From Candidatus Aldehydirespirator catecholifindens (GTDB lineage Bacteria; Actinomycetota; Acidimicrobiia; Acidimicrobiales; Aldehydirespiratoraceae), in the NCBI GenBank assembly GCA_028283245.1, contig JAPYNU010000057.1, positions 2,075 to 66,074 of the forward strand: a DNA stretch of 64,000 nt, read 5' to 3'. Below the pieces are notes generated by a model. It saw only the letters and a program-made list of their open reading frames with translations, was not told the origin of the DNA and made no database searches. Each line of letters opens with the position of its first letter. Within the stretch, counting starts at the first letter, position 1. A program made the position numbers and the translations under genes. Below are positions 1 to 64,000 of the stretch, piece by piece.

Positions 1-1557
1 AGCAACGATCTGAGCGAAGGTGGTCTCATGGCCTTGGCCTTGAGTCTTGACACCGATCTTCAAAACAGCTTTACCGGTGGGATGCACTCTCAACTCAGCA
101 GAGTCGATCATCTTCAAACCAGCAATGTCGTAGGTGTGAGCCGGGCCTGCACCAACCGCTTCGGTGAAATGCGCTATGCCGATCCCCATCAACTTGCCTT
201 GCTCGCGTGATGCTGCCTGCTCGGCACGCAACTCGTCGTAACCAGCAGCATCCAGCGCTTTGCGCAGCGCGGTCGGGTAATCACCCGAGTCGTAAACAAA
301 CCCAGTGGGTGTTTCATACGGGAACTGCTCGGGCTGGATGAAGTTGCGCATCCTAAGTTCGGCAGGGTCAATACCAAGCTCATCAGCAGCGGTCTGCATC
401 AATCGCTCAATTAAAAACGATGCTTCGGTGATACGGAATGAGCAACGGTAAGCCACCCCGCCCGGTGCCTTGTTGGTGAAGGCACCACGACATTTGATGT
501 GTGCATTACCGAAGTCGTAGCTGCCGGTGCAGACATGGAACAGCCCGGCCTTGTAACGCGTCGGTTGAGCATCAGCATAAAAAGCACCCTGATCTGAGAG
601 CATGTCCACCCGCATCGCTTGGATCCGTCCATCGTTGGAGAGAGCTAGTTCGCCGGTCATGTAATAGTCACGCCCGAAGCCTGTTGAGATCAGGTTGCCG
701 GTGCGGGTCTCCACCCATTTGACGGGCTGGCCGATCAACAGGCTGGCTGCGGTTGCCACCACATAGCCGGGATAGATCGGCACCTTGTTGCCGAAACCCC
801 CACCGATGTCAGGGCTGACAATGCGGATGTTCTGCTCGGGCAGTCCGGCCACCAGCGCAAACAGTGTGCGATGGGCGTGCGGTGCCTGCGAAGTCATATA
901 CAGCGTGGCCTGACCGGTCACAGAATTGACATCAGCCACGATCCCGCAAGTCTCAAGCGGTGAAGGATGCGAACGCGGATAGTGGGTGGTGAGCGACACC
1001 ACCCGATCAGCGTTGGCGAAAGCAGCCTCAGTGGCGGCTGCGTCACCAGTCTCCCAGGTGTAAGCCAGATTGTCGGTCTGGCCTTCCTTTTCGTTGCGGA
1101 TCAGCTCAGCCCCATCAGCCAGAGACTGTTGAGGCGTGGTGATGGCATCAAGCATTTCGTAATCGACATCAACCAGCTCAGCGGCATCGGTAGCGATGTA
1201 TGGGTCGGTAGCGACAACGGCGGCCACCTCCTGGCCCTGATAGCGGACCTTGTCGGTGGCCAGCACGGCCTGCGTGTCGCCCGAGAGGGTAGGCATCCAA
1301 GCCAGCCCGTGAGCGTCCATCAGCTCGCCCGTAACCACGGCTACGACACCGTCAACGGCAGCAGCGGCCTCAGTGTTGATGCTGTTGATGCGGGCGTGCG
1401 CCACCGGTGAGCGCACCAGAGCCATATACAGCATTCCGGGCATGGCTATGTCGTCAACGAAGTTGCCTTGGCCTTCGATCAGACGAGCATCTTCAGCACG
1501 CTTGACGCTGTGTCCGATGCCTCCAATCTCGGGAGACGTTGTGGTGGTGTCAGTCAT
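1..1557 (-). CDS. coxL: Aerobic carbon-monoxide dehydrogenase large subunit, form I (runs off window start)
   Basis: Not in the ORF track because it has no stop in the window. ATG at 1557 after GGAGG RBS; MTDTTTTSPEIGGIGHSVKRAEDARLIEGQGNFVDD...; active-site loop GGVAYRCSFRITEA (AYRCSFR at 433-453). Confidence 0.95.
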   Translation of the reverse strand, partial: MTDTTTTSPEIGGIGHSVKRAEDARLIEGQGNFVDDIAMPGMLYMALVRSPVAHARINSINTEAAAAVDGVVAVVTGELMDAHGLAWMPTLSGDTQAVLATDKVRYQGQEVAAVVATDPYIATDAAELVDVDYEMLDAITTPQQSLADGAELIRNEKEGQTDNLAYTWETGDAAATEAAFANADRVVSLTTHYPRSHPSPLETCGIVADVNSVTGQATLYMTSQAPHAHRTLFALVAGLPEQNIRIVSPDIGGGFGNKVPIYPGYVVATAASLLIGQPVKWVETRTGNLISTGFGRDYYMTGELALSNDGRIQAMRVDMLSDQGAFYADAQPTRYKAGLFHVCTGSYDFGNAHIKCRGAFTNKAPGGVAYRCSFRITEASFLIERLMQTAADELGIDPAELRMRNFIQPEQFPYETPTGFVYDSGDYPTALRKALDAAGYDELRAEQAASREQGKLMGIGIAHFTEAVGAGPAHTYDIAGLKMIDSAELRVHPTGKAVLKIGVKTQGQGHETTFAQIVA

Positions 1558-1577
1558 TTGCTATTGCCTCCTGAGTT

Positions 1578-2063
1578 TCAGGCGTCTGCGCCAGCGGCAC
1601 CGTTGCTGGCTACCGCGGCTGCGGCTTGGATTGATTTGACAATGTTCATGTAGCCGGTGCAGCGGCACAGGTTCCCAGATATGGCCCAGCGGATCTCGTC
1701 ATCTGAGGGATTCGGGTTCTCGTCAATGAGAGCAGCCCCTACGAGCATCATTGCTGGAGTGCAGAAACCGCACTGCAGGCCGTGTTCATCGCTGAACGCC
1801 TGCTGGATCGGATGCAGTCCGTCGGCGGATTTGAGGCCTTCGACGGTGGTTACATTTCGCCCATCGGCTTGCACTGCCAGCATGGTGCATGACTTGACCG
1901 GCTTGCCATCCACTAGCACAGTGCAAACCCCACAGCTAGTGGTGTCACAACCAATGTGGGTGCCGGTCAGCCTGGCATCGGTGCGTATGTGATCAACCAG
2001 CAGTTTGCGAGGCTCGACATCAGCTGTGTGATCGGTTCCGTTGATGTTGACGGTGATCTCCAT
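1578..2063 (-). CDS. coxS: CO dehydrogenase small subunit (2x[2Fe-2S])
   Basis: GCDTTSCGVCTV, QCGFCTP and GNLCRCTGY motifs; lies between coxM and coxL. Confidence 0.95.
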   Translation of the reverse strand: MEITVNINGTDHTADVEPRKLLVDHIRTDARLTGTHIGCDTTSCGVCTVLVDGKPVKSCTMLAVQADGRNVTTVEGLKSADGLHPIQQAFSDEHGLQCGFCTPAMMLVGAALIDENPNPSDDEIRWAISGNLCRCTGYMNIVKSIQAAAAVASNGAAGADA

Positions 2064-2093
2064 GATTCTTCGATTCTTCCTTCCAGATCTTGT

Positions 2094-2954
2094 TCAGCTC
2101 TGAGCCTGCTCAGCGGCTTCGGTGAGTGCTCTTCGGGTGAAAGCGGCTACGACTTGGCGCTTCCAGCGTGCTGTTCCTCTGACATCGTCACGAGGTTCCG
2201 ACGCTGCGGCTGCTGCTGCGCCAGCTTCAGCGAACAGTTCTGCGCTGGGCGCGTTGCCGACCAGCAGCGCCTCAGCATCACGGGCTTTGCAGTTGATCGG
2301 TGCAACCGAGGTCATAGCCACACCTGCAGCGCTGATCCTGCCGTCAGCACCAAGCTCCAAATGGGCGGCCACGCCTACCGTGGCGTAGTCACCAACCTTG
2401 CGCTCAAGTTTCTGATATGAGCCACCTGAAGCACCAGCAGCTGCCGGGATGCGAAGAGCGACCACCATTTCGTCGTCAGCTAGAGAGTTGGTGAAGAAGT
2501 CCACCACAAAGTCGTCAATAGCGATCATGCGCCGACCTGCCGGACCTTGAGCGATGACTTCAGCACCGGTTGCGAGCAGCACCGTGTTCCAGTCGCCTTC
2601 GGGATCGCAGTGCGCCACAGATCCACACATGGTGCCCAGGTTGCGCACCAGCGGATCGGCGATCCAAGGCGCAGCCGAGGCAACCACACCAGATACTTGG
2701 TCAGATGCGGCAACGTCGGCGTGTCGCACGAGAGCCCCAACCTCCACATGGCCGTTGTGGCGCTCAATAGTGTCAAGTCCGCTGATCCGGTTGATGTCAA
2801 CTAGATGTGTCGGGGTGGCGAAACGCAGCTTCATCATCGGCAGCAAACTCTGCCCTCCTGCTAGGAAGCGTGCTTCGTCGCCTCCTTGCGTCTTGGCAGC
2901 GACTGCTTCCTCCACAGAGGAGACAATCTGATATTCAAACCGGGCAGGTAACAC
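2094..2954 (-). CDS. coxM: CO dehydrogenase medium (FAD) subunit
   Basis: AGGQSLLPMMKLR and DPLVRNLGTMCGSVAH FAD-binding motifs; coxM-S-L order. Confidence 0.93.
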   Translation of the reverse strand: MLPARFEYQIVSSVEEAVAAKTQGGDEARFLAGGQSLLPMMKLRFATPTHLVDINRISGLDTIERHNGHVEVGALVRHADVAASDQVSGVVASAAPWIADPLVRNLGTMCGSVAHCDPEGDWNTVLLATGAEVIAQGPAGRRMIAIDDFVVDFFTNSLADDEMVVALRIPAAAGASGGSYQKLERKVGDYATVGVAAHLELGADGRISAAGVAMTSVAPINCKARDAEALLVGNAPSAELFAEAGAAAAAASEPRDDVRGTARWKRQVVAAFTRRALTEAAEQAQS

Positions 2955-3246
2955 CCTGAGACCCCCAATCGCTTAGGTGAGCGTGGGATCCCACGCTCTC
3001 AGCGACAATAGCACAATCACGACCCAAGCTGTCATATTGGCCGCGAATTTGTTTCTAAGACATCGCAGAGATGCCACGAAATCGTGCCGAGGGTTCGGCT
3101 GCGAAGATGCCTAGATGCGCCTGAACGCTCATTGTCCGCTACCCGACACAACCGTTTCAGCTGCCCGTTCAAAGGTACGCTGACGGATGTGCTCTCAGAT
3201 GCGTGCCACCGCTGATGCCCTAGGTGCCAAAAGTTACGCAGCGCTC

Positions 3247-3282
3247 CACGATCCCGACCAACGTCACGATCCCGACCAACGT
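3247..3282. repeat. Perfect 18-bp tandem duplication
   Basis: cacgatcccgaccaacgt x2, intergenic. Confidence 0.9.
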
Positions 3283-3320
3283 CTGCTTTTTAGCGAAGTT
3301 GCAAGAATGAGCAACAAGAC

Positions 3321-4064
3321 GTGAGCGTCACCGAACTGCTGTTAGTGGCTGTGGCCTCGGCTTTGGCGATGCTGGTGAAAAGCGTTACCGGGCTCGGCTA
3401 TCCGATGATAAGCATCCCGATCATCGCCAGCGTGGCAGGCGTAGAAACGGCTGTAGTGGTGGTGAGCCTCCCCAACGCGGCAGCTAACATCTTGATCGGC
3501 TGGCGCACTCGTGCGGCGCTATCAGAAACCCGAGACTTGGTGCCGTTGTCGGTTACTGCGTTGCTGGCAGCAATCGCTGGCAGTTTCGTGCTAGTCAAAG
3601 TCGCCGAGCGTCCGCTGTTGATTGTGCTAGCGGCAACGGTTCTGCTGTTCGTGGTGCGGTCGTTGTGGTTAGGCGATGTGGTGGTGGCACCTGAGCAGGG
3701 GCGGCGTGCAGCACCTTTCGTGGGTCTAGCTGCGGGTCTGATGCAGGGAGCTGTAGGCGTTTCTGGGCCTGTGATCGGTTCATGGTTTTATGCCTACCGA
3801 CTAAAGCGCGACGCCTACATATTTTCTTTGGCGGTGGTCTTCTTATGTTCAGGGTCAGCACAGATCGCGACTCTGGCGCTCATCGGAGAGTTCAGCAGTG
3901 AGCGCCTGCTCGCTTCGGCGGTGGGGTTGATACCGGTGCTGATGTTGCTACCTGTGGGTGAACGGCTACGGGCTAGGCTGTCAAGCACGCAGTTCGACAG
4001 AGCGGTGCTGGCGCTGCTAGCGACGGCGGGCGTGGTTCTGGTGGCACGGGTCATCACCGGCTAG
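3321..4064 (+). CDS. Sulfite exporter TauE/SafE family membrane protein
   Basis: 247 aa, about 8 TM helices, VKSVTGLGY and GLMQGAVGVSGP motifs typical of TauE. Confidence 0.85.
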   Translation: MSVTELLLVAVASALAMLVKSVTGLGYPMISIPIIASVAGVETAVVVVSLPNAAANILIGWRTRAALSETRDLVPLSVTALLAAIAGSFVLVKVAERPLLIVLAATVLLFVVRSLWLGDVVVAPEQGRRAAPFVGLAAGLMQGAVGVSGPVIGSWFYAYRLKRDAYIFSLAVVFLCSGSAQIATLALIGEFSSERLLASAVGLIPVLMLLPVGERLRARLSSTQFDRAVLALLATAGVVLVARVITG

Positions 4065-4150
4065 ACGAGAGGCCAGCCAGACGAAGAAGAAGCTGGCCAG
4101 ATGAATCGGGATCGTCACCGGCTGGCTGTCGATTAGCAGCGATCGGCGAC

Positions 4151-7084
4151 CTACTCGTAGGTGCCCAGATAGCTGGCTATCACCAACTCGTCTCGGCGGA
4201 TCTCGTCGGGCGAGCCCTCGGCGATCACAGAACCTGCCTCTAGACAGTAGACGCGGTCGCTTATCCCCATCAGCAAAGCCATATCGTGCTCGATGACGAC
4301 CACAGCGGCATTAAGTTCGTTCTGTAGCTGCTTGATAAGCGGAGCGAACGCTTCGGCTTCTCTCTGTGCCACACCAGCGGTGGGTTCATCAAGCAGTAAC
4401 ACTCTGGCATCGACCGCCAGCAGGCCCGACAACTCAACTATGCGTCGCGTGCCTGTGGAAAGCGTGCCCACAAAATGATCGGCGTAACGTTTCAAGCCCA
4501 TGTAATCGATGATCTCGTCGGCTTCAGCACGTTTGAGTCGCTCCTGGCGCGGCGACGGTGGCAGAGCGGTCATTGATGCCAGCAGCCGTGACGACGACCT
4601 CGCCTCGAGAGCGACCATCAGCGACTCGCGGACTGTGAGATCGGGGTAAACGCGGGCACTCTGGAAGCTGCGGCCCAGACCGTTGGCGTGGCGTTCATGC
4701 GAACTCTTGTCAGTGACATCGGCACCGAGCACGAAGATTCTTCCCTCAGCTTCAACGAAGCCGCAGACGGCGTTGAGCAACGTGGACTTGCCAGCACCGT
4801 TGGTGCCGATCAAACCCACTAGCTCACCGTGATCCACATGCATCGACACCCTGTCGACAGCAACGTTGCCTCCGAAGCGCACCGTCACTTCCTCGGTCTT
4901 CAAAGCCGCAACAGCTCCGACGGACGCGGAAACCTTTGCTGGCTGTGATCGGTTGTATGCCGACACGGGCACCGGCACCGTGCGAGTCGAGTTCGCCGCA
5001 GAATCAGCCGGGGACTGCTTCGAGGGCTTCAAGGGCTGCGAGGGCTGCGTCTCAGGCTCTTCGTAAGGCACCACGACGGACTGCGTCTGAGGCTGCGGCG
5101 GCAGCCTTCGTTCGGCGAGCGCTAAGAGCCTGTCGCGCGCGCCGTAGACCAACTGCATCAGACCACCCGGAAAATACATGAGCAGAACCAGCAGACCGAT
5201 GTTGCTGGTCAAAAGCCTCACTAGGTCATCGAGTTGATCGGGAGTCAGCTGGGGAACACCTCGGACCCACAGCGCCCCGAGGATCGGGCCTGCCACCGAG
5301 CCAAGGCCGCCGACGATCGCGGTCGCCACCACCGCAATCGATTCGCCTGCCCTGAACGTGAAGGTGGGCTGAAGCGCAGGAACCAGGGTCACGAACAAAC
5401 CGCCGGAGTATGCGGCGATGCCCCCTGCCACCCCGAAAGCTGTCAGCTTCATGCGAATCGGCGACACGGTAGACGCAGCGGCCATCTCCTCGTTGTCGCG
5501 CACCGCCATCCATGATCTCCCTATGCCGGTGCGGCGAAGCCGCGCAACCACAACAGCCACCACCGCCAGCGATAGCAGGCATAAGAAGTAATAGTTGCGC
5601 CGTGAAGCTTCGAAGTTGATGCATACGGGGCCGATGTCGAGCACCGGCTTGGAGGCGGGCTGCAAGAAGCCAGCGCCTCCGGTGAAGAAGTCCTGATCGA
5701 ACAGCCAGGCAGCCGCCGCCACCGCGAACGCAAGGGTGGTAACAGCCAGGAAAAGCCCCCGCACGCGCAGCGCGGGGAGGCCCACTATCACTGCGGCCAA
5801 CACGCCGACGGCAGTAGCTATCACCATGGCTTGAGCCCATTGCAGTTCTAGCGACAGGTCGAACAAGTCAAAAGGCACCGGGATGTCGTTGCCCTGAGTC
5901 AGCCCGATCACGGTCAAGCCGCCCAGTCCCACAAAAGCGTATTGACCCAGCGAGAGCTGGCCAGCCCAGCCGGTGAGCACCGTCATCGACATCACCACCA
6001 TCGCGAACAGCAGAATGCTGGTCCAGATAAACAGCGCGCTGCTGCTGGTGAGCGACAATCCCAGAACCACAAAAAAACCGAAGAGCGCTATGAACCCCAT
6101 GGTGTTGAGGTGGCGCACCCACCACACATACTCCAAGCGACTGGGAACGGCTTTCAGCCGCGGCGACAACGACCAAGGCTCCTGTTCGCCGTTGCTGCGA
6201 ACTACAAGCACCACCACTGCCAGCACAGCCACGAACAGGTAAACGTCGACCAGTGAACGGTTAGCTGACTCCACGTTGGCGCGGATCAGCGTCTCGGCCA
6301 GACCCACCCCAACTCCAGCAACGATCGTGGCTGGCAGCGAACGCATCCGTGCCAGAAGCGACACCACCAACACCTTCAGAAGCAGCGGCTCGGCTATTGC
6401 GGCGGTGCCTGCCTCAGCCGAGTTGATGCCCTGCAACGGTGCCAGAAAGATTGCGGTGGCGGCCGCGAAAGCCCCCGAGACGGTCCACACGATCGTTGAG
6501 GTGCGTCGGGGCGAGGTGCCGTAGACACGCGCTGTGTCGGGATTGGAGGCTGATGCCCTGACCGCCAGCCCTAAGCGAGTTCGCGCCATGAACCAGGCCA
6601 ATGCGAAGATCAAAACCGGGATCACCGCCAAGACGACCAGTTCTCGAGCTTGCAGACGAATGTGGTCGGTGGGTGTCCAAGTCACCTCGAACGCTGCGGG
6701 GATCGGTCCTGGGGTGACCACGCTGGGCAGGTTGACCTTGGCGAACAGCACTACCTGACCGACACCTATGGTGGCGATCAGCAAAACTAGACGGGGTGCA
6801 TCGAAGAGTCGGCGGATAACTACCAGTTCGATGAGCATCCCGAGCACCGCGCAGACCGCCATAGCCAGCACGAACGACAGCCACCAACCGACTCCGTAAG
6901 AGACCAGCAGCAGCACGAACACCGCCACCCCGAAAGCCCCAATCTCGCCGTGAGCGAAGTTGAGCACTCCGGTAGATCGATAGACCAGCACGAACCCAGC
7001 GGCGAAAGCGGCATAGGTGAGCCCTGTCACCAGGCCGAGCGCCACGGCCTGCTGGCTCACGGTAAGTCCCAGAAACTCGATCAC
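4151..7084 (-). CDS. Branched-chain-amino-acid-type ABC transporter, LivH-like + LivM-like permease + LivG-like ATPase fusion
   Basis: TGVLNFAHGE (LivH), GWAGQLSLGQYAF and GGLGSVAGPILGA (LivM), Walker A GTNGAGKST, Walker B LLLDEP, IEHDM. Confidence 0.9.
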   Translation of the reverse strand: MIEFLGLTVSQQAVALGLVTGLTYAAFAAGFVLVYRSTGVLNFAHGEIGAFGVAVFVLLLVSYGVGWWLSFVLAMAVCAVLGMLIELVVIRRLFDAPRLVLLIATIGVGQVVLFAKVNLPSVVTPGPIPAAFEVTWTPTDHIRLQARELVVLAVIPVLIFALAWFMARTRLGLAVRASASNPDTARVYGTSPRRTSTIVWTVSGAFAAATAIFLAPLQGINSAEAGTAAIAEPLLLKVLVVSLLARMRSLPATIVAGVGVGLAETLIRANVESANRSLVDVYLFVAVLAVVVLVVRSNGEQEPWSLSPRLKAVPSRLEYVWWVRHLNTMGFIALFGFFVVLGLSLTSSSALFIWTSILLFAMVVMSMTVLTGWAGQLSLGQYAFVGLGGLTVIGLTQGNDIPVPFDLFDLSLELQWAQAMVIATAVGVLAAVIVGLPALRVRGLFLAVTTLAFAVAAAAWLFDQDFFTGGAGFLQPASKPVLDIGPVCINFEASRRNYYFLCLLSLAVVAVVVARLRRTGIGRSWMAVRDNEEMAAASTVSPIRMKLTAFGVAGGIAAYSGGLFVTLVPALQPTFTFRAGESIAVVATAIVGGLGSVAGPILGALWVRGVPQLTPDQLDDLVRLLTSNIGLLVLLMYFPGGLMQLVYGARDRLLALAERRLPPQPQTQSVVVPYEEPETQPSQPLKPSKQSPADSAANSTRTVPVPVSAYNRSQPAKVSASVGAVAALKTEEVTVRFGGNVAVDRVSMHVDHGELVGLIGTNGAGKSTLLNAVCGFVEAEGRIFVLGADVTDKSSHERHANGLGRSFQSARVYPDLTVRESLMVALEARSSSRLLASMTALPPSPRQERLKRAEADEIIDYMGLKRYADHFVGTLSTGTRRIVELSGLLAVDARVLLLDEPTAGVAQREAEAFAPLIKQLQNELNAAVVVIEHDMALLMGISDRVYCLEAGSVIAEGSPDEIRRDELVIASYLGTYE

Positions 7085-7119
7085 AGCCGCTGCGTCCTCG
7101 AGCGCCTCGTGGTGTTCAC
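7081..7119 (-). CDS. Putative bridge mini-ORF MNTTRRSRTQRL
   Basis: GTG overlaps the upstream stop (GTGA at 7116-7119); its TGA overlaps the downstream GTG (7081-7084). Confidence 0.45.
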   Translation of the reverse strand: MNTTRRSRTQRL

Positions 7120-9488
7120 CGGTCTTCGCCTCCCAAAAGCACCGCCTGAGCTATGTCGTCCTGCTCGGCCAGCTGCTGAGCCGATCCTTCAAAATGAATC
7201 CTGCCCTTCTCTAAGAAGATCGCCCGGTCAGCGAGAGCCAGTGCCACATTGATCGACTGCTCGACTATCACCATCGTCTGACCCTCAGCACGCAGCCTTT
7301 CGATCACCTCCAGCAGTTCCTGCACCACTACCGGCGCCAGCCCTAGGCTCAGCTCGTCGATGAGCAGCACCGCAGGGTCGTGCATCAAGGCCATAGCCAG
7401 AGCGAGTTGCTGCTGCTGGCCTCCAGAAAGGTCACCCGCTTTGATGCCCGCACGATCAGCAAGCCACGGGAACAGGCTCAGAGCCCGATCGGTGCGCTCT
7501 TTGACCTCATCTTTGCCGAGTTTCGATTCCAGCAGCGAAACCTTGAGATTGTCGGTCACCGAAAGAGACTCGAAAACGCCAGCACCGCCTCTGAGATGCA
7601 CCAGCCCGGCCGCAAAACGGTCTTCGGCCGTGGCGTAGGTGATGGTGCGGCCCCCTAGACGCACCACTCCGCGGCTTGGTATGCCGAGTCCGCTGACAGC
7701 ACGCAGCAGGGTGGACTTGCCTGCGCCGTTGGCACCGAGCAACGCCAGCACCTCGCCTTTCGCCACTTCGAGCGATACGTCGAAAAGCACCTGCACGCTG
7801 CTGTAGGCGAAGTCAAGGTTGTTGACTTGCAGTGCTGGGAGCGATTCGGGATCAGCCTCTATCCGAGCTCGTTCTTGATGTTCTTCACGCAGCTCCTCAA
7901 CCGAGCGATAAATGTCATAGCGGATGAAGCGGCTGCCGTAGAAGATCAACCCGCCACCAGCCAGAGCCGCCGATGGTGCCATTACTAGCATGGCGGTGCG
8001 TTCGTTGAGGGCATCTGAAAACTGCCCCGATATCAACCCGCAGAAGAAGCCACCTACCAACAAGACGAACATCGGCAGCAGAGCGAAAGCTTGAGCACGA
8101 ATACGATAGGGCGACACTGCCGCTATCACCGCTGGAGCCGCTACCAGAGCCATGGCCGCAAGGGTCTGGGCAACCGCTGTCAGCGCTACCAGCAACCCGA
8201 TGGTCTTGATGGACAGAGCCACTGCGAAGAGCAAACCCGAAGCCATAGCGCACCAACCCGCTAGGCGCATCATCAAAGCGGGATCACTGCGGAATCGGCT
8301 ATCGAAAAGCCTTCGCGCCAGAGGCAATCCGGCCAGCGCCGCCACCCAGATGAGTGACTCGACCACACCGCGCTGAAAGGGTCCCATGGCGTATTTGTCT
8401 TCCAACAGCAGATTGAACTGGACAGGCAAAGCGACCGAAACGAAGCCCAGAATCCCTGCTCCAGTGGACACATACCAGAAAGTCTTGGATTTGCGCAATC
8501 GTGCGTAGGCCACGCCGATCGGCACAGGCAGCGTGTCCGCCTCATGGCAGTTGTCTCCAGAAACGATGGCCTTGTCGAAACGGCCGCGCGGCGGTTCACG
8601 CAGCATCACCGACGATACGACTGCGGCTACCAGAGGTGCCACCGCAACAGCGAAGAAGGCTGACCGCCACGGCTCGTCGCCGCCCATCAGCACAGCGATC
8701 CCGCCGATCATCAGCGGACCCAGCAGCCGGCCAGCACAACTTCCGATTCTTTCTAGAGCGAAGATGCGGCTGCGAGCCGGAAGCGGATAAGTGTCTGCCA
8801 GGATCGAGTTCGTCACAACAATGCGATAAGACTGACCCAGCCCGGTAGCCGCATTTGTCAAAAACAGCTGGAAAGAGGTGACAACGAGACCGCTCAAAAA
8901 CGTGGCGACACCCCAGAAAATAGAAGCAACAGGGATGATGAACGCCCGCTTGAAGCGGTCCGCGAACACAGCCATTGGGATCGCGCCGAGCGCCAAGACG
9001 ACACCGCCAAAACCGAAGATTCCCAAAAGCGCTGTGTCGCTAATATTGAGAGAGTGCTGGATGTCGGGCGCGAGCACCCGAATGGCACGGGGCAACTCGT
9101 CAATGAACGCCAGCAGTGCCATCACGAACACCGTGGCCCGGCCGCCTGCACGTAAAGACTCTCGCAAAGTCATGGGCTCAGCACCGACTCCCGGCAGCAG
9201 GTCATCGGGGAGAACAGCTTCGGGGTCGCGTTCTGCTTGCTCGGCTCGGGGGCTGAGCTCTTCGGTGAGGATCTCTTCAGCCAATTCAGCAGCCGAGCGA
9301 TCCACCGGGACCGCCCGGTTTGCGACCGCACCCTGGGAACGCTTGCGGTGCCTTTCAGGAGCCTCGTATTCAGTCGTCTCAGACTGGTCCTGTGACTCAG
9401 ACTGGTCTTGTGACTCAGACTGGTCCTGTGACATAGGCATCCCCGCTAAACTCTCAGCAGCCAAAATTGACGTATCCAGCGCCTGCAA
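7116..9488 (-). CDS. MFS transporter fused to LivF-like ABC ATPase (start may be ATG 9440 or 9434)
   Basis: About 12 TM MFS region with motif-A-like AVFADRFKR, then GANGAGKST, LSGGQQQ, LLIDELSLGLAP, VEQS. Confidence 0.88.
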   Translation of the reverse strand: MQALDTSILAAESLAGMPMSQDQSESQDQSESQDQSETTEYEAPERHRKRSQGAVANRAVPVDRSAAELAEEILTEELSPRAEQAERDPEAVLPDDLLPGVGAEPMTLRESLRAGGRATVFVMALLAFIDELPRAIRVLAPDIQHSLNISDTALLGIFGFGGVVLALGAIPMAVFADRFKRAFIIPVASIFWGVATFLSGLVVTSFQLFLTNAATGLGQSYRIVVTNSILADTYPLPARSRIFALERIGSCAGRLLGPLMIGGIAVLMGGDEPWRSAFFAVAVAPLVAAVVSSVMLREPPRGRFDKAIVSGDNCHEADTLPVPIGVAYARLRKSKTFWYVSTGAGILGFVSVALPVQFNLLLEDKYAMGPFQRGVVESLIWVAALAGLPLARRLFDSRFRSDPALMMRLAGWCAMASGLLFAVALSIKTIGLLVALTAVAQTLAAMALVAAPAVIAAVSPYRIRAQAFALLPMFVLLVGGFFCGLISGQFSDALNERTAMLVMAPSAALAGGGLIFYGSRFIRYDIYRSVEELREEHQERARIEADPESLPALQVNNLDFAYSSVQVLFDVSLEVAKGEVLALLGANGAGKSTLLRAVSGLGIPSRGVVRLGGRTITYATAEDRFAAGLVHLRGGAGVFESLSVTDNLKVSLLESKLGKDEVKERTDRALSLFPWLADRAGIKAGDLSGGQQQQLALAMALMHDPAVLLIDELSLGLAPVVVQELLEVIERLRAEGQTMVIVEQSINVALALADRAIFLEKGRIHFEGSAQQLAEQDDIAQAVLLGGEDR
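9378..9431. repeat. 18-bp x3 coding repeat (SQDQSE)
   Basis: ctcagactggtc(c/t)tgtga x3 in the N-terminal tail of the MFS-ABC fusion. Confidence 0.9.
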
Positions 9489-9666
9489 CAGTAGTCGCCA
9501 TGACCAGGGCGACAGAACGCCCGTTCACCGCAACGCAGAGGCGATGCAGACGCTGCGAGACCGATCCAGAAACTGCTGTGCAACCCCTTATATGATGGCA
9601 GTCGTCATAAACGCTTGATCATTCAGGGTCATCTTTGAGACCGCAGACGCTAAAGAGAGAACAGCA

Positions 9667-11406
9667 ATGACTTCTAGGCTGAGTCGAGGGCTTGCAATCT
9701 TTGCATGTGCAGTTGTTGTGGCTGCTGGCTGCGGAGGCGAGGTCAGCGACTCCGACACAGACAGCGACAGCACCACAGCGTTTGGGGCTTCAGCGACCAA
9801 CAGCGACGAGACCCAGCCGCTGGAGTCGGACGATTCCAATGCGAGTTCCACCAGCGCCGAAGCCGCCGAGCCAACAATGCCAGCAGCAGCCGCTGATGTG
9901 CCGCCTGCAGCACCTGAGAAGTCACCAGCCAGCGAAACCGAAGACGAGGATGAAACTGCTGGTAGCGAGCAGCAGAGCGCGACTCGCAACATTTATGACG
10001 ACCCACGCGATGGCCTGTTCGACGAGTTCCAAGCCACTATGGACCGTGGCGATCATCCTTTCATGCAGATTGATGCTTTCTGCAAAGCCCACGACCCCGC
10101 TCCCGAGCGTGTCGCCACAGACGCGGGCATCCAAGCAGACTCCATTTCGGTGGTGCATTTTCGCCAGAAGATCGAGAATCTGGTGCAGATCGGTTTCGCC
10201 AGCGATGTGGGCGACACCCGCGAGATGGGCGAGACTTTCGTCGCTTACGTGAACGAGCAGTGTGGCGGCGTGCGAGGCCGCACGATCGACCTTCACACCA
10301 TCGAGGTCGACGTGATCGACAATCAAGCGCAGGAACTCCAATTTGCGGCCTGCATCGAAGCCACAGAGGATCACAACGCCGTCATTGTTTTGAACACGAC
10401 CGGAATCTTTGAGGAGGCGGCGCTGTGCATTGTTGATCAGCAACAGACCATGCTCATACTCAACACCTCTATGCCGGAGTTGATCATAGAGCGCAGCGAA
10501 GGCCGTCTGATCTCTTCGACAAACAGCGCCGAGCAGGCACTGCGAACACTTGCTCTCGATCTGATCGAAAGCGGTGAACTCGAAGGCAAAACCGTCGGTG
10601 TTGCGGCATCGGACGCACCGGGCAGGTACGAGGCGGTAGAAACCGCCCTCGTTGATGTGCTGCGAGCCAACGGAGTTAACGTCGCCGTGTTCGACAAACT
10701 CGGCTGCACTGGAGTCCCTTGCATGGTCGGAGGCGTGGAAACGGTGGGTCGGATGCGCAGCGCCGGAGTGGACGTGTTCTTCAACGTGCTCAACATCTTG
10801 ACCGCCCCGCCCTTCTTTAACGAGATGGCCAACCAGGGATTCGAGCCTGGAGATGTGCAGTTCTATGCAAGCACCTTCAACAGTCAAGCCAACGAGCTTG
10901 TCAGTTCCAAGATCGTGCAGTTTGGTGGCGCTGGCGCTGGCGAACTCTACAACGGGGCGGTCATGCTGGACTCGCGCGACATCGGCGGCTACCGACTAGA
11001 TGATTACGAACCGAAGGCGTTCAACGAAATGTGCGCTGAAACCTACGCAAGCTACAGCCCCTCGCGAACGCGCCACGATATCGAGAGCGCTCCGGGTGAA
11101 GCCAGCGCCCCCTACGGAATGGTCACCAACGTGTGCAGTTTTCTGCGGATGACAATGCGAGCGATTTACGACGCTGGGGACAACCCCACCACCGATGACA
11201 TCCATTCCGCTCTTGTTAACCTGGGGGCTGTCGACGGCAACGAGATGCTCCCCAACTCGATCCGGCCAGACAAGACAACTACCCCCGACGTGTACCGCAT
11301 TTTTCAGTGGGAGTTTCCTTGCACCAAAAACTACGAATTTGTTGTGCCCGGCTCACCCGACGGAATCTGTATCTACCCGATAAGCGAGTTCCTGCCCATC
11401 TCCTGA
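9667..11406 (+). CDS. ABC substrate-binding lipoprotein (type 1 periplasmic-binding fold)
   Basis: Lipobox VAAGC, acidic linker, VNEQCGGVRGRTIDL motif of LivJ-like binding proteins; divergent from the transporter genes. Confidence 0.8.
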   Translation: MTSRLSRGLAIFACAVVVAAGCGGEVSDSDTDSDSTTAFGASATNSDETQPLESDDSNASSTSAEAAEPTMPAAAADVPPAAPEKSPASETEDEDETAGSEQQSATRNIYDDPRDGLFDEFQATMDRGDHPFMQIDAFCKAHDPAPERVATDAGIQADSISVVHFRQKIENLVQIGFASDVGDTREMGETFVAYVNEQCGGVRGRTIDLHTIEVDVIDNQAQELQFAACIEATEDHNAVIVLNTTGIFEEAALCIVDQQQTMLILNTSMPELIIERSEGRLISSTNSAEQALRTLALDLIESGELEGKTVGVAASDAPGRYEAVETALVDVLRANGVNVAVFDKLGCTGVPCMVGGVETVGRMRSAGVDVFFNVLNILTAPPFFNEMANQGFEPGDVQFYASTFNSQANELVSSKIVQFGGAGAGELYNGAVMLDSRDIGGYRLDDYEPKAFNEMCAETYASYSPSRTRHDIESAPGEASAPYGMVTNVCSFLRMTMRAIYDAGDNPTTDDIHSALVNLGAVDGNEMLPNSIRPDKTTTPDVYRIFQWEFPCTKNYEFVVPGSPDGICIYPISEFLPIS

Positions 11407-11432
11407 TGCCGGGTGCCTGTAGTTCCCTGTAG

Positions 11433-11472
11433 TTGGAGCCAGCGGCCAGCAATTGGAGCCAGCGGCTAGCAA
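11433..11472. repeat. 20-bp tandem duplication
   Basis: ttggagccagcggc(c/t)agcaa x2 between convergent genes. Confidence 0.85.
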
Positions 11473-11520
11473 TTTCGGTGAACGCCGCACGCTGGCGCTC
11501 TCTCAGAGGCTGAGAAACTC

Positions 11521-12408
11521 TCAAGCGCGAGGATGCGAACTGCGATGCACCTCGCGGAGGCGCTCACGGCTGACATGCGTGTAAATCTGTGTGGTGGCAA
11601 TATCAGCGTGACCCAGCAGTTCCTGCACTGCGCGCAGATCGGCACCACCATCAAGTAGATGAGTGGCGAAAGTGTGACGCAGAGCATGAGGATGAGTGGG
11701 TGCCACACTGCGACGGTCGATCACCCGGCGCACATCGCGAGGAGTCATGGCACGACCGCGCAGGTTCAAGAAGATCGCATCTGCGGATGTGTGCTCGGTG
11801 ATGAAGTCTCTGCGATGAACTTTCATCCAGTCGCGCAGAGCTTCACAAGCAGGATCACTCAAAGGCACGAGCCGCTCCTTGGCACCCTTGCCCCAGATCC
11901 GCGCTTCGCCAGCAGCTAGGTTCAAATGCTCACTGCGGAGGCCGCATAACTCGCTGACCCGCAGGCCGCTGCCATAGAGCAACTCAACTATAGCTAGGTC
12001 ACGAGCGTCACGAGCCGTATCTTCGCCTGCTCGGGCGGGTTTGTCGATGAGGGTGTGAACCTGTTCATCGGTGAGCACCTTAGGCAGTTTGGAAGGCCCT
12101 TTCGGGGAGGTTAGCCCGAGGGTGGGGTCGGCTGTGACTCGGCCAGTGCGTCGCGCCCAGTCGAAATAACGACGCAGCACTGCGGCTTTGCGGCTAACGG
12201 TGCGCGGCGCGTAGCCGTCTAAGGTCAAGCCCGCTAGATAACGCCGCGCTGTCTTGCGGTTCATCTCTGCGGGGCTGCTCACTCCAGCGGCGCTGAACCA
12301 TTCAATGAAGGCATTGGCATCTCGAGCGTAGACCTCCCGAGTGGAGTCAGCCACGCTGATCAACGAGTCAAGCCAGTCGCCGACATCCCATCCATCGCAA
12401 CTATTCAC
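11521..12408 (-). CDS. xerC: Tyrosine recombinase XerC-like
   Basis: LLYGSGLRVSEL, GKGAKER, HPHALRHTFATH, LGHADIATTQIYTH; dprA neighbourhood typical of actinobacterial xerC. Confidence 0.88.
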   Translation of the reverse strand: MNSCDGWDVGDWLDSLISVADSTREVYARDANAFIEWFSAAGVSSPAEMNRKTARRYLAGLTLDGYAPRTVSRKAAVLRRYFDWARRTGRVTADPTLGLTSPKGPSKLPKVLTDEQVHTLIDKPARAGEDTARDARDLAIVELLYGSGLRVSELCGLRSEHLNLAAGEARIWGKGAKERLVPLSDPACEALRDWMKVHRRDFITEHTSADAIFLNLRGRAMTPRDVRRVIDRRSVAPTHPHALRHTFATHLLDGGADLRAVQELLGHADIATTQIYTHVSRERLREVHRSSHPRA

Positions 12409-12428
12409 ACCCTAAGTGTAATTTCTAT

Positions 12429-13052
12429 GTGCTCGTTATTCGAGGATCTAGCCGAGGGCTCAACCTGCTGACGCATCCCACATCGACCAGAAATCGAAAA
12501 AACCCTAAGCTTGGAAGCATATGCGGGGGTAACTTATTTAGGCTACGGTGGATTCAATACTTAGTTTTATGCTCGGTATTCATTCTTTTCGCATCCTGCT
12601 CGAGGTCGGATTCTATTTGTGAAGTGTCGTCTGCTTCCGGTGATAAAACAGTTGAAATCCGCCCAAACGGCCTGCAGGAGGTAGAGCTTCACAGCCGTGT
12701 CGGAGACACTACCCAGATCATCAGCACGCTCATCGGTCAACTTGAGTCAGTTTGGTTTGTGGCTCAAATAAGCGAAAGCGAAGCTGAGACTGTGTATGGA
12801 TGGATTGCTCCGTTGAAGCCTGAGATGCAGTACTACGATGAATCGGATCGAATCGAATCACAGCAGTATCCCCAGTGGCTCACCGCAGCGAACCGTGTCC
12901 CCATCGAACCCACGCTGTGCTGGAACGGCCAACAGACTTTCTCGGTGGTCATCTCCGATGAAGCAGTGATTTTATTGGGCGAGACTACAGAGACCGTTCT
13001 TGAGGAACCCGCTGACATGATCAACTTCGGCAGCATCCCCATTTCTGAGTAA
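12429..13052 (+). CDS. Hypothetical lipoprotein (start uncertain, possibly frameshifted near 12525)
   Basis: Hydrophobic stretch ending in lipobox-like LFASC; no recognisable domain. Confidence 0.55.
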   Translation: MLVIRGSSRGLNLLTHPTSTRNRKNPKLGSICGGNLFRLRWIQYLVLCSVFILFASCSRSDSICEVSSASGDKTVEIRPNGLQEVELHSRVGDTTQIISTLIGQLESVWFVAQISESEAETVYGWIAPLKPEMQYYDESDRIESQQYPQWLTAANRVPIEPTLCWNGQQTFSVVISDEAVILLGETTETVLEEPADMINFGSIPISE

Positions 13053-13163
13053 GGCCGAGCGGATAGAAGAGCCGAAAGCTCCACCATTAATCGAATCACC
13101 CAAAAATGCAAGTTCGGATGGACACCACGCCGGTTGTAGTAAAAGCTGGCATAGAGCGGGTGG

Positions 13164-14357
13164 TTAGGCGCGCATTACTAGGGAACCGTCGCGGGCCAGC
13201 AGTCCACAACGTTCAAGGGCCTCAGCGGCGACCAGCACTTCAGGCACTGGGGAAGCTGCCCTCAGCACCAGCGCGTCAAGGCTCACCGGGCCGTCATCAA
13301 GCAGTTGCAGCAAGCGTTTCTGGAGCGGGTTGAGGCTGTTTTGGGCAACTCGATTCGCCTGCGGAGACTCTGCCTTGCCAGCATCTTTTGCAGCAGTTCC
13401 TGCGGTAGCGAGATCCAACGCAACCAGCACATCATCAGTGGAGCACACTGGCGGGCAGCCTTCACTCAACAGCAGGTTGGTGCCCTCCGCTGCGGGATTG
13501 CGCACCGAACCTGGCACTGCCATCACAACCACATCACGCCGCACGGCTTCTTCGACGGTATGCATTGAGCCCCCAGCACGTTTTGATTCAATCACCACAA
13601 CCACATCAGCCAGCGCCACCAGAAGCCGATTGCGAGCCGGAAAGCGCCAGCCCTCTGGTTCAGCGCCCAAAGGTGCTTCGCTCAGCAGTGTGCCTGATGC
13701 TGTCACCTCATCCCAAAGATCAAGGTTGCGGTAGGGATAGACCCGATCAAGGCCACTTCCGACTACCCCTACAACCGGCGCGGCTGCAGCGGCTAGAGCC
13801 CCACGATGCGCTGCCCCATCAATACCGAGAGCCAGCCCCGACACCACTGTTACCCCAGCCTCTGCCAAGCCCGCACCCAGTTCCATTGCGACTGAACGGC
13901 CCGTGGGTGTGCAGCGCCGCGTGCCCACAATGGCCACCGCTGGCGATCCCGAATCGGGCACTCGACCCCGGCGGAACAGGATCGGTGCTGGGTCGATGTC
14001 ATCAACCAAAGCGGGTGGATGTTCAGGGCTAACTGGCGTGGTGACCCAAGCGTCAAGCGACTCAAGCTGCTCAGCCAAAGCACCAAGATCACAGTCACGG
14101 GCGTGCCGATACCAAAGGTCAGCGAAATCCTCACTAGATGCCCAGCGGGGCAGTTCACCAGCGACAACCTGAGACCACACTTCGGCAGGATCTTGCTGCT
14201 TCAGCAGTTTGTGGAGTCGAGCAGAAGATGCGCGCGGTAACGCTGCCAGAGCCGCAGCGTGAACACCTCGTGCAGTCGCATCTAGGTCAGCAGCCGGGCT
14301 CGCAGATACTGCCAAAATCGGCTCTGGTGATGGTGCTTGTGCTTGTGCTTCAGCCAT
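13164..14357 (-). CDS. dprA: DNA-processing protein DprA
   Basis: VAIVGTR, VVSGLALGIDGAAH, FPARNR motifs and C-terminal winged helix. Confidence 0.95.
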   Translation of the reverse strand: MAEAQAQAPSPEPILAVSASPAADLDATARGVHAAALAALPRASSARLHKLLKQQDPAEVWSQVVAGELPRWASSEDFADLWYRHARDCDLGALAEQLESLDAWVTTPVSPEHPPALVDDIDPAPILFRRGRVPDSGSPAVAIVGTRRCTPTGRSVAMELGAGLAEAGVTVVSGLALGIDGAAHRGALAAAAAPVVGVVGSGLDRVYPYRNLDLWDEVTASGTLLSEAPLGAEPEGWRFPARNRLLVALADVVVVIESKRAGGSMHTVEEAVRRDVVVMAVPGSVRNPAAEGTNLLLSEGCPPVCSTDDVLVALDLATAGTAAKDAGKAESPQANRVAQNSLNPLQKRLLQLLDDGPVSLDALVLRAASPVPEVLVAAEALERCGLLARDGSLVMRA

Positions 14358-15861
14358 GGATCAGGCTCCCAGTGCTATCGAGACGCATCCGCAGCGACAA
14401 AGCCGCCAACAGATCCTGAGCTCGCAGTTCAAGGCCACCGTCGTCAAGATCGCGGATGGTGCGAGCCACTGTCTGCACTCGGCGCAGTCCCCTAGCGCTG
14501 AGACGCCCCTCATCAAGCGCAGTGCGCAACACCTTTGTTGCTTCGGCATCAAGAGGCGCATGCTGATCCAGAGCGCTGCCGTGCAAATCAGCGTTGCGGG
14601 CCACACCACGCTTTCGAGTCAGGGTTCGCACTTCTGCCACCCGTTGAGCGACCTCTGCGCTTGAAACACTGGGTCTGCTGTCGAGCAGGTCAGCCGGGTC
14701 GGGTCGATCCACGCGCACCACCAAGTCGAGACGATCAACGAAAGGACCAGAAAGCCGTCGCTGGTAACGAGCCAATGCTGCTGGAGCGCAACGGCAACCA
14801 ACCGTGCCACCAGCACCGCAGGGACAGGGGTTCATGGCCGCCACTAACAGGAACCGCGCCGGATGCTCAATCATGCCTTGCGAGCGAGCCACCCGGATCT
14901 TGCCCTCCTCCAAAGGCTGACGCAACGCGTCAAGCACCGACGGCGCGAACTCACCGAGTTCATCAAGGAACAGCACACCGCTGGTGGCTGCGCTGACTTC
15001 ACCAGGTCGAGCCATGTGGGTGCCGCCACCCACCAGCGCGGCCATTGACGAAGAATGATGAGGTGCTCTAAACGGTGGCCTAGTGATCAAACCGTCGGGC
15101 AATACCAAACCCGCAGCCGAATGCACTCGTGTGACTTCCAGTGATTCCTGAGGTGTCAAATCCGGCAGCAGACCCACCATGCGACGCGCCAGCATCGTCT
15201 TACCAGCACCAGGAGGCCCCACGAACAGCAGATGATGTCCACCCGCTGCGGCCACCTCCAACGCCCAACGAGCTAATGGCTGGCCTGAAATGTCGCAAAG
15301 GTCTGGTTCGGGATCAGCACGTCGAGGTGGCGGTGGAGGCGGCGGTTCCGGCCAAGGCGCGGTGCCTGACAACGCCTTAAACATTTCTTTGAGATTGTTG
15401 ATCGGCCGGACTCCTTCGCGCGCCACCAGCTCAGCAACGCAACGGTCACGGGCGGCGACCACCACAGGCGAATCGCCTATGGCATCTACTAAAGGAAGAG
15501 CCCCTGGAACCGGTCGAACCGAACCGTCAAGACCCAACTGCCCGAGAACCCCCATATTTTTCAACGTTTCTGGTGCTAGCTGTTGGTCTGCTGCAAGCAC
15601 ACCTACTGCTACGGCTAGGTCAAGGCCTGCGCCGGATTTGGGCATGTCGTTAGGGGCCAGGTTGACAGTGATGCGTTTGGGCGGCCATTTCAGCTTGCTA
15701 GAGATGATGGCGGCCCTGACCCGGTCACGCGCCTCTCGACACGACGCGTCGGGCAAGCCCACCACCGTGAACCCTGGCAGCCCGTCGGCGACATGGACTT
15801 CAACTGAAACCTGATGACCCCATACACCGACGAGGGTGGCGGAACGAATTGTTGCGAGCAC
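14350..15861 (-). CDS. comM: YifB/ComM Mg-chelatase-like AAA+ ATPase
   Basis: VGLPDASCREARDRV, GPPGAGKT, PFRAPHHS, LFLDE, MNPCPCG. Confidence 0.93.
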   Translation of the reverse strand: MLATIRSATLVGVWGHQVSVEVHVADGLPGFTVVGLPDASCREARDRVRAAIISSKLKWPPKRITVNLAPNDMPKSGAGLDLAVAVGVLAADQQLAPETLKNMGVLGQLGLDGSVRPVPGALPLVDAIGDSPVVVAARDRCVAELVAREGVRPINNLKEMFKALSGTAPWPEPPPPPPPRRADPEPDLCDISGQPLARWALEVAAAGGHHLLFVGPPGAGKTMLARRMVGLLPDLTPQESLEVTRVHSAAGLVLPDGLITRPPFRAPHHSSSMAALVGGGTHMARPGEVSAATSGVLFLDELGEFAPSVLDALRQPLEEGKIRVARSQGMIEHPARFLLVAAMNPCPCGAGGTVGCRCAPAALARYQRRLSGPFVDRLDLVVRVDRPDPADLLDSRPSVSSAEVAQRVAEVRTLTRKRGVARNADLHGSALDQHAPLDAEATKVLRTALDEGRLSARGLRRVQTVARTIRDLDDGGLELRAQDLLAALSLRMRLDSTGSLIHG

Positions 15862-15923
15862 AGCGGCCTCTTTTGGGAAGTAGACAAGTGAGATAATGAG
15901 TTTACCTAAAAACTCATCAAATA

Positions 15924-16334
15924 TTATAATACTTCCCGTGTGTATCTGACAACTGCATCAATTTCGTTGGGTTCCAACACCTCAGCGAAGCCGGGCATTG
16001 ACCGCACACCTTCGGCTACGACACGAACCTGGTCACCAAAGTCGGGGTACTGGGCAACCATGCGACCCTCAGAGAGCTTGTTGCCTCTTCCTCCGCCACC
16101 GTCGTTGCCGTGACAGTTGGCGCAGCGCGCTATGTAGACCTGCCTGCCTGTTACTAGCTGCGGGTCGGGGTAGCCGTCCACTCCGATTGGTATCTCCGGC
16201 ACGTCATCAACAGAGCAGGCCCCCACCAGAGTTGCAACGGCGATCACCGCAAGCAACAGGCTGAACTTGACGAAACCAGCGAGAAGGCGACGAGGCAGAG
16301 CAGAACTCAACACGGTGCTTGGGTGCGGTAACAA
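15924..16334 (-). CDS. Monoheme cytochrome c lipoprotein
   Basis: CANCH heme motif, distal MPGF, lipobox-like VGAC. Confidence 0.85.
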   Translation of the reverse strand: MLPHPSTVLSSALPRRLLAGFVKFSLLLAVIAVATLVGACSVDDVPEIPIGVDGYPDPQLVTGRQVYIARCANCHGNDGGGGRGNKLSEGRMVAQYPDFGDQVRVVAEGVRSMPGFAEVLEPNEIDAVVRYTREVL

Positions 16335-16357
16335 CGTTGCGCCACGATACTTGAGTT

Positions 16358-16468
16358 ATGGGGTTTGATCCCACACGCCCTCAGCGACGCCGACCGACCG
16401 ACTTGCTGTTCGTGGCTGCTGGACTGCTTGTGGCGATCGCTCTGCTGCTTTGGGCACTGCTGGGCTGA
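16358..16468 (+). CDS. Small single-TM protein (36 aa)
   Basis: Below the ORF-track cutoff: MGFDPTRPQRRRPTDLLFVAAGLLVAIALLLWALLG, basic N-terminus plus one clean TM helix. Confidence 0.6.
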   Translation: MGFDPTRPQRRRPTDLLFVAAGLLVAIALLLWALLG

Positions 16469-16471
16469 GCC

Positions 16472-16669
16472 TTGGATAATCCAGAACTTCTCGGCGAAGT
16501 AGAGGTTCGCTTCATTGCTTCGTATCAGGCCGTCAAGGATTACGTCTGTCCGGGATGCAATCGCCTCGTGCCAGCACGAACCGCCCACTTAGTGGTGGTG
16601 CCAATTGAAGCAGTCGACCTGCGCCGCCACTGGCATCGCGGATGCTGGCAGCGACGCACCAAACGCTAG
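16472..16669 (+). CDS. Small actinobacterial putative Zn-binding protein
   Basis: YVCPGC...RRHWHRGCW pattern seen in conserved actinobacterial small proteins. Confidence 0.7.
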   Translation: MDNPELLGEVEVRFIASYQAVKDYVCPGCNRLVPARTAHLVVVPIEAVDLRRHWHRGCWQRRTKR

Positions 16670-17022
16670 AAGGCACCCTCAATCACGGCGACTTCAATAC
16701 CGGTGACAGTGGCCACATCGAAACGCACCCGTCCGTGGTGCCCGGTGGCTCGCAGCCACTGAGCAGCAAGAGCCCTGATTTTGAGTTGTTTGCGACGATC
16801 CACCGCCTCTGAAGGCATCCCGAAACGTTCTGAGCGGCGGGCTTTCACCTCACAGAACACGATTTCGTCGTCTCGCAACAGCACCAGATCAATCTCACCC
16901 GAGCGCACCCTCCAGTTGCGATCGAGTATCTCATACCCGGCCTCAAGGTACCAGCGAGCCACTTTGCGCTCACCCCACGCACCGCGGGCTTGCCTGGAAC
17001 GGTTGACAGCAGTTTCGGCCAT
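16666..17022 (-). CDS. YraN family (UPF0102) nuclease-fold protein
   Basis: GAWGE, DRNWR, GEIDLV, FCEVKAR, RFDV. Confidence 0.93.
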   Translation of the reverse strand: MAETAVNRSRQARGAWGERKVARWYLEAGYEILDRNWRVRSGEIDLVLLRDDEIVFCEVKARRSERFGMPSEAVDRRKQLKIRALAAQWLRATGHHGRVRFDVATVTGIEVAVIEGAF

Positions 17023-17081
17023 GAAGAGACCTTAACAGCTATATGAGACTTTCAAATCTTTTTAGTAATTCTGATGCTGTC

Positions 17082-17435
17082 TCAGTTGCTGACTTGTCGT
17101 TTTTCTTTGACTTTGGCTGCCTTGCCGACTCGATCACGCAGGTAGTAGAGCTTGGCTCGGCGCACATCACCTGACGTAACACGCTCAATTCGCTCAATCA
17201 CTGGAGTATGCACCGGGAAGGTTCGCTCCACGCCCACACCGAAACTCACTTTCCGCACGGTGAACGACTCGCGGACTCCGCTTCCTTGACGTCGCAGCAC
17301 GATGCCTTCGAACATCTGAGTTCGGGCCCTGTTGCCTTCCACCACGCGCACATGGACGCGCACAGTGTCGCCGGGCTGGAACTCTGGGATGTCGCTGCGC
17401 AAGCTTCTGGCATCAACAAGATCGGTGGGATTCAT
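17082..17435 (-). CDS. rplS: 50S ribosomal protein L19
   Basis: [29 protein letters not shown]. Confidence 0.98.
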
Positions 17436-17517
17436 GGCATGTCTCCACTCGCATCGGCAGCTTTTGCGAGCCGGGAGAGTCTACGGCTTACAACGCACGC
17501 TGCCACCTTCGCTTGCT

Positions 17518-17601
17518 CGCTCAATGAAGTGCGCCCAAAGAAGTGCGCCCAATCTGTGCGCTCAATGAAGTACGCCCAAAGAAGTGCGCCCAACTTCTGT
17601 G
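17518..17601. repeat. ~41-bp imperfect tandem duplication with internal gaagtgcgcccaa units
   Basis: cgctcaatgaagt(g/a)cgcccaaagaagtgcgcccaa...ctgtg x2 between trmD and rplS. Confidence 0.85.
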
Positions 17602-17631
17602 ATCAGGTGCCGAGCTTCTGTGACCGCGCGC

Positions 17632-18390
17632 TCAGTTTCTGTGATCTGAGGCTTGATCGGTGAAATCGAAACCGTGGTCAGCTAACAACTCGATCTCTGG
17701 GTCGCTCAGCCCGCCGCGTGCCGCGATTAGATCCGGGCGTCGCTCAATGGTGCGCACCAGCGACTGGACTCGCCGCCAGCGGGCGATTTTTTCGTGGTTG
17801 CCCGATAACAGCACCTCAGGAACTGGCCAGTCACGGAACTCAGCAGGTCGTGTGTAATGCGGGTACTCCAGCAGCCCTTCACTAAAGGACTCCTCGCTGG
17901 CAGAGTCGGCGTTGGACAAGACCCCGGGAACGCAACGCGCTACTGCCTCCATCATTATCAGCGCAGCTGATTCGCCGCCAGCAAGCACCACATCACCAAC
18001 AGATATTTCGCCATCAACCAAATGCTCACAGACCCGCTCATCAACACCTTCATAGCGACCGCACAGCAACGAGAACCCGTCACCGCAAGAAAGTTCGACA
18101 GCAAGAGCCTGATCAAGGTGCCGTCCCGCAGGCGAAAGGTAAAAAAGTGGGCGCTGCGGCTGAATCTCCTCGACTGCGTCGAACAACGGTTGCGGCATCA
18201 TCACCATCCCAGCCCCACCACCGTAGGGGGCATCATCCACGCTGCGATGACGCCCTTCAGCTGCCATTCGCAGGTCATGGATCCTTATGTCGATGATGCC
18301 ATCGGTTCGGCTGCGCCCGATAACAGAGGCCGATGCCATGGTCTCCACCAAGTCGGGGAAGATCGTAAAAATTTCGATCCTGAAGCTCAT
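17632..18390 (-). CDS. trmD: tRNA (guanine-N1)-methyltransferase
   Basis: VDDAPYGGGAGM, CGRYEGVDER, LEYPHYTRP. Confidence 0.97.
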   Translation of the reverse strand: MSFRIEIFTIFPDLVETMASASVIGRSRTDGIIDIRIHDLRMAAEGRHRSVDDAPYGGGAGMVMMPQPLFDAVEEIQPQRPLFYLSPAGRHLDQALAVELSCGDGFSLLCGRYEGVDERVCEHLVDGEISVGDVVLAGGESAALIMMEAVARCVPGVLSNADSASEESFSEGLLEYPHYTRPAEFRDWPVPEVLLSGNHEKIARWRRVQSLVRTIERRPDLIAARGGLSDPEIELLADHGFDFTDQASDHRN

Positions 18391-18872
18391 GGCGTGTCTT
18401 CAAGTTCAGCGAACAGCCCTGCTGGAGCATCCACCTCAACACGTTCGCCGGGCACTGCGTCAACCATGAAGCGCAGCGGCACCAGAGTGCCGTCATCAAG
18501 TTCAAGCAGGTCACCCGCCGGATTCGCCACAACCGCAACGACAAGCCCCCGGTCGGCACCAGAAATCTCCAGCAGCCGTGCCCCGATCAACTCATGCACC
18601 CAAAGTTCATCAGGATCGACGATCGCAGGAGCTCGCAGCACCAAGCCTCTCAAGGCTTCTGCCGCGTTGCGATCTTCAACGCCAGCAAAATGCACCAGAT
18701 AGCGCTGTTGGTGTGGCCTAGAGGCGGACACTACAAGCGTGCCCTCATCTGTTTGGAACTCTGACCCAGGGTTAAGACGCTCTAAGCGGTTGCTAACCAA
18801 AGTTACGGTCACTTCGCCGCGAGTGCCGTGCGGGCGGCCGACACGTCCGATCTCAAGCAGCGGCTCAGCCAC
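18387..18872 (-). CDS. rimM: Ribosome maturation factor RimM (likely GTG start at 18872)
   Basis: IGRVGRPHGTRGEV, DRNAAEALRG, LVP; between the KH-domain gene and trmD. Confidence 0.9.
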   Translation of the reverse strand: MAEPLLEIGRVGRPHGTRGEVTVTLVSNRLERLNPGSEFQTDEGTLVVSASRPHQQRYLVHFAGVEDRNAAEALRGLVLRAPAIVDPDELWVHELIGARLLEISGADRGLVVAVVANPAGDLLELDDGTLVPLRFMVDAVPGERVEVDAPAGLFAELEDTP

Positions 18873-18924
18873 AGAGCCCGAAGGCAGGCCAGCAGCGGCA
18901 AGCTCGGCAGAGGGTTCTCCAGAA

Positions 18925-19191
18925 TCAGTCGACGAACTCGACCTCAATGTCCACATCATCGCGCGACCCGGCGGCGCGCACCAGTGTGCGAATGGAGTTA
19001 GCCACACGGCCTCGCTTGCCGATAACTCGACCCATCTCGCCTTGGGCGACCTGCACATCAAGTCGCACCGTGTCGTTATCGGTGTGAGTGTCGGGAGTGC
19101 TGATATCGATCTGCACGGCATCGGCATCATCAACGACATTGCTGACCAAATAGCGGCACATCGCCACCGCGGTGGGGGCTAAGTCGCTCAT
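18925..19191 (-). CDS. khpA: KH-domain RNA-binding protein
   Basis: MGRVIGKRGRVANSIR GxxG motif; conserved rpsP-khpA-rimM order. Confidence 0.92.
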   Translation of the reverse strand: MSDLAPTAVAMCRYLVSNVVDDADAVQIDISTPDTHTDNDTVRLDVQVAQGEMGRVIGKRGRVANSIRTLVRAAGSRDDVDIEVEFVD

Positions 19192-19583
19192 GATGCTTGC
19201 GAAGCGGGTTCAGCTTGGGCAGTTTCGCCTGAAGCCTCTTGCGCTTCTCCAGAGCTGGCTTCAATCAGAGACGGCTCAACTTGAGGCGTTGACGCAGCTT
19301 GGGCTTCCTTAGCTTGGGCTTCCTTAGGGTCGCGGAAGTTATCCCAAGCGCCGCTGATCTTCAAGAGCTTCTCAACACGCTCAGTGGGCTGAGCACCATG
19401 TCGCAGCCAATGCAGGGCTCGATCATTGTCGATTCTCACCACCGAAGGTTCTTGGCGCGGTTCATAGAACCCGATTATCTCAATAAACCGCCCGTTTCGA
19501 GGCGAGCGCGAGTCGGCGGCCACGACACGGTAGGTGGGCTGCTTCTTCTTCCCCATCCGCATGAGGCGCAACTTGACTGCCAA
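19188..19583 (-). CDS. rpsP: 30S ribosomal protein S16
   Basis: AVKLRLMRMGKKKQPTYRVVAADSRSPRNG; TTG start; low-complexity C-terminal tail. Confidence 0.98.
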   Translation of the reverse strand: MAVKLRLMRMGKKKQPTYRVVAADSRSPRNGRFIEIIGFYEPRQEPSVVRIDNDRALHWLRHGAQPTERVEKLLKISGAWDNFRDPKEAQAKEAQAASTPQVEPSLIEASSGEAQEASGETAQAEPASQAS

Positions 19584-19688
19584 TTGTGTTTCCTTTGTCT
19601 TGTGCTTGTCTTGTGCTTGTGCTTGTCTTGTCTTTGCTGTTTGCGTGCTTCAGAATCTTCGCCGAGTCGGTTCTGCGAGATTCAAGGA

Positions 19689-21149
19689 TCAATTGAACCC
19701 GGGCCAGTCACCTTTTTCCAACCCTGGAAGAGTTAAAGGCACTTTGGGCACCGGCTGTGGACCCTTCGGAGTGGTGCGACCACCACTACCACGCCGCTTC
19801 GATTTGGATCTCCCTAACTGCCTTGAGGCACCAGATCTTGACATAGCAGTTCTACGCTTGCCACCGCCGGGATCTCCGAAACCTTTCATCATTGATCGCA
19901 TCTGTTTGAACTGATCCACCAGCGCTTTCACATCGCTGGGACGACAACCCGAACCCGCAGCGATGCGTTGACGCCGTGAAGAGTCGATAATGTCAGGCTG
20001 GGCGCGCTCAGCAGTCGTCATGGAGTGGATCATGCCAGTGATGCGAGTGATGCGGCTCTCATCAATGTCGGCACCACGTAATTGTTGCGACATGCCCGGC
20101 ATCATCGACATGATGCTGCGCAGATTGCCCATACCGAGAACTTGCTGCATCGTTGACAGAAAGTCGTCGAAAGTGAAACTGCCTTCAAGCAGTCTCGTCG
20201 CTGCCTCCTCGGCTTGCTCAGCTTCGAAAGCAGCTTCCGCCTTGTCAATAAGCGTTTCGACATCGCCCATTCCCAAGATGCGACTGGCGAGACGATCTGG
20301 GTGGAACGGCTCAAAGTCTTCGAGCTTCTCGCCCACCGACGCAAACGCAATAGGACGGCCCACAACCTCTTTCACAGAGAGCGCTGCGCCCCCGCGGGCA
20401 TCACCGTCGAGTTTTGTGAGGATCACGCCGTCAAGTTCCAGCGTGTCGTGAAACGCTTTAGCTGTGTTCACCGCATCGGAGCCGACCGTGGAATCAACCA
20501 CTAAGAAGGTGTAGTGAGGTTGCACCGCCTTGGAGATGCGCCGGGCCTGATCCATCATCTCGGTATCAACAGCCAGCCGCCCGGCTGTGTCAACTATCAC
20601 CACATCACGACCGGTTCGTGCAGCTTCAGACAGCGAAGCAGATGCCGCTTTCACTGGATTGCGGGGATGGCTGAAGACGGGCACCCCGACGCGGTCGGCA
20701 AGCGTGCGTAGCTGCTCTAGCGCTGCCGGGCGTTGCAAATCGGCACCCACCAGAAGCGGGCTGCGACCTTGACGCAAGAACCATTGAGCGAGTTTGGCGG
20801 CGTTGGTGGTCTTGCCTGCTCCCTGCAAACCAGCCAGCATGATCACGGTCGGCGGTTTAGGCGCGTAAGTGATCGAAAGTTGCTCGCCACCCAAAGTGGT
20901 GGTGAGTTCCGACAACACGATCTTGACCACCTGCTGAGCGGGGTTGAGAGCACCCGAAAGCTCCTCACCTACCGCTCGCCGCCGGATCCGCTCAGTGAGG
21001 CTGGTGACCACGTCAAGGTTGACATCGGCCTCAATCAGCGCAACACGTATCTCTTGTAGTGCCTCGTCAACATCGGCCTCAGAAAGCCGTCCCTTACCTC
21101 GAAGCTTTGAGAACGCAGCCTCGAAACGTCCAGTGAGTGTGTCAAACAT
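19689..21149 (-). CDS. ffh: Signal recognition particle protein
   Basis: GLQGAGKTT, DTAGR, TKLDGDARGG, Met-rich M domain. Confidence 0.97.
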   Translation of the reverse strand: MFDTLTGRFEAAFSKLRGKGRLSEADVDEALQEIRVALIEADVNLDVVTSLTERIRRRAVGEELSGALNPAQQVVKIVLSELTTTLGGEQLSITYAPKPPTVIMLAGLQGAGKTTNAAKLAQWFLRQGRSPLLVGADLQRPAALEQLRTLADRVGVPVFSHPRNPVKAASASLSEAARTGRDVVIVDTAGRLAVDTEMMDQARRISKAVQPHYTFLVVDSTVGSDAVNTAKAFHDTLELDGVILTKLDGDARGGAALSVKEVVGRPIAFASVGEKLEDFEPFHPDRLASRILGMGDVETLIDKAEAAFEAEQAEEAATRLLEGSFTFDDFLSTMQQVLGMGNLRSIMSMMPGMSQQLRGADIDESRITRITGMIHSMTTAERAQPDIIDSSRRQRIAAGSGCRPSDVKALVDQFKQMRSMMKGFGDPGGGKRRTAMSRSGASRQLGRSKSKRRGSGGRTTPKGPQPVPKVPLTLPGLEKGDWPGFN

Positions 21150-21262
21150 GGCCGAGCCACACTATCGGCAGCACGCTTGGGGGACTCTGCTTTAGGGGAT
21201 CAACGCAGCGAAGGGGTCGACGGTGTGGCTGAACTGGCGAAGTTGCGTGGTGAGTGGCGCTC

Positions 21263-22354
21263 TCAGTCAAACAGCGCTTCCACAAACTCTGCAGCATCGA
21301 AGGCCATGAGATCATCAATCCCTTCACCCACTCCGATGAGCTTGACCGGCGCTTTGATCTCGGCTTGCACAGATACCACTATCCCGCCTTTAGCTGAACC
21401 GTCAAGTTTGGTGAGCACGACCCCGGTGAGGTCAACAGCCTGAGTGAACTGCCGCGCCTGCGCTAAGCCGTTCTGGCCGGTGGAAGCATCAAGCACCAAC
21501 AGCGTTTCGGTGACTGTGCCTGCTCCTTTATCTGCCACTCTTCGCACTTTGCGAAGTTCGGCCATGAGGTTCTGTTCGGTGTGGAAACGGCCCGCGGTGT
21601 CGGCCAGCACTAGATCCGCTCCACGAGCTGCGGCAGATGACACTGCGTCATACACCACCGACGAGGGATCAGCACCCTCGGCACCGCCAACGAAGTGCGC
21701 CGAAGCACGCTCAGCCCACATGGCGAGTTGATCGCCCGCCGCGGCACGAAACGTGTCACCCGCGGCTAGGACTACTTGAGCACCTTGATCCGTTTGCTGT
21801 TTGGCAAGCTTGCCAACTGTGGTGGTCTTGCCGGTGCCGTTAACTCCAACAAAGAGCCACACCGCAGGGCCTGCATTCTCGTCAAGCCGCTTTAGTGACC
21901 GGTCATAGCCTTCGAGCCGTTCAAGCAGTTCGGCCTTGAGCGCTGCTATCGCCCCTTGATGCCCACTGCCATCCATATCGGCACGCTCCCTGGCTGCTGA
22001 CACAATCTCAGAACTGCTCGCCAAGCCGACATCAGCTCTGATCAAAGCCTCGGTCACCTCGGTCCAGGCCTCATCAGGCACCGCGGCACGGTCAAAGGCT
22101 GTGCTCAGCGGTCCGCTTAATGCATTGCGCGCTTTCGACAGCCGGTCACGCAAAGCAGGTCGCCCAGTGGAGGTTGCGCCGCGTGTTGCGGCTTTCTGGG
22201 CCAGCCGATCAACTACCTGATCTGCGACCTTTGCGGTGTCTGACGCACTAGGGACACCCTTTGATCTGCGGTGCCGGAGCACCAGCACAACAACGGTTGC
22301 AACAATCGCGCACAGCAAAGCTGCAAGAATCGCTAGTTCCGCGACTCCGATCAT
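21263..22354 (-). CDS. ftsY: SRP receptor FtsY with N-terminal TM helix
   Basis: GVNGTGKTTT, DTFRAAA, DTAGR, TKLDGSAKGG. Confidence 0.96.
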   Translation of the reverse strand: MIGVAELAILAALLCAIVATVVVLVLRHRRSKGVPSASDTAKVADQVVDRLAQKAATRGATSTGRPALRDRLSKARNALSGPLSTAFDRAAVPDEAWTEVTEALIRADVGLASSSEIVSAARERADMDGSGHQGAIAALKAELLERLEGYDRSLKRLDENAGPAVWLFVGVNGTGKTTTVGKLAKQQTDQGAQVVLAAGDTFRAAAGDQLAMWAERASAHFVGGAEGADPSSVVYDAVSSAAARGADLVLADTAGRFHTEQNLMAELRKVRRVADKGAGTVTETLLVLDASTGQNGLAQARQFTQAVDLTGVVLTKLDGSAKGGIVVSVQAEIKAPVKLIGVGEGIDDLMAFDAAEFVEALFD

Positions 22355-22392
22355 TTCTAGGATCTCAATTCAAGTGTTAGCTGAGTCAAGTG

Positions 22393-23820
22393 TTAGCCGA
22401 GCGCGCCTAGCACGACACTGGCAACGTAGAACTCACCGTCACGTCTGATGGTCAACTCAATAGTGTCGCCAGGCCGCAGCAGCTTGATGGCGGCTGAAAG
22501 CTCGGCTATGTCCATCATGGTTTCATCTTTGAGTTTGATAATCACATCGCCTGCGGCTAGTTCAGCCTCAGCGGCTGGAGATCCTTCCATAACATCAACG
22601 ATCAGCACGCCGCTATCAGAGCCGTCGCTGGCTTGACCAGTTATGCCCAGATAACCGAGTTCTAGAGATTCGCCAGCAATGATGCGTTCGGCGATCAACT
22701 CAATCGTGTCGCCGGGAATAGCGAAACCCACTCCGGCGCTGCCACCGCTCGGGGTGAGAATCTTGGAGTTCATCCCGATCACTCGACCTTGTGAATCGGC
22801 TAGCGCACCACCAGAGTTGCCGCGGTTAATGGCGGCATCGGTCTGAATCATCTCAATAGGAATCGCTGGGCAGCGAAGATCGCCCAAGCGCTGGTCGCCT
22901 TGCAGAACTTCAATGCGCACTGCGCTGACGATCCCGGCGGTGACTGTTCCGGTCAGGTTGAAGGGACTGCCGATAGCCACAGCCAACTGTCCTACCCGCA
23001 CCGACGAGACCGGGGCGAAGGGGGCCGCTACCAGCTCAGCAGCCTGAGGGTCTACTTGCACTACCGCCACATCGTGCTCACATGATCCGCCGAGGACCTC
23101 ACCATCTAGCTGCGTTCCGTCCGGAAGGGTGACCGAAACTTCGGTGACACCTTCAACGACATGCTCATTGGTGACGATGTAGCCGTTGCGGGCGTCCCAG
23201 ACAATGCCTGAACCCAGCCCGAACAAAGCGCTGGGTGCAAGGTCTGAGTCGGAGAACACTTCAATACGCACAACCGACGGACTCAGCGCCTCAGCCACAG
23301 CCACAACCGGCTCATCAGAGTCAAACGGCACCAGCGACGGCTGAAGACCTCCTTCGGCGGCTTGCTCAGGGGGTTCGTTGATAGGCATCAAAGATGACGA
23401 TGACGATGATGAACCGGGGGCAGCGTCGTTAGCGGTTGGAGTTCCGACAGTGGCCGACGGCTCAACGGTTCTTGACGGCTCCACAGCAGATGGATCAGCT
23501 GCTTCGTTGACGGCAGCAGAGGACTCCGCATCGGGCGCTTCGCTATTTTCGATCGCAGCGATCTCTTCAGTTGATGCCGGTCTCAATCTAGAACCTGCCG
23601 TCGCATCGGAGGACTCCTCGGAAACGACCACACCCACAACAGCGCCAGCACCAAAAAGCAGACAAGCACAAAGCGCTACCAAAGCAGTCAGCCACGCCCG
23701 ACGCCGCGTCGAAGGCTCAGCTCTCAAAGTCGTCGGTTCAATCGCAGGTGGCCGCAGCACCGCAGTGGCTTCAGCAGGCCTGATAGTCGCAGTTGTTGTA
23801 ACAGCTTCAAAGTTTTTCAT
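22393..23820 (-). CDS. HtrA/DegP-like serine protease with PDZ domain
   Basis: TM anchor, TNEHVV, DVAVV, IQTDAAINRGNSGG, C-terminal PDZ. Confidence 0.93.
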   Translation of the reverse strand: MKNFEAVTTTATIRPAEATAVLRPPAIEPTTLRAEPSTRRRAWLTALVALCACLLFGAGAVVGVVVSEESSDATAGSRLRPASTEEIAAIENSEAPDAESSAAVNEAADPSAVEPSRTVEPSATVGTPTANDAAPGSSSSSSSLMPINEPPEQAAEGGLQPSLVPFDSDEPVVAVAEALSPSVVRIEVFSDSDLAPSALFGLGSGIVWDARNGYIVTNEHVVEGVTEVSVTLPDGTQLDGEVLGGSCEHDVAVVQVDPQAAELVAAPFAPVSSVRVGQLAVAIGSPFNLTGTVTAGIVSAVRIEVLQGDQRLGDLRCPAIPIEMIQTDAAINRGNSGGALADSQGRVIGMNSKILTPSGGSAGVGFAIPGDTIELIAERIIAGESLELGYLGITGQASDGSDSGVLIVDVMEGSPAAEAELAAGDVIIKLKDETMMDIAELSAAIKLLRPGDTIELTIRRDGEFYVASVVLGALG

Positions 23821-24105
23821 CAGGACTACAAGCTACGACCCAACCAGCAAAACGCAATCAAGAAACGACCTCAATCCAAGCCGTTGAGAGCTATTAGAGA
23901 GCCCACATTATACCCAAAGCACCGCAACACAAGAAGAACTCTGCGCTCGGATTCGGTTGTTGCGAAACTGTGGCTGGCATCAACAGGATTTGTTGCTAGC
24001 AGCCTCGGAGGCAAGGGCGGGTTGCGTTATACGCGGATCAACCGTTGCTGCCGAAGGCTAGCTTCTGCTGTGATAAGCAATATTTTTGTGTGAAAGGGGT
24101 TGCTT

Positions 24106-24127
24106 TGTCACACCCATAGACTATACT
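24106..24127 (+). promoter_or_regulatory. Leaderless promoter resembling the PafBC/RecA-NDp DNA-damage promoter
   Basis: TGTCAC-N10-TATACT, 7 nt before the ATG at 24135 (mycobacterial consensus TGTCGG-N10-TA-N3-T). Confidence 0.5.
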
Positions 24128-24134
24128 GCTGTTC

Positions 24135-25556
24135 ATGATCTTAGAAGACGCTCAACAAGCGGTCTCAGCCACCCAACGCATGCTTGTAGCAGTGCGCTCT
24201 GGTGTGGTGGCCTCAGATGAGTTGCGTGCCGCGTTGGAAGCAACGCGAGAGTTGATGGCTGCTGGTGCAGCATTCCAGACCACTGCTGCTGAGCTGATCG
24301 CCGCTCGCGAACGCCACGGTGACGGCGGTGCTGAGGTGCTGGCCGTATCGGCTGGACTCACTCAAAGCGAAGCGCATAACCAAGTCAAAACCGCTCAAGT
24401 GCTGCGCCAAGTCCCGCAGCTACGAGACGCAGTGCAATCAGGTGAAGTGTCCTCAGCGAACGCACGGCGATTAGCTGACGTGATCACCAAAACCAGCTCT
24501 GCAGCAGTCGCAGATGATGCTGAACTGTTGCAGCAAGCATCTTCTCTGCGGCCTGAACAGTTCAAACACACTGCGCAACGCTGGATCACAGCCCAGCAGG
24601 CCGACAAAGGGGCTTCAGAGCATGCCCGACAGCGTGCTAAACGATATCTGAAGTTCTATGACACAGACGACGGCATGATCGCTATGCACGGCGAGTTCGA
24701 CAAGATCACCGGCACACGTATACATAACCGGATACGCCACATCGCAGGCAAGTTGTTCGACAACGACAAGAAGCTCCCCAAAGACAACAGACGCCAGTTC
24801 ACGCAATGCATGGCCGATGCTCTAGACCACAACACCATCCCTGCTGCGACAACCAGAAGCAGAGATCGCAGCCATCAAAGTGCCGTAACCGGCTGCACTG
24901 AAAACGCCGTAACTAGTGCAACAACAGCAGTTGGTGATGCTAACACCGCTAGCAATGACGAGGTAATCGGTGTGGCTGGTGGTTGGGTGGCTGATATCAC
25001 ACTGGTTGCTCGTGTAGATGACACCACCGGTGAACTAATCGCTGAACTCTCAGACGGATCACGGCTACCACCAGCAGTGTTGGAGGAACTCTCCTGCAAC
25101 ACACGTTGGACAGGTCTCGTGTATGACCGGGTTGGTGACGCAATCTGGCGTAACCGCTCACGCCGAACAGTCACAGACTCTCAATGGCAAACACTGCTCA
25201 CCATCTACGGCGGCTGCTTCCACTGCGGAGCGCCACCATCCATATGTCAAGCCCATCACATCACCCCGTATTCCCAAGGTGGGGCTACCAGCGTCAAAAA
25301 CATGGTCATGGTGTGCTGGAACTGCCACCATCACATTCACCACAACAACTGGCGCATCCAAACCCACGACGACGGCAGCCATACCCTGCACCCACCAGCT
25401 AACCCAGCCACCCAACCCCGACACGGGCCAGCCCACGCCGAAGACCTGCCAATGCCAGCACCACCACCCCTCAGACGTGGGCGATCACCAACCAGAACCC
25501 AGAACAAGCCAAATCGAACCAAAACTAGTGCTAGAGACCCGGCCACGCTCTGGTAA
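24135..25556 (+). CDS. DUF222 + HNH endonuclease protein (13E12-repeat-like)
   Basis: C-terminal GCFHCGAPPSICQAHHI...GGATSVKNMVMVCWNCHHHIH; N-terminal helical DUF222-like region; interrupts the smc-htrA-ftsY run on the opposite strand. Confidence 0.88.
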   Translation: MILEDAQQAVSATQRMLVAVRSGVVASDELRAALEATRELMAAGAAFQTTAAELIAARERHGDGGAEVLAVSAGLTQSEAHNQVKTAQVLRQVPQLRDAVQSGEVSSANARRLADVITKTSSAAVADDAELLQQASSLRPEQFKHTAQRWITAQQADKGASEHARQRAKRYLKFYDTDDGMIAMHGEFDKITGTRIHNRIRHIAGKLFDNDKKLPKDNRRQFTQCMADALDHNTIPAATTRSRDRSHQSAVTGCTENAVTSATTAVGDANTASNDEVIGVAGGWVADITLVARVDDTTGELIAELSDGSRLPPAVLEELSCNTRWTGLVYDRVGDAIWRNRSRRTVTDSQWQTLLTIYGGCFHCGAPPSICQAHHITPYSQGGATSVKNMVMVCWNCHHHIHHNNWRIQTHDDGSHTLHPPANPATQPRHGPAHAEDLPMPAPPPLRRGRSPTRTQNKPNRTKTSARDPATLW

Positions 25557-25760
25557 AGACTGTCACTACATTGGGCGGACAACCACACCAACGCAGTACC
25601 AGATCAAGAGATCAAATCAAAACATCAACTAGTCCAGTGAGTGAAAGACGGGCAGCCCAACCAAGGCTCCATACCGGTAACAGCGTCTCCCCTGTCTGGA
25701 ACAGCAAGCCATCCTGATCTTTGCTGCTGTGTGGATATACGGATGCCGCATACCCGGTAA

Positions 25761-26010
25761 CCGAGCGAGCGAGCGCTGCTACTCGCAGCAGCGTGGCAAC
25801 GTTTTGCGGAACCGCCACTTTGCGTAACGATCGGCGTTACGGACACCCCTTCCGATGACCGTGAGCGCGCAGCAGCAGCCGCAGCACACCTTGGACTTAA
25901 TCATGTCGCTGTGGAGCTTGAACCTGGCGACATTCAGCAACTTGCAGCTTCGGCGGTAGGAGTTCTTGGTATTGACGAGCTATGGGAGATCGGCGGCGGC
26001 GGTACCGAGC
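25761..26010 (+). pseudogene. Start-less fragment resembling an asparagine-synthase-like adenylation domain
   Basis: Frame open from 25761 after TAA: ALLLAAAWQRFAEPPLCVTIGVTDTPSDDRERAAAAAAHLGLNHVAVELEPGDIQQLAASAVGVLG. Confidence 0.4.
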
Positions 26011-26557
26011 ATGGCTGCGAACCCAGTTGCCACATCGAGAAAATCTCTGCAACGAGACCCTCGAGAAAATCTCCCAACTCTGCTGGAGGGTCTACGAAAA
26101 AGGTCGGGACGTGTGTGCCGGGTTTGAGCATAATGAAGCCGGGCGACCAATTTTCTTAAGCGAGTCAGAAGCAGAACTGCTCGTGGACGGGATGCTTTAT
26201 CTTTACAGTGCTCGCTACGCCTTAGACATTGATCGGATGCGGGCAGCTCTCAAGTCGCTTGATGCTGCGGCACCTGCTGGCATTTTACTGTCGGACCATC
26301 CTATATTCGAAGCTGCTGAGGTTTGGTGCGAGGTCGGGGAAGCAAGCCGTGCAGCAAGAAAAGGTACAGCAAGAGGAGGTGCAGCAAATAGTCCTCAAGA
26401 CACTGGGCTTCCAACACCAGAGCGCGTCAGAGCCATAGCCGACCGTGCCCGCAGCGAGGGCTACATCAAAGCTGTCGACTGGTTTAGGCGAAGAGGGTTA
26501 GGAGTATGGGAAGAGGAGCTAAGCAGCTTCAGAGACACGCTCGGATACGATCACTGA
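25982..26557 (+). CDS. Hypothetical protein or gene remnant
   Basis: 191-aa ORF; last 39 bp are antisense to the smc end; no recognisable motif. Confidence 0.4.
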   Translation: MGDRRRRYRAWLRTQLPHRENLCNETLEKISQLCWRVYEKGRDVCAGFEHNEAGRPIFLSESEAELLVDGMLYLYSARYALDIDRMRAALKSLDAAAPAGILLSDHPIFEAAEVWCEVGEASRAARKGTARGGAANSPQDTGLPTPERVRAIADRARSEGYIKAVDWFRRRGLGVWEEELSSFRDTLGYDH

Positions 26558-29500
26558 CGAGCCGCCAGGCTTCATTGACACGCCCTGCAGGCAGTCAGCC
26601 GCTTCCATGGTGCGCTTTTGGTGAGTAACGATCACCAGCTGGGCGTCGCTGCGGAACTCGTCAAGCAGTTTCAAGAAGCGATGCAGGTTGATGTCATCAA
26701 GCGCTGCTTCCACCTCGTCCATCACATAGAAGGGCGCTGGCCGACTGCGGAAAACTGCGAACAGGAACGCAAGCGCCACCAAGGTCCGCTCCCCACCAGA
26801 CAGCAGCGACAACCTCTTGATGTTCTTGCCTGAGGGTTTGGCCGAGATCTCAATGCCGCTATCGAGCAGGTCTTCGGGGTCGCTGAGGCTCAATCGACCC
26901 TCCCCGCCTGGGAACAGTGCTGCGAACAGCGCCTCAAAGTTGGAAGCCACATCCACGAAAGCGGAACTGAAAGTCGCTTTGATCTCACGGTCAATGAGAC
27001 GAATCACCTTGTTGAGGTCTCTGCGAGCGGCTCGAATGTCTTCAAGTTGGCCTTTCATCAACTCGTAACGCTCATAGAGTTCGTCGTATTCTGCTAAAGC
27101 AAGCGGGTTGACCGGGCCGATGATCTCCAACTCGGCACTCAGTTGAGTCATCCGCGCTGAGGCATCTAGCCCTTCAGGCAGCTCTGGCAGAGGCATCTGG
27201 GCTGCCTGTTGAGGTGAAAGCCCGTGATCATCGCGCAGCCGCTCAACCGCTCCCTGCAGCAGGGTGCGCAACTCCGCCTCCTCGACATCGCGGCGGTTTT
27301 CGGCGCGACGTATCGCCTCGTAACGGTCTTCTGCTTCGGCGTGACGACACCGTAGTTCTTTGAGCCCCGAAGCTAGAACTCTCACCTCTTGAGATGATCT
27401 ACGGTGCAGATCGCGGATCTCGCTGAGGTTGCCGTCAACTACGCCAGTCTTGTGCTCAAGTACCTGCTTGAGAGCGTTGAGCACTGCTGTTTCACGCTGC
27501 CATGTAGCTATGCGGCTTGCGATTTCGGCGCGCGAATCTTGGTGGCGCAAAAGTCTGCTTTGCAGTTCTTGGACGCGAGATTCAAGCATTCGTTGCTGCT
27601 GTTTCAGTCCGGCTTCGCTGGCTTTCTGCCCTGCGACGGCAGCAGCGACCTCAGCGCTTCTTTGCTGCAAGCTACTACGAGCGTCTGCTGCGGCGCTTTC
27701 GGCTGCTGCAAGAAGCGCAGCGGCTTCTTGGGCCTCTTCGCTGGCCAGACTGTGTTGATGCCGAACCTGCTCACAGGTGTCCACTGCCTGCAAGCAAGCT
27801 TTCTCAGTGTCTTTGATCCGCTGATTGGCTTCGTTGAGAGCAGGTCTAAGCCCGGCCGTGCTGTCAGCGCCAAGCCTCCAACCTCTCGCGCTTACACGAT
27901 CTCCAGTTGGTGTCACCACCACCAGATGGCGGTGCCGCATCCAAGTGTCGGCTGCGGCACGCCAGTTGCCATCAACTAGGATCGTGTTGACTAGCAGCAG
28001 GTCTAGGAACTGTTCCACTTCAGGGTTTTTGCTGCTCACATGACTTCGTAACAAATCCAGATTGAGGTCGTCGCTGAGAGGTGCCCGGCTGAGACTGGCT
28101 TCATTGACTGTGCTGTCGCAGTCCACTGCAATGACCAATGCACCCGTGTCACCAGCCTCAAAGCTTTGCAACAGGCGACGCGCTGCTGCAACATCACGCA
28201 CCACCACCGCGCTGATCGCATCTCCTGCTGCGGCTGAGAAAGCTGCTTCAAGACCTGGATCAACTCTTACCAGTTCGCTCAACCGCCCTAAGACTCCTTG
28301 AGTTGATGCATCTAAAGCGACCGATGCCGCTGTGGTGGCTTCTTGAAGAGCCATCGCCAAAGCCTCGCTGCGCGCCTTCCAGTGTCGCAGTTCGCCTTCG
28401 GCTCGCGAACGTGCCTCTACCGCTTCGGCCAGCATCGAAGCGGCATCGCTCAAAGCCTCCTCGGCAACCGTAAGCCGGTTTCGTCTCAGTTTGCATTCGT
28501 TCATTTCTGAGCTTCGTGCCTCGAAGTCAGCGACTTCAGCCTCCCAACGCTCATGCAAGCCCGCTACACGGCTCCGCTCGGAGTGGGCCGCATCCAGCGA
28601 CTTCACAACCTTGTCAAGCTCTTGACGACACTGATTCGCCTCGGCTTGCAGCACCGCCAGCAAATCCTGATCCGCTTCGGTGGCTTGCTGACGCTCAATG
28701 CTTCGCAGGCGCTCCCCAACAACCGCTGCCTGACCTTGCGCCCTAGCGCGCAGACCCTCAAGTTGAGCGAGATGCTCTGAATGGTCGGTCATCCCATGCC
28801 GGGCGAGGCTCTGCTCGTCGGCAGCGACCTGCTCGCCGAGTTGCTCTAGTTCAGCTCGCAGATCGGCTTGCAGCGCCAGCTGCTGCTCACGGCGCTCTTT
28901 ATGTTGTCGAAGCTGATCACGCATCCCAGCTATCTCACGACCGGCCAGACAGATCCTGAGATTCGTCAGTTCTGTCAGCAGATCGGAATGGCGTCGAGCC
29001 GCTGAAGCTTGCTTCTCTAAGGGGCTCAAACGTCGGCGCTGCTCACGCAGCAGATCACTCATACGAGTGAGATCAGCGTCGCTGGCAAAGAGACGCCGTT
29101 CGGCTCGCTCGCGACGTTTGCGGAATTTGAGGATCCCGGCCGCCTCCTCCACCACGATGCGGCGATCAGTGGGGCGTGCGTTGAGGACCGCGTCAATCTG
29201 GTTCTGCGACACGATCATGTGCTGTTGACGACCGATACCAGCATCAGACAGCAGTTCGTTGATATCAAGCAGACGACAAGGGCTGCCGTTGAGCGCATAG
29301 CTTGACTCGCCGTTGCGGAACAAGCAGCGGGTGATCTGCACTTCACTGGCTGCTACGGGCAGGGACGCGTCAGAGTTGTCGATCGTCAACGAGACTTCCG
29401 CGCGTCCTAGAGCGGACTTGTTGGTCGTGCCCGCAAAGATCACATCATCCATACGACCAGAACGCACTGCGCTCGGCGCCTGAGCTCCAAGCACCCAAGC

Positions 29501-29632
29501 CAACGCGTCAACGACATTGGATTTGCCGCTGCCATTGGGGCCGACAACCACAGTGATCCCCGGCTCCAGCCTGATTGAGGCTGGCTCAGCGAAAGACTTG
29601 AAGCCTTTGAGCGTCAGCGTCTTCAGGTGCAT
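26519..29632 (-). CDS. smc: Chromosome segregation protein SMC
   Basis: GFKSFA, GPNGSGKSN, coiled coils, hinge, LSGGE, MDEVEAALD. Confidence 0.96.
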   Translation of the reverse strand: MHLKTLTLKGFKSFAEPASIRLEPGITVVVGPNGSGKSNVVDALAWVLGAQAPSAVRSGRMDDVIFAGTTNKSALGRAEVSLTIDNSDASLPVAASEVQITRCLFRNGESSYALNGSPCRLLDINELLSDAGIGRQQHMIVSQNQIDAVLNARPTDRRIVVEEAAGILKFRKRRERAERRLFASDADLTRMSDLLREQRRRLSPLEKQASAARRHSDLLTELTNLRICLAGREIAGMRDQLRQHKERREQQLALQADLRAELEQLGEQVAADEQSLARHGMTDHSEHLAQLEGLRARAQGQAAVVGERLRSIERQQATEADQDLLAVLQAEANQCRQELDKVVKSLDAAHSERSRVAGLHERWEAEVADFEARSSEMNECKLRRNRLTVAEEALSDAASMLAEAVEARSRAEGELRHWKARSEALAMALQEATTAASVALDASTQGVLGRLSELVRVDPGLEAAFSAAAGDAISAVVVRDVAAARRLLQSFEAGDTGALVIAVDCDSTVNEASLSRAPLSDDLNLDLLRSHVSSKNPEVEQFLDLLLVNTILVDGNWRAAADTWMRHRHLVVVTPTGDRVSARGWRLGADSTAGLRPALNEANQRIKDTEKACLQAVDTCEQVRHQHSLASEEAQEAAALLAAAESAAADARSSLQQRSAEVAAAVAGQKASEAGLKQQQRMLESRVQELQSRLLRHQDSRAEIASRIATWQRETAVLNALKQVLEHKTGVVDGNLSEIRDLHRRSSQEVRVLASGLKELRCRHAEAEDRYEAIRRAENRRDVEEAELRTLLQGAVERLRDDHGLSPQQAAQMPLPELPEGLDASARMTQLSAELEIIGPVNPLALAEYDELYERYELMKGQLEDIRAARRDLNKVIRLIDREIKATFSSAFVDVASNFEALFAALFPGGEGRLSLSDPEDLLDSGIEISAKPSGKNIKRLSLLSGGERTLVALAFLFAVFRSRPAPFYVMDEVEAALDDINLHRFLKLLDEFRSDAQLVIVTHQKRTMEAADCLQGVSMKPGGSSVIVSERVSEAA

Positions 29633-29710
29633 AACGGCGACGATAGCTGACCCAGCCGCAACGATCGATGCTTTTGCGGATTGCTTTGCTGCCCAGAGTT
29701 TCGAGAGCTT

Positions 29711-30586
29711 TCAGACCTGGGTATCGCAGTAGTAGGTCCATTGGCCGCGGAACTTAGTGCGCTTGATTGGTGCCCTTGATCTTTCGCTGAGTTCACCGTG
29801 GCGTCCCCACACTTTGAGATGGTTTGCGAAATTGCCCGGCTCGCCGAAAGGATCTAGGAACGGACGCTGAGGAACCGAAGTCCCGCGGTACTTCATGGCA
29901 TCGTGCAAAGTGCCCACAAGTGCTCGGTGGAGGCGACGGATCTCTTGCGTAGACAGCGTGTTCGCTTTGCGATCAAAGCGCAGCCCAGCCTCAAAAAGTA
30001 TCTCATCGGCGTAAATCTGGCCGATGCCGACCACGAAACGGTCGTCAGTGATCAGAGGCTTAAGTTGGGTATCTTGCTGCAGCAGCAGCCGTCCCATCTC
30101 GGTCCACGAAATGGGCGCAGACACTGGATCAAGCCCAAGCTGGGTAACTTCCGGCAAAACGGTATTGAGATCCTCGCTAGGTATAACGAAAAGCTGCCCG
30201 GTGCCTTCAGTGTCCACAAAACGCAGCTGTCCGTATTGAGTGAAAGAGATCACCACTTCAGTTCCCGGCACGGTGGGGTGCTTGTTGGCGTTGCGACGAG
30301 GCGAACCTGAGGAGCCGAGCGACATGACCAGCAACATTCCAGTGCTGAGTTCGATCACCAGATGAAGGCCGACCCGTCTGACGTCGATCATCTTGGCGCC
30401 ATCAAGCTGAGAAGTGAAGGACTTGCGATTGCGGTAACGGCGCAGGCATTTCATGCTGGCCGCCTCTACGGCCTTTATTTTGCGACCGACCACTTCACGT
30501 TCAAGATCACGTCGGACGGTCTCAACTTCGGGTAGTTCAAAGACTAGGGCCTTGACGCTGCTGGATTTGGCTCGTGCAGCGCTCAT
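29711..30586 (-). CDS. mutM: Fpg/MutM-family protein with degenerate catalytic motifs
   Basis: ELPEVET, LGLDP, GIGQIYADEILF (H2TH); rnc-mutM-smc synteny; lacks N-terminal Pro and Zn-finger Cys. Confidence 0.85.
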   Translation of the reverse strand: MSAARAKSSSVKALVFELPEVETVRRDLEREVVGRKIKAVEAASMKCLRRYRNRKSFTSQLDGAKMIDVRRVGLHLVIELSTGMLLVMSLGSSGSPRRNANKHPTVPGTEVVISFTQYGQLRFVDTEGTGQLFVIPSEDLNTVLPEVTQLGLDPVSAPISWTEMGRLLLQQDTQLKPLITDDRFVVGIGQIYADEILFEAGLRFDRKANTLSTQEIRRLHRALVGTLHDAMKYRGTSVPQRPFLDPFGEPGNFANHLKVWGRHGELSERSRAPIKRTKFRGQWTYYCDTQV

Positions 30587-31314
30587 GGGTGGACCTGCTT
30601 GACGAGAACCTTGTATGCGATCTCTGCGGCTTGCTGTTCAGCGTCTTTTTTGGTGCTGCCTTGACCGCTTCCTGTGGCTGACCCTGTGGTCACTGTTGCC
30701 TCAAACAACTTGTCGTGAGCTGGTCCGCTGTCGGTCATGCAATAGACAGGCGGTGCTGAACCCAGGCGTGCGGCTAGTTCTTGGAGCCTGCTCTTGAAAT
30801 CGCTTTCGCCTGGAGCCAGTGTCGCATCCTCAATCCGCGAGCCAAATGTTGTGCCAACCACTGCATCAGCGGACACGAAACCTCCGTCAAGAAACACTGC
30901 GCCGATCACCGCTTCCATGGCATCGGCCAGAATTGAACGCTTGTCGCTGCCGCCTGATGCCTGCTCTCCAACCGAGAGGCGTAATTGAGCACCCAGACCG
31001 ACCGCACGCGCTAAATCAGCCAAAGTCGCGGCATTAACCAGCGAAGAAAGAATTTTGGCTAGGTCGCCTTCACTGCATTGACGATTGTGCGAATAAAGCC
31101 GTTGCGCGACAGAAAGCCCCAATACAGCGTCGCCAAGAAACTCAAGCCTCTCATTGGAGGAAGCTCCTGGGTGTTCGGCACACCAGGAGCGATGCGTCAA
31201 AGCCAACTCCAGCAACCCAACATCATCAAAGCTGTAACCGAGCCGCTCCATCAGCACTGCGTGACCTGTCGCGTTCCGTGACTCGACTATCGAATGTCCG
31301 TTCAGGTTCTTCAA
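30583..31314 (-). CDS. rnc: Ribonuclease III
   Basis: ALTHRS, NERLEFLGDAVL, ADAMEAVIGA, C-terminal dsRBD. Confidence 0.97.
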   Translation of the reverse strand: MKNLNGHSIVESRNATGHAVLMERLGYSFDDVGLLELALTHRSWCAEHPGASSNERLEFLGDAVLGLSVAQRLYSHNRQCSEGDLAKILSSLVNAATLADLARAVGLGAQLRLSVGEQASGGSDKRSILADAMEAVIGAVFLDGGFVSADAVVGTTFGSRIEDATLAPGESDFKSRLQELAARLGSAPPVYCMTDSGPAHDKLFEATVTTGSATGSGQGSTKKDAEQQAAEIAYKVLVKQVHP

Positions 31315-31332
31315 CTGCTTGTTCCGCGGTGC

Positions 31333-31623
31333 TCAGCCGAGTTTCGCCACGACGTAATCGACTGCATCGCGAACTGAACGCAGATCTTCAAGGTCTTCGT
31401 CCTCAATGCGGAAACCGACCGCACGTTCAGCCAGATCCTCTTCTATCCCTTCCACTAACTCAATGAGCGCCAGTGAGTCTGCATCAAGATCGTCTGCGAA
31501 GGAAGCCCCTTCAGAGATGTCGGAAGGGTCAATCTCCAAGATGTCGGCAAGGCGGTCACGGATCAACGCCAAGACCTCTTCACGCCCTACAGGCGACTGC
31601 ACTACATGGGTCTCTGCGGGCAT
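31333..31623 (-). CDS. acpP: Acyl carrier protein (start ATG 31623 after GGAGG)
   Basis: DLDADSLALIEL phosphopantetheine motif. Confidence 0.92.
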   Translation of the reverse strand: MPAETHVVQSPVGREEVLALIRDRLADILEIDPSDISEGASFADDLDADSLALIELVEGIEEDLAERAVGFRIEDEDLEDLRSVRDAVDYVVAKLG

Positions 31624-31815
31624 TTGCACCTCCATACACCGCTGACGGGCCAGCGCTGCCAGTAGTAGACGGGATTGTGACGATACCTTAGATAATGCAC
31701 AAATGGGTGATGCTCTATCGGGTGATGCACTGTCGCAGCAATGCTAGGTGCCTCGCGTTCTTGCTCGTATGCGCTCACATCGTCGTCCAGGTCACAGCAG
31801 ACGCTTCGATAAAAA

Positions 31816-32838
31816 CTAGCTGTGGGCCGTCGCTGCGATATGTCCCACCATGCCAGCGTTGACCATCTCACGGGCGACTCTCACCGCATTCATCACCGCC
31901 GCCGCTCGACTGGCCCCGTGAGAAATCACGCACACCCCTCTCACTCCCAGCAGCAAAGCGCCACCTACGCTGTCGGGGTGGATTTCCTGGGCCATTGAGT
32001 CAAGCGCCGGGGCGAGCATTTCGCCAGCTTTGCGCGAGGTGTCGTCGGTGTCTATCGCCACCAACATGCGACCAAACAATGCTCGCAGTGACCCCTCTAA
32101 CGCTTTGAGCGTGACATTGCCGGTGAAGCCGTCGGTCACAACCACATCAACATCAGAGGTCATGATGTCACGACCCTCCACATTGCCGATCCAATCCGCA
32201 GCAACATCTTGCGCCCAGCTACCGTCAGACAACTTCTCGAAAGCACTCTTGGTGAAATCGTTGCCCTTGCCAGCTTCTTCACCTATCGACAAGAGCCCCA
32301 CACGCGGCCTTTTGATGCCGAAACGGTCACGGGCGTATACCGACCCCATGCGAGCGAACTGCACCAACCATTCTGGGCGGCATTCGGCGTTAGCACCCGA
32401 GTCAAGTAAGGTGGTAGGACTGGCCCCCGGGGTGGGAATGGGCGTAGCTATCGCTGGCCTGGTGATGCCACGCACGCGCCCCATGCGAAGTAGCGCCGCT
32501 CCCATCGCAGCGCCAGTGTTGCCAGCCGAAACCATCGCAGAAGCTAGCCCGTCACGTACCGCTTCAGCGGCCCTGACCAGCGACGAATCCTTCATAGTGC
32601 GCACGCTTGAGCCTGGTTCGGCGTCCATGGGGATCACTTCAGAAGCTTCGATTACTTCAAGTCCGCCAGTGTCACCCATTTCGTCTGGGCGACCTACCAG
32701 CACTACGGGGATTCCCAACTCGTCGGCAGCACGGCGGGCACCAGCCACAATCTCACCGGGAGCGCTATCGCCTCCCATGGCATCAACAGCCACCGGCTCC
32801 ATGTTTATTAGACCAGCCGGACCCGACAAAGGTTCCAT
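31816..32838 (-). CDS. plsX: Phosphate acyltransferase PlsX
   Basis: AVDAMGGD, VSAGNTGA, GNVEGRD, TDGFTGNVTLK, SHG. Confidence 0.96.
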   Translation of the reverse strand: MEPLSGPAGLINMEPVAVDAMGGDSAPGEIVAGARRAADELGIPVVLVGRPDEMGDTGGLEVIEASEVIPMDAEPGSSVRTMKDSSLVRAAEAVRDGLASAMVSAGNTGAAMGAALLRMGRVRGITRPAIATPIPTPGASPTTLLDSGANAECRPEWLVQFARMGSVYARDRFGIKRPRVGLLSIGEEAGKGNDFTKSAFEKLSDGSWAQDVAADWIGNVEGRDIMTSDVDVVVTDGFTGNVTLKALEGSLRALFGRMLVAIDTDDTSRKAGEMLAPALDSMAQEIHPDSVGGALLLGVRGVCVISHGASRAAAVMNAVRVAREMVNAGMVGHIAATAHS

Positions 32839-32864
32839 TAGCTATCTGGTTCCATTAGCTATCT
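32831..32864. repeat. Perfect 17-bp tandem duplication spanning the plsX start
   Basis: ggttccattagctatct x2; creates mini-ORF MEPDS (32838-32855, minus strand). Confidence 0.9.
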
Positions 32865-32903
32865 CAGCTCGTAGGGCTCGTGCCTCAGCCGAGACTTCTC
32901 AAC

Positions 32904-33083
32904 CTAAGCCACCTCAATAGCTTGACGGTTGCTATACCAACCGCATTGCCCGCAGGCATAATGCGGACGCTTGACTGCCCCGCAACGGGGACAGACACTG
33001 CGGCCCGCTGAACGGACACGCCAAGCCGAAGCCCGTCGGCTACGTCCTTTGGCTTTAGAGGTCTTCTTCTTGGGGACAGCCAT
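32904..33083 (-). CDS. rpmF: 50S ribosomal protein L32 (Zn-ribbon type, 59 aa)
   Basis: Below the ORF-track cutoff: MAVPKKKTSKAKGRSRRASAW...CPRCGAVKRPHYACGQCGWYSNRQAIEVA. Confidence 0.97.
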   Translation of the reverse strand: MAVPKKKTSKAKGRSRRASAWRVRSAGRSVCPRCGAVKRPHYACGQCGWYSNRQAIEVA

Positions 33084-33222
33084 CTCAGATCCTGATCTTT
33101 TGGTTAGAGAATCCCCACCACAGGAGAATCCTCACTTCGGGAGAACCTTCACCAGCAAAGCGAATTGCAGCGGGTGAGCATACCGGCATCAACTTTAGGG
33201 GCCTACATGTCGGTTTGGGGGC

Positions 33223-33732
33223 CTACATGTCGGCATTCGCTGGCGGCGGAGCTGCTGAACCGGTCGGGAAGCGTTCTGGGACAGGCCCGGCGCAATCCGA
33301 CGAACAAAGCGGTGCCATAGGCAACGACAAGATGGCTACTTGATGACTGGCTGGTGCCAAATCAACGCGTTGATCGCGGATCGGCCAGGTTTCTCCTTCG
33401 AGCGGTTCCCACTCAAACACCTCATCTAGGGCCGCCTCCAGCGGGCCGCGCACTTCTTCAAGACAGCGACGGCATTCTGCCACCCAAATCCCTCTCACTT
33501 GTCCGACAGCCAGGTATGTGGCTGCCGCCTTTCGCAGCATCACCTCCACCTCAAGCAGGTCATCTAGCACTCGGGCACACGGCAAAACAAGATCACTCAA
33601 CTGGCATCGGCGCAAAACCTCAATGCAGTCAACCGTTCCCGCCTCTAAGCGCGCACAGTCAACGATCAGGTTGCTGCTGAGTCGCTCGCTACTGTTGGGC
33701 GGTTCGCTGCTGGGTTGCTTGCTGCTGGGCAT
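33223..33732 (-). CDS. DUF177/YceD family protein
   Basis: ECRRCL and PMAPLCSSDCAG motifs; upstream of rpmF. Confidence 0.88.
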   Translation of the reverse strand: MPSSKQPSSEPPNSSERLSSNLIVDCARLEAGTVDCIEVLRRCQLSDLVLPCARVLDDLLEVEVMLRKAAATYLAVGQVRGIWVAECRRCLEEVRGPLEAALDEVFEWEPLEGETWPIRDQRVDLAPASHQVAILSLPMAPLCSSDCAGPVPERFPTGSAAPPPANADM

Positions 33733-33765
33733 TGCTGCACAGGTCGGATTTGTGAAAAGAATCGC

Positions 33766-34365
33766 TCAGGTGCCGTTGGTGCCAGCACTGAGACCACCCA
33801 GATCTTGATCGAAGACATCGTCTTCTTGCTTGGCTGGCTCAGGTACCGGCTCGGGTCTCGGCATTCTCGTGTCTTGCAGCCTCTGACGCCCGGCCGCCAC
33901 CGCCGTAACGGTCTTTTGGAGCGTCGCCTCAAATGCCGCTAAGCGCTGATCGCACCAGTCTTCGGTTTCGAGTTTCATCCTCTTGGCGCGGGCTTCTGCT
34001 TCGTCAACAGTGCGTCGGGCTCGCAGGTCAGCGGCCTTGACAACTTCGCTGCGCTGCACCATCTGCTCGGCACGAGCTCGAGCCGCAGCGATTATTTCCT
34101 CTCCTTCTCGCTGAGCACGCTGGCGCATGTCTTCTCGCTCTTTGAGCATCCACCGTGCCGCACGAAGCTCTTCAGGCAAAGCTGCTGACGCTCTCTGCAG
34201 AATCGCTGTCAGTTCGTCGCCGTTGATCATCACCGAAGTCGAAAACGGCATCGCGCGAGAGCGCTCCAGAATGCGGATTGCTTGGGCCAGCAACTGTTCA
34301 ACAGTCAACTGGCGAGCCTCGTGTGAGTTGCCGGGAGGTGACGACATGGGGGCATTCGAACTCAT
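33766..34365 (-). CDS. Coiled-coil DivIVA-related protein (SepIVA/Rv2927c-like)
   Basis: RAMPFSTSVMIN...LPEELRAARW...ETEDWCDQRLAAFE; conserved position between coaD and DUF177. Confidence 0.78.
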   Translation of the reverse strand: MSSNAPMSSPPGNSHEARQLTVEQLLAQAIRILERSRAMPFSTSVMINGDELTAILQRASAALPEELRAARWMLKEREDMRQRAQREGEEIIAAARARAEQMVQRSEVVKAADLRARRTVDEAEARAKRMKLETEDWCDQRLAAFEATLQKTVTAVAAGRQRLQDTRMPRPEPVPEPAKQEDDVFDQDLGGLSAGTNGT

Positions 34366-34451
34366 TGTTCCCGCCGTATCTGGACTGCCTTTGGCTTGGT
34401 CAAGCCTAGAGACACCCTCGGGTTATATGACGCACCGGCTGCCGGTTTCAT
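34362..34451 (-). CDS. Putative bridge mini-ORF (29 aa)
   Basis: MKPAAGASYNPRVSLGLTKPKAVQIRREQ; ATGA overlap with the coaD stop and ATGA overlap with the next start. Confidence 0.5.
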   Translation of the reverse strand: MKPAAGASYNPRVSLGLTKPKAVQIRREQ

Positions 34452-34933
34452 TGCTGCTGCTCGAAACGCTCTGCCAGACGCTTTTGAACCGGCTCAGGCA
34501 CCATGGACGAAACGTCGCCTCCGAAGCGCACCACTTCACGGATCAGCTTGGAAGCGACGAAAGATCTCTTGCTGGCAGAAGGAATAAAAACCGTCTGCAC
34601 GCCAGCCAACGCTTGGTTCATTTGCGCCATCTGTAGCTCGCTCTCGAAATCTGAGACCGCCCGCAAGCCTTTCACGATGAAGTCTGCTTCAAGGTCACGA
34701 GCCAGATTCACCACCAGACTGGAGAACATCGCTACCGAGACATTGGGCAGATCAGCGCAGCATTCCTTGATCATCTGCTCACGCTCATCAAGGCTGAACA
34801 AGCCCTGACCTTTTTGAGGGTTGCGCATCGCGGCAACGACCACCTCATCAAAGAGCTGCGCGCTGGTCACAATAATCTCAAGATGGCCGTAGTGGATCGG
34901 GTCGAAAGATCCTGGATACAGCACACGGGTCAC
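34448..34933 (-). CDS. coaD: Phosphopantetheine adenylyltransferase
   Basis: YPGSFDPIHYGH, KGLRAVSDFESE. Confidence 0.97.
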   Translation of the reverse strand: MTRVLYPGSFDPIHYGHLEIIVTSAQLFDEVVVAAMRNPQKGQGLFSLDEREQMIKECCADLPNVSVAMFSSLVVNLARDLEADFIVKGLRAVSDFESELQMAQMNQALAGVQTVFIPSASKRSFVASKLIREVVRFGGDVSSMVPEPVQKRLAERFEQQQ

Positions 34934-34986
34934 GGCTTGAATCGCTTTCTTTCTGTCGGCTTTTTGGCTGATCTACTGCTAGTCAT
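34930..34986 (-). CDS. Putative bridge mini-ORF (18 aa)
   Basis: MTSSRSAKKPTERKRFKP; ATGA overlap with the rsmD stop, GTGA overlap with the coaD start. Confidence 0.5.
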   Translation of the reverse strand: MTSSRSAKKPTERKRFKP

Positions 34987-35513
34987 TCAGTAACTGTTGC
35001 GAACGTCACCACGGTAGTCCCGTGACGGCGGCGATGTTGGACAACGAAACGCGAGCCCACCTCAACTGGACGATCCGACTCAATCACTACCAGCTCTGCG
35101 GGCACACATGCCAGCAACTCAGGCCAAGCATCGAAAGCATACGGAGGGTCAATAAGCGCCACATCGAAGCGGCGTGCAGCCAGTTCATCCAGCGCTGTCT
35201 CCACATCGGCAGCTATCACAGTGGCCGCCTCGCTGAAGCCTGTGAGCGCTAAGTTGCTTTGCAAAAGATCAGCCACAGCAGGGTTGCGTTCAACAAAAAC
35301 TGCGTGAGCGGCACCTCGGCTCAACGCTTCGATCCCTAACGCGCCCGTACCGGCGAAAAGATCAAGAACCTGTGTGTCTGTCACAGCACCCAAGGAATAA
35401 AGCGAGTTGAACACAGCCTGGCGTACCTTGTTGGGCGTGGGTCGCGTGCCGGTGCCGTCGGGTGCTGCCAGCAGGCGTCCCTTGGCTGAGCCAGCCGATA
35501 CACGGATGCTCAC
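34983..35513 (-). CDS. rsmD: 16S rRNA m2G966 methyltransferase
   Basis: TRPT, LDLFAGTGALGIEALSRGA, DPPY. Confidence 0.95.
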   Translation of the reverse strand: MSIRVSAGSAKGRLLAAPDGTGTRPTPNKVRQAVFNSLYSLGAVTDTQVLDLFAGTGALGIEALSRGAAHAVFVERNPAVADLLQSNLALTGFSEAATVIAADVETALDELAARRFDVALIDPPYAFDAWPELLACVPAELVVIESDRPVEVGSRFVVQHRRRHGTTVVTFATVTE

Positions 35514-35546
35514 CGTCTAACCCTTCTGCTCATCGTCTAACTCTTC
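35507..35546. repeat. 20-bp tandem duplication of the rsmD start region
   Basis: tgctca(c/t)cgtctaac(c/t)cttc x2; creates mini-ORF MSRRVRR (35510-35533, minus strand). Confidence 0.85.
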
Positions 35547-37691
35547 CTAACTCTTAAGCAAGAACTCGGCTTCACGGTCACCGAGCATTAGTTCTATTTC
35601 ATCAGCTAGCGCTGGAAGCTTTAACAGATCTGGATCATCGTCAAGGATTTCGATTGCGACCTCGCGAGCCTTTTCGACCCATTCCTTGTCGCGTCGCAGC
35701 GAAGCCAGCCGCAGGTCGTTGCGTCCCTTCTGGCGCTCCCCCATGATCGTGCCCTCTCCGCGCAGTTCTAAATCAACTTCAGCTAGATGGAAACCGTCAT
35801 CGGAGTCCACCAGAGCTTGCAGGCGAGCCTCGGCTTCAGGCGTGGCGGCTTCTCCAACCAGATAGCAGTTGGATGCATATTGAGCGCGGCCTACCCGACC
35901 CCGCAACTGATGAAGCTGCGCTATACCGAATCGACCCGCATCAATAACTACCATCACGGTGGCATTGGCAACATCAACACCTACCTCAATGACGGTGGTG
36001 GACACCAGCACATCAAGCTGATTCGAGCGGAACAGGCTCATCGTGGCCTCTTTCTCTGCGGCTGAAACCCGCCCATGTAATAAACCAACCCGAAGTCCCG
36101 CTAGTTCACCTCCCTCGCCGCTGAGACGCTCGTAGGTTTCCATAGCGGAACGAACATCAATCACTTCGGACTCCTCAATCAGCGGGCAAACCACATACGC
36201 CTGATGCCCTTTTGCTGCAGCATCACGAACCGCTTCCCAAACCAGTGCCTCCCCAAGAGGGCCTCTGGCCCAAGTGGTGTCAATCCGCACGCGACCAGAG
36301 GGAAGCTCATCAAGCACCGACACGTCCAAATCGCCGTAGACGGTCATTGCTGCGGTGCGCGGAATTGGGGTTGCGGTCATCACCAGCAAATCTGGTGTCA
36401 GCGACTGCGGCCCGCGGTCACGCAGAACTGCCCGCTGCTCCACACCGAAACGATGCTGCTCGTCGATCACCACCACCCCCAGAGACTCATATTGCAGATC
36501 ATCTGAGATGAGCGCATGGGTACCGACCACGATGTCAACCTCTCCAGCAGCCAGCCCGGCTGCCGTCTTGCGGCGCTGCGCTGCGGGGCAACTCGCTGTC
36601 AATAGTTCCATCCGCAGAGGGCGACTAGCTGTAAGGCGGGTCTCGTCGGGCACCGAGAAGTCTCCGAGCAGTTTCGTCATCGTCTGATGGTGCTGTTCGG
36701 CGAGCACCTCCGTCGGTGCCATCAAAGCACCTTGATAGCCGCCCTGCACTGCGGTCAACAAAGCGCACAATGCCACCACTGTTTTACCTGCACCGACATC
36801 ACCTTGCAGCAGTCGATGCATGGGGTGAGCCTTGGCTAAGTCCTCGCTGATCACTGAGATCGCCTGCTGTTGAGCATCGGTCAACTCAAACGGCAAACCC
36901 GCCACAAAGAGGTTCACAAGTTCCCCGCCGACAGCGTGCGACAAACCGGCGGTGTTTTGCTCCATCCGGCGCTTGCGTTGCACCAGACGCAGCTGCAAAC
37001 GCAAAAGCTCATCGAACATGAGACGCTGCCTCGCCCGGCTCGACTCTGCCATGGTCTCAGGACGGTGTATCCCACAGAACGCGGCGTGACGGTTCATCAA
37101 TTTGAGCCGGGTCGGCAGTTCGTCTGGTAACGGGTCATCTATGCTGCGGGCTTCGCAACGGTCTAGCACGTTGGCGACATGATCAGCGATATGCCAGGTT
37201 CTCAGACCTGACTTCTCCGACTGCGGATAGACGGCAATGATGCGACCGGTGCGGTCACCTACCAGATCCACCACTGGATTGGTCATCTGCAAAGCACCCT
37301 GATAACGGCTCGGCTTGCCATGCACCACAACCGTGCGACCCACGTTAAGGCTCTGCTCTAGCCACGGCTGATTGAAGAAGACCAGCTTGAGCCTGCCGCT
37401 GTCGTCTGAGACGACCACTTCGACCAGCTTTTGACGCCGCCTGGTTCGCCGCGAAGCACTGCGCTCAACACGAGCCACCACAAAGACTTCTTCATCGACC
37501 ATCAGATCAACTATTCGTGCCTGGCGGGTGCGGTCAAGGTAGCGGCGTGGATAATGCTGCAGCAGATCAAGCACGCTGCGTATCTCGAGTTCGGCTAGGG
37601 CTGCTGCGCGTTTGGTTCCTAGATTTTTGAGGCGCTCGACGGCTATGGCATCAAGGTCACGGAAACTCAGAGGTGGGTCACCTGCAGGCAT
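35547..37691 (-). CDS. recG: ATP-dependent DNA helicase RecG (likely start ATG 37691)
   Basis: LQGDVGAGKT, DEQHRFG, MTATPIPR, QLHQLRGRVGR. Confidence 0.96.
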   Translation of the reverse strand: MPAGDPPLSFRDLDAIAVERLKNLGTKRAAALAELEIRSVLDLLQHYPRRYLDRTRQARIVDLMVDEEVFVVARVERSASRRTRRRQKLVEVVVSDDSGRLKLVFFNQPWLEQSLNVGRTVVVHGKPSRYQGALQMTNPVVDLVGDRTGRIIAVYPQSEKSGLRTWHIADHVANVLDRCEARSIDDPLPDELPTRLKLMNRHAAFCGIHRPETMAESSRARQRLMFDELLRLQLRLVQRKRRMEQNTAGLSHAVGGELVNLFVAGLPFELTDAQQQAISVISEDLAKAHPMHRLLQGDVGAGKTVVALCALLTAVQGGYQGALMAPTEVLAEQHHQTMTKLLGDFSVPDETRLTASRPLRMELLTASCPAAQRRKTAAGLAAGEVDIVVGTHALISDDLQYESLGVVVIDEQHRFGVEQRAVLRDRGPQSLTPDLLVMTATPIPRTAAMTVYGDLDVSVLDELPSGRVRIDTTWARGPLGEALVWEAVRDAAAKGHQAYVVCPLIEESEVIDVRSAMETYERLSGEGGELAGLRVGLLHGRVSAAEKEATMSLFRSNQLDVLVSTTVIEVGVDVANATVMVVIDAGRFGIAQLHQLRGRVGRAQYASNCYLVGEAATPEAEARLQALVDSDDGFHLAEVDLELRGEGTIMGERQKGRNDLRLASLRRDKEWVEKAREVAIEILDDDPDLLKLPALADEIELMLGDREAEFLLKS

Positions 37692-37755
37692 AGTCGAGAT
37701 CGCAGCCGTCGTGTAGTTATCGCCTCGCCGCTGTCCCCGTTGAACCGCCGACGCT

Positions 37756-39516
37756 CTATTCGACGCCGAAATAGTAGGGGTAGAGTGGCTGACCGCCATC
37801 TGTGACCTCGACTTCGATGTCGCTGTGATGCTCGGTCATGTGGCTAACGATCGCTGCGGTGGCGGCGTCGTCTGCGTCTTCCCCAGCGATCACGGTCAGC
37901 AGCTCGTGGTGGTCGGTGACAATCGAATCCAGCAAGGCAGTCGCAGCGGTAGTCATGTCAGAAGTCACCGCTTCTATTCCCGCCGGGCCGATGCCGAGCC
38001 AGTCTCCAGTGGAGATCGAAGCCGCCGAACTAGAGGCTTCACGCACGGCCTGAGTGACTTCGCCGCTGATCACACAATCTGCAGCTCGGGCCATCTCCTG
38101 GAGGTTCGCGGTGATGGTGGCTGTGCCATTGAAAGACATCAGCGCTGCTAGCCCTTCAACCACGCTGCGGGTCGGCACCACGCCCACATTTCGCCGAGTT
38201 TCGCCGTCAAGTTGCTCGGCAACACCGATGATGTTCTTATTGTTGGGCAATACCACCACATTGCCGGTTGGCAGCGAATCAACGGCTGCCAACAGTTCGG
38301 CGGTGGACGGGTTCATGGACTGACCGCCGGTCACTACTCGCTGCGCCCCCATTGACTCAAGAATCTCAACTAAGCCTGCGCCAGCTCCAACCGCCACCAC
38401 GGCACAGCTATCAACCTCAGTGATCTCAACCGGCTCGAAAGCCTGCACGGTAACCCGATCATCGTTGGCGGTATCGGTGTCTGTGGGGGGTTGATTGAAC
38501 CATTCGGTGTGATCACCTGCTTGTTCTAATATGTCGGTGACCTCAATACGGTGAGGTCGTCCAACCGCGATACCCGCCTCAATGGCTGCACCAATGTGGT
38601 CGGTGTGGATATGGCAGTTCCAGATGCCGTCGCCGCCAACCACGACTATCGAGTCGCCGATGTCTTTCCAGGCAGCTTTGAAGCTGTCCACAGCAGAGTC
38701 GGGCGCATCCAGCAGGAACATCACCTCATAACGCAAATCCGCTACCGAAAACTCGCTGGCGGGATGCTCAGCATCGCTAGGGGCATCGCTTACAGCTCTG
38801 CCAGAGGCGTCAGAAGTGCCAGCGTGTGCTGCAGCTTGCGAGGGTGGTGCTTCGGGGGGTTCTGGCATGGGGCGACCGTCAAACACGTTCAAGCAGGCGT
38901 CAAACAGCAGAAGCAGCCCGGCACCGCCCGCGTCCACCACTCCCGCCGCAGCTAGCACTGGCAGCATTTCGGGGGTGCGAGCCAGTGCGTCATGACCACG
39001 GTCGCTTGCCGCGTCAAGCACTTCGACCAGACTGGCACCTTGTGAGGCTGTGCTTTGGGCAGCTTCAGCAGCTTCACGGACGACGGTCAAGATGGTGCCT
39101 TCCACGGGTCGGGCCACTGCCGAGTAGGCACCGTCGCTGGCAGCTTGCAAAGCCGCAGCCATAGTTGCAGCGTCAGGTTCGGTGGATTGAGTGGATTGGG
39201 TGGATTGGCTCAACGCCCCACAGATGCCTCGAAGTATCTGAGCCAGGATCACTCCAGAGTTGCCGCGAGCCCCCATGAGCGCCCCGTGTGAGATAGCTGC
39301 ACACAGAGCCTCAAGATCGTCAGCGGTGTCTTCGCAGCTTTCAAGCACCGACTGCAGGGTCGAGGACATGTTCAGGCCGGTGTCGCCGTCGGGTACCGGA
39401 TAGACGTTCAGATTGTCAAGCACCTGCCGGTGGGAGGTGAGCCCGTCGTGGAATTTGGTGATGACGCGGCGCAAGGTGACTGCATCAACGACAGGTGATA
39501 CCACCGCGGAGGTCAT
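37756..39516 (-). CDS. DAK2-domain fatty-acid-kinase-like protein (YloV/FakA type)
   Basis: LNVYPVPDGDTG, GARGNSGVIL, VDAGG, GGQSMNPS, GGQPLYPY; leaderless ATG at 39516 (TATCOMMIT-free reading: TATCCT 6 nt upstream). Confidence 0.92.
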   Translation of the reverse strand: MTSAVVSPVVDAVTLRRVITKFHDGLTSHRQVLDNLNVYPVPDGDTGLNMSSTLQSVLESCEDTADDLEALCAAISHGALMGARGNSGVILAQILRGICGALSQSTQSTQSTEPDAATMAAALQAASDGAYSAVARPVEGTILTVVREAAEAAQSTASQGASLVEVLDAASDRGHDALARTPEMLPVLAAAGVVDAGGAGLLLLFDACLNVFDGRPMPEPPEAPPSQAAAHAGTSDASGRAVSDAPSDAEHPASEFSVADLRYEVMFLLDAPDSAVDSFKAAWKDIGDSIVVVGGDGIWNCHIHTDHIGAAIEAGIAVGRPHRIEVTDILEQAGDHTEWFNQPPTDTDTANDDRVTVQAFEPVEITEVDSCAVVAVGAGAGLVEILESMGAQRVVTGGQSMNPSTAELLAAVDSLPTGNVVVLPNNKNIIGVAEQLDGETRRNVGVVPTRSVVEGLAALMSFNGTATITANLQEMARAADCVISGEVTQAVREASSSAASISTGDWLGIGPAGIEAVTSDMTTAATALLDSIVTDHHELLTVIAGEDADDAATAAIVSHMTEHHSDIEVEVTDGGQPLYPYYFGVE

Positions 39517-39666
39517 GGTTCGAGGATACCTGTCGCTTTGGACGGGCTCGTTGATATGCGTCGCTTGGAGATATGCGTCGCTTGGAGTGCGCCGCCAAAT
39601 TGATCTAGTTGATCTAGGCACGCTAAACACGGCCAGTTTCAAGATGTGCCCACTACGATGCGTTTC

Positions 39667-39888
39667 GTGCAGGGCGTAATTAAGAGCTATGACCCAGTCA
39701 CCGGCGACGGTGTGCTTGTGAACGAAGCCGACCTGCAAGATGTCGATTTGGCAGCGAATGCGTTGGAGGGGTCGCTGTTCCGGATGCTGCGCCAAGGCCA
39801 GCGAGTGCAGTTCGATCTTGACAGCCAGGGTCGAGCCACTAGGCTGCGTCTGGGCTCCGAAGTCGACATGGCCACACCAGACTTCTAA
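39667..39888 (+). CDS. Cold-shock-domain-like small protein
   Basis: QGVIKSYDPVTGDG...FRMLRQGQRVQFD resembles the CSD fold; GTG 7 nt after TACGAT. Confidence 0.7.
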   Translation: MQGVIKSYDPVTGDGVLVNEADLQDVDLAANALEGSLFRMLRQGQRVQFDLDSQGRATRLRLGSEVDMATPDF

Positions 39889-39907
39889 AGCCCATTAACC
39901 AGAAGGC

Positions 39908-40282
39908 TCATATTGCGGAATCCAGGATCACTGCACGAATGCCGAGCCCCATCAAGAACAACCCGGTAAAGCCGTAAAGCAGACACAAGTAGGCACGCAG
40001 ATGCGGCCTGTAGCTGTAAGCGATGCCTACCGCGACCAGACCCGAAAACCCGTAGAGAGCGTGAAGTTCGGGTGCCTCACGGTTCTCGGCGACCATGAGC
40101 CACGTCCCCAGCCCTGCCTGCACAAACACGGTGAGCTGGGCTGCTGCTGTGGCGATCCACAACGCAGATGTGCGCAGGCTTGTGCGCCGATGCGCCACCA
40201 GAGCCCATAATCCCACCGCCGCGTTGGCGAAGATCACTACCCATGAGAACCAGTCATGCGTGGCGCTCACAGTCGCGAACAT
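39908..40282 (-). CDS. Four-TM hypothetical membrane protein
   Basis: Four hydrophobic segments, HALYG motif; ATG at 40282. Confidence 0.8.
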   Translation of the reverse strand: MFATVSATHDWFSWVVIFANAAVGLWALVAHRRTSLRTSALWIATAAAQLTVFVQAGLGTWLMVAENREAPELHALYGFSGLVAVGIAYSYRPHLRAYLCLLYGFTGLFLMGLGIRAVILDSAI

Positions 40283-40356
40283 CAAGCCACAACCACTTCA
40301 CAGTGCATCATTTTGGGGGCACAGACCGCGTGTGTGGCGCTCACAGTCGCGAACAT
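40282..40356 (-). CDS. Putative bridge mini-ORF (24 aa)
   Basis: MFATVSATHAVCAPKMMHCEVVVA; TGATG overlaps at both ends; made by a ~33-bp direct repeat with 74-bp period. Confidence 0.5.
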   Translation of the reverse strand: MFATVSATHAVCAPKMMHCEVVVA

Positions 40357-41498
40357 CAAGCCACAGCGCCGCTGGCACGCAATGACGCTATGGCATCGGA
40401 GTCGAGTCCCGCCTCAAGCAGGATCTCGTCGGTGTGCTGACCAGCGTGAGGTGGAGGTCGGCGGATGCTGCCTGGGGTTCGGCTAAAGCGCGGTGCTGGA
40501 TTCGGTTGAACCGTGCCAGCCACTTCACCGAAAGTGTCGCGCGCTGCGTTGTGCGGATGATCAGGTGCCTCAGTCAGTGACAGCACTGGAGCGAAACAGC
40601 AGTCGCTGCCCTCAAACAGTTCGCACCACTCATCTCTAGTGCGCTGCGCTATCACGGCAGCGAGTTTCTTTTTGAGGTCAGGCCAGGCCGCTCTGTCCAT
40701 CTGCTGATCCCATTCGCTGCCATCCAAACCCAAACGCTGGCGAAGCTCAGCATAGAACTGCGGCTCCAAAGGGCCCAAAGTGATGAACTTGCTATCAGCG
40801 GTTTCATACACGTTGTAGAAGTGGGCACCGGTGTCAAGCATGTTGGTGCCACGTTCTTCACTCCAAAAAGGCGTGCCAGCCAGCCCAAAGAACGCAGTCA
40901 TCAACGAGGCTGCACCGTCAACCATGGCTGCGTCCACCACTTGGCCTTGGCCCGAAGTGCGAGCCTCCAGCAAAGCGCACACCATCCCGAAAGCTAGATA
41001 CATGCCCCCGCCACCGAAATCCCCAACAAGGTTGAGTGGTGGCACTGGAGCTTCACCGGCACGCCCGATGCTGTGCAGTGCGCCCGCAAGGGCGATGTAG
41101 TTGAGATCATGGCCCGCGCTTGAGGCGTAAGGGCCTTCCTGCCCCCAGCCCGTCATTCTGCCGTAGACCAGACGAGGGTTGAGTTCTAGGCAGTCGTCGG
41201 GACCGATCCCCAGACGTTCAGCCACACCCGGTCGGAACCCCTCCAACATGGCATCAGCGCCTGATGCCAGCGTCATTACCAGATCCACCCCGTCAGACGA
41301 CTTCAGGTCAACACCAATCGAGCGTCTGCCACGGTTAAGTAGATCTCTGGGAGGTTCAGATGGGTCACCTCCGCGCACGGCTCCGGCACGATCAACACGG
41401 ATCACGTCCGCGCCCATGTCGGCAAGCATCATGGCACAAAACGGCCCAGGCCCGATGCCCGCGATCTCAATGACTCGAATTCCTGTCAAAGGCCCCAT
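40356..41498 (-). CDS. CaiB/BaiF family III CoA-transferase / alpha-methylacyl-CoA racemase
   Basis: IAGIGPGPFCAMMLADMGA, EGFRPGV, GHDLNY, LVGDFGGG. Confidence 0.92.
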   Translation of the reverse strand: MGPLTGIRVIEIAGIGPGPFCAMMLADMGADVIRVDRAGAVRGGDPSEPPRDLLNRGRRSIGVDLKSSDGVDLVMTLASGADAMLEGFRPGVAERLGIGPDDCLELNPRLVYGRMTGWGQEGPYASSAGHDLNYIALAGALHSIGRAGEAPVPPLNLVGDFGGGGMYLAFGMVCALLEARTSGQGQVVDAAMVDGAASLMTAFFGLAGTPFWSEERGTNMLDTGAHFYNVYETADSKFITLGPLEPQFYAELRQRLGLDGSEWDQQMDRAAWPDLKKKLAAVIAQRTRDEWCELFEGSDCCFAPVLSLTEAPDHPHNAARDTFGEVAGTVQPNPAPRFSRTPGSIRRPPPHAGQHTDEILLEAGLDSDAIASLRASGAVA

Positions 41499-41679
41499 GT
41501 CTTCACCTTCCTTCGCTATTGATTACCTGTCGATTACCTGTTCCGATTACCTATTCGCTCAGCGTCTTTTGACACTCCCAACATGTTGGAGTAAAGCCCG
41601 TGCATAAGTATCAGCGCAGGATCAGCGCGGGATCGGTTTCGTTACCGAAAATTTCATAAGCGATCTCAATCTCGCCGTT

Positions 41680-42975
41680 GTGAGCGCTGAGCATGTCACC
41701 GGCAAGTTATCGTCATCGTTGGTGTCGGAGATTCAACGTCGCACCATCGCCGTGACCATGAGTTCGGTGATACCCACCTCAATGGCCATGGCTGCCGCGT
41801 TTGCCGCCTCTGCGGTGCTCGCCGAGGAGATCACCGGCAGCGCCACTCTGGCGACTCTGGCCGCCGGGTCAATGGCGCTGGGCAGCATGGCCGCAGCGGT
41901 TCCTTTGTCGCGCCGCATGGCTCGGCTGGGAAGACGCCGGGGTCTTGTAGCTGGCTGGTGGCTGGGCGCTCTCGGGGCGGCGATTGCTGTTCTAGCAGCG
42001 GTGTTCAATGTGTATCTGTTGGTGGTGGTGGGAATGATCGGAGTGGGCATCGGGCAGACCGCCAACCTGGCAGCCCGCTACGCGGTGGCCGACAATGCGT
42101 CCGAGGACCGCTTGGCGCGCTCTATAGGGATGCTGATATGGGCCTCCACCTTCGGGGCTGCTGCGGGACCGACGATCGCGCTGGGGGCTGTAGCCGACTT
42201 AGCCGGATTTTTCGGCTTTCCTGAACTAGCTGGCCCTTACCTGCTGAGCACTGCAATGTTTGTGACCGGACTGGTCATCACCCACACCTGGCTACGCCCC
42301 GATCCGCTTGAGGTGCTCGGCACTATCGGAGCCAAAGCCCCCAAACCAGAGTCGCCTTTCGTAGTGATCCGCCGGATCGCGGCTCTGCCAGCGGCTCGAC
42401 TGGCCCTGCTAGCGATGCTGATGGGGCAGTTGGTGATGGTCGGAGTGATGACAGCCACACCGCTGCATATGACTAGCGGCGATCAAGACTTGGCTGTAAT
42501 CGGTCAGGTGATCTCGCTTCACATTGTGGGTATGTACGCTTTCTCGCCGATTGTGGGATGGCTGGTCGACCGGCTTGGCACCCATGTCATGGTCACAGTC
42601 GGCGGGCTGACTTTGTTTGTCGGGGCTGAACTCGCTGGGCACACCAATCCTGAGCACAGTGCTGGTTTGTTCAGCGGGCTAATGCTTATAGGCATCGGCT
42701 GGAGTTGTGGACTGATCGCTGGAAGCACGCTTTTGACCAACGCTTTTGCTGTCGAACACAGAGTGGAGGTTCAAGGTGCAGCCGACTTCGTGATGATTAG
42801 CGGCGGGGCTCTGGGTGCGATGTCATCGGGTGCGCTAGTGGAACTGCTGGGATTTCAGTTGCTGAGTCACTATTCCGGCATTGCGTCTCTGCTGCTGGTC
42901 GCTGCTGCCGCAGGGGCCTGGTTCAATGCACGCTTCAACCGCACACGGCTCACTCAGGCAACTCCATCGTCTTGA
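41680..42975 (+). CDS. MFS transporter
   Basis: About 12 TM; RLGRRRGL and GWLVDRLG motif-A-like segments. Confidence 0.9.
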   Translation: MSAEHVTGKLSSSLVSEIQRRTIAVTMSSVIPTSMAMAAAFAASAVLAEEITGSATLATLAAGSMALGSMAAAVPLSRRMARLGRRRGLVAGWWLGALGAAIAVLAAVFNVYLLVVVGMIGVGIGQTANLAARYAVADNASEDRLARSIGMLIWASTFGAAAGPTIALGAVADLAGFFGFPELAGPYLLSTAMFVTGLVITHTWLRPDPLEVLGTIGAKAPKPESPFVVIRRIAALPAARLALLAMLMGQLVMVGVMTATPLHMTSGDQDLAVIGQVISLHIVGMYAFSPIVGWLVDRLGTHVMVTVGGLTLFVGAELAGHTNPEHSAGLFSGLMLIGIGWSCGLIAGSTLLTNAFAVEHRVEVQGAADFVMISGGALGAMSSGALVELLGFQLLSHYSGIASLLLVAAAAGAWFNARFNRTRLTQATPSS

Positions 42976-44009
42976 TCGTCAAGAATGGCGATGCGATCAG
43001 GGTCAAGGCGGTAGCTGAGTTTCTCGCCGACCTGCGCTGGCTGCGGATCCATCACCACAAGTTTGCAATCACCAGGATCACTGCTTAGTACCAGTTCAAA
43101 ACGATCACCGCGGAAACGCACTTCGCTCACCGTTGCCGTCAACGAATTCGTGGCGGTGAAATCTGTGGACTCAGTAGACGCTTCAAACTTAGGAGACGCT
43201 TCGTTGAGTCGCGAAAAGGCATCACTACGAAGCAGTACCCGGCCCGCAGCAACACTGAGACACCCCCAAGGCACTTCACCGCGTGGTCCGACATTCACTA
43301 AATTGGTATGACCCAAAAATCTGGCTGTGTTGCTTTGTCGGGGATCACGCCAAACCTCCGCTGGGGTGCCGATCCTGGCGATCTGTCCCGCCCGCATCAA
43401 AGCCACCCTGTCTGCTACCGCGAAAGCTTCGTCGTGGTCATGGGTGACATGCAGCGCCGTCACGCCGACACGTCGCAGCACCGTGCGCAGTTCTGCGGTA
43501 AGTTGCTCACGACGGGGGCGGTCCAGCGACCCGAGCGGCTCATCAAGCATCAACAGCCGAGGTTCGGGGGCCAGCGATCGCGCTAACGCGACTCGCTGGG
43601 CTTCACCTCCCGAAAGCGTGGCGATCGACCGACGCTGATAGCCAGCCAGACCTACTAGATCAAGCACTTCTTCAACCCGTCGGTCGCGCCTAGGCGCGTC
43701 TAGTTTCTTCATGTGCAAACCGAAAGCCACGTTGGCTGCCACATCACGATGCGAAAACAGGGCGTGCTCCTGAAACATCAACCCAAAATCACGGCGATGC
43801 ACAGGCTTTGCGTCTAGGTTCTCGCCGTTCCAACGAACCTCGCCGTCATCAAGTGGCTGCAATCCCGAAATGGCACGCAACAACGTGCTTTTGCCGCAGC
43901 CGCTAGGGCCAAGCACTGCAAGGATTTCACCGGTTGCTACTTGCAGATCCAATCCAGAGAGGGCAACAACATCTGCGAAGCTGACCTTGGCACCGGTGAC
44001 TGTCAGCAT
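42954..44009 (-). CDS. thiQ: Thiamine ABC transporter ATP-binding protein
   Basis: GPSGCGKST, LSGGE, LDEP, VTHD; in a TPP-riboswitch operon. Confidence 0.85.
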   Translation of the reverse strand: MLTVTGAKVSFADVVALSGLDLQVATGEILAVLGPSGCGKSTLLRAISGLQPLDDGEVRWNGENLDAKPVHRRDFGLMFQEHALFSHRDVAANVAFGLHMKKLDAPRRDRRVEEVLDLVGLAGYQRRSIATLSGGEAQRVALARSLAPEPRLLMLDEPLGSLDRPRREQLTAELRTVLRRVGVTALHVTHDHDEAFAVADRVALMRAGQIARIGTPAEVWRDPRQSNTARFLGHTNLVNVGPRGEVPWGCLSVAAGRVLLRSDAFSRLNEASPKFEASTESTDFTATNSLTATVSEVRFRGDRFELVLSSDPGDCKLVVMDPQPAQVGEKLSYRLDPDRIAILDDQDDGVA

Positions 44010-44027
44010 CTGCGAACCACCCGAGAC

Positions 44028-45689
44028 CTAGAAGACACCCGAGCGCGCATCGCCCCACAGATCCATCAAGAACACAACCAAAGCGGTGAGCACCATAAGC
44101 GAAACAGCCAACGCCATGGCTTGTCCTCTCAACGCGTCACCGGGAGTGCCCAGCAGCCTAAACAATGCCAGCGGCGCAGTCAGTGTCTCGGGCCTGCGAG
44201 GAATGAACGATGTCGCCCCGAACTCACCAAGCGACACAGCAAAAGCGAACCCGGCACCGACTGCTGCGCCGCGTGCGGCAGCAGGTAGGTCTACCTCACG
44301 GCGTGCCCGCCAAGGCGATGCCCCCAACATCGCTGCCGCTTCACGCACCCGGGGGCTGACACTGCGCAGCATTGGCACCAGTGTGCGTACTACGAAAGGA
44401 ATCCCCACCACGGCGTGCGCTATCGGAACCACAATCACCGCTGTGCGAATGTCAATCGGTGGACGGTTCAGCACCAGCAAGAAACCCAGCCCGACTGTTA
44501 CCGCCGAAGTGCCTAGCGGCAGCGTCAAGGTGACATCGGTTAGCCCCGCTACGGTGCGGCCAGTGAGTGAAGCTGAGCGCAACACCACGATGGCAGCCGC
44601 GCCACCCACCAGCAGAGCCAAAGCGGCGGCTGGCACAGCGAACTGCAACGAATTAGCCAGAGCAGCCAAAGCAGTGTCGGGCAGCAGGTTGACCCGCTGA
44701 GCCATAGCGCTGTAGTGACGCAACGTGTAGCTGCCGTCGCCTGCTATCAGCGAACGTTCAACTAGCAGCGCTAGGGGCAAACCCAGAACTAATCCCATAA
44801 CCCCCAAGTTGAACATCAATCCGATGCCTCGATGTCGGGGGGCGGGCGCTGCCACGATTGCTGGTGCCGAAGAAGCGCGACGGCGCTCCAGCAGGATCGA
44901 CACGATCACCAAAGCCAGCACTGCCGCAAGTTGTATGACGGCCAATGAGGCCGCAACCGACAAGTCGAGACGCACCACGGCTTGTCGGTAGATCTCGGTT
45001 TCGATGGTGGCGCGTGTTGGGCCTCCCAGGATTAGCACCACCCCGAAAGAAGTAAACGAGAACAAAAAAACGATAGCTGACGCAGCGGCCAGCGAAGGTG
45101 CCAGTCGAGGCAGCACAACATGGCGAAAAACCGCGAAACGTGAGGCACCCAACACGCGGGCTTGATCCTCAACGCGGGCATCAAGGCTCTCCCAATGCGC
45201 TCCGACTATGCGGAGCACCACCGCATAGTTGAAGAACATGTGCGCCAAAAGGATCGCCCATATCGTGTGACGCAAGCTCAGAGCACCGTCGCCTGCTAGT
45301 CCGAGACGGTCGAATGTGCCTTCGAACGCTGCCGCCACAACCACAGTCGGCAAAGTGAATGGCACCGTGGCCACAGCTCGCACCAACCGGCGACCACGAA
45401 AACGAAGCCGAGCCACCGCGGCGGCTGCGGGCAGCGCCACCGCCACAGTCAACGCTGTTGACGCTGCAGCCTGCCAGAAGGTGAACCAGATCACCGAGCG
45501 ATGCGACGGCGAAGCGAAGACCTCGCCTAGGCCTCCAGCCGCCCCAGATCCTCCGAAGCCTCGGTGAATAACAGCAGCGACAGGCCACACAAAAAACAGC
45601 CCCATGAACAAGATCACCAAACCCGCAGGCAGCAGCACCCAGCTGTGGCGGGCTGCTGCGGCGAGTCTCGTTGTTGTCGGTTTCGGCAC
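44028..45689 (-). CDS. thiP: Thiamine ABC transporter permease
   Basis: Duplicated permease with EAA loops (EDQARVLGAS, EAAAMLGAS), SLGEFGAT. Confidence 0.87.
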   Translation of the reverse strand: MPKPTTTRLAAAARHSWVLLPAGLVILFMGLFFVWPVAAVIHRGFGGSGAAGGLGEVFASPSHRSVIWFTFWQAAASTALTVAVALPAAAAVARLRFRGRRLVRAVATVPFTLPTVVVAAAFEGTFDRLGLAGDGALSLRHTIWAILLAHMFFNYAVVLRIVGAHWESLDARVEDQARVLGASRFAVFRHVVLPRLAPSLAAASAIVFLFSFTSFGVVLILGGPTRATIETEIYRQAVVRLDLSVAASLAVIQLAAVLALVIVSILLERRRASSAPAIVAAPAPRHRGIGLMFNLGVMGLVLGLPLALLVERSLIAGDGSYTLRHYSAMAQRVNLLPDTALAALANSLQFAVPAAALALLVGGAAAIVVLRSASLTGRTVAGLTDVTLTLPLGTSAVTVGLGFLLVLNRPPIDIRTAVIVVPIAHAVVGIPFVVRTLVPMLRSVSPRVREAAAMLGASPWRARREVDLPAAARGAAVGAGFAFAVSLGEFGATSFIPRRPETLTAPLALFRLLGTPGDALRGQAMALAVSLMVLTALVVFLMDLWGDARSGVF

Positions 45690-45710
45690 TCGTTGTTGTC
45701 GGTTTCGGCA
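45667..45710. repeat. Perfect 22-bp tandem duplication at the thiP start
   Basis: ctcgttgttgtcggtttcggca x2. Confidence 0.92.
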
Positions 45711-45757
45711 TGGTCTGCGCTGTGATCACGGAACCGGAGGTTCCCAGAGCAACACCT

Positions 45758-46921
45758 TCAGCGAAGCACTATCTCCACCCAGCGGTCGGTCCAAGCGTCA
45801 CGCTGAGCCTCGACCTCAGCTGGATCCAAAATGAACGGATCCTCTGCGATCTCGGCGTGTGCCACAAACTCTGGTGGCAGGGTGGCAGCGGTGTTCACTG
45901 GGAATACGAACATGTTCAAAGGAACATCGTTTTGGAATGTTTCACTGAGCATGAAGTCGATCAACGCTCTTGCGCCTGCTGGGTTGTCGGCACCTGCCAG
46001 CACACCAGCAAACTCAATCTGGCGGTAACAACTGTCAATTATCACCCCTGTGGGTGGATTATCGACAGGAGGATCAGCGAAGATCACCTCCGCAGGCGGG
46101 CTGGATGCATATGACACGACTATCGGCCGGTCGCCGCCGCCGACGGTGAACTCGCCGTAGTAGGCATCGGACCATCCAGAGGTAACTGACACGCCGTTGT
46201 CGCGCAGAGCAGCCCAGTAGTCCTCATAACCTTCGCCGTAGCGGGCAATGGTGGCCAATAAGAACGCAAGTCCAGGCGAAGAAGTTTCGGGGCTCGGCAC
46301 TACGAGCATGTCTTTGTAGGCCTCATCGGTGAGGTCGTCGAGGTCGGTGGGCGGCGGCGTGTCGCCAGCGAATGCATCAATCCAGTAGTTGAGGCAGACA
46401 TCGCCGAAATCGACGGGTGTTACCCGGTGCTGTGAGTCGAGCTCGAATCGGTCGGGCACATTTGTGAGCCCCGGTGATTCGTAGGGCTCAAAAAGATCGC
46501 AGTCCAAGCCTCGCTGCAAGAACGTGTTGTCGATACCGAACAGCACATCGCCGAGCGGTTCGCCGGCGGTAAGGCACGCTTGCGCTACTAAGGCACCGGC
46601 ATCACCAGAGGCGAGTTGCTCTACTTCGATGCCAGTAGAGGATGTGAACGCTTCCAATGTCTCTGGAGAAACCGCGAACGAGTCGTGGGTGAGCAACGTC
46701 ACGGTGGTTCCAGACAGGTCTTCGCTTCCTGTGCTGTTGCTAGCGTCGCTGTCAGTGTCGTTGTCGTTGCTGTCGCCGCAGGCCGCAGACAGAAGCGCCA
46801 GCGCTACCAGCGCCGCGACCACACTTAGAGCCTTGGGCAACTTGTGCCTTTTGCACGAAACCCTGTGCGCTCGCTTTTTGGGGCGCGCTTGTCGAACAGT
46901 GTTTGAGATTTGGTGATCCAT
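45758..46921 (-). CDS. thiB: Thiamine ABC transporter substrate-binding lipoprotein
   Basis: Lipobox LSAAC, THDSF, GIDNTFL, PETSSPGLAFL, GWSDAYY, VSYASSP, RQIEFAG. Confidence 0.92.
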   Translation of the reverse strand: MDHQISNTVRQARPKKRAHRVSCKRHKLPKALSVVAALVALALLSAACGDSNDNDTDSDASNSTGSEDLSGTTVTLLTHDSFAVSPETLEAFTSSTGIEVEQLASGDAGALVAQACLTAGEPLGDVLFGIDNTFLQRGLDCDLFEPYESPGLTNVPDRFELDSQHRVTPVDFGDVCLNYWIDAFAGDTPPPTDLDDLTDEAYKDMLVVPSPETSSPGLAFLLATIARYGEGYEDYWAALRDNGVSVTSGWSDAYYGEFTVGGGDRPIVVSYASSPPAEVIFADPPVDNPPTGVIIDSCYRQIEFAGVLAGADNPAGARALIDFMLSETFQNDVPLNMFVFPVNTAATLPPEFVAHAEIAEDPFILDPAEVEAQRDAWTDRWVEIVLR

Positions 46922-46926
46922 GGGGT

Positions 46927-47016
46927 TCTTCCTCCGCTGGCATTACCCAGATCAGGTCGGCGGGTCGACACCGCTGTAGGTGCCCTCTCAGCCCGGCTGC
47001 CCCGAGCTCCCCGGTT
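46927..47016 (-). ncRNA. TPP riboswitch
   Basis: Minus strand GGGGAGC...GGGCTGAGA...GACCC...ACCTGATCTGGGTAATGCCAGCGGAGGAAG directly upstream of thiB; the SD lies in the 3' end of the aptamer, suggesting translational control. Confidence 0.95.
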
Positions 47017-47262
47017 TGTTGTTGTCACAGCACTATAGAAGCAACCAGCGACACCTGCGCTCGGCGAGGTTCAACAGACAATGTGAAAATCAGTTCGGCT
47101 AATGTCACACCCTGTCTCTACGTTGTTGGGTCATGTCCCTAACCACATCTTTTGCACAATCTTTTCAAGCCGCTGCGCGCAGCCACTACATCGCACTTGC
47201 CTACCGGCTTGATGCGTTCACTCACACGATTCAGCTGATTGCAGTGCTTGCAGCGTTGACGG

Positions 47263-47613
47263 TCAGCCCCAGCCGAGTTGATGCAGGGTTTTGTCGTCGA
47301 TGCCGAAGTGATGGGCGACCTCATGAACCACCGTGACAGTTACTTCATGGCGCAGTTCGTGCTCGTCATCGCAGACCTCACATATCGGCAGCCGGTAGAC
47401 GGTTACCTGGTCGGGCATCACCATTGCGCCGTAATCTTGGCGCTCCGTCAACGGAATCCCCTCGTAGAGACCCAGAAGATCCTCGCTGGGATGCCTGTCG
47501 CGCACTACCACAGCAATGTTCTCCATCATTTCGCCAAGCGCTGGAGGCATCGAGTCGAGGGCTTCGGCCACGAGCTGCTCGAAACGCTCGACATCAACTA
47601 GGAACACCATCAC
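47263..47613 (-). CDS. Zincin-like metallopeptidase family protein
   Basis: LLGLYEGIPLTER, HEVAHHFGID. Confidence 0.92.
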   Translation of the reverse strand: MMVFLVDVERFEQLVAEALDSMPPALGEMMENIAVVVRDRHPSEDLLGLYEGIPLTERQDYGAMVMPDQVTVYRLPICEVCDDEHELRHEVTVTVVHEVAHHFGIDDKTLHQLGWG

Positions 47614-47700
47614 CCACAGTAATGACCGTCTGCATCACTGTGCCGACCACTGCTTGGAGATTGTCGTCTCGCCTAGTCGCTCGGCTTCTAAAGTTCACCG

Positions 47701-49545
47701 GTGACCCAAGCTGACCATCCGCTGCTTGAAGGCCTCACCGCAGAGCAACGCGACGCGGTAACTACCCGAGCCTCACCGCTGTGTTTGATCGCGGGTGCAG
47801 GATCAGGCAAGACCCGCGTTTTGACCCGGCGTATCGCCTGGCACGCCGACCAAGGCCACATAGACCCGCGGCGCACCTTGGCCGTGACTTTCACCCGGCG
47901 AGCCGCACGCGAGCTGCGATCTAGGCTGCGCCAACTGAGAGTCGCCAACACAGTGAAGGCTGGCACCTTCCATTCGATTGCGTTGGCTCAACTGCGTCGC
48001 TATGCCGCCGACTCCGACAAGCGCCCACCCCTGATTCTTGACAATCCGGCCAAACTCATTTCCGAGTTGCATCCTTCGTCTGACCGTAGAACTGTTAGCA
48101 GTATCGTTAGCGAGATCAGCTGGTGCCGAGCCCGTCTGGTGGCACCTGAGGATTATCCAGCTGCAGCAAAGCCCGCTGGACGTCGTGCGCCGCTGGGGCA
48201 CTCCGAGCGCTTCGTTCGAACATTCACCGACTACCAGCAGGCCAAACGCAAGCGCAGAGTGCTCGACTTTGACGATGTGCTGACTCGAGCCACCGAAATC
48301 ATGAAGTCGCAGCCTCGCCACGCTGCTGCACAACGCTGGCTGCATCAGCACCTGCTCGTTGACGAGTTCCAAGACATCAACCCGCTGCAGTTCGGTTTGT
48401 TGCAATCGTGGTTAGGCGACGACTCAACTCTGTTGGTTGTGGGCGATCCTGACCAGGCCATCTACGGCTGGAACGGTGCTGACCCGAAGCTGATCGACTC
48501 GGTAGCGGAACACTTCCCAGGTTGTGCAGTGCTGCACATGCGCACCAACTTCCGCTCGACTCCTGAGGTGCTCGTCGCTGCGGGGCGGGTGCTGGGGCGG
48601 GAAGCTCAGCCAGCATTCCGGCCTGCTGGGGCAGAGCCCACCATCACAGTCTGTGACGGCGCTGATGAGCCCGACATCCTGGCTCGGCTGATCCGCCAAC
48701 GACACCGACCCGGGTCGCGCTGGCGGCGTCAAGCGGTGCTGGCGCGAACTAACTCTCAGCTTGAACCACTGCGCCAAGCGCTTAAGCGACGCAATATCCC
48801 AGTAGCAGCAAGTAGCGAAACCGGTTTGCTGCGCCAGCCTGAGATCGCAGCCGTGCGTCAAGCCTGGGCAGGCAACGCCCGTCTCGCGTCATGTGTCGCC
48901 GACACCCGTCAATGGCTCAGCGAAACCTCAGACGGATCCTCAGACGAATCCATCGCTGCAAGCAGCGGCAGTGTTACTAGCCGCAGAGGCACCAGAGCTA
49001 CAGGTGTTGCCGGTGGTGATGGCGCTTTCATCAGCCCCTCCAGTAGCGACACACCTGCAGTTGAGGACAACATCAAGGCTTTCATTGAGGTGTTCTTGGA
49101 GTTTGCTGATGATCATCTGTCACTAGACCCTGATGCCACAGCGGGTGCATTCTTCACTGCGTTGCGCTCCGATGATCGTGTGCTGGGCACCAGCGACGGT
49201 GTCGACTTGACCACATTTCACGGTGCTAAAGGCCAAGAATGGCCGGTTGTTTATCTGGTCGGACTTGAAGACGGTTATGTCCCAATACATCATGCCCGCA
49301 CCTCAGAAGCCCGAGCTGAAGAGCAGCGTCTGCTACATGTGGCAATCACACGGGCGCAACAGGAACTGCATCTCCTCTGGTGCAATCAACGCCAGCGCGG
49401 CGACAAGATTTTCCAAAACGAGCCCTCACCGTGGGTTACGACAATCGCGGAAGGCATTCAAGCTGAATCTAGCCAAGTTGATCATGTAGCAGCCGTGGCC
49501 CGAGCCCGTGAGATGCTGCGCTCCCAACGCGACAAGCAGCACTAA
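47701..49545 (+). CDS. UvrD/Rep family helicase (UvrD2-like, no visible HRDC domain)
   Basis: AGAGSGKT, TFHS, VDEFQD, VGDPDQAIYG, NFRS, TFHGAKGQEW, EEQRLLHVAITRA. Confidence 0.92.
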   Translation: MTQADHPLLEGLTAEQRDAVTTRASPLCLIAGAGSGKTRVLTRRIAWHADQGHIDPRRTLAVTFTRRAARELRSRLRQLRVANTVKAGTFHSIALAQLRRYAADSDKRPPLILDNPAKLISELHPSSDRRTVSSIVSEISWCRARLVAPEDYPAAAKPAGRRAPLGHSERFVRTFTDYQQAKRKRRVLDFDDVLTRATEIMKSQPRHAAAQRWLHQHLLVDEFQDINPLQFGLLQSWLGDDSTLLVVGDPDQAIYGWNGADPKLIDSVAEHFPGCAVLHMRTNFRSTPEVLVAAGRVLGREAQPAFRPAGAEPTITVCDGADEPDILARLIRQRHRPGSRWRRQAVLARTNSQLEPLRQALKRRNIPVAASSETGLLRQPEIAAVRQAWAGNARLASCVADTRQWLSETSDGSSDESIAASSGSVTSRRGTRATGVAGGDGAFISPSSSDTPAVEDNIKAFIEVFLEFADDHLSLDPDATAGAFFTALRSDDRVLGTSDGVDLTTFHGAKGQEWPVVYLVGLEDGYVPIHHARTSEARAEEQRLLHVAITRAQQELHLLWCNQRQRGDKIFQNEPSPWVTTIAEGIQAESSQVDHVAAVARAREMLRSQRDKQH

Positions 49546-49596
49546 CCCCCCATCAATGAGTTGCAAGCGCTTGGAGTGACACAGCCGCGTCACGAT

Positions 49597-49630
49597 CATG
49601 CTGGGCTTGCTGCCATGCTGGGCTTGCTGC
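49597..49630. repeat. Perfect 17-bp tandem duplication, followed by gatctcat x3
   Basis: catgctgggcttgctgc x2 in the uvrD-dinG gap. Confidence 0.88.
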
Positions 49631-49695
49631 GCGATCTCATAGTGATCTCATCGTGATCTCATATTGGCTGCCCAGCTTGAGGCTGTGCCTAGGTA

Positions 49696-51618
49696 ATGTC
49701 GCTGACCGTGGATGCATCACAAGAAGCCGTCAAAGCGCTCCATGAAGTCATCTCAGCGATGCCAGACGGCGGCGAGAACCGGACCGGACAGTTTGAGATG
49801 TGTGAGGCTGTCGCGTCCGCTGTTGAGCGGGGCCAGCATCTGCTGGTAGCTGCTGGCACCGGGATCGGCAAATCGATGGCCTACCTTGTGCCGCTGGTTG
49901 TTAGCGGGCAGAAGGCTGTCGTTGCGACTGCTACCAAAGCTCTCCAAGACCAGTTGGTGGATAAGGATCTGCCCTTGTTGGCTAGAGCGCTGGGTTTGCC
50001 GCTCAAGTTCGGCGTATTAAAGGGCAGATCGAACTACATATGTCGTAAGAAACTCGCCGACCTAGGGGCGGATGCCAGCAGTGGGCAGCAGCAACTAATC
50101 GCTGCGGACTCCGCAGCCGAGGCGAGCCTCGTCTTTGATGAGATCAAGAAGCTGGTCGCTTGGTCTGAAACAACTACCGACGGTGACCGGGCTGGACTTG
50201 ACTTCGAGCCGTCAGTGAGTGCCTGGGAGTCGGTGAGCGTGTCTGGGAGGGAATGCCCGGGCGCTTCGAATTGCCCGTCTGGGTCGGAGTGTTTCGCTGA
50301 GCAGTCCCATGACAGAGCTGCTGAGGCGGATGTGTTGGTGGTGAACCATCATCTCTACTGTTTGCATGTATTTACCGAAGCAGACATTCTGCCTTCGCAT
50401 GATGCGGTAGTTTTTGACGAAGCTCACACGCTTGAAGACATTGCATCTAGTGCCGCCGGGGTTTCGATCACTAGAGGCCGGTTCAGGCACGCTGCTCGTG
50501 CGGTTAGAGCAGCGGTGGCACATTCGGAGACTGCCGCCGACTTGGAAGGGGCAGGCAATATTCTGCAGGACGCTCTTAGCTCCCACAGCGACACGCTCCT
50601 TACTTCGCTTTCCGACTATCTGATTGAGACGGTCGCCGTGTGCCGGGGGCGTCTTGATGCTGCCAGCACCGAAGTCCGCGAGGCCGAAGGTGACGAGACG
50701 CGACGGAGAATGGCTCGACGACTTCTTGACGCTCTCACAGAGGACCTCGCCAGAGCGTCTGACCCAGACAACGAAGATGCCGTCTGGGTGGAGGACTCTG
50801 GAGGCAGGCAGACCTGGCGGACCGCTCCCGTTGATGTCGGCCCGATGCTTGAGAAGGGCTTGTGGGCGCATACTCCTGCGGTGCTCACCAGTGCGACTGT
50901 GCCCTTCAACCTCGCCGAAAGACTTGGTCTGTCCGATGATGCCCATGACAACCTCGCCGTGAGCAGTCCCTTCGACTATCGCAACTGCGGTTTGCTCTAT
51001 TGCGCTAAGCATCTGCCGAGCCCTAAGGACCCTGGATGGGCACAGGCTGCACAACACGAGATTGCTCAGATGGCTGTGGCGGCGGGAGGGCGTACTTTGG
51101 CACTGTTCACGAGCTACGGAGCTATGCGGAATGCCGCCGAAGCTGTAGGTGAGGCGACAGGACTGCGGATCTACTGCCAGGGCGATTTGCCTAATCGTGA
51201 ACTGATCGACCGTTTCGCGGCGGAGGAGGAGAGCTGCCTGTTCGCCACGATGACTATGTGGCAGGGAGTGGATGTGCCTGGGCGGTCGCTGTCACTAGTG
51301 GTGATCGACCGCATCCCCTTCTCGCGCCCTGACGAGCCGTTGATGGTCGCCCGCCGAAACCGACTGGGCCGAGACGCTTTCAACAAGATCGACGCTCCAC
51401 GCGCAGCCACGCTGTTAGCGCAGGGTGCAGGCAGGCTAATACGCTCTACGCAAGATCGGGGTGTCGTGGCAGTGCTTGACTCGCGACTGGCGACGGCTAG
51501 TTACCGCCACGACCTGTTACAGGGCCTTCCGCCGCTGCGTCGCACAATCGATCTCGCCGAAGTCAAGACGTTCCTCGCCGACATCAGCCACTCCGCCGAA
51601 GCCGCGGGCTCGTCGTAG
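49696..51618 (+). CDS. dinG: DinG family Fe-S helicase
   Basis: AGTGIGKS, KGRSNYIC...CPGASNCPSGSEC (4 Cys), DEAH, TSAT, QGAGRLIR. Confidence 0.92.
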   Translation: MSLTVDASQEAVKALHEVISAMPDGGENRTGQFEMCEAVASAVERGQHLLVAAGTGIGKSMAYLVPLVVSGQKAVVATATKALQDQLVDKDLPLLARALGLPLKFGVLKGRSNYICRKKLADLGADASSGQQQLIAADSAAEASLVFDEIKKLVAWSETTTDGDRAGLDFEPSVSAWESVSVSGRECPGASNCPSGSECFAEQSHDRAAEADVLVVNHHLYCLHVFTEADILPSHDAVVFDEAHTLEDIASSAAGVSITRGRFRHAARAVRAAVAHSETAADLEGAGNILQDALSSHSDTLLTSLSDYLIETVAVCRGRLDAASTEVREAEGDETRRRMARRLLDALTEDLARASDPDNEDAVWVEDSGGRQTWRTAPVDVGPMLEKGLWAHTPAVLTSATVPFNLAERLGLSDDAHDNLAVSSPFDYRNCGLLYCAKHLPSPKDPGWAQAAQHEIAQMAVAAGGRTLALFTSYGAMRNAAEAVGEATGLRIYCQGDLPNRELIDRFAAEEESCLFATMTMWQGVDVPGRSLSLVVIDRIPFSRPDEPLMVARRNRLGRDAFNKIDAPRAATLLAQGAGRLIRSTQDRGVVAVLDSRLATASYRHDLLQGLPPLRRTIDLAEVKTFLADISHSAEAAGSS

Positions 51619-51660
51619 CGAAGAGTCAGTCGCTCATCAGAAAAGTCGACCAGATAGAGC

Positions 51661-51700
51661 TTTAAAAGAAAGACCCGGCACCTCCAAAAAGGCACCGGGT
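51661..51700 (-). terminator. Intrinsic terminator hairpin (minus strand), possibly the body of a small RNA
   Basis: ACCCGGUGCCU-UUUUGG-AGGUGCCGGGU then CUUUCUUUU; stem needs G-U pairs, so it is strand-specific. Confidence 0.75.
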
Positions 51701-51710
51701 GGGTAAGGCT

Positions 51711-51739
51711 ATGATAGCCACCACTACACGGCGAAGCAA
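51711..51739 (-). promoter_or_regulatory. Sigma70-type promoter pointing into the hairpin
   Basis: TTGCTT (51739-51734) - 17 bp - TATCAT (51716-51711). Confidence 0.5.
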
Positions 51740-51775
51740 CTCCGCGCCTTGGACATGCGCCTCACTTACTGCCCT

Positions 51776-52429
51776 CTACCAGATATCTGGCCTTTGATGC
51801 GTGTCGACTGTCTCTGGCAGTTGGCATGAGAAAAAGTCGTCGGCTATGAGGGAATACCACCAGTGGCCTCCGATACCATCATCTGGATCGCCTTTGAGTG
51901 CGTCGGCTGTCGGGGTGCCCCTGGGATTGACCGTCCCGAGCGGCACATGGAGGCGGGCATGACGGGCAGGTAGCCGCAGGTCACTATCGTTGGTGATGAG
52001 CACAGCTGCGTCGATCAAGTCCGAATGCAAATCGATCAGAAGATGAGATGCCAAATTTACGTCTGAGCCCTTTTCTTCGGGCACCGTGATCGTCCGACGC
52101 ACGCCGGACTCTATGTCCCCACCGGTAACTTGTCGAGTAGCGAACGTCCCTTTCTCAATGTTGACTCGCTCTGTGGCGAGCAGTGCCTTGAGATAGTTCT
52201 GCTGCCGTTCGCGTGCGTCGGCAGCTGGCCCGCCAGTGATCAGAGCTGTGCAGTAAGTGATGCGACTTGCTGTGGCCTGCTTGGCGCTCCAGTATGGGTT
52301 GCGGTCGATTAGACGATCGGCGAGCCCGGCCACATCAAGCCAGCGCCACCCACGCTTGCCTCGCCCGCACAAATGTCGGCCCCCGTAGTAGAGGTTGAGT
52401 CCGTCAACGTATACCCCAACGCGCATCAC
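51776..52429 (-). CDS. NYN-domain (PIN-fold) ribonuclease-like protein
   Basis: VYVDGLNLYYG, EEKGSDVNLASHLL, ITNDSDL, C-terminal CQLPE...RPDIW; probable leaderless ATG at 52426. Confidence 0.92.
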   Translation of the reverse strand: MMRVGVYVDGLNLYYGGRHLCGRGKRGWRWLDVAGLADRLIDRNPYWSAKQATASRITYCTALITGGPAADARERQQNYLKALLATERVNIEKGTFATRQVTGGDIESGVRRTITVPEEKGSDVNLASHLLIDLHSDLIDAAVLITNDSDLRLPARHARLHVPLGTVNPRGTPTADALKGDPDDGIGGHWWYSLIADDFFSCQLPETVDTHQRPDIW

Positions 52430-52485
52430 AGCAGCTTAGGGTATTGTCATATTCATTTCACAACTAACAATGGAAGGTATCTCAA

Positions 52486-52653
52486 ATGCCTGAAAAACGA
52501 TTCGTAGTAAAGAAGCGCGAAGATTTGTGGGAGGTGAGGTCGCCCGGCGCTCACAACCCCGAATCAACCCATTCGACTATGGCCGAGGCCGAGAGCGCTG
52601 CTGAGGACTTCCTGAAGACGTGTGGGGGCGGCTACCTCGACATTGTGCTTTAG
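52486..52653 (+). CDS. DUF2188-like small protein (55 aa, possibly C-truncated)
   Basis: Below the ORF-track cutoff: GGAAGG RBS, MPEKRFVVKKREDLWEVRSPGAHNPESTHSTMAEAESAAEDFLKTCGGGYLDIVL. Confidence 0.7.
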   Translation: MPEKRFVVKKREDLWEVRSPGAHNPESTHSTMAEAESAAEDFLKTCGGGYLDIVL

Positions 52654-53051
52654 GGTTCGGGACTTGGAGCCGGGGTCACGATCTGGATCAGGTTCCCGCA
52701 AGTGTCGTCAAATATGGCCGCAACGACAGTGTCGAGGTCAGTGGGCGGCTGAGTGAACTCAACGCCGGCGGCTTGTAGTCGTGCGTGTTCGGCATGGACA
52801 TCGTCAACTGTGAACTGCGCTGATGGGATCCCGTCAGCGACGAGAGCGTCGCGGAATGTCTTGGAGGCTGGGTGTGCGGCAGACTCAAGGAGCAGTTCCG
52901 GTCCGTCAGGTTGCTCTGGGGAGACCACAGTAAGCCACGAGTATTCCCCAACGGGCACATCGTGATGCTTGCGGAATCCGAGCACTTCGGTGTAGAAAGC
53001 AAGTGCTTTGGTCTGGTCGTCAACAACGACGTTAGTCAATGTGATCCGCAT
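52650..53051 (-). CDS. VOC/glyoxalase family protein
   Basis: VDDQTKALAFYTEVLGF, WLTVVSP, DDTCGNLIQI. Confidence 0.93.
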   Translation of the reverse strand: MRITLTNVVVDDQTKALAFYTEVLGFRKHHDVPVGEYSWLTVVSPEQPDGPELLLESAAHPASKTFRDALVADGIPSAQFTVDDVHAEHARLQAAGVEFTQPPTDLDTVVAAIFDDTCGNLIQIVTPAPSPEP

Positions 53052-53109
53052 GTGCCTCCGCCAGCGAGTTGTCCAGCATCGCCCGATTCTAAGCCCCTCT
53101 GACCGACTC

Positions 53110-53186
53110 TAGTAAGCAACGATTGCCGCGTCAAACGAGCGTCATGCTTCCACAACAGCACTCATGAGTTCGTCACATTGCCTCAT
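53110..53186 (-). pseudogene. 5' remnant of a paralogue of the 53951-54784 gene
   Basis: MRQCDELMSAVVEA*RSFDAA versus MRQCTELRRAVVEAWRLFESA; upstream DNA is also similar. Confidence 0.8.
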
Positions 53187-53287
53187 GTCGTTGTCCTACT
53201 GGAGATGCTGCTGCGACGAATGCGTCTTCCCGACGGAAACAATACAGCGCTGGCATTGCCCATATCACGGCATACCTGGCGGAATGA

Positions 53288-53329
53288 TCCCTGAATAATA
53301 TTGGTTATTATAAAATGGGTATTCAGGGA
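53288..53329. promoter_or_regulatory. AT-rich inverted-repeat site A
   Basis: TCCCTGAATA/TATTCAGGGA arms overlapping ATAATATT-G-GTTATTAT. Confidence 0.6.
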
Positions 53330-53409
53330 CAAGTAAACGACTTGCTACCTCTCAGGCTGCCTAGTGGAGTTGCGATAGTGACACTCACCGCCTCTGTGAG
53401 CGCAGCCAG

Positions 53410-53664
53410 ATGATGCAACTAGTGTTTACTGAGCATGCACAGCGAGTTATGGCGGAGCTCAGGATTCTCCCTAAATGGGTAGAGCAAGCCGTGGACGCGC
53501 CCCAGCGACGGACTCTGGACCCCTACGATGGAACTGTGGAGCGGTTCTACGCCCGAATCCCCGAGAATGGAGACAGAGTCCTACGAGTGGCGGTCAACAC
53601 TGGCTTGGATCCGCGGCGCGTTGTGACCGCATTCTTTGATCGTTCCATGAAAGGCATGAAATGA
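53410..53664 (+). CDS. DUF4258 family putative toxin
   Basis: FTEHAQRVM...RVLRVAVN...VVTAFFDR; ATGA-coupled to a DUF2283 gene. Confidence 0.82.
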   Translation: MMQLVFTEHAQRVMAELRILPKWVEQAVDAPQRRTLDPYDGTVERFYARIPENGDRVLRVAVNTGLDPRRVVTAFFDRSMKGMK

Positions 53665-53861
53665 AACTCAGAGTGGATCAGCAGGCTGACGCACTTTACT
53701 TGCGCCTTGACGAGTCCAGTATCGTTGACTCCGTTGAAGTAGCGCCGGGCGTAATACTTGACTACAACGAGGCCGAAGAGGTCATTGGCATTGAAATGCA
53801 GAACCTGTCCTCAAGATCATCCGATCTAAAACTCTCAGCCTTGCAATTCGAAACTGCTTAA
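53661..53861 (+). CDS. DUF2283 family protein (putative antitoxin)
   Basis: DQQADALYLRL...GVILDYN...VIGIE. Confidence 0.88.
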   Translation: MKLRVDQQADALYLRLDESSIVDSVEVAPGVILDYNEAEEVIGIEMQNLSSRSSDLKLSALQFETA

Positions 53862-53950
53862 CGATCGCTTCGCGGTGACTGCCCACAGACTGCTAAGAGG
53901 TCGGCGAAGAGGCCGCTGAGCCAGGTGTCACAACAACTCAATGTCGGCTA

Positions 53951-54784
53951 TCAGCATTTAGTGTGCTTCGTCCACGACAACGCGGACAACCCTTTTCGTT
54001 GTTCGGTGTAGGCAGCGTTGCGGTATGCCTTTGCGACGACGGTTCCTAGTTCACGCTTGTGGTCGTTGCCGATTAAACCAAGAGGTGTCCGCCTGGCGCG
54101 ACAGAAGACGAATAAAGTCGATTCATTGCCTACCAAATACCAGCAGCCCCGCGCCGTGTATGCAGACGAGCGTAGAGTGCCGTCGAGTTTGTGCTTGAAG
54201 CTGTGAATGGGTTTACAAGAACCTAGAGACTCGAACTTGATCTGTTGCAAGTGGTCTTCGGCTACTGACAGCACCACTACGTTCGGTAGTAGCGCTACAA
54301 GCAAATCGTGCCAGAGTCGCCTGCCATCATCTTCAAGCACGCTCTGTTCAGCCTCGCTGAGCTGACTCCAAGTCGGATTAGTGGCAATCGGCGAGCAAAT
54401 GTCCGTGTGCAGTGCCGTTGAGGTCTGACGATCGTAGTAGCTGTTACTCATTCCATTGAGCAAAGGCTCAAAGCTCTGAAACCAACTTCTGTAAGGATTA
54501 GTTCGAAAGTAGTCCGAGAGGGCATCAAGGTAGCGCTCTTGATCCTCAGGGTGAGCGCCCTTGGCGAGTGGGAACCGGTGGAACGGGTCCTCGGCAGGAA
54601 ACTCGTTAAGTGACGGGTTCAAGCCAACAGTCAGAACTCGTTGAGGCGATGCAGCATATGCGTCAATATCGCCGAAGAACAAAATCGGGATAGCAGGGCT
54701 GACACGCGCCTCAAGCGACGCTGCCGACTCGAACAAGCGCCATGCCTCCACAACAGCCCTTCTGAGTTCAGTGCATTGCCTCAT
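53951..54784 (-). CDS. Hypothetical protein with uracil-DNA-glycosylase-superfamily-like motif
   Basis: PILFFGD...VLTVGLNPS..EF resembles UDG motif 1 (GxNP). Confidence 0.7.
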   Translation of the reverse strand: MRQCTELRRAVVEAWRLFESAASLEARVSPAIPILFFGDIDAYAASPQRVLTVGLNPSLNEFPAEDPFHRFPLAKGAHPEDQERYLDALSDYFRTNPYRSWFQSFEPLLNGMSNSYYDRQTSTALHTDICSPIATNPTWSQLSEAEQSVLEDDGRRLWHDLLVALLPNVVVLSVAEDHLQQIKFESLGSCKPIHSFKHKLDGTLRSSAYTARGCWYLVGNESTLFVFCRARRTPLGLIGNDHKRELGTVVAKAYRNAAYTEQRKGLSALSWTKHTKC

Positions 54785-54898
54785 GTCGCTGTCCTTCTGG
54801 AGAGTGCGATACGACGAGAGTAGTAGCCCCGTAGTAGCGAAAAGGCGCTTGCATCACCCAACTCACATCACACCGTGCTTAATGGTCACCCGCTACCC

Positions 54899-54930
54899 TC
54901 TCATATAATAACAGTTATTATTTGATGAGA
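54899..54930. promoter_or_regulatory. AT-rich inverted-repeat site B
   Basis: TCTCAT/ATGAGA arms enclosing the perfect palindrome ATAATAAC-A-GTTATTAT. Confidence 0.6.
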
Positions 54931-54988
54931 AAGTCGGCTAGCAGGCTGAAGCGCCATACTTGCGTCTAGACAAGTTGAAGATAGTTGA

Positions 54989-55186
54989 TTCTGCAGAGGC
55001 AGCACGGCCGAGACTGGCACGCACTACAAGAGCCGTATGCACAAACTTGACAACCTTCAAGCATCCCACACCTACTGCAATAAGCGAAAAGGCAACACGG
55101 CAAATGTCCGCAAGTGGTGCCACCTTGACATGCCAGCGTTACCTGTTGCAGACGCCAAAGACGGAAAGATCTTCTTTCTGCCCTAG
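54989..55186 (+). pseudogene. C-terminal remnant of an HNH endonuclease
   Basis: Frame not in the ORF track: ...MHKLDNLQASHTYCNKRKGN...; first His region missing, in-frame TGA at 54986. Confidence 0.6.
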
Positions 55187-55367
55187 AAGCCTGCGGCTTA
55201 ATCGGGCGCTTTGCGTTTAGATCGGAGTAGAGAGCGAGTAGCAGCCTGCAGTACGATGACTCGCTCTCAAGCACCGCAGCACTCCAAGCCATTCGTGACA
55301 AGCGGAACCCAAACCGTCCTACGCAATTAGCTCACTGACAGGTTTGCGCTCTGCCTCAGTAGCTCTA

Positions 55368-55383
55368 GTATCTATAATGATAC
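55368..55383 (+). promoter_or_regulatory. Probable HicB operator over the hicA promoter
   Basis: GTATC-TATAAT-GATAC palindrome 10 nt upstream of hicA. Confidence 0.6.
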
Positions 55384-55393
55384 CATTACTGGT

Positions 55394-55642
55394 GTGAATG
55401 TGGAGGCAATGTGTGAGTCATTTCGAAGCAACCCAAACGGTGTACGGTTCTCTGACCTCGTCAAGCTCTGTGATCAGATGTTCGGGCAACCACGCCAGAC
55501 GCGAGGTAGTCACCGAGTCTACCGGATGCCCTGGGCGGGCGATCCTCGGGTGAATATCCAGAGCCACAAGGGCATGGCCAAGGCGTATCAAGTTCGACAG
55601 GTGCTAAGAGCCATCAAGAAGTTGGAGGAACTGAGTGAGTGA
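55394..55642 (+). CDS. hicA: HicA family toxin
   Basis: VRFSDL...GSHRVY...PRVNIQ...AKAYQVRQV. Confidence 0.9.
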   Translation: MNVEAMCESFRSNPNGVRFSDLVKLCDQMFGQPRQTRGSHRVYRMPWAGDPRVNIQSHKGMAKAYQVRQVLRAIKKLEELSE

Positions 55643-55955
55643 TCATTACACGTATCGGGTTACTTGGTCAGCCGAGGATGGCGAACATGTGGGCTTGTGC
55701 TTGGAGTTCCCGTCACTGAGCTGGTTGGCACCGGCCCGTGACGAGGCCTTCTCGGGCATCTGTGAGTTAGTGCATGATGTTGTTGCCGACATGCAAGCGA
55801 ACGGCGAGCCAATACCAACACCGCTGGCGGAACGGTCATACAGCGGACGTTTCCTTGTTCGTGTGCCACCAGAAACCCACCGCCAGTTAGTAGTGCGCGC
55901 AGCCGAGAACGGAGTAAGCCTCAACCGGCTCGTAAGTTCGCTGCTAGCCGACTGA
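55635..55955 (+). CDS. hicB: HicB family antitoxin
   Basis: YTYRVTWSAED...EFPSLSW; C-terminal RHH YSGRFLVRVPPETHRQL...VSLNRL. Confidence 0.92.
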   Translation: MSDHYTYRVTWSAEDGEHVGLCLEFPSLSWLAPARDEAFSGICELVHDVVADMQANGEPIPTPLAERSYSGRFLVRVPPETHRQLVVRAAENGVSLNRLVSSLLAD

Positions 55956-55982
55956 GGTGGCTGCTGGCCTGCGGGAGGATCT

Positions 55983-56249
55983 ATGAGCTACACCGAAGCC
56001 GAAGTGTCTGCAGCCGTTGTGCGAATGGACAAATATCGGTCGGGACTTGACTACGAGATCGGGACCGCTCTCGCCGTGGTCGGACTGAGTGCCGAGCGCG
56101 CCGACAAAGAACGCGCAATCCGCGGCGACATGATCTGGATCGCTCACCAAGCTGGTGCATCGCTGAGACAGATCGCAGAGGCATCGGGACTCGGGCGCAG
56201 GACCGTGACCGCTATTGTCGAAAGGGCTTCAGCCCGAACTGACAGTTAG
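55983..56249 (+). CDS. Small helix-turn-helix protein
   Basis: GGAGG RBS; AHQAGASLRQIAEASGLGRRTVTAIV HTH. Confidence 0.75.
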   Translation: MSYTEAEVSAAVVRMDKYRSGLDYEIGTALAVVGLSAERADKERAIRGDMIWIAHQAGASLRQIAEASGLGRRTVTAIVERASARTDS

Positions 56250-58585
56250 CTGTTGGTGGGGCGGGGCATGGCTACTACGGCTACGTTGGCGGGGCATTGT
56301 TCCAGCACTGTCTCCACTGTGTGACCCAAAAACGGCCTGCCGTCCACATTGCGCAACGAAGCACCCAACACCACCAGATCAGCCTCCTGCTCAGCCGCCA
56401 CAGTCACCAATGTTGAGGCTGCCGTAGCACCTTCAGACACCAGAGTGCGTGCCTCAACACCCATCTCAGCTCCCCGAGCCTGCGCTTCATCCATGAGAGC
56501 TTCCACCACCTGGCGATTACCGACAGGCGATGCCGACTCACCGAGCACACGAGCCGCCAGCCTGCTGCGGGCCAGTCGCCTCGGCAGCATCTGCATCTCA
56601 GCCCGAGAACGCTGCGTCACATGAGTGAGCACCACCTCGGTTCCCAGCTGGCTGCTCACCCCGAAAGCCACCTCTTGAGCCGCACTTGAAGACCGCGTCC
56701 CCGTCACCGGCACAATCGCACGAGTGAAAGCTCCTGGCAGTGGTGTCTCCAAACCCATCGCGCGCCTGACGATCAACACTGGAAGCGGCGAGTTCAACAA
56801 CAGTTCATCAACCAGCGGCGAGTAAAGCTGCTCATCGTGACGGCCCGCCACCCCCACACAAATCACCCCGTAACCGAGACGAGCCTCAGCCACAATCGCA
56901 TCAGCCACAGCAGCCGCCCCCGAAACCACCCCTAGACCCGCCTCTGAACCCGAAACCCGCACTTGGCGATGATCTACCTCCCGACCGTCAAGCACGCTGC
57001 GGATGATGGTGATGTCAGGCCACTGACTGCTAGCCGAAACGCTCTCAACGGCACCCGTAACACCAGCAGCACCAACAGCACCACCAGAATCGGTCACGGA
57101 ACTCTCCCCTTGTAATCTGCCAGAGATTCCTGCCGGACCTTTGTCAGCAGCTTTGTCAGGCGTGACCGAAATCACCGTTGCAGGCACTTGCATCGGCCAA
57201 GCGAAATGCATCAGTTGAGCAGCCGCAATAGACGCAGGCTCAGACCTCGAAGCCAGCAACAACCTAGAAGAACGCACCACAAGGTTGCGACTCAAAGCCT
57301 CTTCACGCTCTAAGCGCTCAACCTCTTCGGGCGAACCGATCCAGTCACGCACCACCAGACGCAGACTGACAGCAGCAAAGATCGAAGTCACTAGCGGCAC
57401 CAGCACGATCACGGTGTAGGCCGTCTCACTAAACACACCCAAAGACAACCCGACAGAAGCAATCACGATCTCAAGCGCGCCACGAGCGTTAAGTCCCGCC
57501 CCCAGCGCTGAAGCGGCTCGCCGTGACTGGCCCGCAAGCCTGGCACCCACAAACGCACCAGCGAACTTGGCGACAATCGCCACCACCATCACAGCCCCTG
57601 CCCAGATCAGCGCTTCGCTGTCGCCCAGCAGACCAAGATCCATACGCAGCCCGGCCATAGCAAAAAACACCGGCGCAAGAAAAGCGTTGGTGAGCGACTC
57701 AATGTGCTGCACCACTTCGTGCTGCTGAAAACGCGACCGGTTCAACACAACTCCAGCCACGAACGCCCCTAGCACAGCTTCGATGCCTAACGCCTGGGTA
57801 GCCACCCCGAACACCAGCATGGTTATCACCGCAAGGCTCAGCGCGCCGTGCAGGTTGGGGCCGTCACGGCGAATCCGACGCAAACCGGCATCCACGACAC
57901 GCTGCCCCAGCGTCATCGCCAAAATCAAAAAAGCCGCCAAACCCACCACGGTGCGCAAGGTGGCACCCAGCGACACTTCACCCGCCGTGGCAAAACCCGT
58001 GAACACGGCAAGCATCACCCAGCCGACCACATCGTTAGCCATACCAGCGGCCACAGTGATCTGCCCGAAGTCACGCCGCATCAGGCCCAGCTCCGACAAG
58101 ATCCTTGCGATTACCGCAAGCGCCGACACCGACAAGGCCGCAGCAACAAACAGCGCAAACACTGTTCGGTCGGCGCCTCCGCCCACGAAATCATCAGGCA
58201 ACAACAAGCCCGTCACCAAGCCTCCAGCCAACGGCACCACCAGACTGAATCCGGTCACCAAAGCCGCAGCACGACCGAGGCGTCGGATCAGCTCCAAGTC
58301 GGTCTCAAAGCCAGCAGTTACCAGCAGCAGCGCCACACCGAGCCATGTGACGGCAAAAAGCGCTCCAGATGAGATCACCTCATCGGGGATGAACCATCCG
58401 AAACCGCTCGGCCAAACCGCGCCGAACACCGACGGGCCGAGCACCACTCCTGCACCTAGCTGGCCTATAACCGAAGGCAAACCCATTCGACGCGTCACGT
58501 AGCCCAGCGCCCGTGCCGCCGCCACAAGCACCAGCAGCTGGGTCCAAAACACCAGCAACGCGTGCTCATCAAGTGGTGTCAGCAT
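56246..58585 (-). CDS. Cation:proton antiporter (CPA2) with C-terminal universal-stress-protein domains
   Basis: GVVLGPS, SVSALAVIARIL, AGMANDVVGW, LNARGALE; ADLVVLG...FLGHTVETVL USP motif. Confidence 0.9.
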   Translation of the reverse strand: MLTPLDEHALLVFWTQLLVLVAAARALGYVTRRMGLPSVIGQLGAGVVLGPSVFGAVWPSGFGWFIPDEVISSGALFAVTWLGVALLLVTAGFETDLELIRRLGRAAALVTGFSLVVPLAGGLVTGLLLPDDFVGGGADRTVFALFVAAALSVSALAVIARILSELGLMRRDFGQITVAAGMANDVVGWVMLAVFTGFATAGEVSLGATLRTVVGLAAFLILAMTLGQRVVDAGLRRIRRDGPNLHGALSLAVITMLVFGVATQALGIEAVLGAFVAGVVLNRSRFQQHEVVQHIESLTNAFLAPVFFAMAGLRMDLGLLGDSEALIWAGAVMVVAIVAKFAGAFVGARLAGQSRRAASALGAGLNARGALEIVIASVGLSLGVFSETAYTVIVLVPLVTSIFAAVSLRLVVRDWIGSPEEVERLEREEALSRNLVVRSSRLLLASRSEPASIAAAQLMHFAWPMQVPATVISVTPDKAADKGPAGISGRLQGESSVTDSGGAVGAAGVTGAVESVSASSQWPDITIIRSVLDGREVDHRQVRVSGSEAGLGVVSGAAAVADAIVAEARLGYGVICVGVAGRHDEQLYSPLVDELLLNSPLPVLIVRRAMGLETPLPGAFTRAIVPVTGTRSSSAAQEVAFGVSSQLGTEVVLTHVTQRSRAEMQMLPRRLARSRLAARVLGESASPVGNRQVVEALMDEAQARGAEMGVEARTLVSEGATAASTLVTVAAEQEADLVVLGASLRNVDGRPFLGHTVETVLEQCPANVAVVAMPRPTNS

Positions 58586-59367
58586 GGGTCCTTAAGGTCA
58601 ACCAGCACAGGAGCATGATCGCTGGGTGGATCATCTTTGGGGCCTTTGCGCTCGTTGCGGTCGATCAGCACGAAATCAGTGGCCTCAACAACACGACGGC
58701 TACCCAACGCAAGATCAATACGCATCCCTTTGCGTTTGTGGAAGTCACCTCCGCGATAATCCCACCAGCTAAAAAGCCCGCCGTCGTGATGATGTTCACG
58801 GAACACGTCCACGAGCCCCCAATCCAGCAGGCTTAACAGCCGCTGACGCTCAGCATCGCTGGTGTGGGTGGTGCCGACGAACTGTGCAGGGTCATGCACA
58901 TCACGGTCATCTGGGGCGACATTGAAATCTCCGCACACCAAAACCGGCATATCGGGATGGGCTTGCACATCAAGCGACGCTCGCAACCGCTGAAGCCAAT
59001 CAAGTTTGTACCGATAGTGATCATGGCCGAGAGCACGTCCGTTGGGCACATAACACGATGCCACCCGCACCCCACCGCAGGTAGCCCACACAAGACGAGC
59101 TTCGCTGTCGGGTTCAATACCCTCGCCGAAGCCGCGCACTGGGTCGTCAAGTCCTACCCTGCTCAGCAACGCAACACCGTTCCAGCGCCCCTCGCCGTTG
59201 TGGATGCATTCATAACCAAAAGACCCGAAGTCCAGCTCAGCGAACGCATCATCCGCGAGCTTGGTCTCTTGGAGGCACAGCACATCAGGCTCAAACGCCT
59301 CAATCCAGCGCTCCACCCGGCTTAGGCGCGCTTTTAGCGAGTTGACATTCCAAGTGACCACCCGCAC
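58579..59367 (-). CDS. xth: Exodeoxyribonuclease III (likely GTG start at 59367)
   Basis: TWNVNS, LQETK, YVPNG, GDFNVAP, SWWDYR, RIDL, SDHAPV. Confidence 0.95.
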   Translation of the reverse strand: MRVVTWNVNSLKARLSRVERWIEAFEPDVLCLQETKLADDAFAELDFGSFGYECIHNGEGRWNGVALLSRVGLDDPVRGFGEGIEPDSEARLVWATCGGVRVASCYVPNGRALGHDHYRYKLDWLQRLRASLDVQAHPDMPVLVCGDFNVAPDDRDVHDPAQFVGTTHTSDAERQRLLSLLDWGLVDVFREHHHDGGLFSWWDYRGGDFHKRKGMRIDLALGSRRVVEATDFVLIDRNERKGPKDDPPSDHAPVLVDLKDPC

Positions 59368-59414
59368 AACCGCGACCCTATCGGAGCTGTCAAGCGGCAA
59401 CTAGGATCACAACC

Positions 59415-62400
59415 ATGCAAGGTCCGGCGCGTTCTGAGGCGCGTTCTGAAACCAGCGAATCTTTGGGGGCAAACGCCTGGATCATCGACGAGATGCGCGA
59501 ACTCTGGGAGGACAACCCCGACTCGGTTGACGAATCGTGGCGCGCCCTGTTCGACAATGAGGCCTCTGAGGTTTCGACCAATCCCGCTCGGAGCGACTCA
59601 GCCAGCTCCGCCGACACCGACACCGGTGCAACCACCACAATCGAAGCCACAGCCACCGAAGTCGCCTCGCCTGTGACCACTACGGAACCCTCCGCTGCGA
59701 CAGCTCCCACCAACACCGCACCCGCAGCCAAGCAAGCCGCCACCCGCGTTGAGCAGCCTCAAGGGCAAGACGATCCCGATGATCAGGCCACAGAAACCAC
59801 ACAAGACGCAGCGCCCGCAGATCACACACAAGACGCAGATCACACACGAGCCGCAGATCACACACGAGCCGTATCACCATCAGATACCACAAAAGCACCA
59901 ATGCAAACCGATCCCGAAGGGGAACTGATTAGAGGTATCGGCGCTCGCATCGTCGACAACATGGAAGCCAGCTTGGCTGTGCCCACCGCCACAAGCTTCC
60001 GTGACATCCCCGCCAAGCTCATAGAGGTCAATCGCAAGATCATCAACGGTCACTTGAGCCGCAAAATGATGCGGAAGATTTCTTTCACGCACTTGATCGG
60101 CTTTGCGGTGGTGAGAGCTATCAGCGAAACGATCCCGGTCATGAACAGCATCTACAGCCGAGACGCTCAAGGCAGGCCGCGCATCGCACGACCCGACCAC
60201 ATCGGGCTCGGTGTCGCAGTCGACATTGAGCGTAAAGACGGCAGCCGGACGCTGATGGTGCCATGCATCCACGAAGCCGACAGCCTCAACTTTGCGGATT
60301 TCGTAGAACGCTACGACGACCAGATAACCAAAGTTCGCAATAACGCAATCAGCCCTGAAGACCTTCAAGGTGTCACCGTCACCATCACTAATCCGGGCAC
60401 TATCGGCACCAGACAGTCGGTGCCGCGCCTGATGTCCGGCCAAGGCACGATCGTCGGTGTGGGAGCGCTGGCATTCCCAACCGAATACGAGGCCGCTGAT
60501 CCGTCGCTGCTGGCTGACCTAGGGGTCAGCAAACTGGTGACGATCAGCAGCACCTATGACCATCGGGTCATCCAGGGTGCCGAATCGGGAATTTTCCTGC
60601 AACGAGTGCATGATCTGCTGCTGGGTGCCGACGACTTCTACGGCGCTGCCTTTAGGTCGCTGCATATCCCCTATGAAGCGGTCAAGTGGCATCGCGACTT
60701 CAACCCGGTGGACCGTGAAGCCGCCATGCTTGAAAAGCAGGCCAAAGTCAACCAGCTGATCAATCAGTATCGGGTGCGAGGGCATCTCATCGCTGATCTC
60801 AACCCGCTACGCGACGAAGCGCCAGACATGCACGCCGAACTTGATCCAGCCACCTACGGGCTGACGATCTGGGATCTGGACCGAGAGTTTTTGACCGGCA
60901 GCGACACCGGCATCTATGCGACCGTCGGGCCGAAGCTCCGTATGAAGCTCGGCGACCTGCTCGGCGTGCTGCGTGATGCCTATTGCCGCAATGTCGGCGT
61001 GGAATACATGCACATCCAAGACCCGGCTGAGAAACGCTGGATCCAAGAACAGATTGAGGGTGCCGACACCACGCTCAAATCCGATGACCAGCAGCGCATT
61101 CTCAGCCAACTCAACGCCGCAGAAGCGCTCAGCAATTTTTTGGGCACCAAATATGTCGGCCAGAAGCGCTTCGGCCTTGAAGGTGCCGAGTCCACCATTC
61201 CCTTGATTGATGCACTGTTGACGTGTGCAGCCGATGCTCCCATGGCTGAAGTGGTGATGGGAATGGCCCACAGGGGGCGACTCAATGTGCTGGTCAACCT
61301 GGCAGGCAAGACCTACCACGAACTGTTCAAAGAGTTCGAGGGTGCCATCACCGAAGACCAGATCCAAGGCAGCGGCGATGTCAAATATCACCTAGGGCAG
61401 ATAGCCGCCTACGAAAGCCCTTCAGGCAATCATCTGCTGGTGGAGTTGGCGGCCAACCCCTCACACCTAGAGGCCGTAGACCCGGTGGTGGTTGGCATGG
61501 CACGGGCTCGCCTAGACAACATCGAAGAATCGGGCAGCTACAGCCCCTATGCAGTGCTGCCGCTGCTGATTCACGGCGACGCTGCCTTCGCAGGCCAAGG
61601 CGTGGTCGCCGAAACCTTCAACTTGAGCCTGATTGACGGTTACCGCGTCGGGGGCACCATTCATCTGGTGATCAACAACCAGCTCGGCTTCACTACCACA
61701 CCCGACTCTGCACGCTCCACTCAATACTCAACCGACGTGGCCAAAATGGTGGGCGCGCCGATCTTTCATGTCAACGGCGACGACCCCGAGGCCTGCGTGC
61801 GAGTCGCTCGCATGGCTTTCGCCTACCGCCAGCGATTCAACAAAGATGCCGTGATTGACATGATCTGCTACCGACGTCACGGCCACAACGAAGCCGATGA
61901 CCCCAGCTACACACTGCCGGAGATGTACCGCCGCATTGATGCTAAACCCTCGGTGCGTACCCAATACCGGCAGTCGCTGCTTAAACGGGGCGACATCAGC
62001 GAAGTCGAAGCGGATGCCTCACTGGAGGAATACCGCGAGCAGCTGCAAACTGCCCTTGATGAGACCCGCCACGCCTCAGGCAGTCAGAACGTCAGAGCCC
62101 GACGTCAGCCTGAACCGCTTGGCGTGATGCCCCATGTGCGCACCGCCGTCGACTCGGTCACTGTGGAGCGTGTCTTTGAGGCTCTAAACACTCTGCCCGA
62201 CGGATTCACTATTCATCCCAAGCTGGCCCGACAGTTTGAGCAGCGCAACCAAGCTTTCAGCAACGGCGAACTCGACTGGGGTGTTGGTGAAGCCATGGCC
62301 TTCGGGTCGCTGCTGATTGAAGGCACCACTGTGCGACTCAGCGGCCAAGACAGCCGACGAGGCACCTTCTCGCATCGCCATTCCACCCTGGTGGACTACT

Positions 62401-63308
62401 TGACTGGCGAGGAGCATGTGCCGCTAGCGAAACTGTGCGGACCGGGCACGCAGTTGTGGATTTATGACTCGCTGCTGTCGGAGTACGCCGCTTTGGGATT
62501 TGAGTACGGCTATGCGGTTGCCAAACCCGAGGCTTTGGTGATGTGGGAAGCTCAATTCGGTGACTTCGCTAACGGTGCGCAGATAATCATTGACCAGTTC
62601 ATCGTGGCCGCAGAAGACAAATGGAGCCAGAACTGCGGAATCGTGTTGCTGTTGCCTCACGGGATGGAAGGCCAAGGCCCTGAGCATTCCTCAGCGCGCA
62701 TTGAGCGATTTTTGACTTTGTCCGCAGAAGACAACATGCATGTCTGCCAGCCGACCACATCGGGGCAGTACTTCCATCTGCTGCGACGCCAGATGATCCA
62801 TCGTGTGCGTAAGCCGTTGATCGTGTTCACTCCCAAATCGCTGCTGCGCGCCAAGTCGGCACGCTCAAAGGTGTCTGAGCTTTCGTCGGGCACATTTGAG
62901 GAGGTGCTCGCGGACCCGGCCATCGAAGCAGAAACCCTTGATGCCGAGGCCGTTACTCGGGTGATCTTTTGCAGCGGAAAAGTGGCTTATGCGGCAATGG
63001 AGTTACGCGACGAGCACTCCGCTCCCCTGGCGGTATGTCGCATTGAGCAGCTCTATCCATGGCCTTACGGTGCGGTGGACTACGAACTGCGGCGCTATCC
63101 GAACGCGTCGGAGATCATCTGGCTGCAGGAAGAACCCGAGAACATGGGTGCCTGGAACGCTGTCAAAGGGCGGCTCTATGAGGCCCACGGCGACAACTAC
63201 AGCATCCGCCGAGTCAGTCGGCCCGAGTCGGGCAGTCCCGCTGGTGGCAGCCCTACCGTGCATGCCCAAGAACAGCAAGACCTTCTCAACGCGGCGGTGC
63301 TGGCCTGA
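59415..63308 (+). CDS. kgd: Multifunctional 2-oxoglutarate decarboxylase / E1-E2 fusion
   Basis: N-terminal GANAWIIDEM, E2-like TYDHRVIQG, GMAHRGRLN, HGDAAFAGQG, WEAQFGDF, GQGPEHSS. Confidence 0.96.
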   Translation: MQGPARSEARSETSESLGANAWIIDEMRELWEDNPDSVDESWRALFDNEASEVSTNPARSDSASSADTDTGATTTIEATATEVASPVTTTEPSAATAPTNTAPAAKQAATRVEQPQGQDDPDDQATETTQDAAPADHTQDADHTRAADHTRAVSPSDTTKAPMQTDPEGELIRGIGARIVDNMEASLAVPTATSFRDIPAKLIEVNRKIINGHLSRKMMRKISFTHLIGFAVVRAISETIPVMNSIYSRDAQGRPRIARPDHIGLGVAVDIERKDGSRTLMVPCIHEADSLNFADFVERYDDQITKVRNNAISPEDLQGVTVTITNPGTIGTRQSVPRLMSGQGTIVGVGALAFPTEYEAADPSLLADLGVSKLVTISSTYDHRVIQGAESGIFLQRVHDLLLGADDFYGAAFRSLHIPYEAVKWHRDFNPVDREAAMLEKQAKVNQLINQYRVRGHLIADLNPLRDEAPDMHAELDPATYGLTIWDLDREFLTGSDTGIYATVGPKLRMKLGDLLGVLRDAYCRNVGVEYMHIQDPAEKRWIQEQIEGADTTLKSDDQQRILSQLNAAEALSNFLGTKYVGQKRFGLEGAESTIPLIDALLTCAADAPMAEVVMGMAHRGRLNVLVNLAGKTYHELFKEFEGAITEDQIQGSGDVKYHLGQIAAYESPSGNHLLVELAANPSHLEAVDPVVVGMARARLDNIEESGSYSPYAVLPLLIHGDAAFAGQGVVAETFNLSLIDGYRVGGTIHLVINNQLGFTTTPDSARSTQYSTDVAKMVGAPIFHVNGDDPEACVRVARMAFAYRQRFNKDAVIDMICYRRHGHNEADDPSYTLPEMYRRIDAKPSVRTQYRQSLLKRGDISEVEADASLEEYREQLQTALDETRHASGSQNVRARRQPEPLGVMPHVRTAVDSVTVERVFEALNTLPDGFTIHPKLARQFEQRNQAFSNGELDWGVGEAMAFGSLLIEGTTVRLSGQDSRRGTFSHRHSTLVDYLTGEEHVPLAKLCGPGTQLWIYDSLLSEYAALGFEYGYAVAKPEALVMWEAQFGDFANGAQIIIDQFIVAAEDKWSQNCGIVLLLPHGMEGQGPEHSSARIERFLTLSAEDNMHVCQPTTSGQYFHLLRRQMIHRVRKPLIVFTPKSLLRAKSARSKVSELSSGTFEEVLADPAIEAETLDAEAVTRVIFCSGKVAYAAMELRDEHSAPLAVCRIEQLYPWPYGAVDYELRRYPNASEIIWLQEEPENMGAWNAVKGRLYEAHGDNYSIRRVSRPESGSPAGGSPTVHAQEQQDLLNAAVLA
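59816..59869. repeat. 18-bp x3 coding repeat in the Kgd linker
   Basis: cgcagatcacacac(aaga/gagc) x3 (ADHTQD/ADHTRA). Confidence 0.88.
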
Positions 63309-64000
63309 GCGCTACAGAACCGGCTCTAGACGACCACCGCTTGGCAGCAGAATTGGCGCACAAGGCTGGCGAGTTGCTCGTGGAACTGCAGGCGCAGCTA
63401 ACCGCTCGAGGAGTAATAGGCCCAGAGCTAGGAGCTGAAGGTGACCGGCAGTCTCACGAGCTACTAGCGCAACAGTTAGCTGCGGCGCGCCCCGGCGACG
63501 CTGTGCTGTCCGAGGAGGGTGACGACGACTACTCACGTCTCAATGCTGAACGGGTCTGGGTGATTGACCCACTTGATGGCACCGAGCAATATTGCTGGCC
63601 GCCGCGTGTGGACTGGGCGGTTCATGTGGCGCTAGTGATCGACCATCGTCCCGTGGCGGGAGCGGTGGCGCTGCCAGCGCTGGGACGGGTGTTCTCAACG
63701 GCTGATCCGCCTCCGATGCCCGAAAGGCGCGACGGTCCCGTTCGGATGGTGGTGTCACGTAAACGCGTCACTCAAAAAGCTCATGCTGTAGCAGTCGCGC
63801 TAGATGCAGAGATCACTCCGCTGGGTTCAGCAGGTGCTAAAGCAATGGCAGTGGTCTCGGGAGAAGCTGACATGTATGTGCATACTGGCGGTCAATACGA
63901 GTGGGACTCATGTGCTCCCGTAGCAGTGGCTGAGTCTGCGGGATTTGCAACCAGCCGCATCAACGGTTCGCCTCTCCTCTATAACCAGGCTGACTGCTAC
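63305..64000 (+). CDS. cysQ: 3'(2'),5'-bisphosphate nucleotidase CysQ (runs off window end)
   Basis: DDHRLAAELAHKAG, GDRQSH, DAVLSEE, VWVIDPLDGT, DWAVHVAL, GSAGAK, YEWDSCAP; start CTG 63305 or TTG 63341. Confidence 0.9.
   Translation, partial: MSATEPALDDHRLAAELAHKAGELLVELQAQLTARGVIGPELGAEGDRQSHELLAQQLAAARPGDAVLSEEGDDDYSRLNAERVWVIDPLDGTEQYCWPPRVDWAVHVALVIDHRPVAGAVALPALGRVFSTADPPPMPERRDGPVRMVVSRKRVTQKAHAVAVALDAEITPLGSAGAKAMAVVSGEADMYVHTGGQYEWDSCAPVAVAESAGFATSRINGSPLLYNQADCY

Follow-up and report, generated by a model that had tools for sequence, protein, structure and literature searches.

Short ORFs between co-oriented genes

In the 64,000 nt stretch of the Candidatus Aldehydirespirator catecholifindens genome analysed here (the window), several gaps between minus-strand genes consist of one short, stop-free ORF that starts on the upstream gene's stop codon and ends on the start codon of the downstream gene. 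Such ORFs, here termed bridges, raise the questions of how they arise and whether they are small genes, relays that hand ribosomes from gene to gene, or accidents of short gaps. The preliminary description listed five, and four of these, J1 to J4, are exactly as described, stop-free and with a 4- or 1-nt stop/start overlap, as at coupled junctions, at both ends of the mini-ORF.

J1 (7081..7119; GTGA ... GTGA, 12 sense codons) lies between a MFS+ABC fusion gene (7116-9434) and, downstream, a permease+ABC fusion gene (4151-7084) whose start was also chosen by our gene caller. At the orthologous position, 13 of the 15 closest metagenome loci show a direct ATGA/GTGA overlap, and 33 of the 58 metagenome loci scored have a -4 overlap. 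J3 (34930..34986; ATGA ... GTGA, 18 sense codons) and J2 (34362..34451; ATGA ... ATGA, 29 sense codons) flank coaD (34448-34933). Upstream of J3 is rsmD (34983-35513), and the coaD start agrees with the caller's pick. Nine of 11 genus relatives have a -4 or -1 overlap at this position and the closest complete relative, G010, has a 43-nt bridge; order-wide, the rsmD-coaD junction is a -4 overlap in 29 of 45 loci and none of its 10 expanded versions is a bridge. J2 is followed by a gene for a 199-aa protein without a Pfam family (33766-34365), for which the caller chose ATG 34347; alignment to relatives places it at the ATGA of 34365. A -4 overlap is found in 7 of 11 genus relatives. Expansions between coaD and the next gene have arisen independently and are again bridges in G008 (130 nt), G010 (190 nt), L184 (37 nt) and L198/L199 (52 nt), with spacer sequences that are unrelated between species.

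J4 (40282..40356; TGATG ... TGATG, 24 sense codons) separates a CoA-transferase III gene (40356-41498) from a downstream gene encoding a 124-aa membrane protein (39908-40282), the start of which matches the caller's choice. The orthologous junction is a direct TGATG overlap in G010 (read by eye) and G039. Here the junction itself is present twice, in an exact 32-nt direct repeat with a period of 74. The first copy (40334..40365, minus strand) comprises the end of the upstream gene, TGATG and the first 7 codons of the downstream gene; the second (40260..40291, minus strand), 74 nt downstream, holds the working start, and in run X1 one 32-letter contig has its end precisely at this copy. Bridges at J4 also occur in G008 (43 nt, identified by script) and G007, and G047 has a chain of three ORFs (both by eye). 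No promoter-like or terminator-like site was detected in the J2, J3 and J4 spacers, the promoter scan being for the sigma-70 consensus only.

The fifth case, J5 (45726..45761; CTGA, 11 sense codons, GTGA), has the sequence reported and is stop-free, but makes a weak case. It opens with CTG, an unusual start codon, and is a bridge only under a lenient rule that admits CTG. The frame ends at GTG 45729, the orthologous permease start (the G010 protein begins VITAQ), but the region encoding the N-terminus of the permease contains a perfect 22-nt tandem duplication (45667..45710, minus strand; 2.0 copies, 100 %) that puts this GTG out of frame, and the assembled gene begins at GTG 45689 or further downstream. 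This duplication is missing from contigs of two other samples (X3, X4). Three partial cases, also on the minus strand, read as originally described. A 5-codon ORF (32838..32855) that ends TAATG on the start of the gene at 31816-32838 was made by tandem duplication of 17 nt from the start region, a duplication absent in run X2. A 7-codon ORF (35510..35533) ends GTGA on the rsmD start within an imperfect duplication of the start region, also listed among the tandem repeats (period 20, C58 37581-37620), and a near miss, a TTG-started ORF (22357..22389) within a 16-nt repeat, ends with a TAG 2 nt before ATG 22354.

Genome-wide frequency of bridges

The preliminary description envisaged a genome-wide device, and when strict bridges (ATG, GTG or TTG start; gaps of 25-150 nt) were counted in this genome (G000) and in G010, using our own simple gene caller throughout, an excess was present in both. 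There are 41 among 677 junctions in G000 versus 18.0±3.6 when junction ends were re-paired with real interiors (maximum 28 in 200 rounds), and 29 among 722 in G010 versus 13.2±3.1 (maximum 22 of 200). Dinucleotide shuffling of the interiors gave 27.9±3.8 (maximum 40) and 21.4±3.2 (maximum 31), respectively, and by this comparison open interiors add little to the excess. In the bridging phase, an NTG on the upstream stop and a stop on the downstream start are associated (OR 2.28, p=0.0024), and in the other phases the odds ratios are 1.09 and 1.05. An offset control gives a weaker contrast. Of 221 ORFs from an NTG overlapping the stop, 33 terminate on the downstream start, barely above same-frame NTGs a few bases further on (15 of 106; 15 % vs 14 %), and 14 of 151 do so in the other frames.

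Origin and phase of the expansions

The comparison with relatives suggested in the preliminary description gave a positive answer: at each of J1 to J4 the two genes overlap directly in relatives (NTGA or TGATG), so these spacers are insertions or duplications into coupled junctions and are derived, often by duplication of the junction itself. Expansion is ongoing, as strains represented in other samples differ from the window by the 17-nt and 22-nt duplications and by a 15-nt duplication that is in frame and inside J2.

G000 and G010 share 1050 conserved junctions, and at 65 of these one genome has a -4 or -1 overlap and the other a gap of 15-200 nt; the direction of change was polarised at the junctions of the window only, and the phase test was framed after the first data had been seen. 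With gap length taken modulo 3, these 65 events fall 5, 27 and 33 into classes 0, 1 and 2, class 1 being the bridging phase, in which the spacer ORF closes on the downstream start; it outnumbers the out-of-phase class 0 by 27:5 (p=0.00011). All 13 strict bridges are among the 27 in-phase expansions. For gaps of 0-400 nt the counts are 7:39:42, with 39:7 giving p=1.8e-6, and with longest-ORF starts they are 15:33:13. In most in-phase events the C-terminus of the upstream protein is conserved, its last 25 residues aligning well with the ortholog, and the spacer frame resembles neither the tail nor the head of the orthologs, with tail scores mostly at noise level. By these alignments, most of the events are true insertions.

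The periods of intergenic tandem repeats are evenly distributed modulo 3 (174/193/173, p=0.49), showing that the mutational input is phase-neutral. Start-codon duplications have periods of 2, 1 and 0 modulo 3 in 21, 7 and 3 cases. There is no phase bias when all tandem repeats touching a called start are taken (26/22/26), nor among recognisable junction repeats of at least 12 nt (periods of 2, 1 and 0 modulo 3 in 9, 7 and 4 cases). The original proposal that insertions survive here only when they leave a translatable spacer is partly supported by the 27:5 bias, but "only" was too strong: 5-7 out-of-phase expansions exist, the window's own 22-nt duplication is of this kind, and just 13 of the 27 in-phase expansions are intact bridges.

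Conservation and coding character

Thirty G000 bridges lie at junctions where G010 has a gap as well; G010 has a bridge at 10 of these and none at the other 20, and 19 of the latter differ in length by other than a multiple of 3. Six of the 10 shared bridges have changed in length, all by multiples of 3. Overall, length changes at bridges are not enriched in multiples of 3 (7/26 vs 145/388 in the background, p=0.40), and between G000 and G010 the bridging phase is not better conserved than the others (67 junctions on the diagonal vs 86 and 61). A Shine-Dalgarno sequence precedes the downstream start after 44 % of bridges, 33-41 % of other gaps and in 45 % of overlaps; with such ordinary frequencies there is no sign of a special dependence on coupling.

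The suggestion that the encoded peptide is irrelevant agrees with the dicodon scores. The median for spacer ORFs is -0.13 per codon, that of any open intergenic frame (-0.14) versus +0.43 for genes, with just 3 of the 41 bridges scoring at or above the lower quartile of genes. Three positive-scoring ORFs, all from outside the window, were scanned against Pfam. A 45-codon bridge ORF on contig C50 (+0.40 per codon) is CcmD (PF04995, E 2.7e-7, above the curated cut-off), and the other two had no Pfam match. There were no Rfam matches in the window, and no RNA structure is predicted at its five junctions (fold z -0.26 to +0.94). Arrays are present at some junctions, with 4.3 copies of 14 nt on C61 and 5.6 copies of 43 nt in G010. 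The 91 bridge spacers of the two genomes do not constitute a dispersed family; with blastn-short they had no match other than themselves, local copies or the orthologous position.

Relationship to known systems

Although the preliminary description knew of no such arrangement, the idea has precedents in the mycobacterial repeat elements known as MIRUs and in short ORFs that deliver ribosomes. MIRU ORFs overlap both neighbouring genes. The window spacers lie at a start codon within an operon, and their ORF is coupled to the gene downstream by a -4 overlap, the anatomy given for MIRUs in the review PMC12548453; both occur in Actinomycetota. MIRUs are, however, a dispersed and apparently mobile repeat family, whereas the spacers, despite their resemblance to them, come from ordinary local duplications and are unique sequences or local copies of a junction. 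In the same review, ribosome-"delivering" short upstream ORFs and engineered mini-cistron or coupling cassettes have as their sole role to end on the next start, the peptide being irrelevant. Those ORFs are initiated from a ribosome-binding site of their own, at the message's 5′ end; the spacers start on the stop of the preceding gene, inside operons, and so would pass on ribosomes that are already engaged, in two hops.

Direct NTGA or TGATG coupling uses the same signals that are present at each spacer end, and all four window junctions descend from such overlaps. According to PMC10666635, such coupling normally requires that the genes overlap or lie very close together, re-initiation falling by 40-80 % at +14 nt and being almost gone at about 20-38 nt, and the last 15 nt of the upstream ORF suffice for it; the spacers here are 31-82 nt. 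In comEB-comEC of Bacillus subtilis and the mgtC-mgtB intergenic ORF of Salmonella, intervening translation, rather than its product, also promotes synthesis of the downstream protein (10.1101/2020.12.30.424838, PMC8092293). Both are single specialised cases that act partly via RNA structure, with no double overlap and no genome-wide pattern.

Alternative explanations

With 58 % G+C, many short gaps lack stops, TGA is the most frequent stop codon (50-62 % at co-oriented junctions) and an A follows many starts (31-43 %), so bridges could be chance products that a reader of the sequence picks out. Chance would supply 15-18 of the 41 bridges, and both the near-equality in the offset control and the poor conservation are as this predicts. 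It is nevertheless an unlikely explanation of the whole, and already disfavoured, as the re-pairing null is exceeded in both genomes, the stop/start association is restricted to the bridging phase, overlap-versus-gap events are biased in phase, and independent bridges recur at the same two junctions, J4 and that between coaD and the next gene. Bridges might, at the other extreme, be required relays or regulatory short ORFs under long-term purifying selection, with downstream genes that cannot self-initiate. J1 fits this: the bridge has equal length in G010, and, to judge from alignment lengths, differences are multiples of 3 in 21 of 26 genus alignments and exactly -35, the spacer plus the overlap, in three. 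The in-frame duplication inside J2 in one strain and the multiples of 3 among shared bridges also agree. Such maintenance is, even so, improbable given that two-thirds of the comparable bridges (20/30) are not bridges in G010, nearly all with a frame-changing length difference, that their phase is no better conserved, and that Shine-Dalgarno frequencies are ordinary.

CcmD on C50 demonstrates that a bridge can be a real small-protein gene, coupled as are other operon genes. That most are such genes is very unlikely from their intergenic-like dicodon scores, the two positive-scoring ORFs without a Pfam match, the unrelated sequences of independent spacers at one junction and the emergence of the window's four within ancestral overlaps. 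A frameshift in the upstream gene could also strand its old C-terminal tail as an open frame ending, without selection, on the old overlapping stop; this model would give the bridging phase and automatically place an NTG on the new TGA, and in G008 the old coaD end (...EQEQ, ATGA) is, by eye, at the 3′ end of the spacer. It is an extremely improbable general source and is already largely refuted by the upstream C-termini kept in most of the 27 in-phase events, with spacers at noise level against the ortholog tail, and by a coaD C-terminus that is intact at the upstream stop of J2. Insertion of a mobile intercistronic element that, like a MIRU, carries its own coupled ORF would account for the shared anatomy (PMC12548453) and perhaps for the arrays on C61 and in G010, but is scarcely to be expected of spacers that find only themselves, local duplicates and orthologous places.

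Coupling as a probable filter on junction expansion

On balance, bridges are probably expansions of junctions, not genes, in which frequent duplications are filtered by selection that preserves coupling, making them short-lived by-products and not a lasting device. Each junction would originally have had a 4-nt (NTGA) or 1-nt (TGATG) overlap that coupled the neighbours by termination and re-initiation, and the many short tandem duplications and small insertions generated in this lineage would sometimes land on such junctions. The upstream copy of the start codon would stay on the upstream stop and keep capturing terminating ribosomes. With an addition of 2 modulo 3, these ribosomes could translate a throw-away ORF through the spacer and stop on the real start (NTGA or TRATG), where they would be released in a position to re-initiate, and coupling would outlive a gap that otherwise abolishes it. 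An ORF from an added length of 1 modulo 3 would cross the real start out of frame, and a length of 0 modulo 3 would merely give a longer downstream protein. Selection would accordingly purge most additions of 1 modulo 3 and leave an excess of bridges. Ribosomes would on this view translate the spacers, and selection on coupling, or on interference at the start site, may be what lies behind the phase bias. The peptide would be functionless, and over time many bridges would decay through further indels, presumably once the downstream gene relies on its own ribosome-binding site.

More tentatively, coupling may act as a phase filter on operon junctions throughout the genome, with any insertion tolerated if it gives rise to a relay ORF of arbitrary, non-coding sequence, or to two or three such ORFs in a chain. 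This actinobacterial lineage would then possess dozens of translated spacers without peptide function, across which ribosomes are handed over gaps several times the normal re-initiation span.

Spacer ORFs at five operon junctions

The window lies in a draft genome (G000) of 2.59 Mb with 57.6% G+C in 104 contigs. Its DNA is present in sponge-metagenome runs, and its CoaD is closest, among named relatives, to records that carry the label Acidimicrobiia or Candidatus Aldehydirespirator. A purpose-written gene caller, which scores dicodon log-odds, the type of start codon and the Shine-Dalgarno class and selects genes greedily, identified 2272 genes. At five minus-strand junctions, 7081-7119 (J1), 34362-34451 (J2), 34930-34986 (J3), 40282-40356 (J4) and 45726-45761 (J5), reading of the sequence confirmed the stop-free frames and terminal overlaps reported in the preliminary description. 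The downstream starts assigned there agree with the caller at J1, J3 and J4; at J2 the caller selects ATG 34347, but alignment of relatives places the start at ATGA 34365. Based on Pfam, J1 separates an MFS+ABC fusion from a permease+ABC fusion, J3 and J2 lie within the series recG, rsmD, coaD and a 199-aa gene without a family, J4 separates a CoA-transferase III from a 124-aa membrane protein, and J5 a solute-binding protein from a two-domain permease. The two adjoining fusion genes at J1 are unusual, encoding an MFS transporter joined to an ABC ATPase (7116-9434, 772 aa) and a branched-chain-type permease joined to an ABC ATPase (4151-7084, 977 aa).

We refer to a gap-filling ORF that starts on the upstream stop and stops on the downstream start as a bridge, and as a strict bridge when only ATG, GTG or TTG is accepted as its start. 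The J5 frame begins with CTG (45761) and ends on GTG 45729, the start of the permease ortholog (VITAQ…) in the closest complete relative, G010. Within 45667-45710 a perfect 22-nt tandem duplication throws the N-terminus of this two-domain ABC permease into another frame in this assembly; the duplication is missing from contigs of two other samples. The gene may now begin at GTG 45689 or be a fresh pseudogene, or the duplicated copy may be a minority variant.

Frequency of bridges in two genomes

Junctions were counted as bridges when the gap length was 1 modulo 3, an NTG overlapped the upstream stop (U), a stop overlapped the downstream start (D) and there was no internal stop, for gaps of 25-150 nt and ATG, GTG or TTG starts. 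G000 has 41 bridges at 677 junctions, versus 18.0±3.6 when ends were re-paired around real interiors and 27.9±3.8 when the interiors were dinucleotide-shuffled. With the identical pipeline, 2.80 of the 2.82 Mb of G010 gave 29 bridges at 722 junctions, versus 13.2±3.1 and 21.4±3.2, respectively. Use of longest-ORF starts left 34 bridges in G000, versus 14.2±3.2 re-paired. Mononucleotide shuffles (15.0±3.7 in G000) overstate the excess, as the gaps are stop-codon-poor, and the re-pairing and dinucleotide nulls were relied on instead. U and D are associated only in the bridging phase, in which the length added to an NTGA (-4) or TRATG (-1) overlap is 2 modulo 3, with an odds ratio in G000 of 2.28 (p=0.0024); the other phases give 1.09 and 1.05, and the G010 values are 1.78, 1.04 and 0.69. 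The picture of an excess is weakened by an offset control, in which ORFs from the stop-overlapping NTG finish on the downstream start in 33/221 cases, those from same-frame NTGs a few bases further in 15/106 and those in other frames in 14/151. The comparison with a shuffled or permuted null, proposed in the preliminary description, thus gives an excess in both genomes, which is real and about two-fold; roughly 15-18 of the 41 G000 bridges are chance.

Bridged junctions in related genomes

The same description had proposed checking relatives for direct overlaps at these junctions, and these were found at J1 to J4. For J3 (rsmD-coaD), the junction reads GTGA or TAGTG in nine of 11 genus relatives and is a 10-nt gap in one, and in G010 it is a 43-nt bridge; order-wide, a -4 overlap is present in 29/45 scored loci. 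J2, which follows coaD, is a -4 overlap in 7/11 genus relatives. G010 has a 190-nt bridge there, the 3′ part of which is common to the G000 spacer, relative G008 has an unrelated 130-nt bridge, and more independent bridges occur in loci L184 (37 nt) and L198/L199 (52 nt). At J4, a direct TGATG is present in relative G039 and, by eye, in G010, with in-frame 12-nt repeats; a 43-nt bridge was called by script in G008. Also by eye, a separate duplication of the junction in G007 closes again on TGATG, and in G047 (locus L029) the 125-nt gap before the membrane-protein gene is a chain of three mini-ORFs linked by TGATG/GTGA overlaps. The J4 insert in G000 is flanked by a 32-nt exact junction repeat with a period of 74. 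At J1, ATGA/GTGA directly precedes the same MIEFLG N-terminus in 13/15 of the closest metagenome loci and in 33/58 of those scored; within the genus, judged by alignment lengths only, the length difference of cross-junction alignments is a multiple of 3 in 21/26 and exactly -35, the size of the spacer plus overlap, in 3/26. Given these ancestral-type overlaps, all four strict bridges in the window are derived expansions of coupled junctions.

Two other gaps in this region were noted. The rsmD-coaD gap of L218 and L221, records from distant Acidimicrobiales, is 91 nt and well conserved, with stops in the bridging frame, and could represent a promoter or a conserved regulatory RNA. The 152-nt recG-rsmD gap of L010 (genome G017) contains, twice, a ~45-nt palindromic unit (GGAATTGGCAGC…GCTGCCAATTC), without counterparts in other relatives, that resembles hairpin elements of the REP or MITE kind.

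Phase of insertions at coupled junctions

Reciprocal best hits between G000 and G010 (1834, median identity 87%) define 1050 conserved co-oriented junctions, 65 of which have a -4/-1 overlap in one genome and a 15-200 nt gap in the other. The gap length modulo 3 is 0 in 5 of these events, 1 in 27 and 2 in 33, and all 13 strict bridges among them are in class 1. In class 2, U is present in 29/33 cases, with the stop-overlapping NTG in frame with the gene; most of these cases reflect a different start call or an extended N-terminus, leaving 27 versus 5 as the clean contrast (p=0.00011). The corresponding numbers are 39 versus 7 for all gaps of 0-400 nt, 33 versus 15 with longest-ORF starts, and 177 versus 126 (p=0.004) in a version free of start calls, based solely on the relative frame of the two genes.

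Mutation itself is without phase preference, as the periods of the 540 tandem repeats located between genes in G000 and G010 are distributed 174/193/173 modulo 3 (p=0.49). Among duplications in which a start codon and its context were copied, periods of 2, 1 and 0 modulo 3 occur at 21:7:3. In two less selective sets a phase bias was not seen, either across all repeats touching a start (26/22/26) or in junction repeats of at least 12 nt (9:7:4); for those at overlap-type junctions only, the ratio was, on our own reading, 8:2. An initial start-duplication control, based on windows 45 nt upstream (32/28/13), was not independent of the duplications and was replaced by TRF classes.

Turnover of bridges

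Thirty G000 bridges have a gap also in G010. Ten are bridges there, four of the same length and six with a length change that is a multiple of 3; in 19 of the remaining 20, none of which is a bridge in G010, the length difference is not a multiple of 3. Indels that preserve the frame were not enriched over background between the bridges of G000 and those of G010, and Shine-Dalgarno motifs before downstream starts were as frequent after bridges as elsewhere. In DNA contigs of three other samples, about 98% alike, J3 and J4 are the same, one sample lacks the 17-nt start duplication at 32838-32855 and one has a 15-nt in-frame duplication within the J2 bridge, strain differences that document a process under way. 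The preliminary observation was largely right, and comparison with relatives supports its evolutionary inference, but bridges are not very stable and the proposed device looks transient.

The two small genomes contain 540 intergenic tandem arrays with periods of 10-150 in 5.4 Mb, and the lineage seems unusually prone to, or tolerant of, short duplications. In one junction array (G000 contig C61, 72948-73007), 4.3 copies of a 14-nt unit, each with an ATGA, generate two successive 5-codon relay ORFs; in another (G010, 1029981-1030222) a 43-nt unit is present in 5.6 copies where the same junction in G000 is 8 nt wide.

Nature and possible role of the spacers

A spacer could be the stranded tail of a frameshifted upstream gene; this neutral explanation was rejected, as upstream C-termini are kept in most events and the spacer frame is unlike the tail or head of the ortholog. 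Protein genes were likewise ruled out, the median dicodon score of spacers (-0.13 per codon) being that of other open gap frames (-0.14, p=0.59) and not of genes (+0.43). The exception is an uncalled 45-codon ORF on contig C50 (minus-strand coordinates 7225-7358) that has overlaps at both ends and encodes CcmD (PF04995, E 2.7e-7), so the bridge count also catches true small genes; this is a real small gene overlooked by simple callers. A search of the bridge spacers of both genomes for related copies ruled out a mobile element or repeat family, and fold z-scores of the five junctions and an Rfam search of the window a structured RNA. No promoter-like (sigma-70 consensus) or terminator-like sites were found in or flanking the J2, J3 or J4 spacers.

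According to experiments in E. coli and Haloferax (PMC10666635), re-initiation falls 40-80% at +14 nt and is nearly gone at about 20-38 nt, and the last 15 nt of the upstream ORF are enough for coupling. On those limits, coupling should fail over a gap of 31-82 nt that ribosomes do not translate. Once a junction has been duplicated, the upstream copy of the start would remain on the stop. With an added length of 2 modulo 3, the ORF of this copy would close on the real start; with 1 modulo 3 it would read across the real start in the downstream gene's stop-poor frame, and selection would presumably remove such expansions. As judged from sequence, the benefit could be either that the relay works or simply that interference is avoided.

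The preliminary description knew of no account of such a device. A 2025 review (PMC12548453) already describes short ORFs with ribosome delivery as their sole function, and MIRUs that insert at start codons with the MIRU ORF coupled at -4. The logic is the same, but the spacers here differ in consisting of locally duplicated unique sequence, not of a mobile family, and in being coupled at both ends. Full-text searches, with most subscription journals outside their reach, yielded no account of spacer ORFs that derive from duplication and are not repeats, nor of a phase filter acting on insertions at junctions.

If the phase bias is an artefact, the finding shrinks to a quirk of high-G+C gaps. 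A relay predicts that breaking the spacer frame results in loss of the downstream protein, and would offer synthetic operons a natural way of spacing coupled genes. For annotation, a stop-free gap of 1 modulo 3 with flanking NTGA is a likely expanded coupled junction. If the phase bias does reflect selection, translational coupling would constrain the insertions that a junction can accept, beyond the -4/-1 overlaps themselves, and some small ORFs regarded as pervasive in ribosome profiling would be neutral relays, not micropeptide genes.
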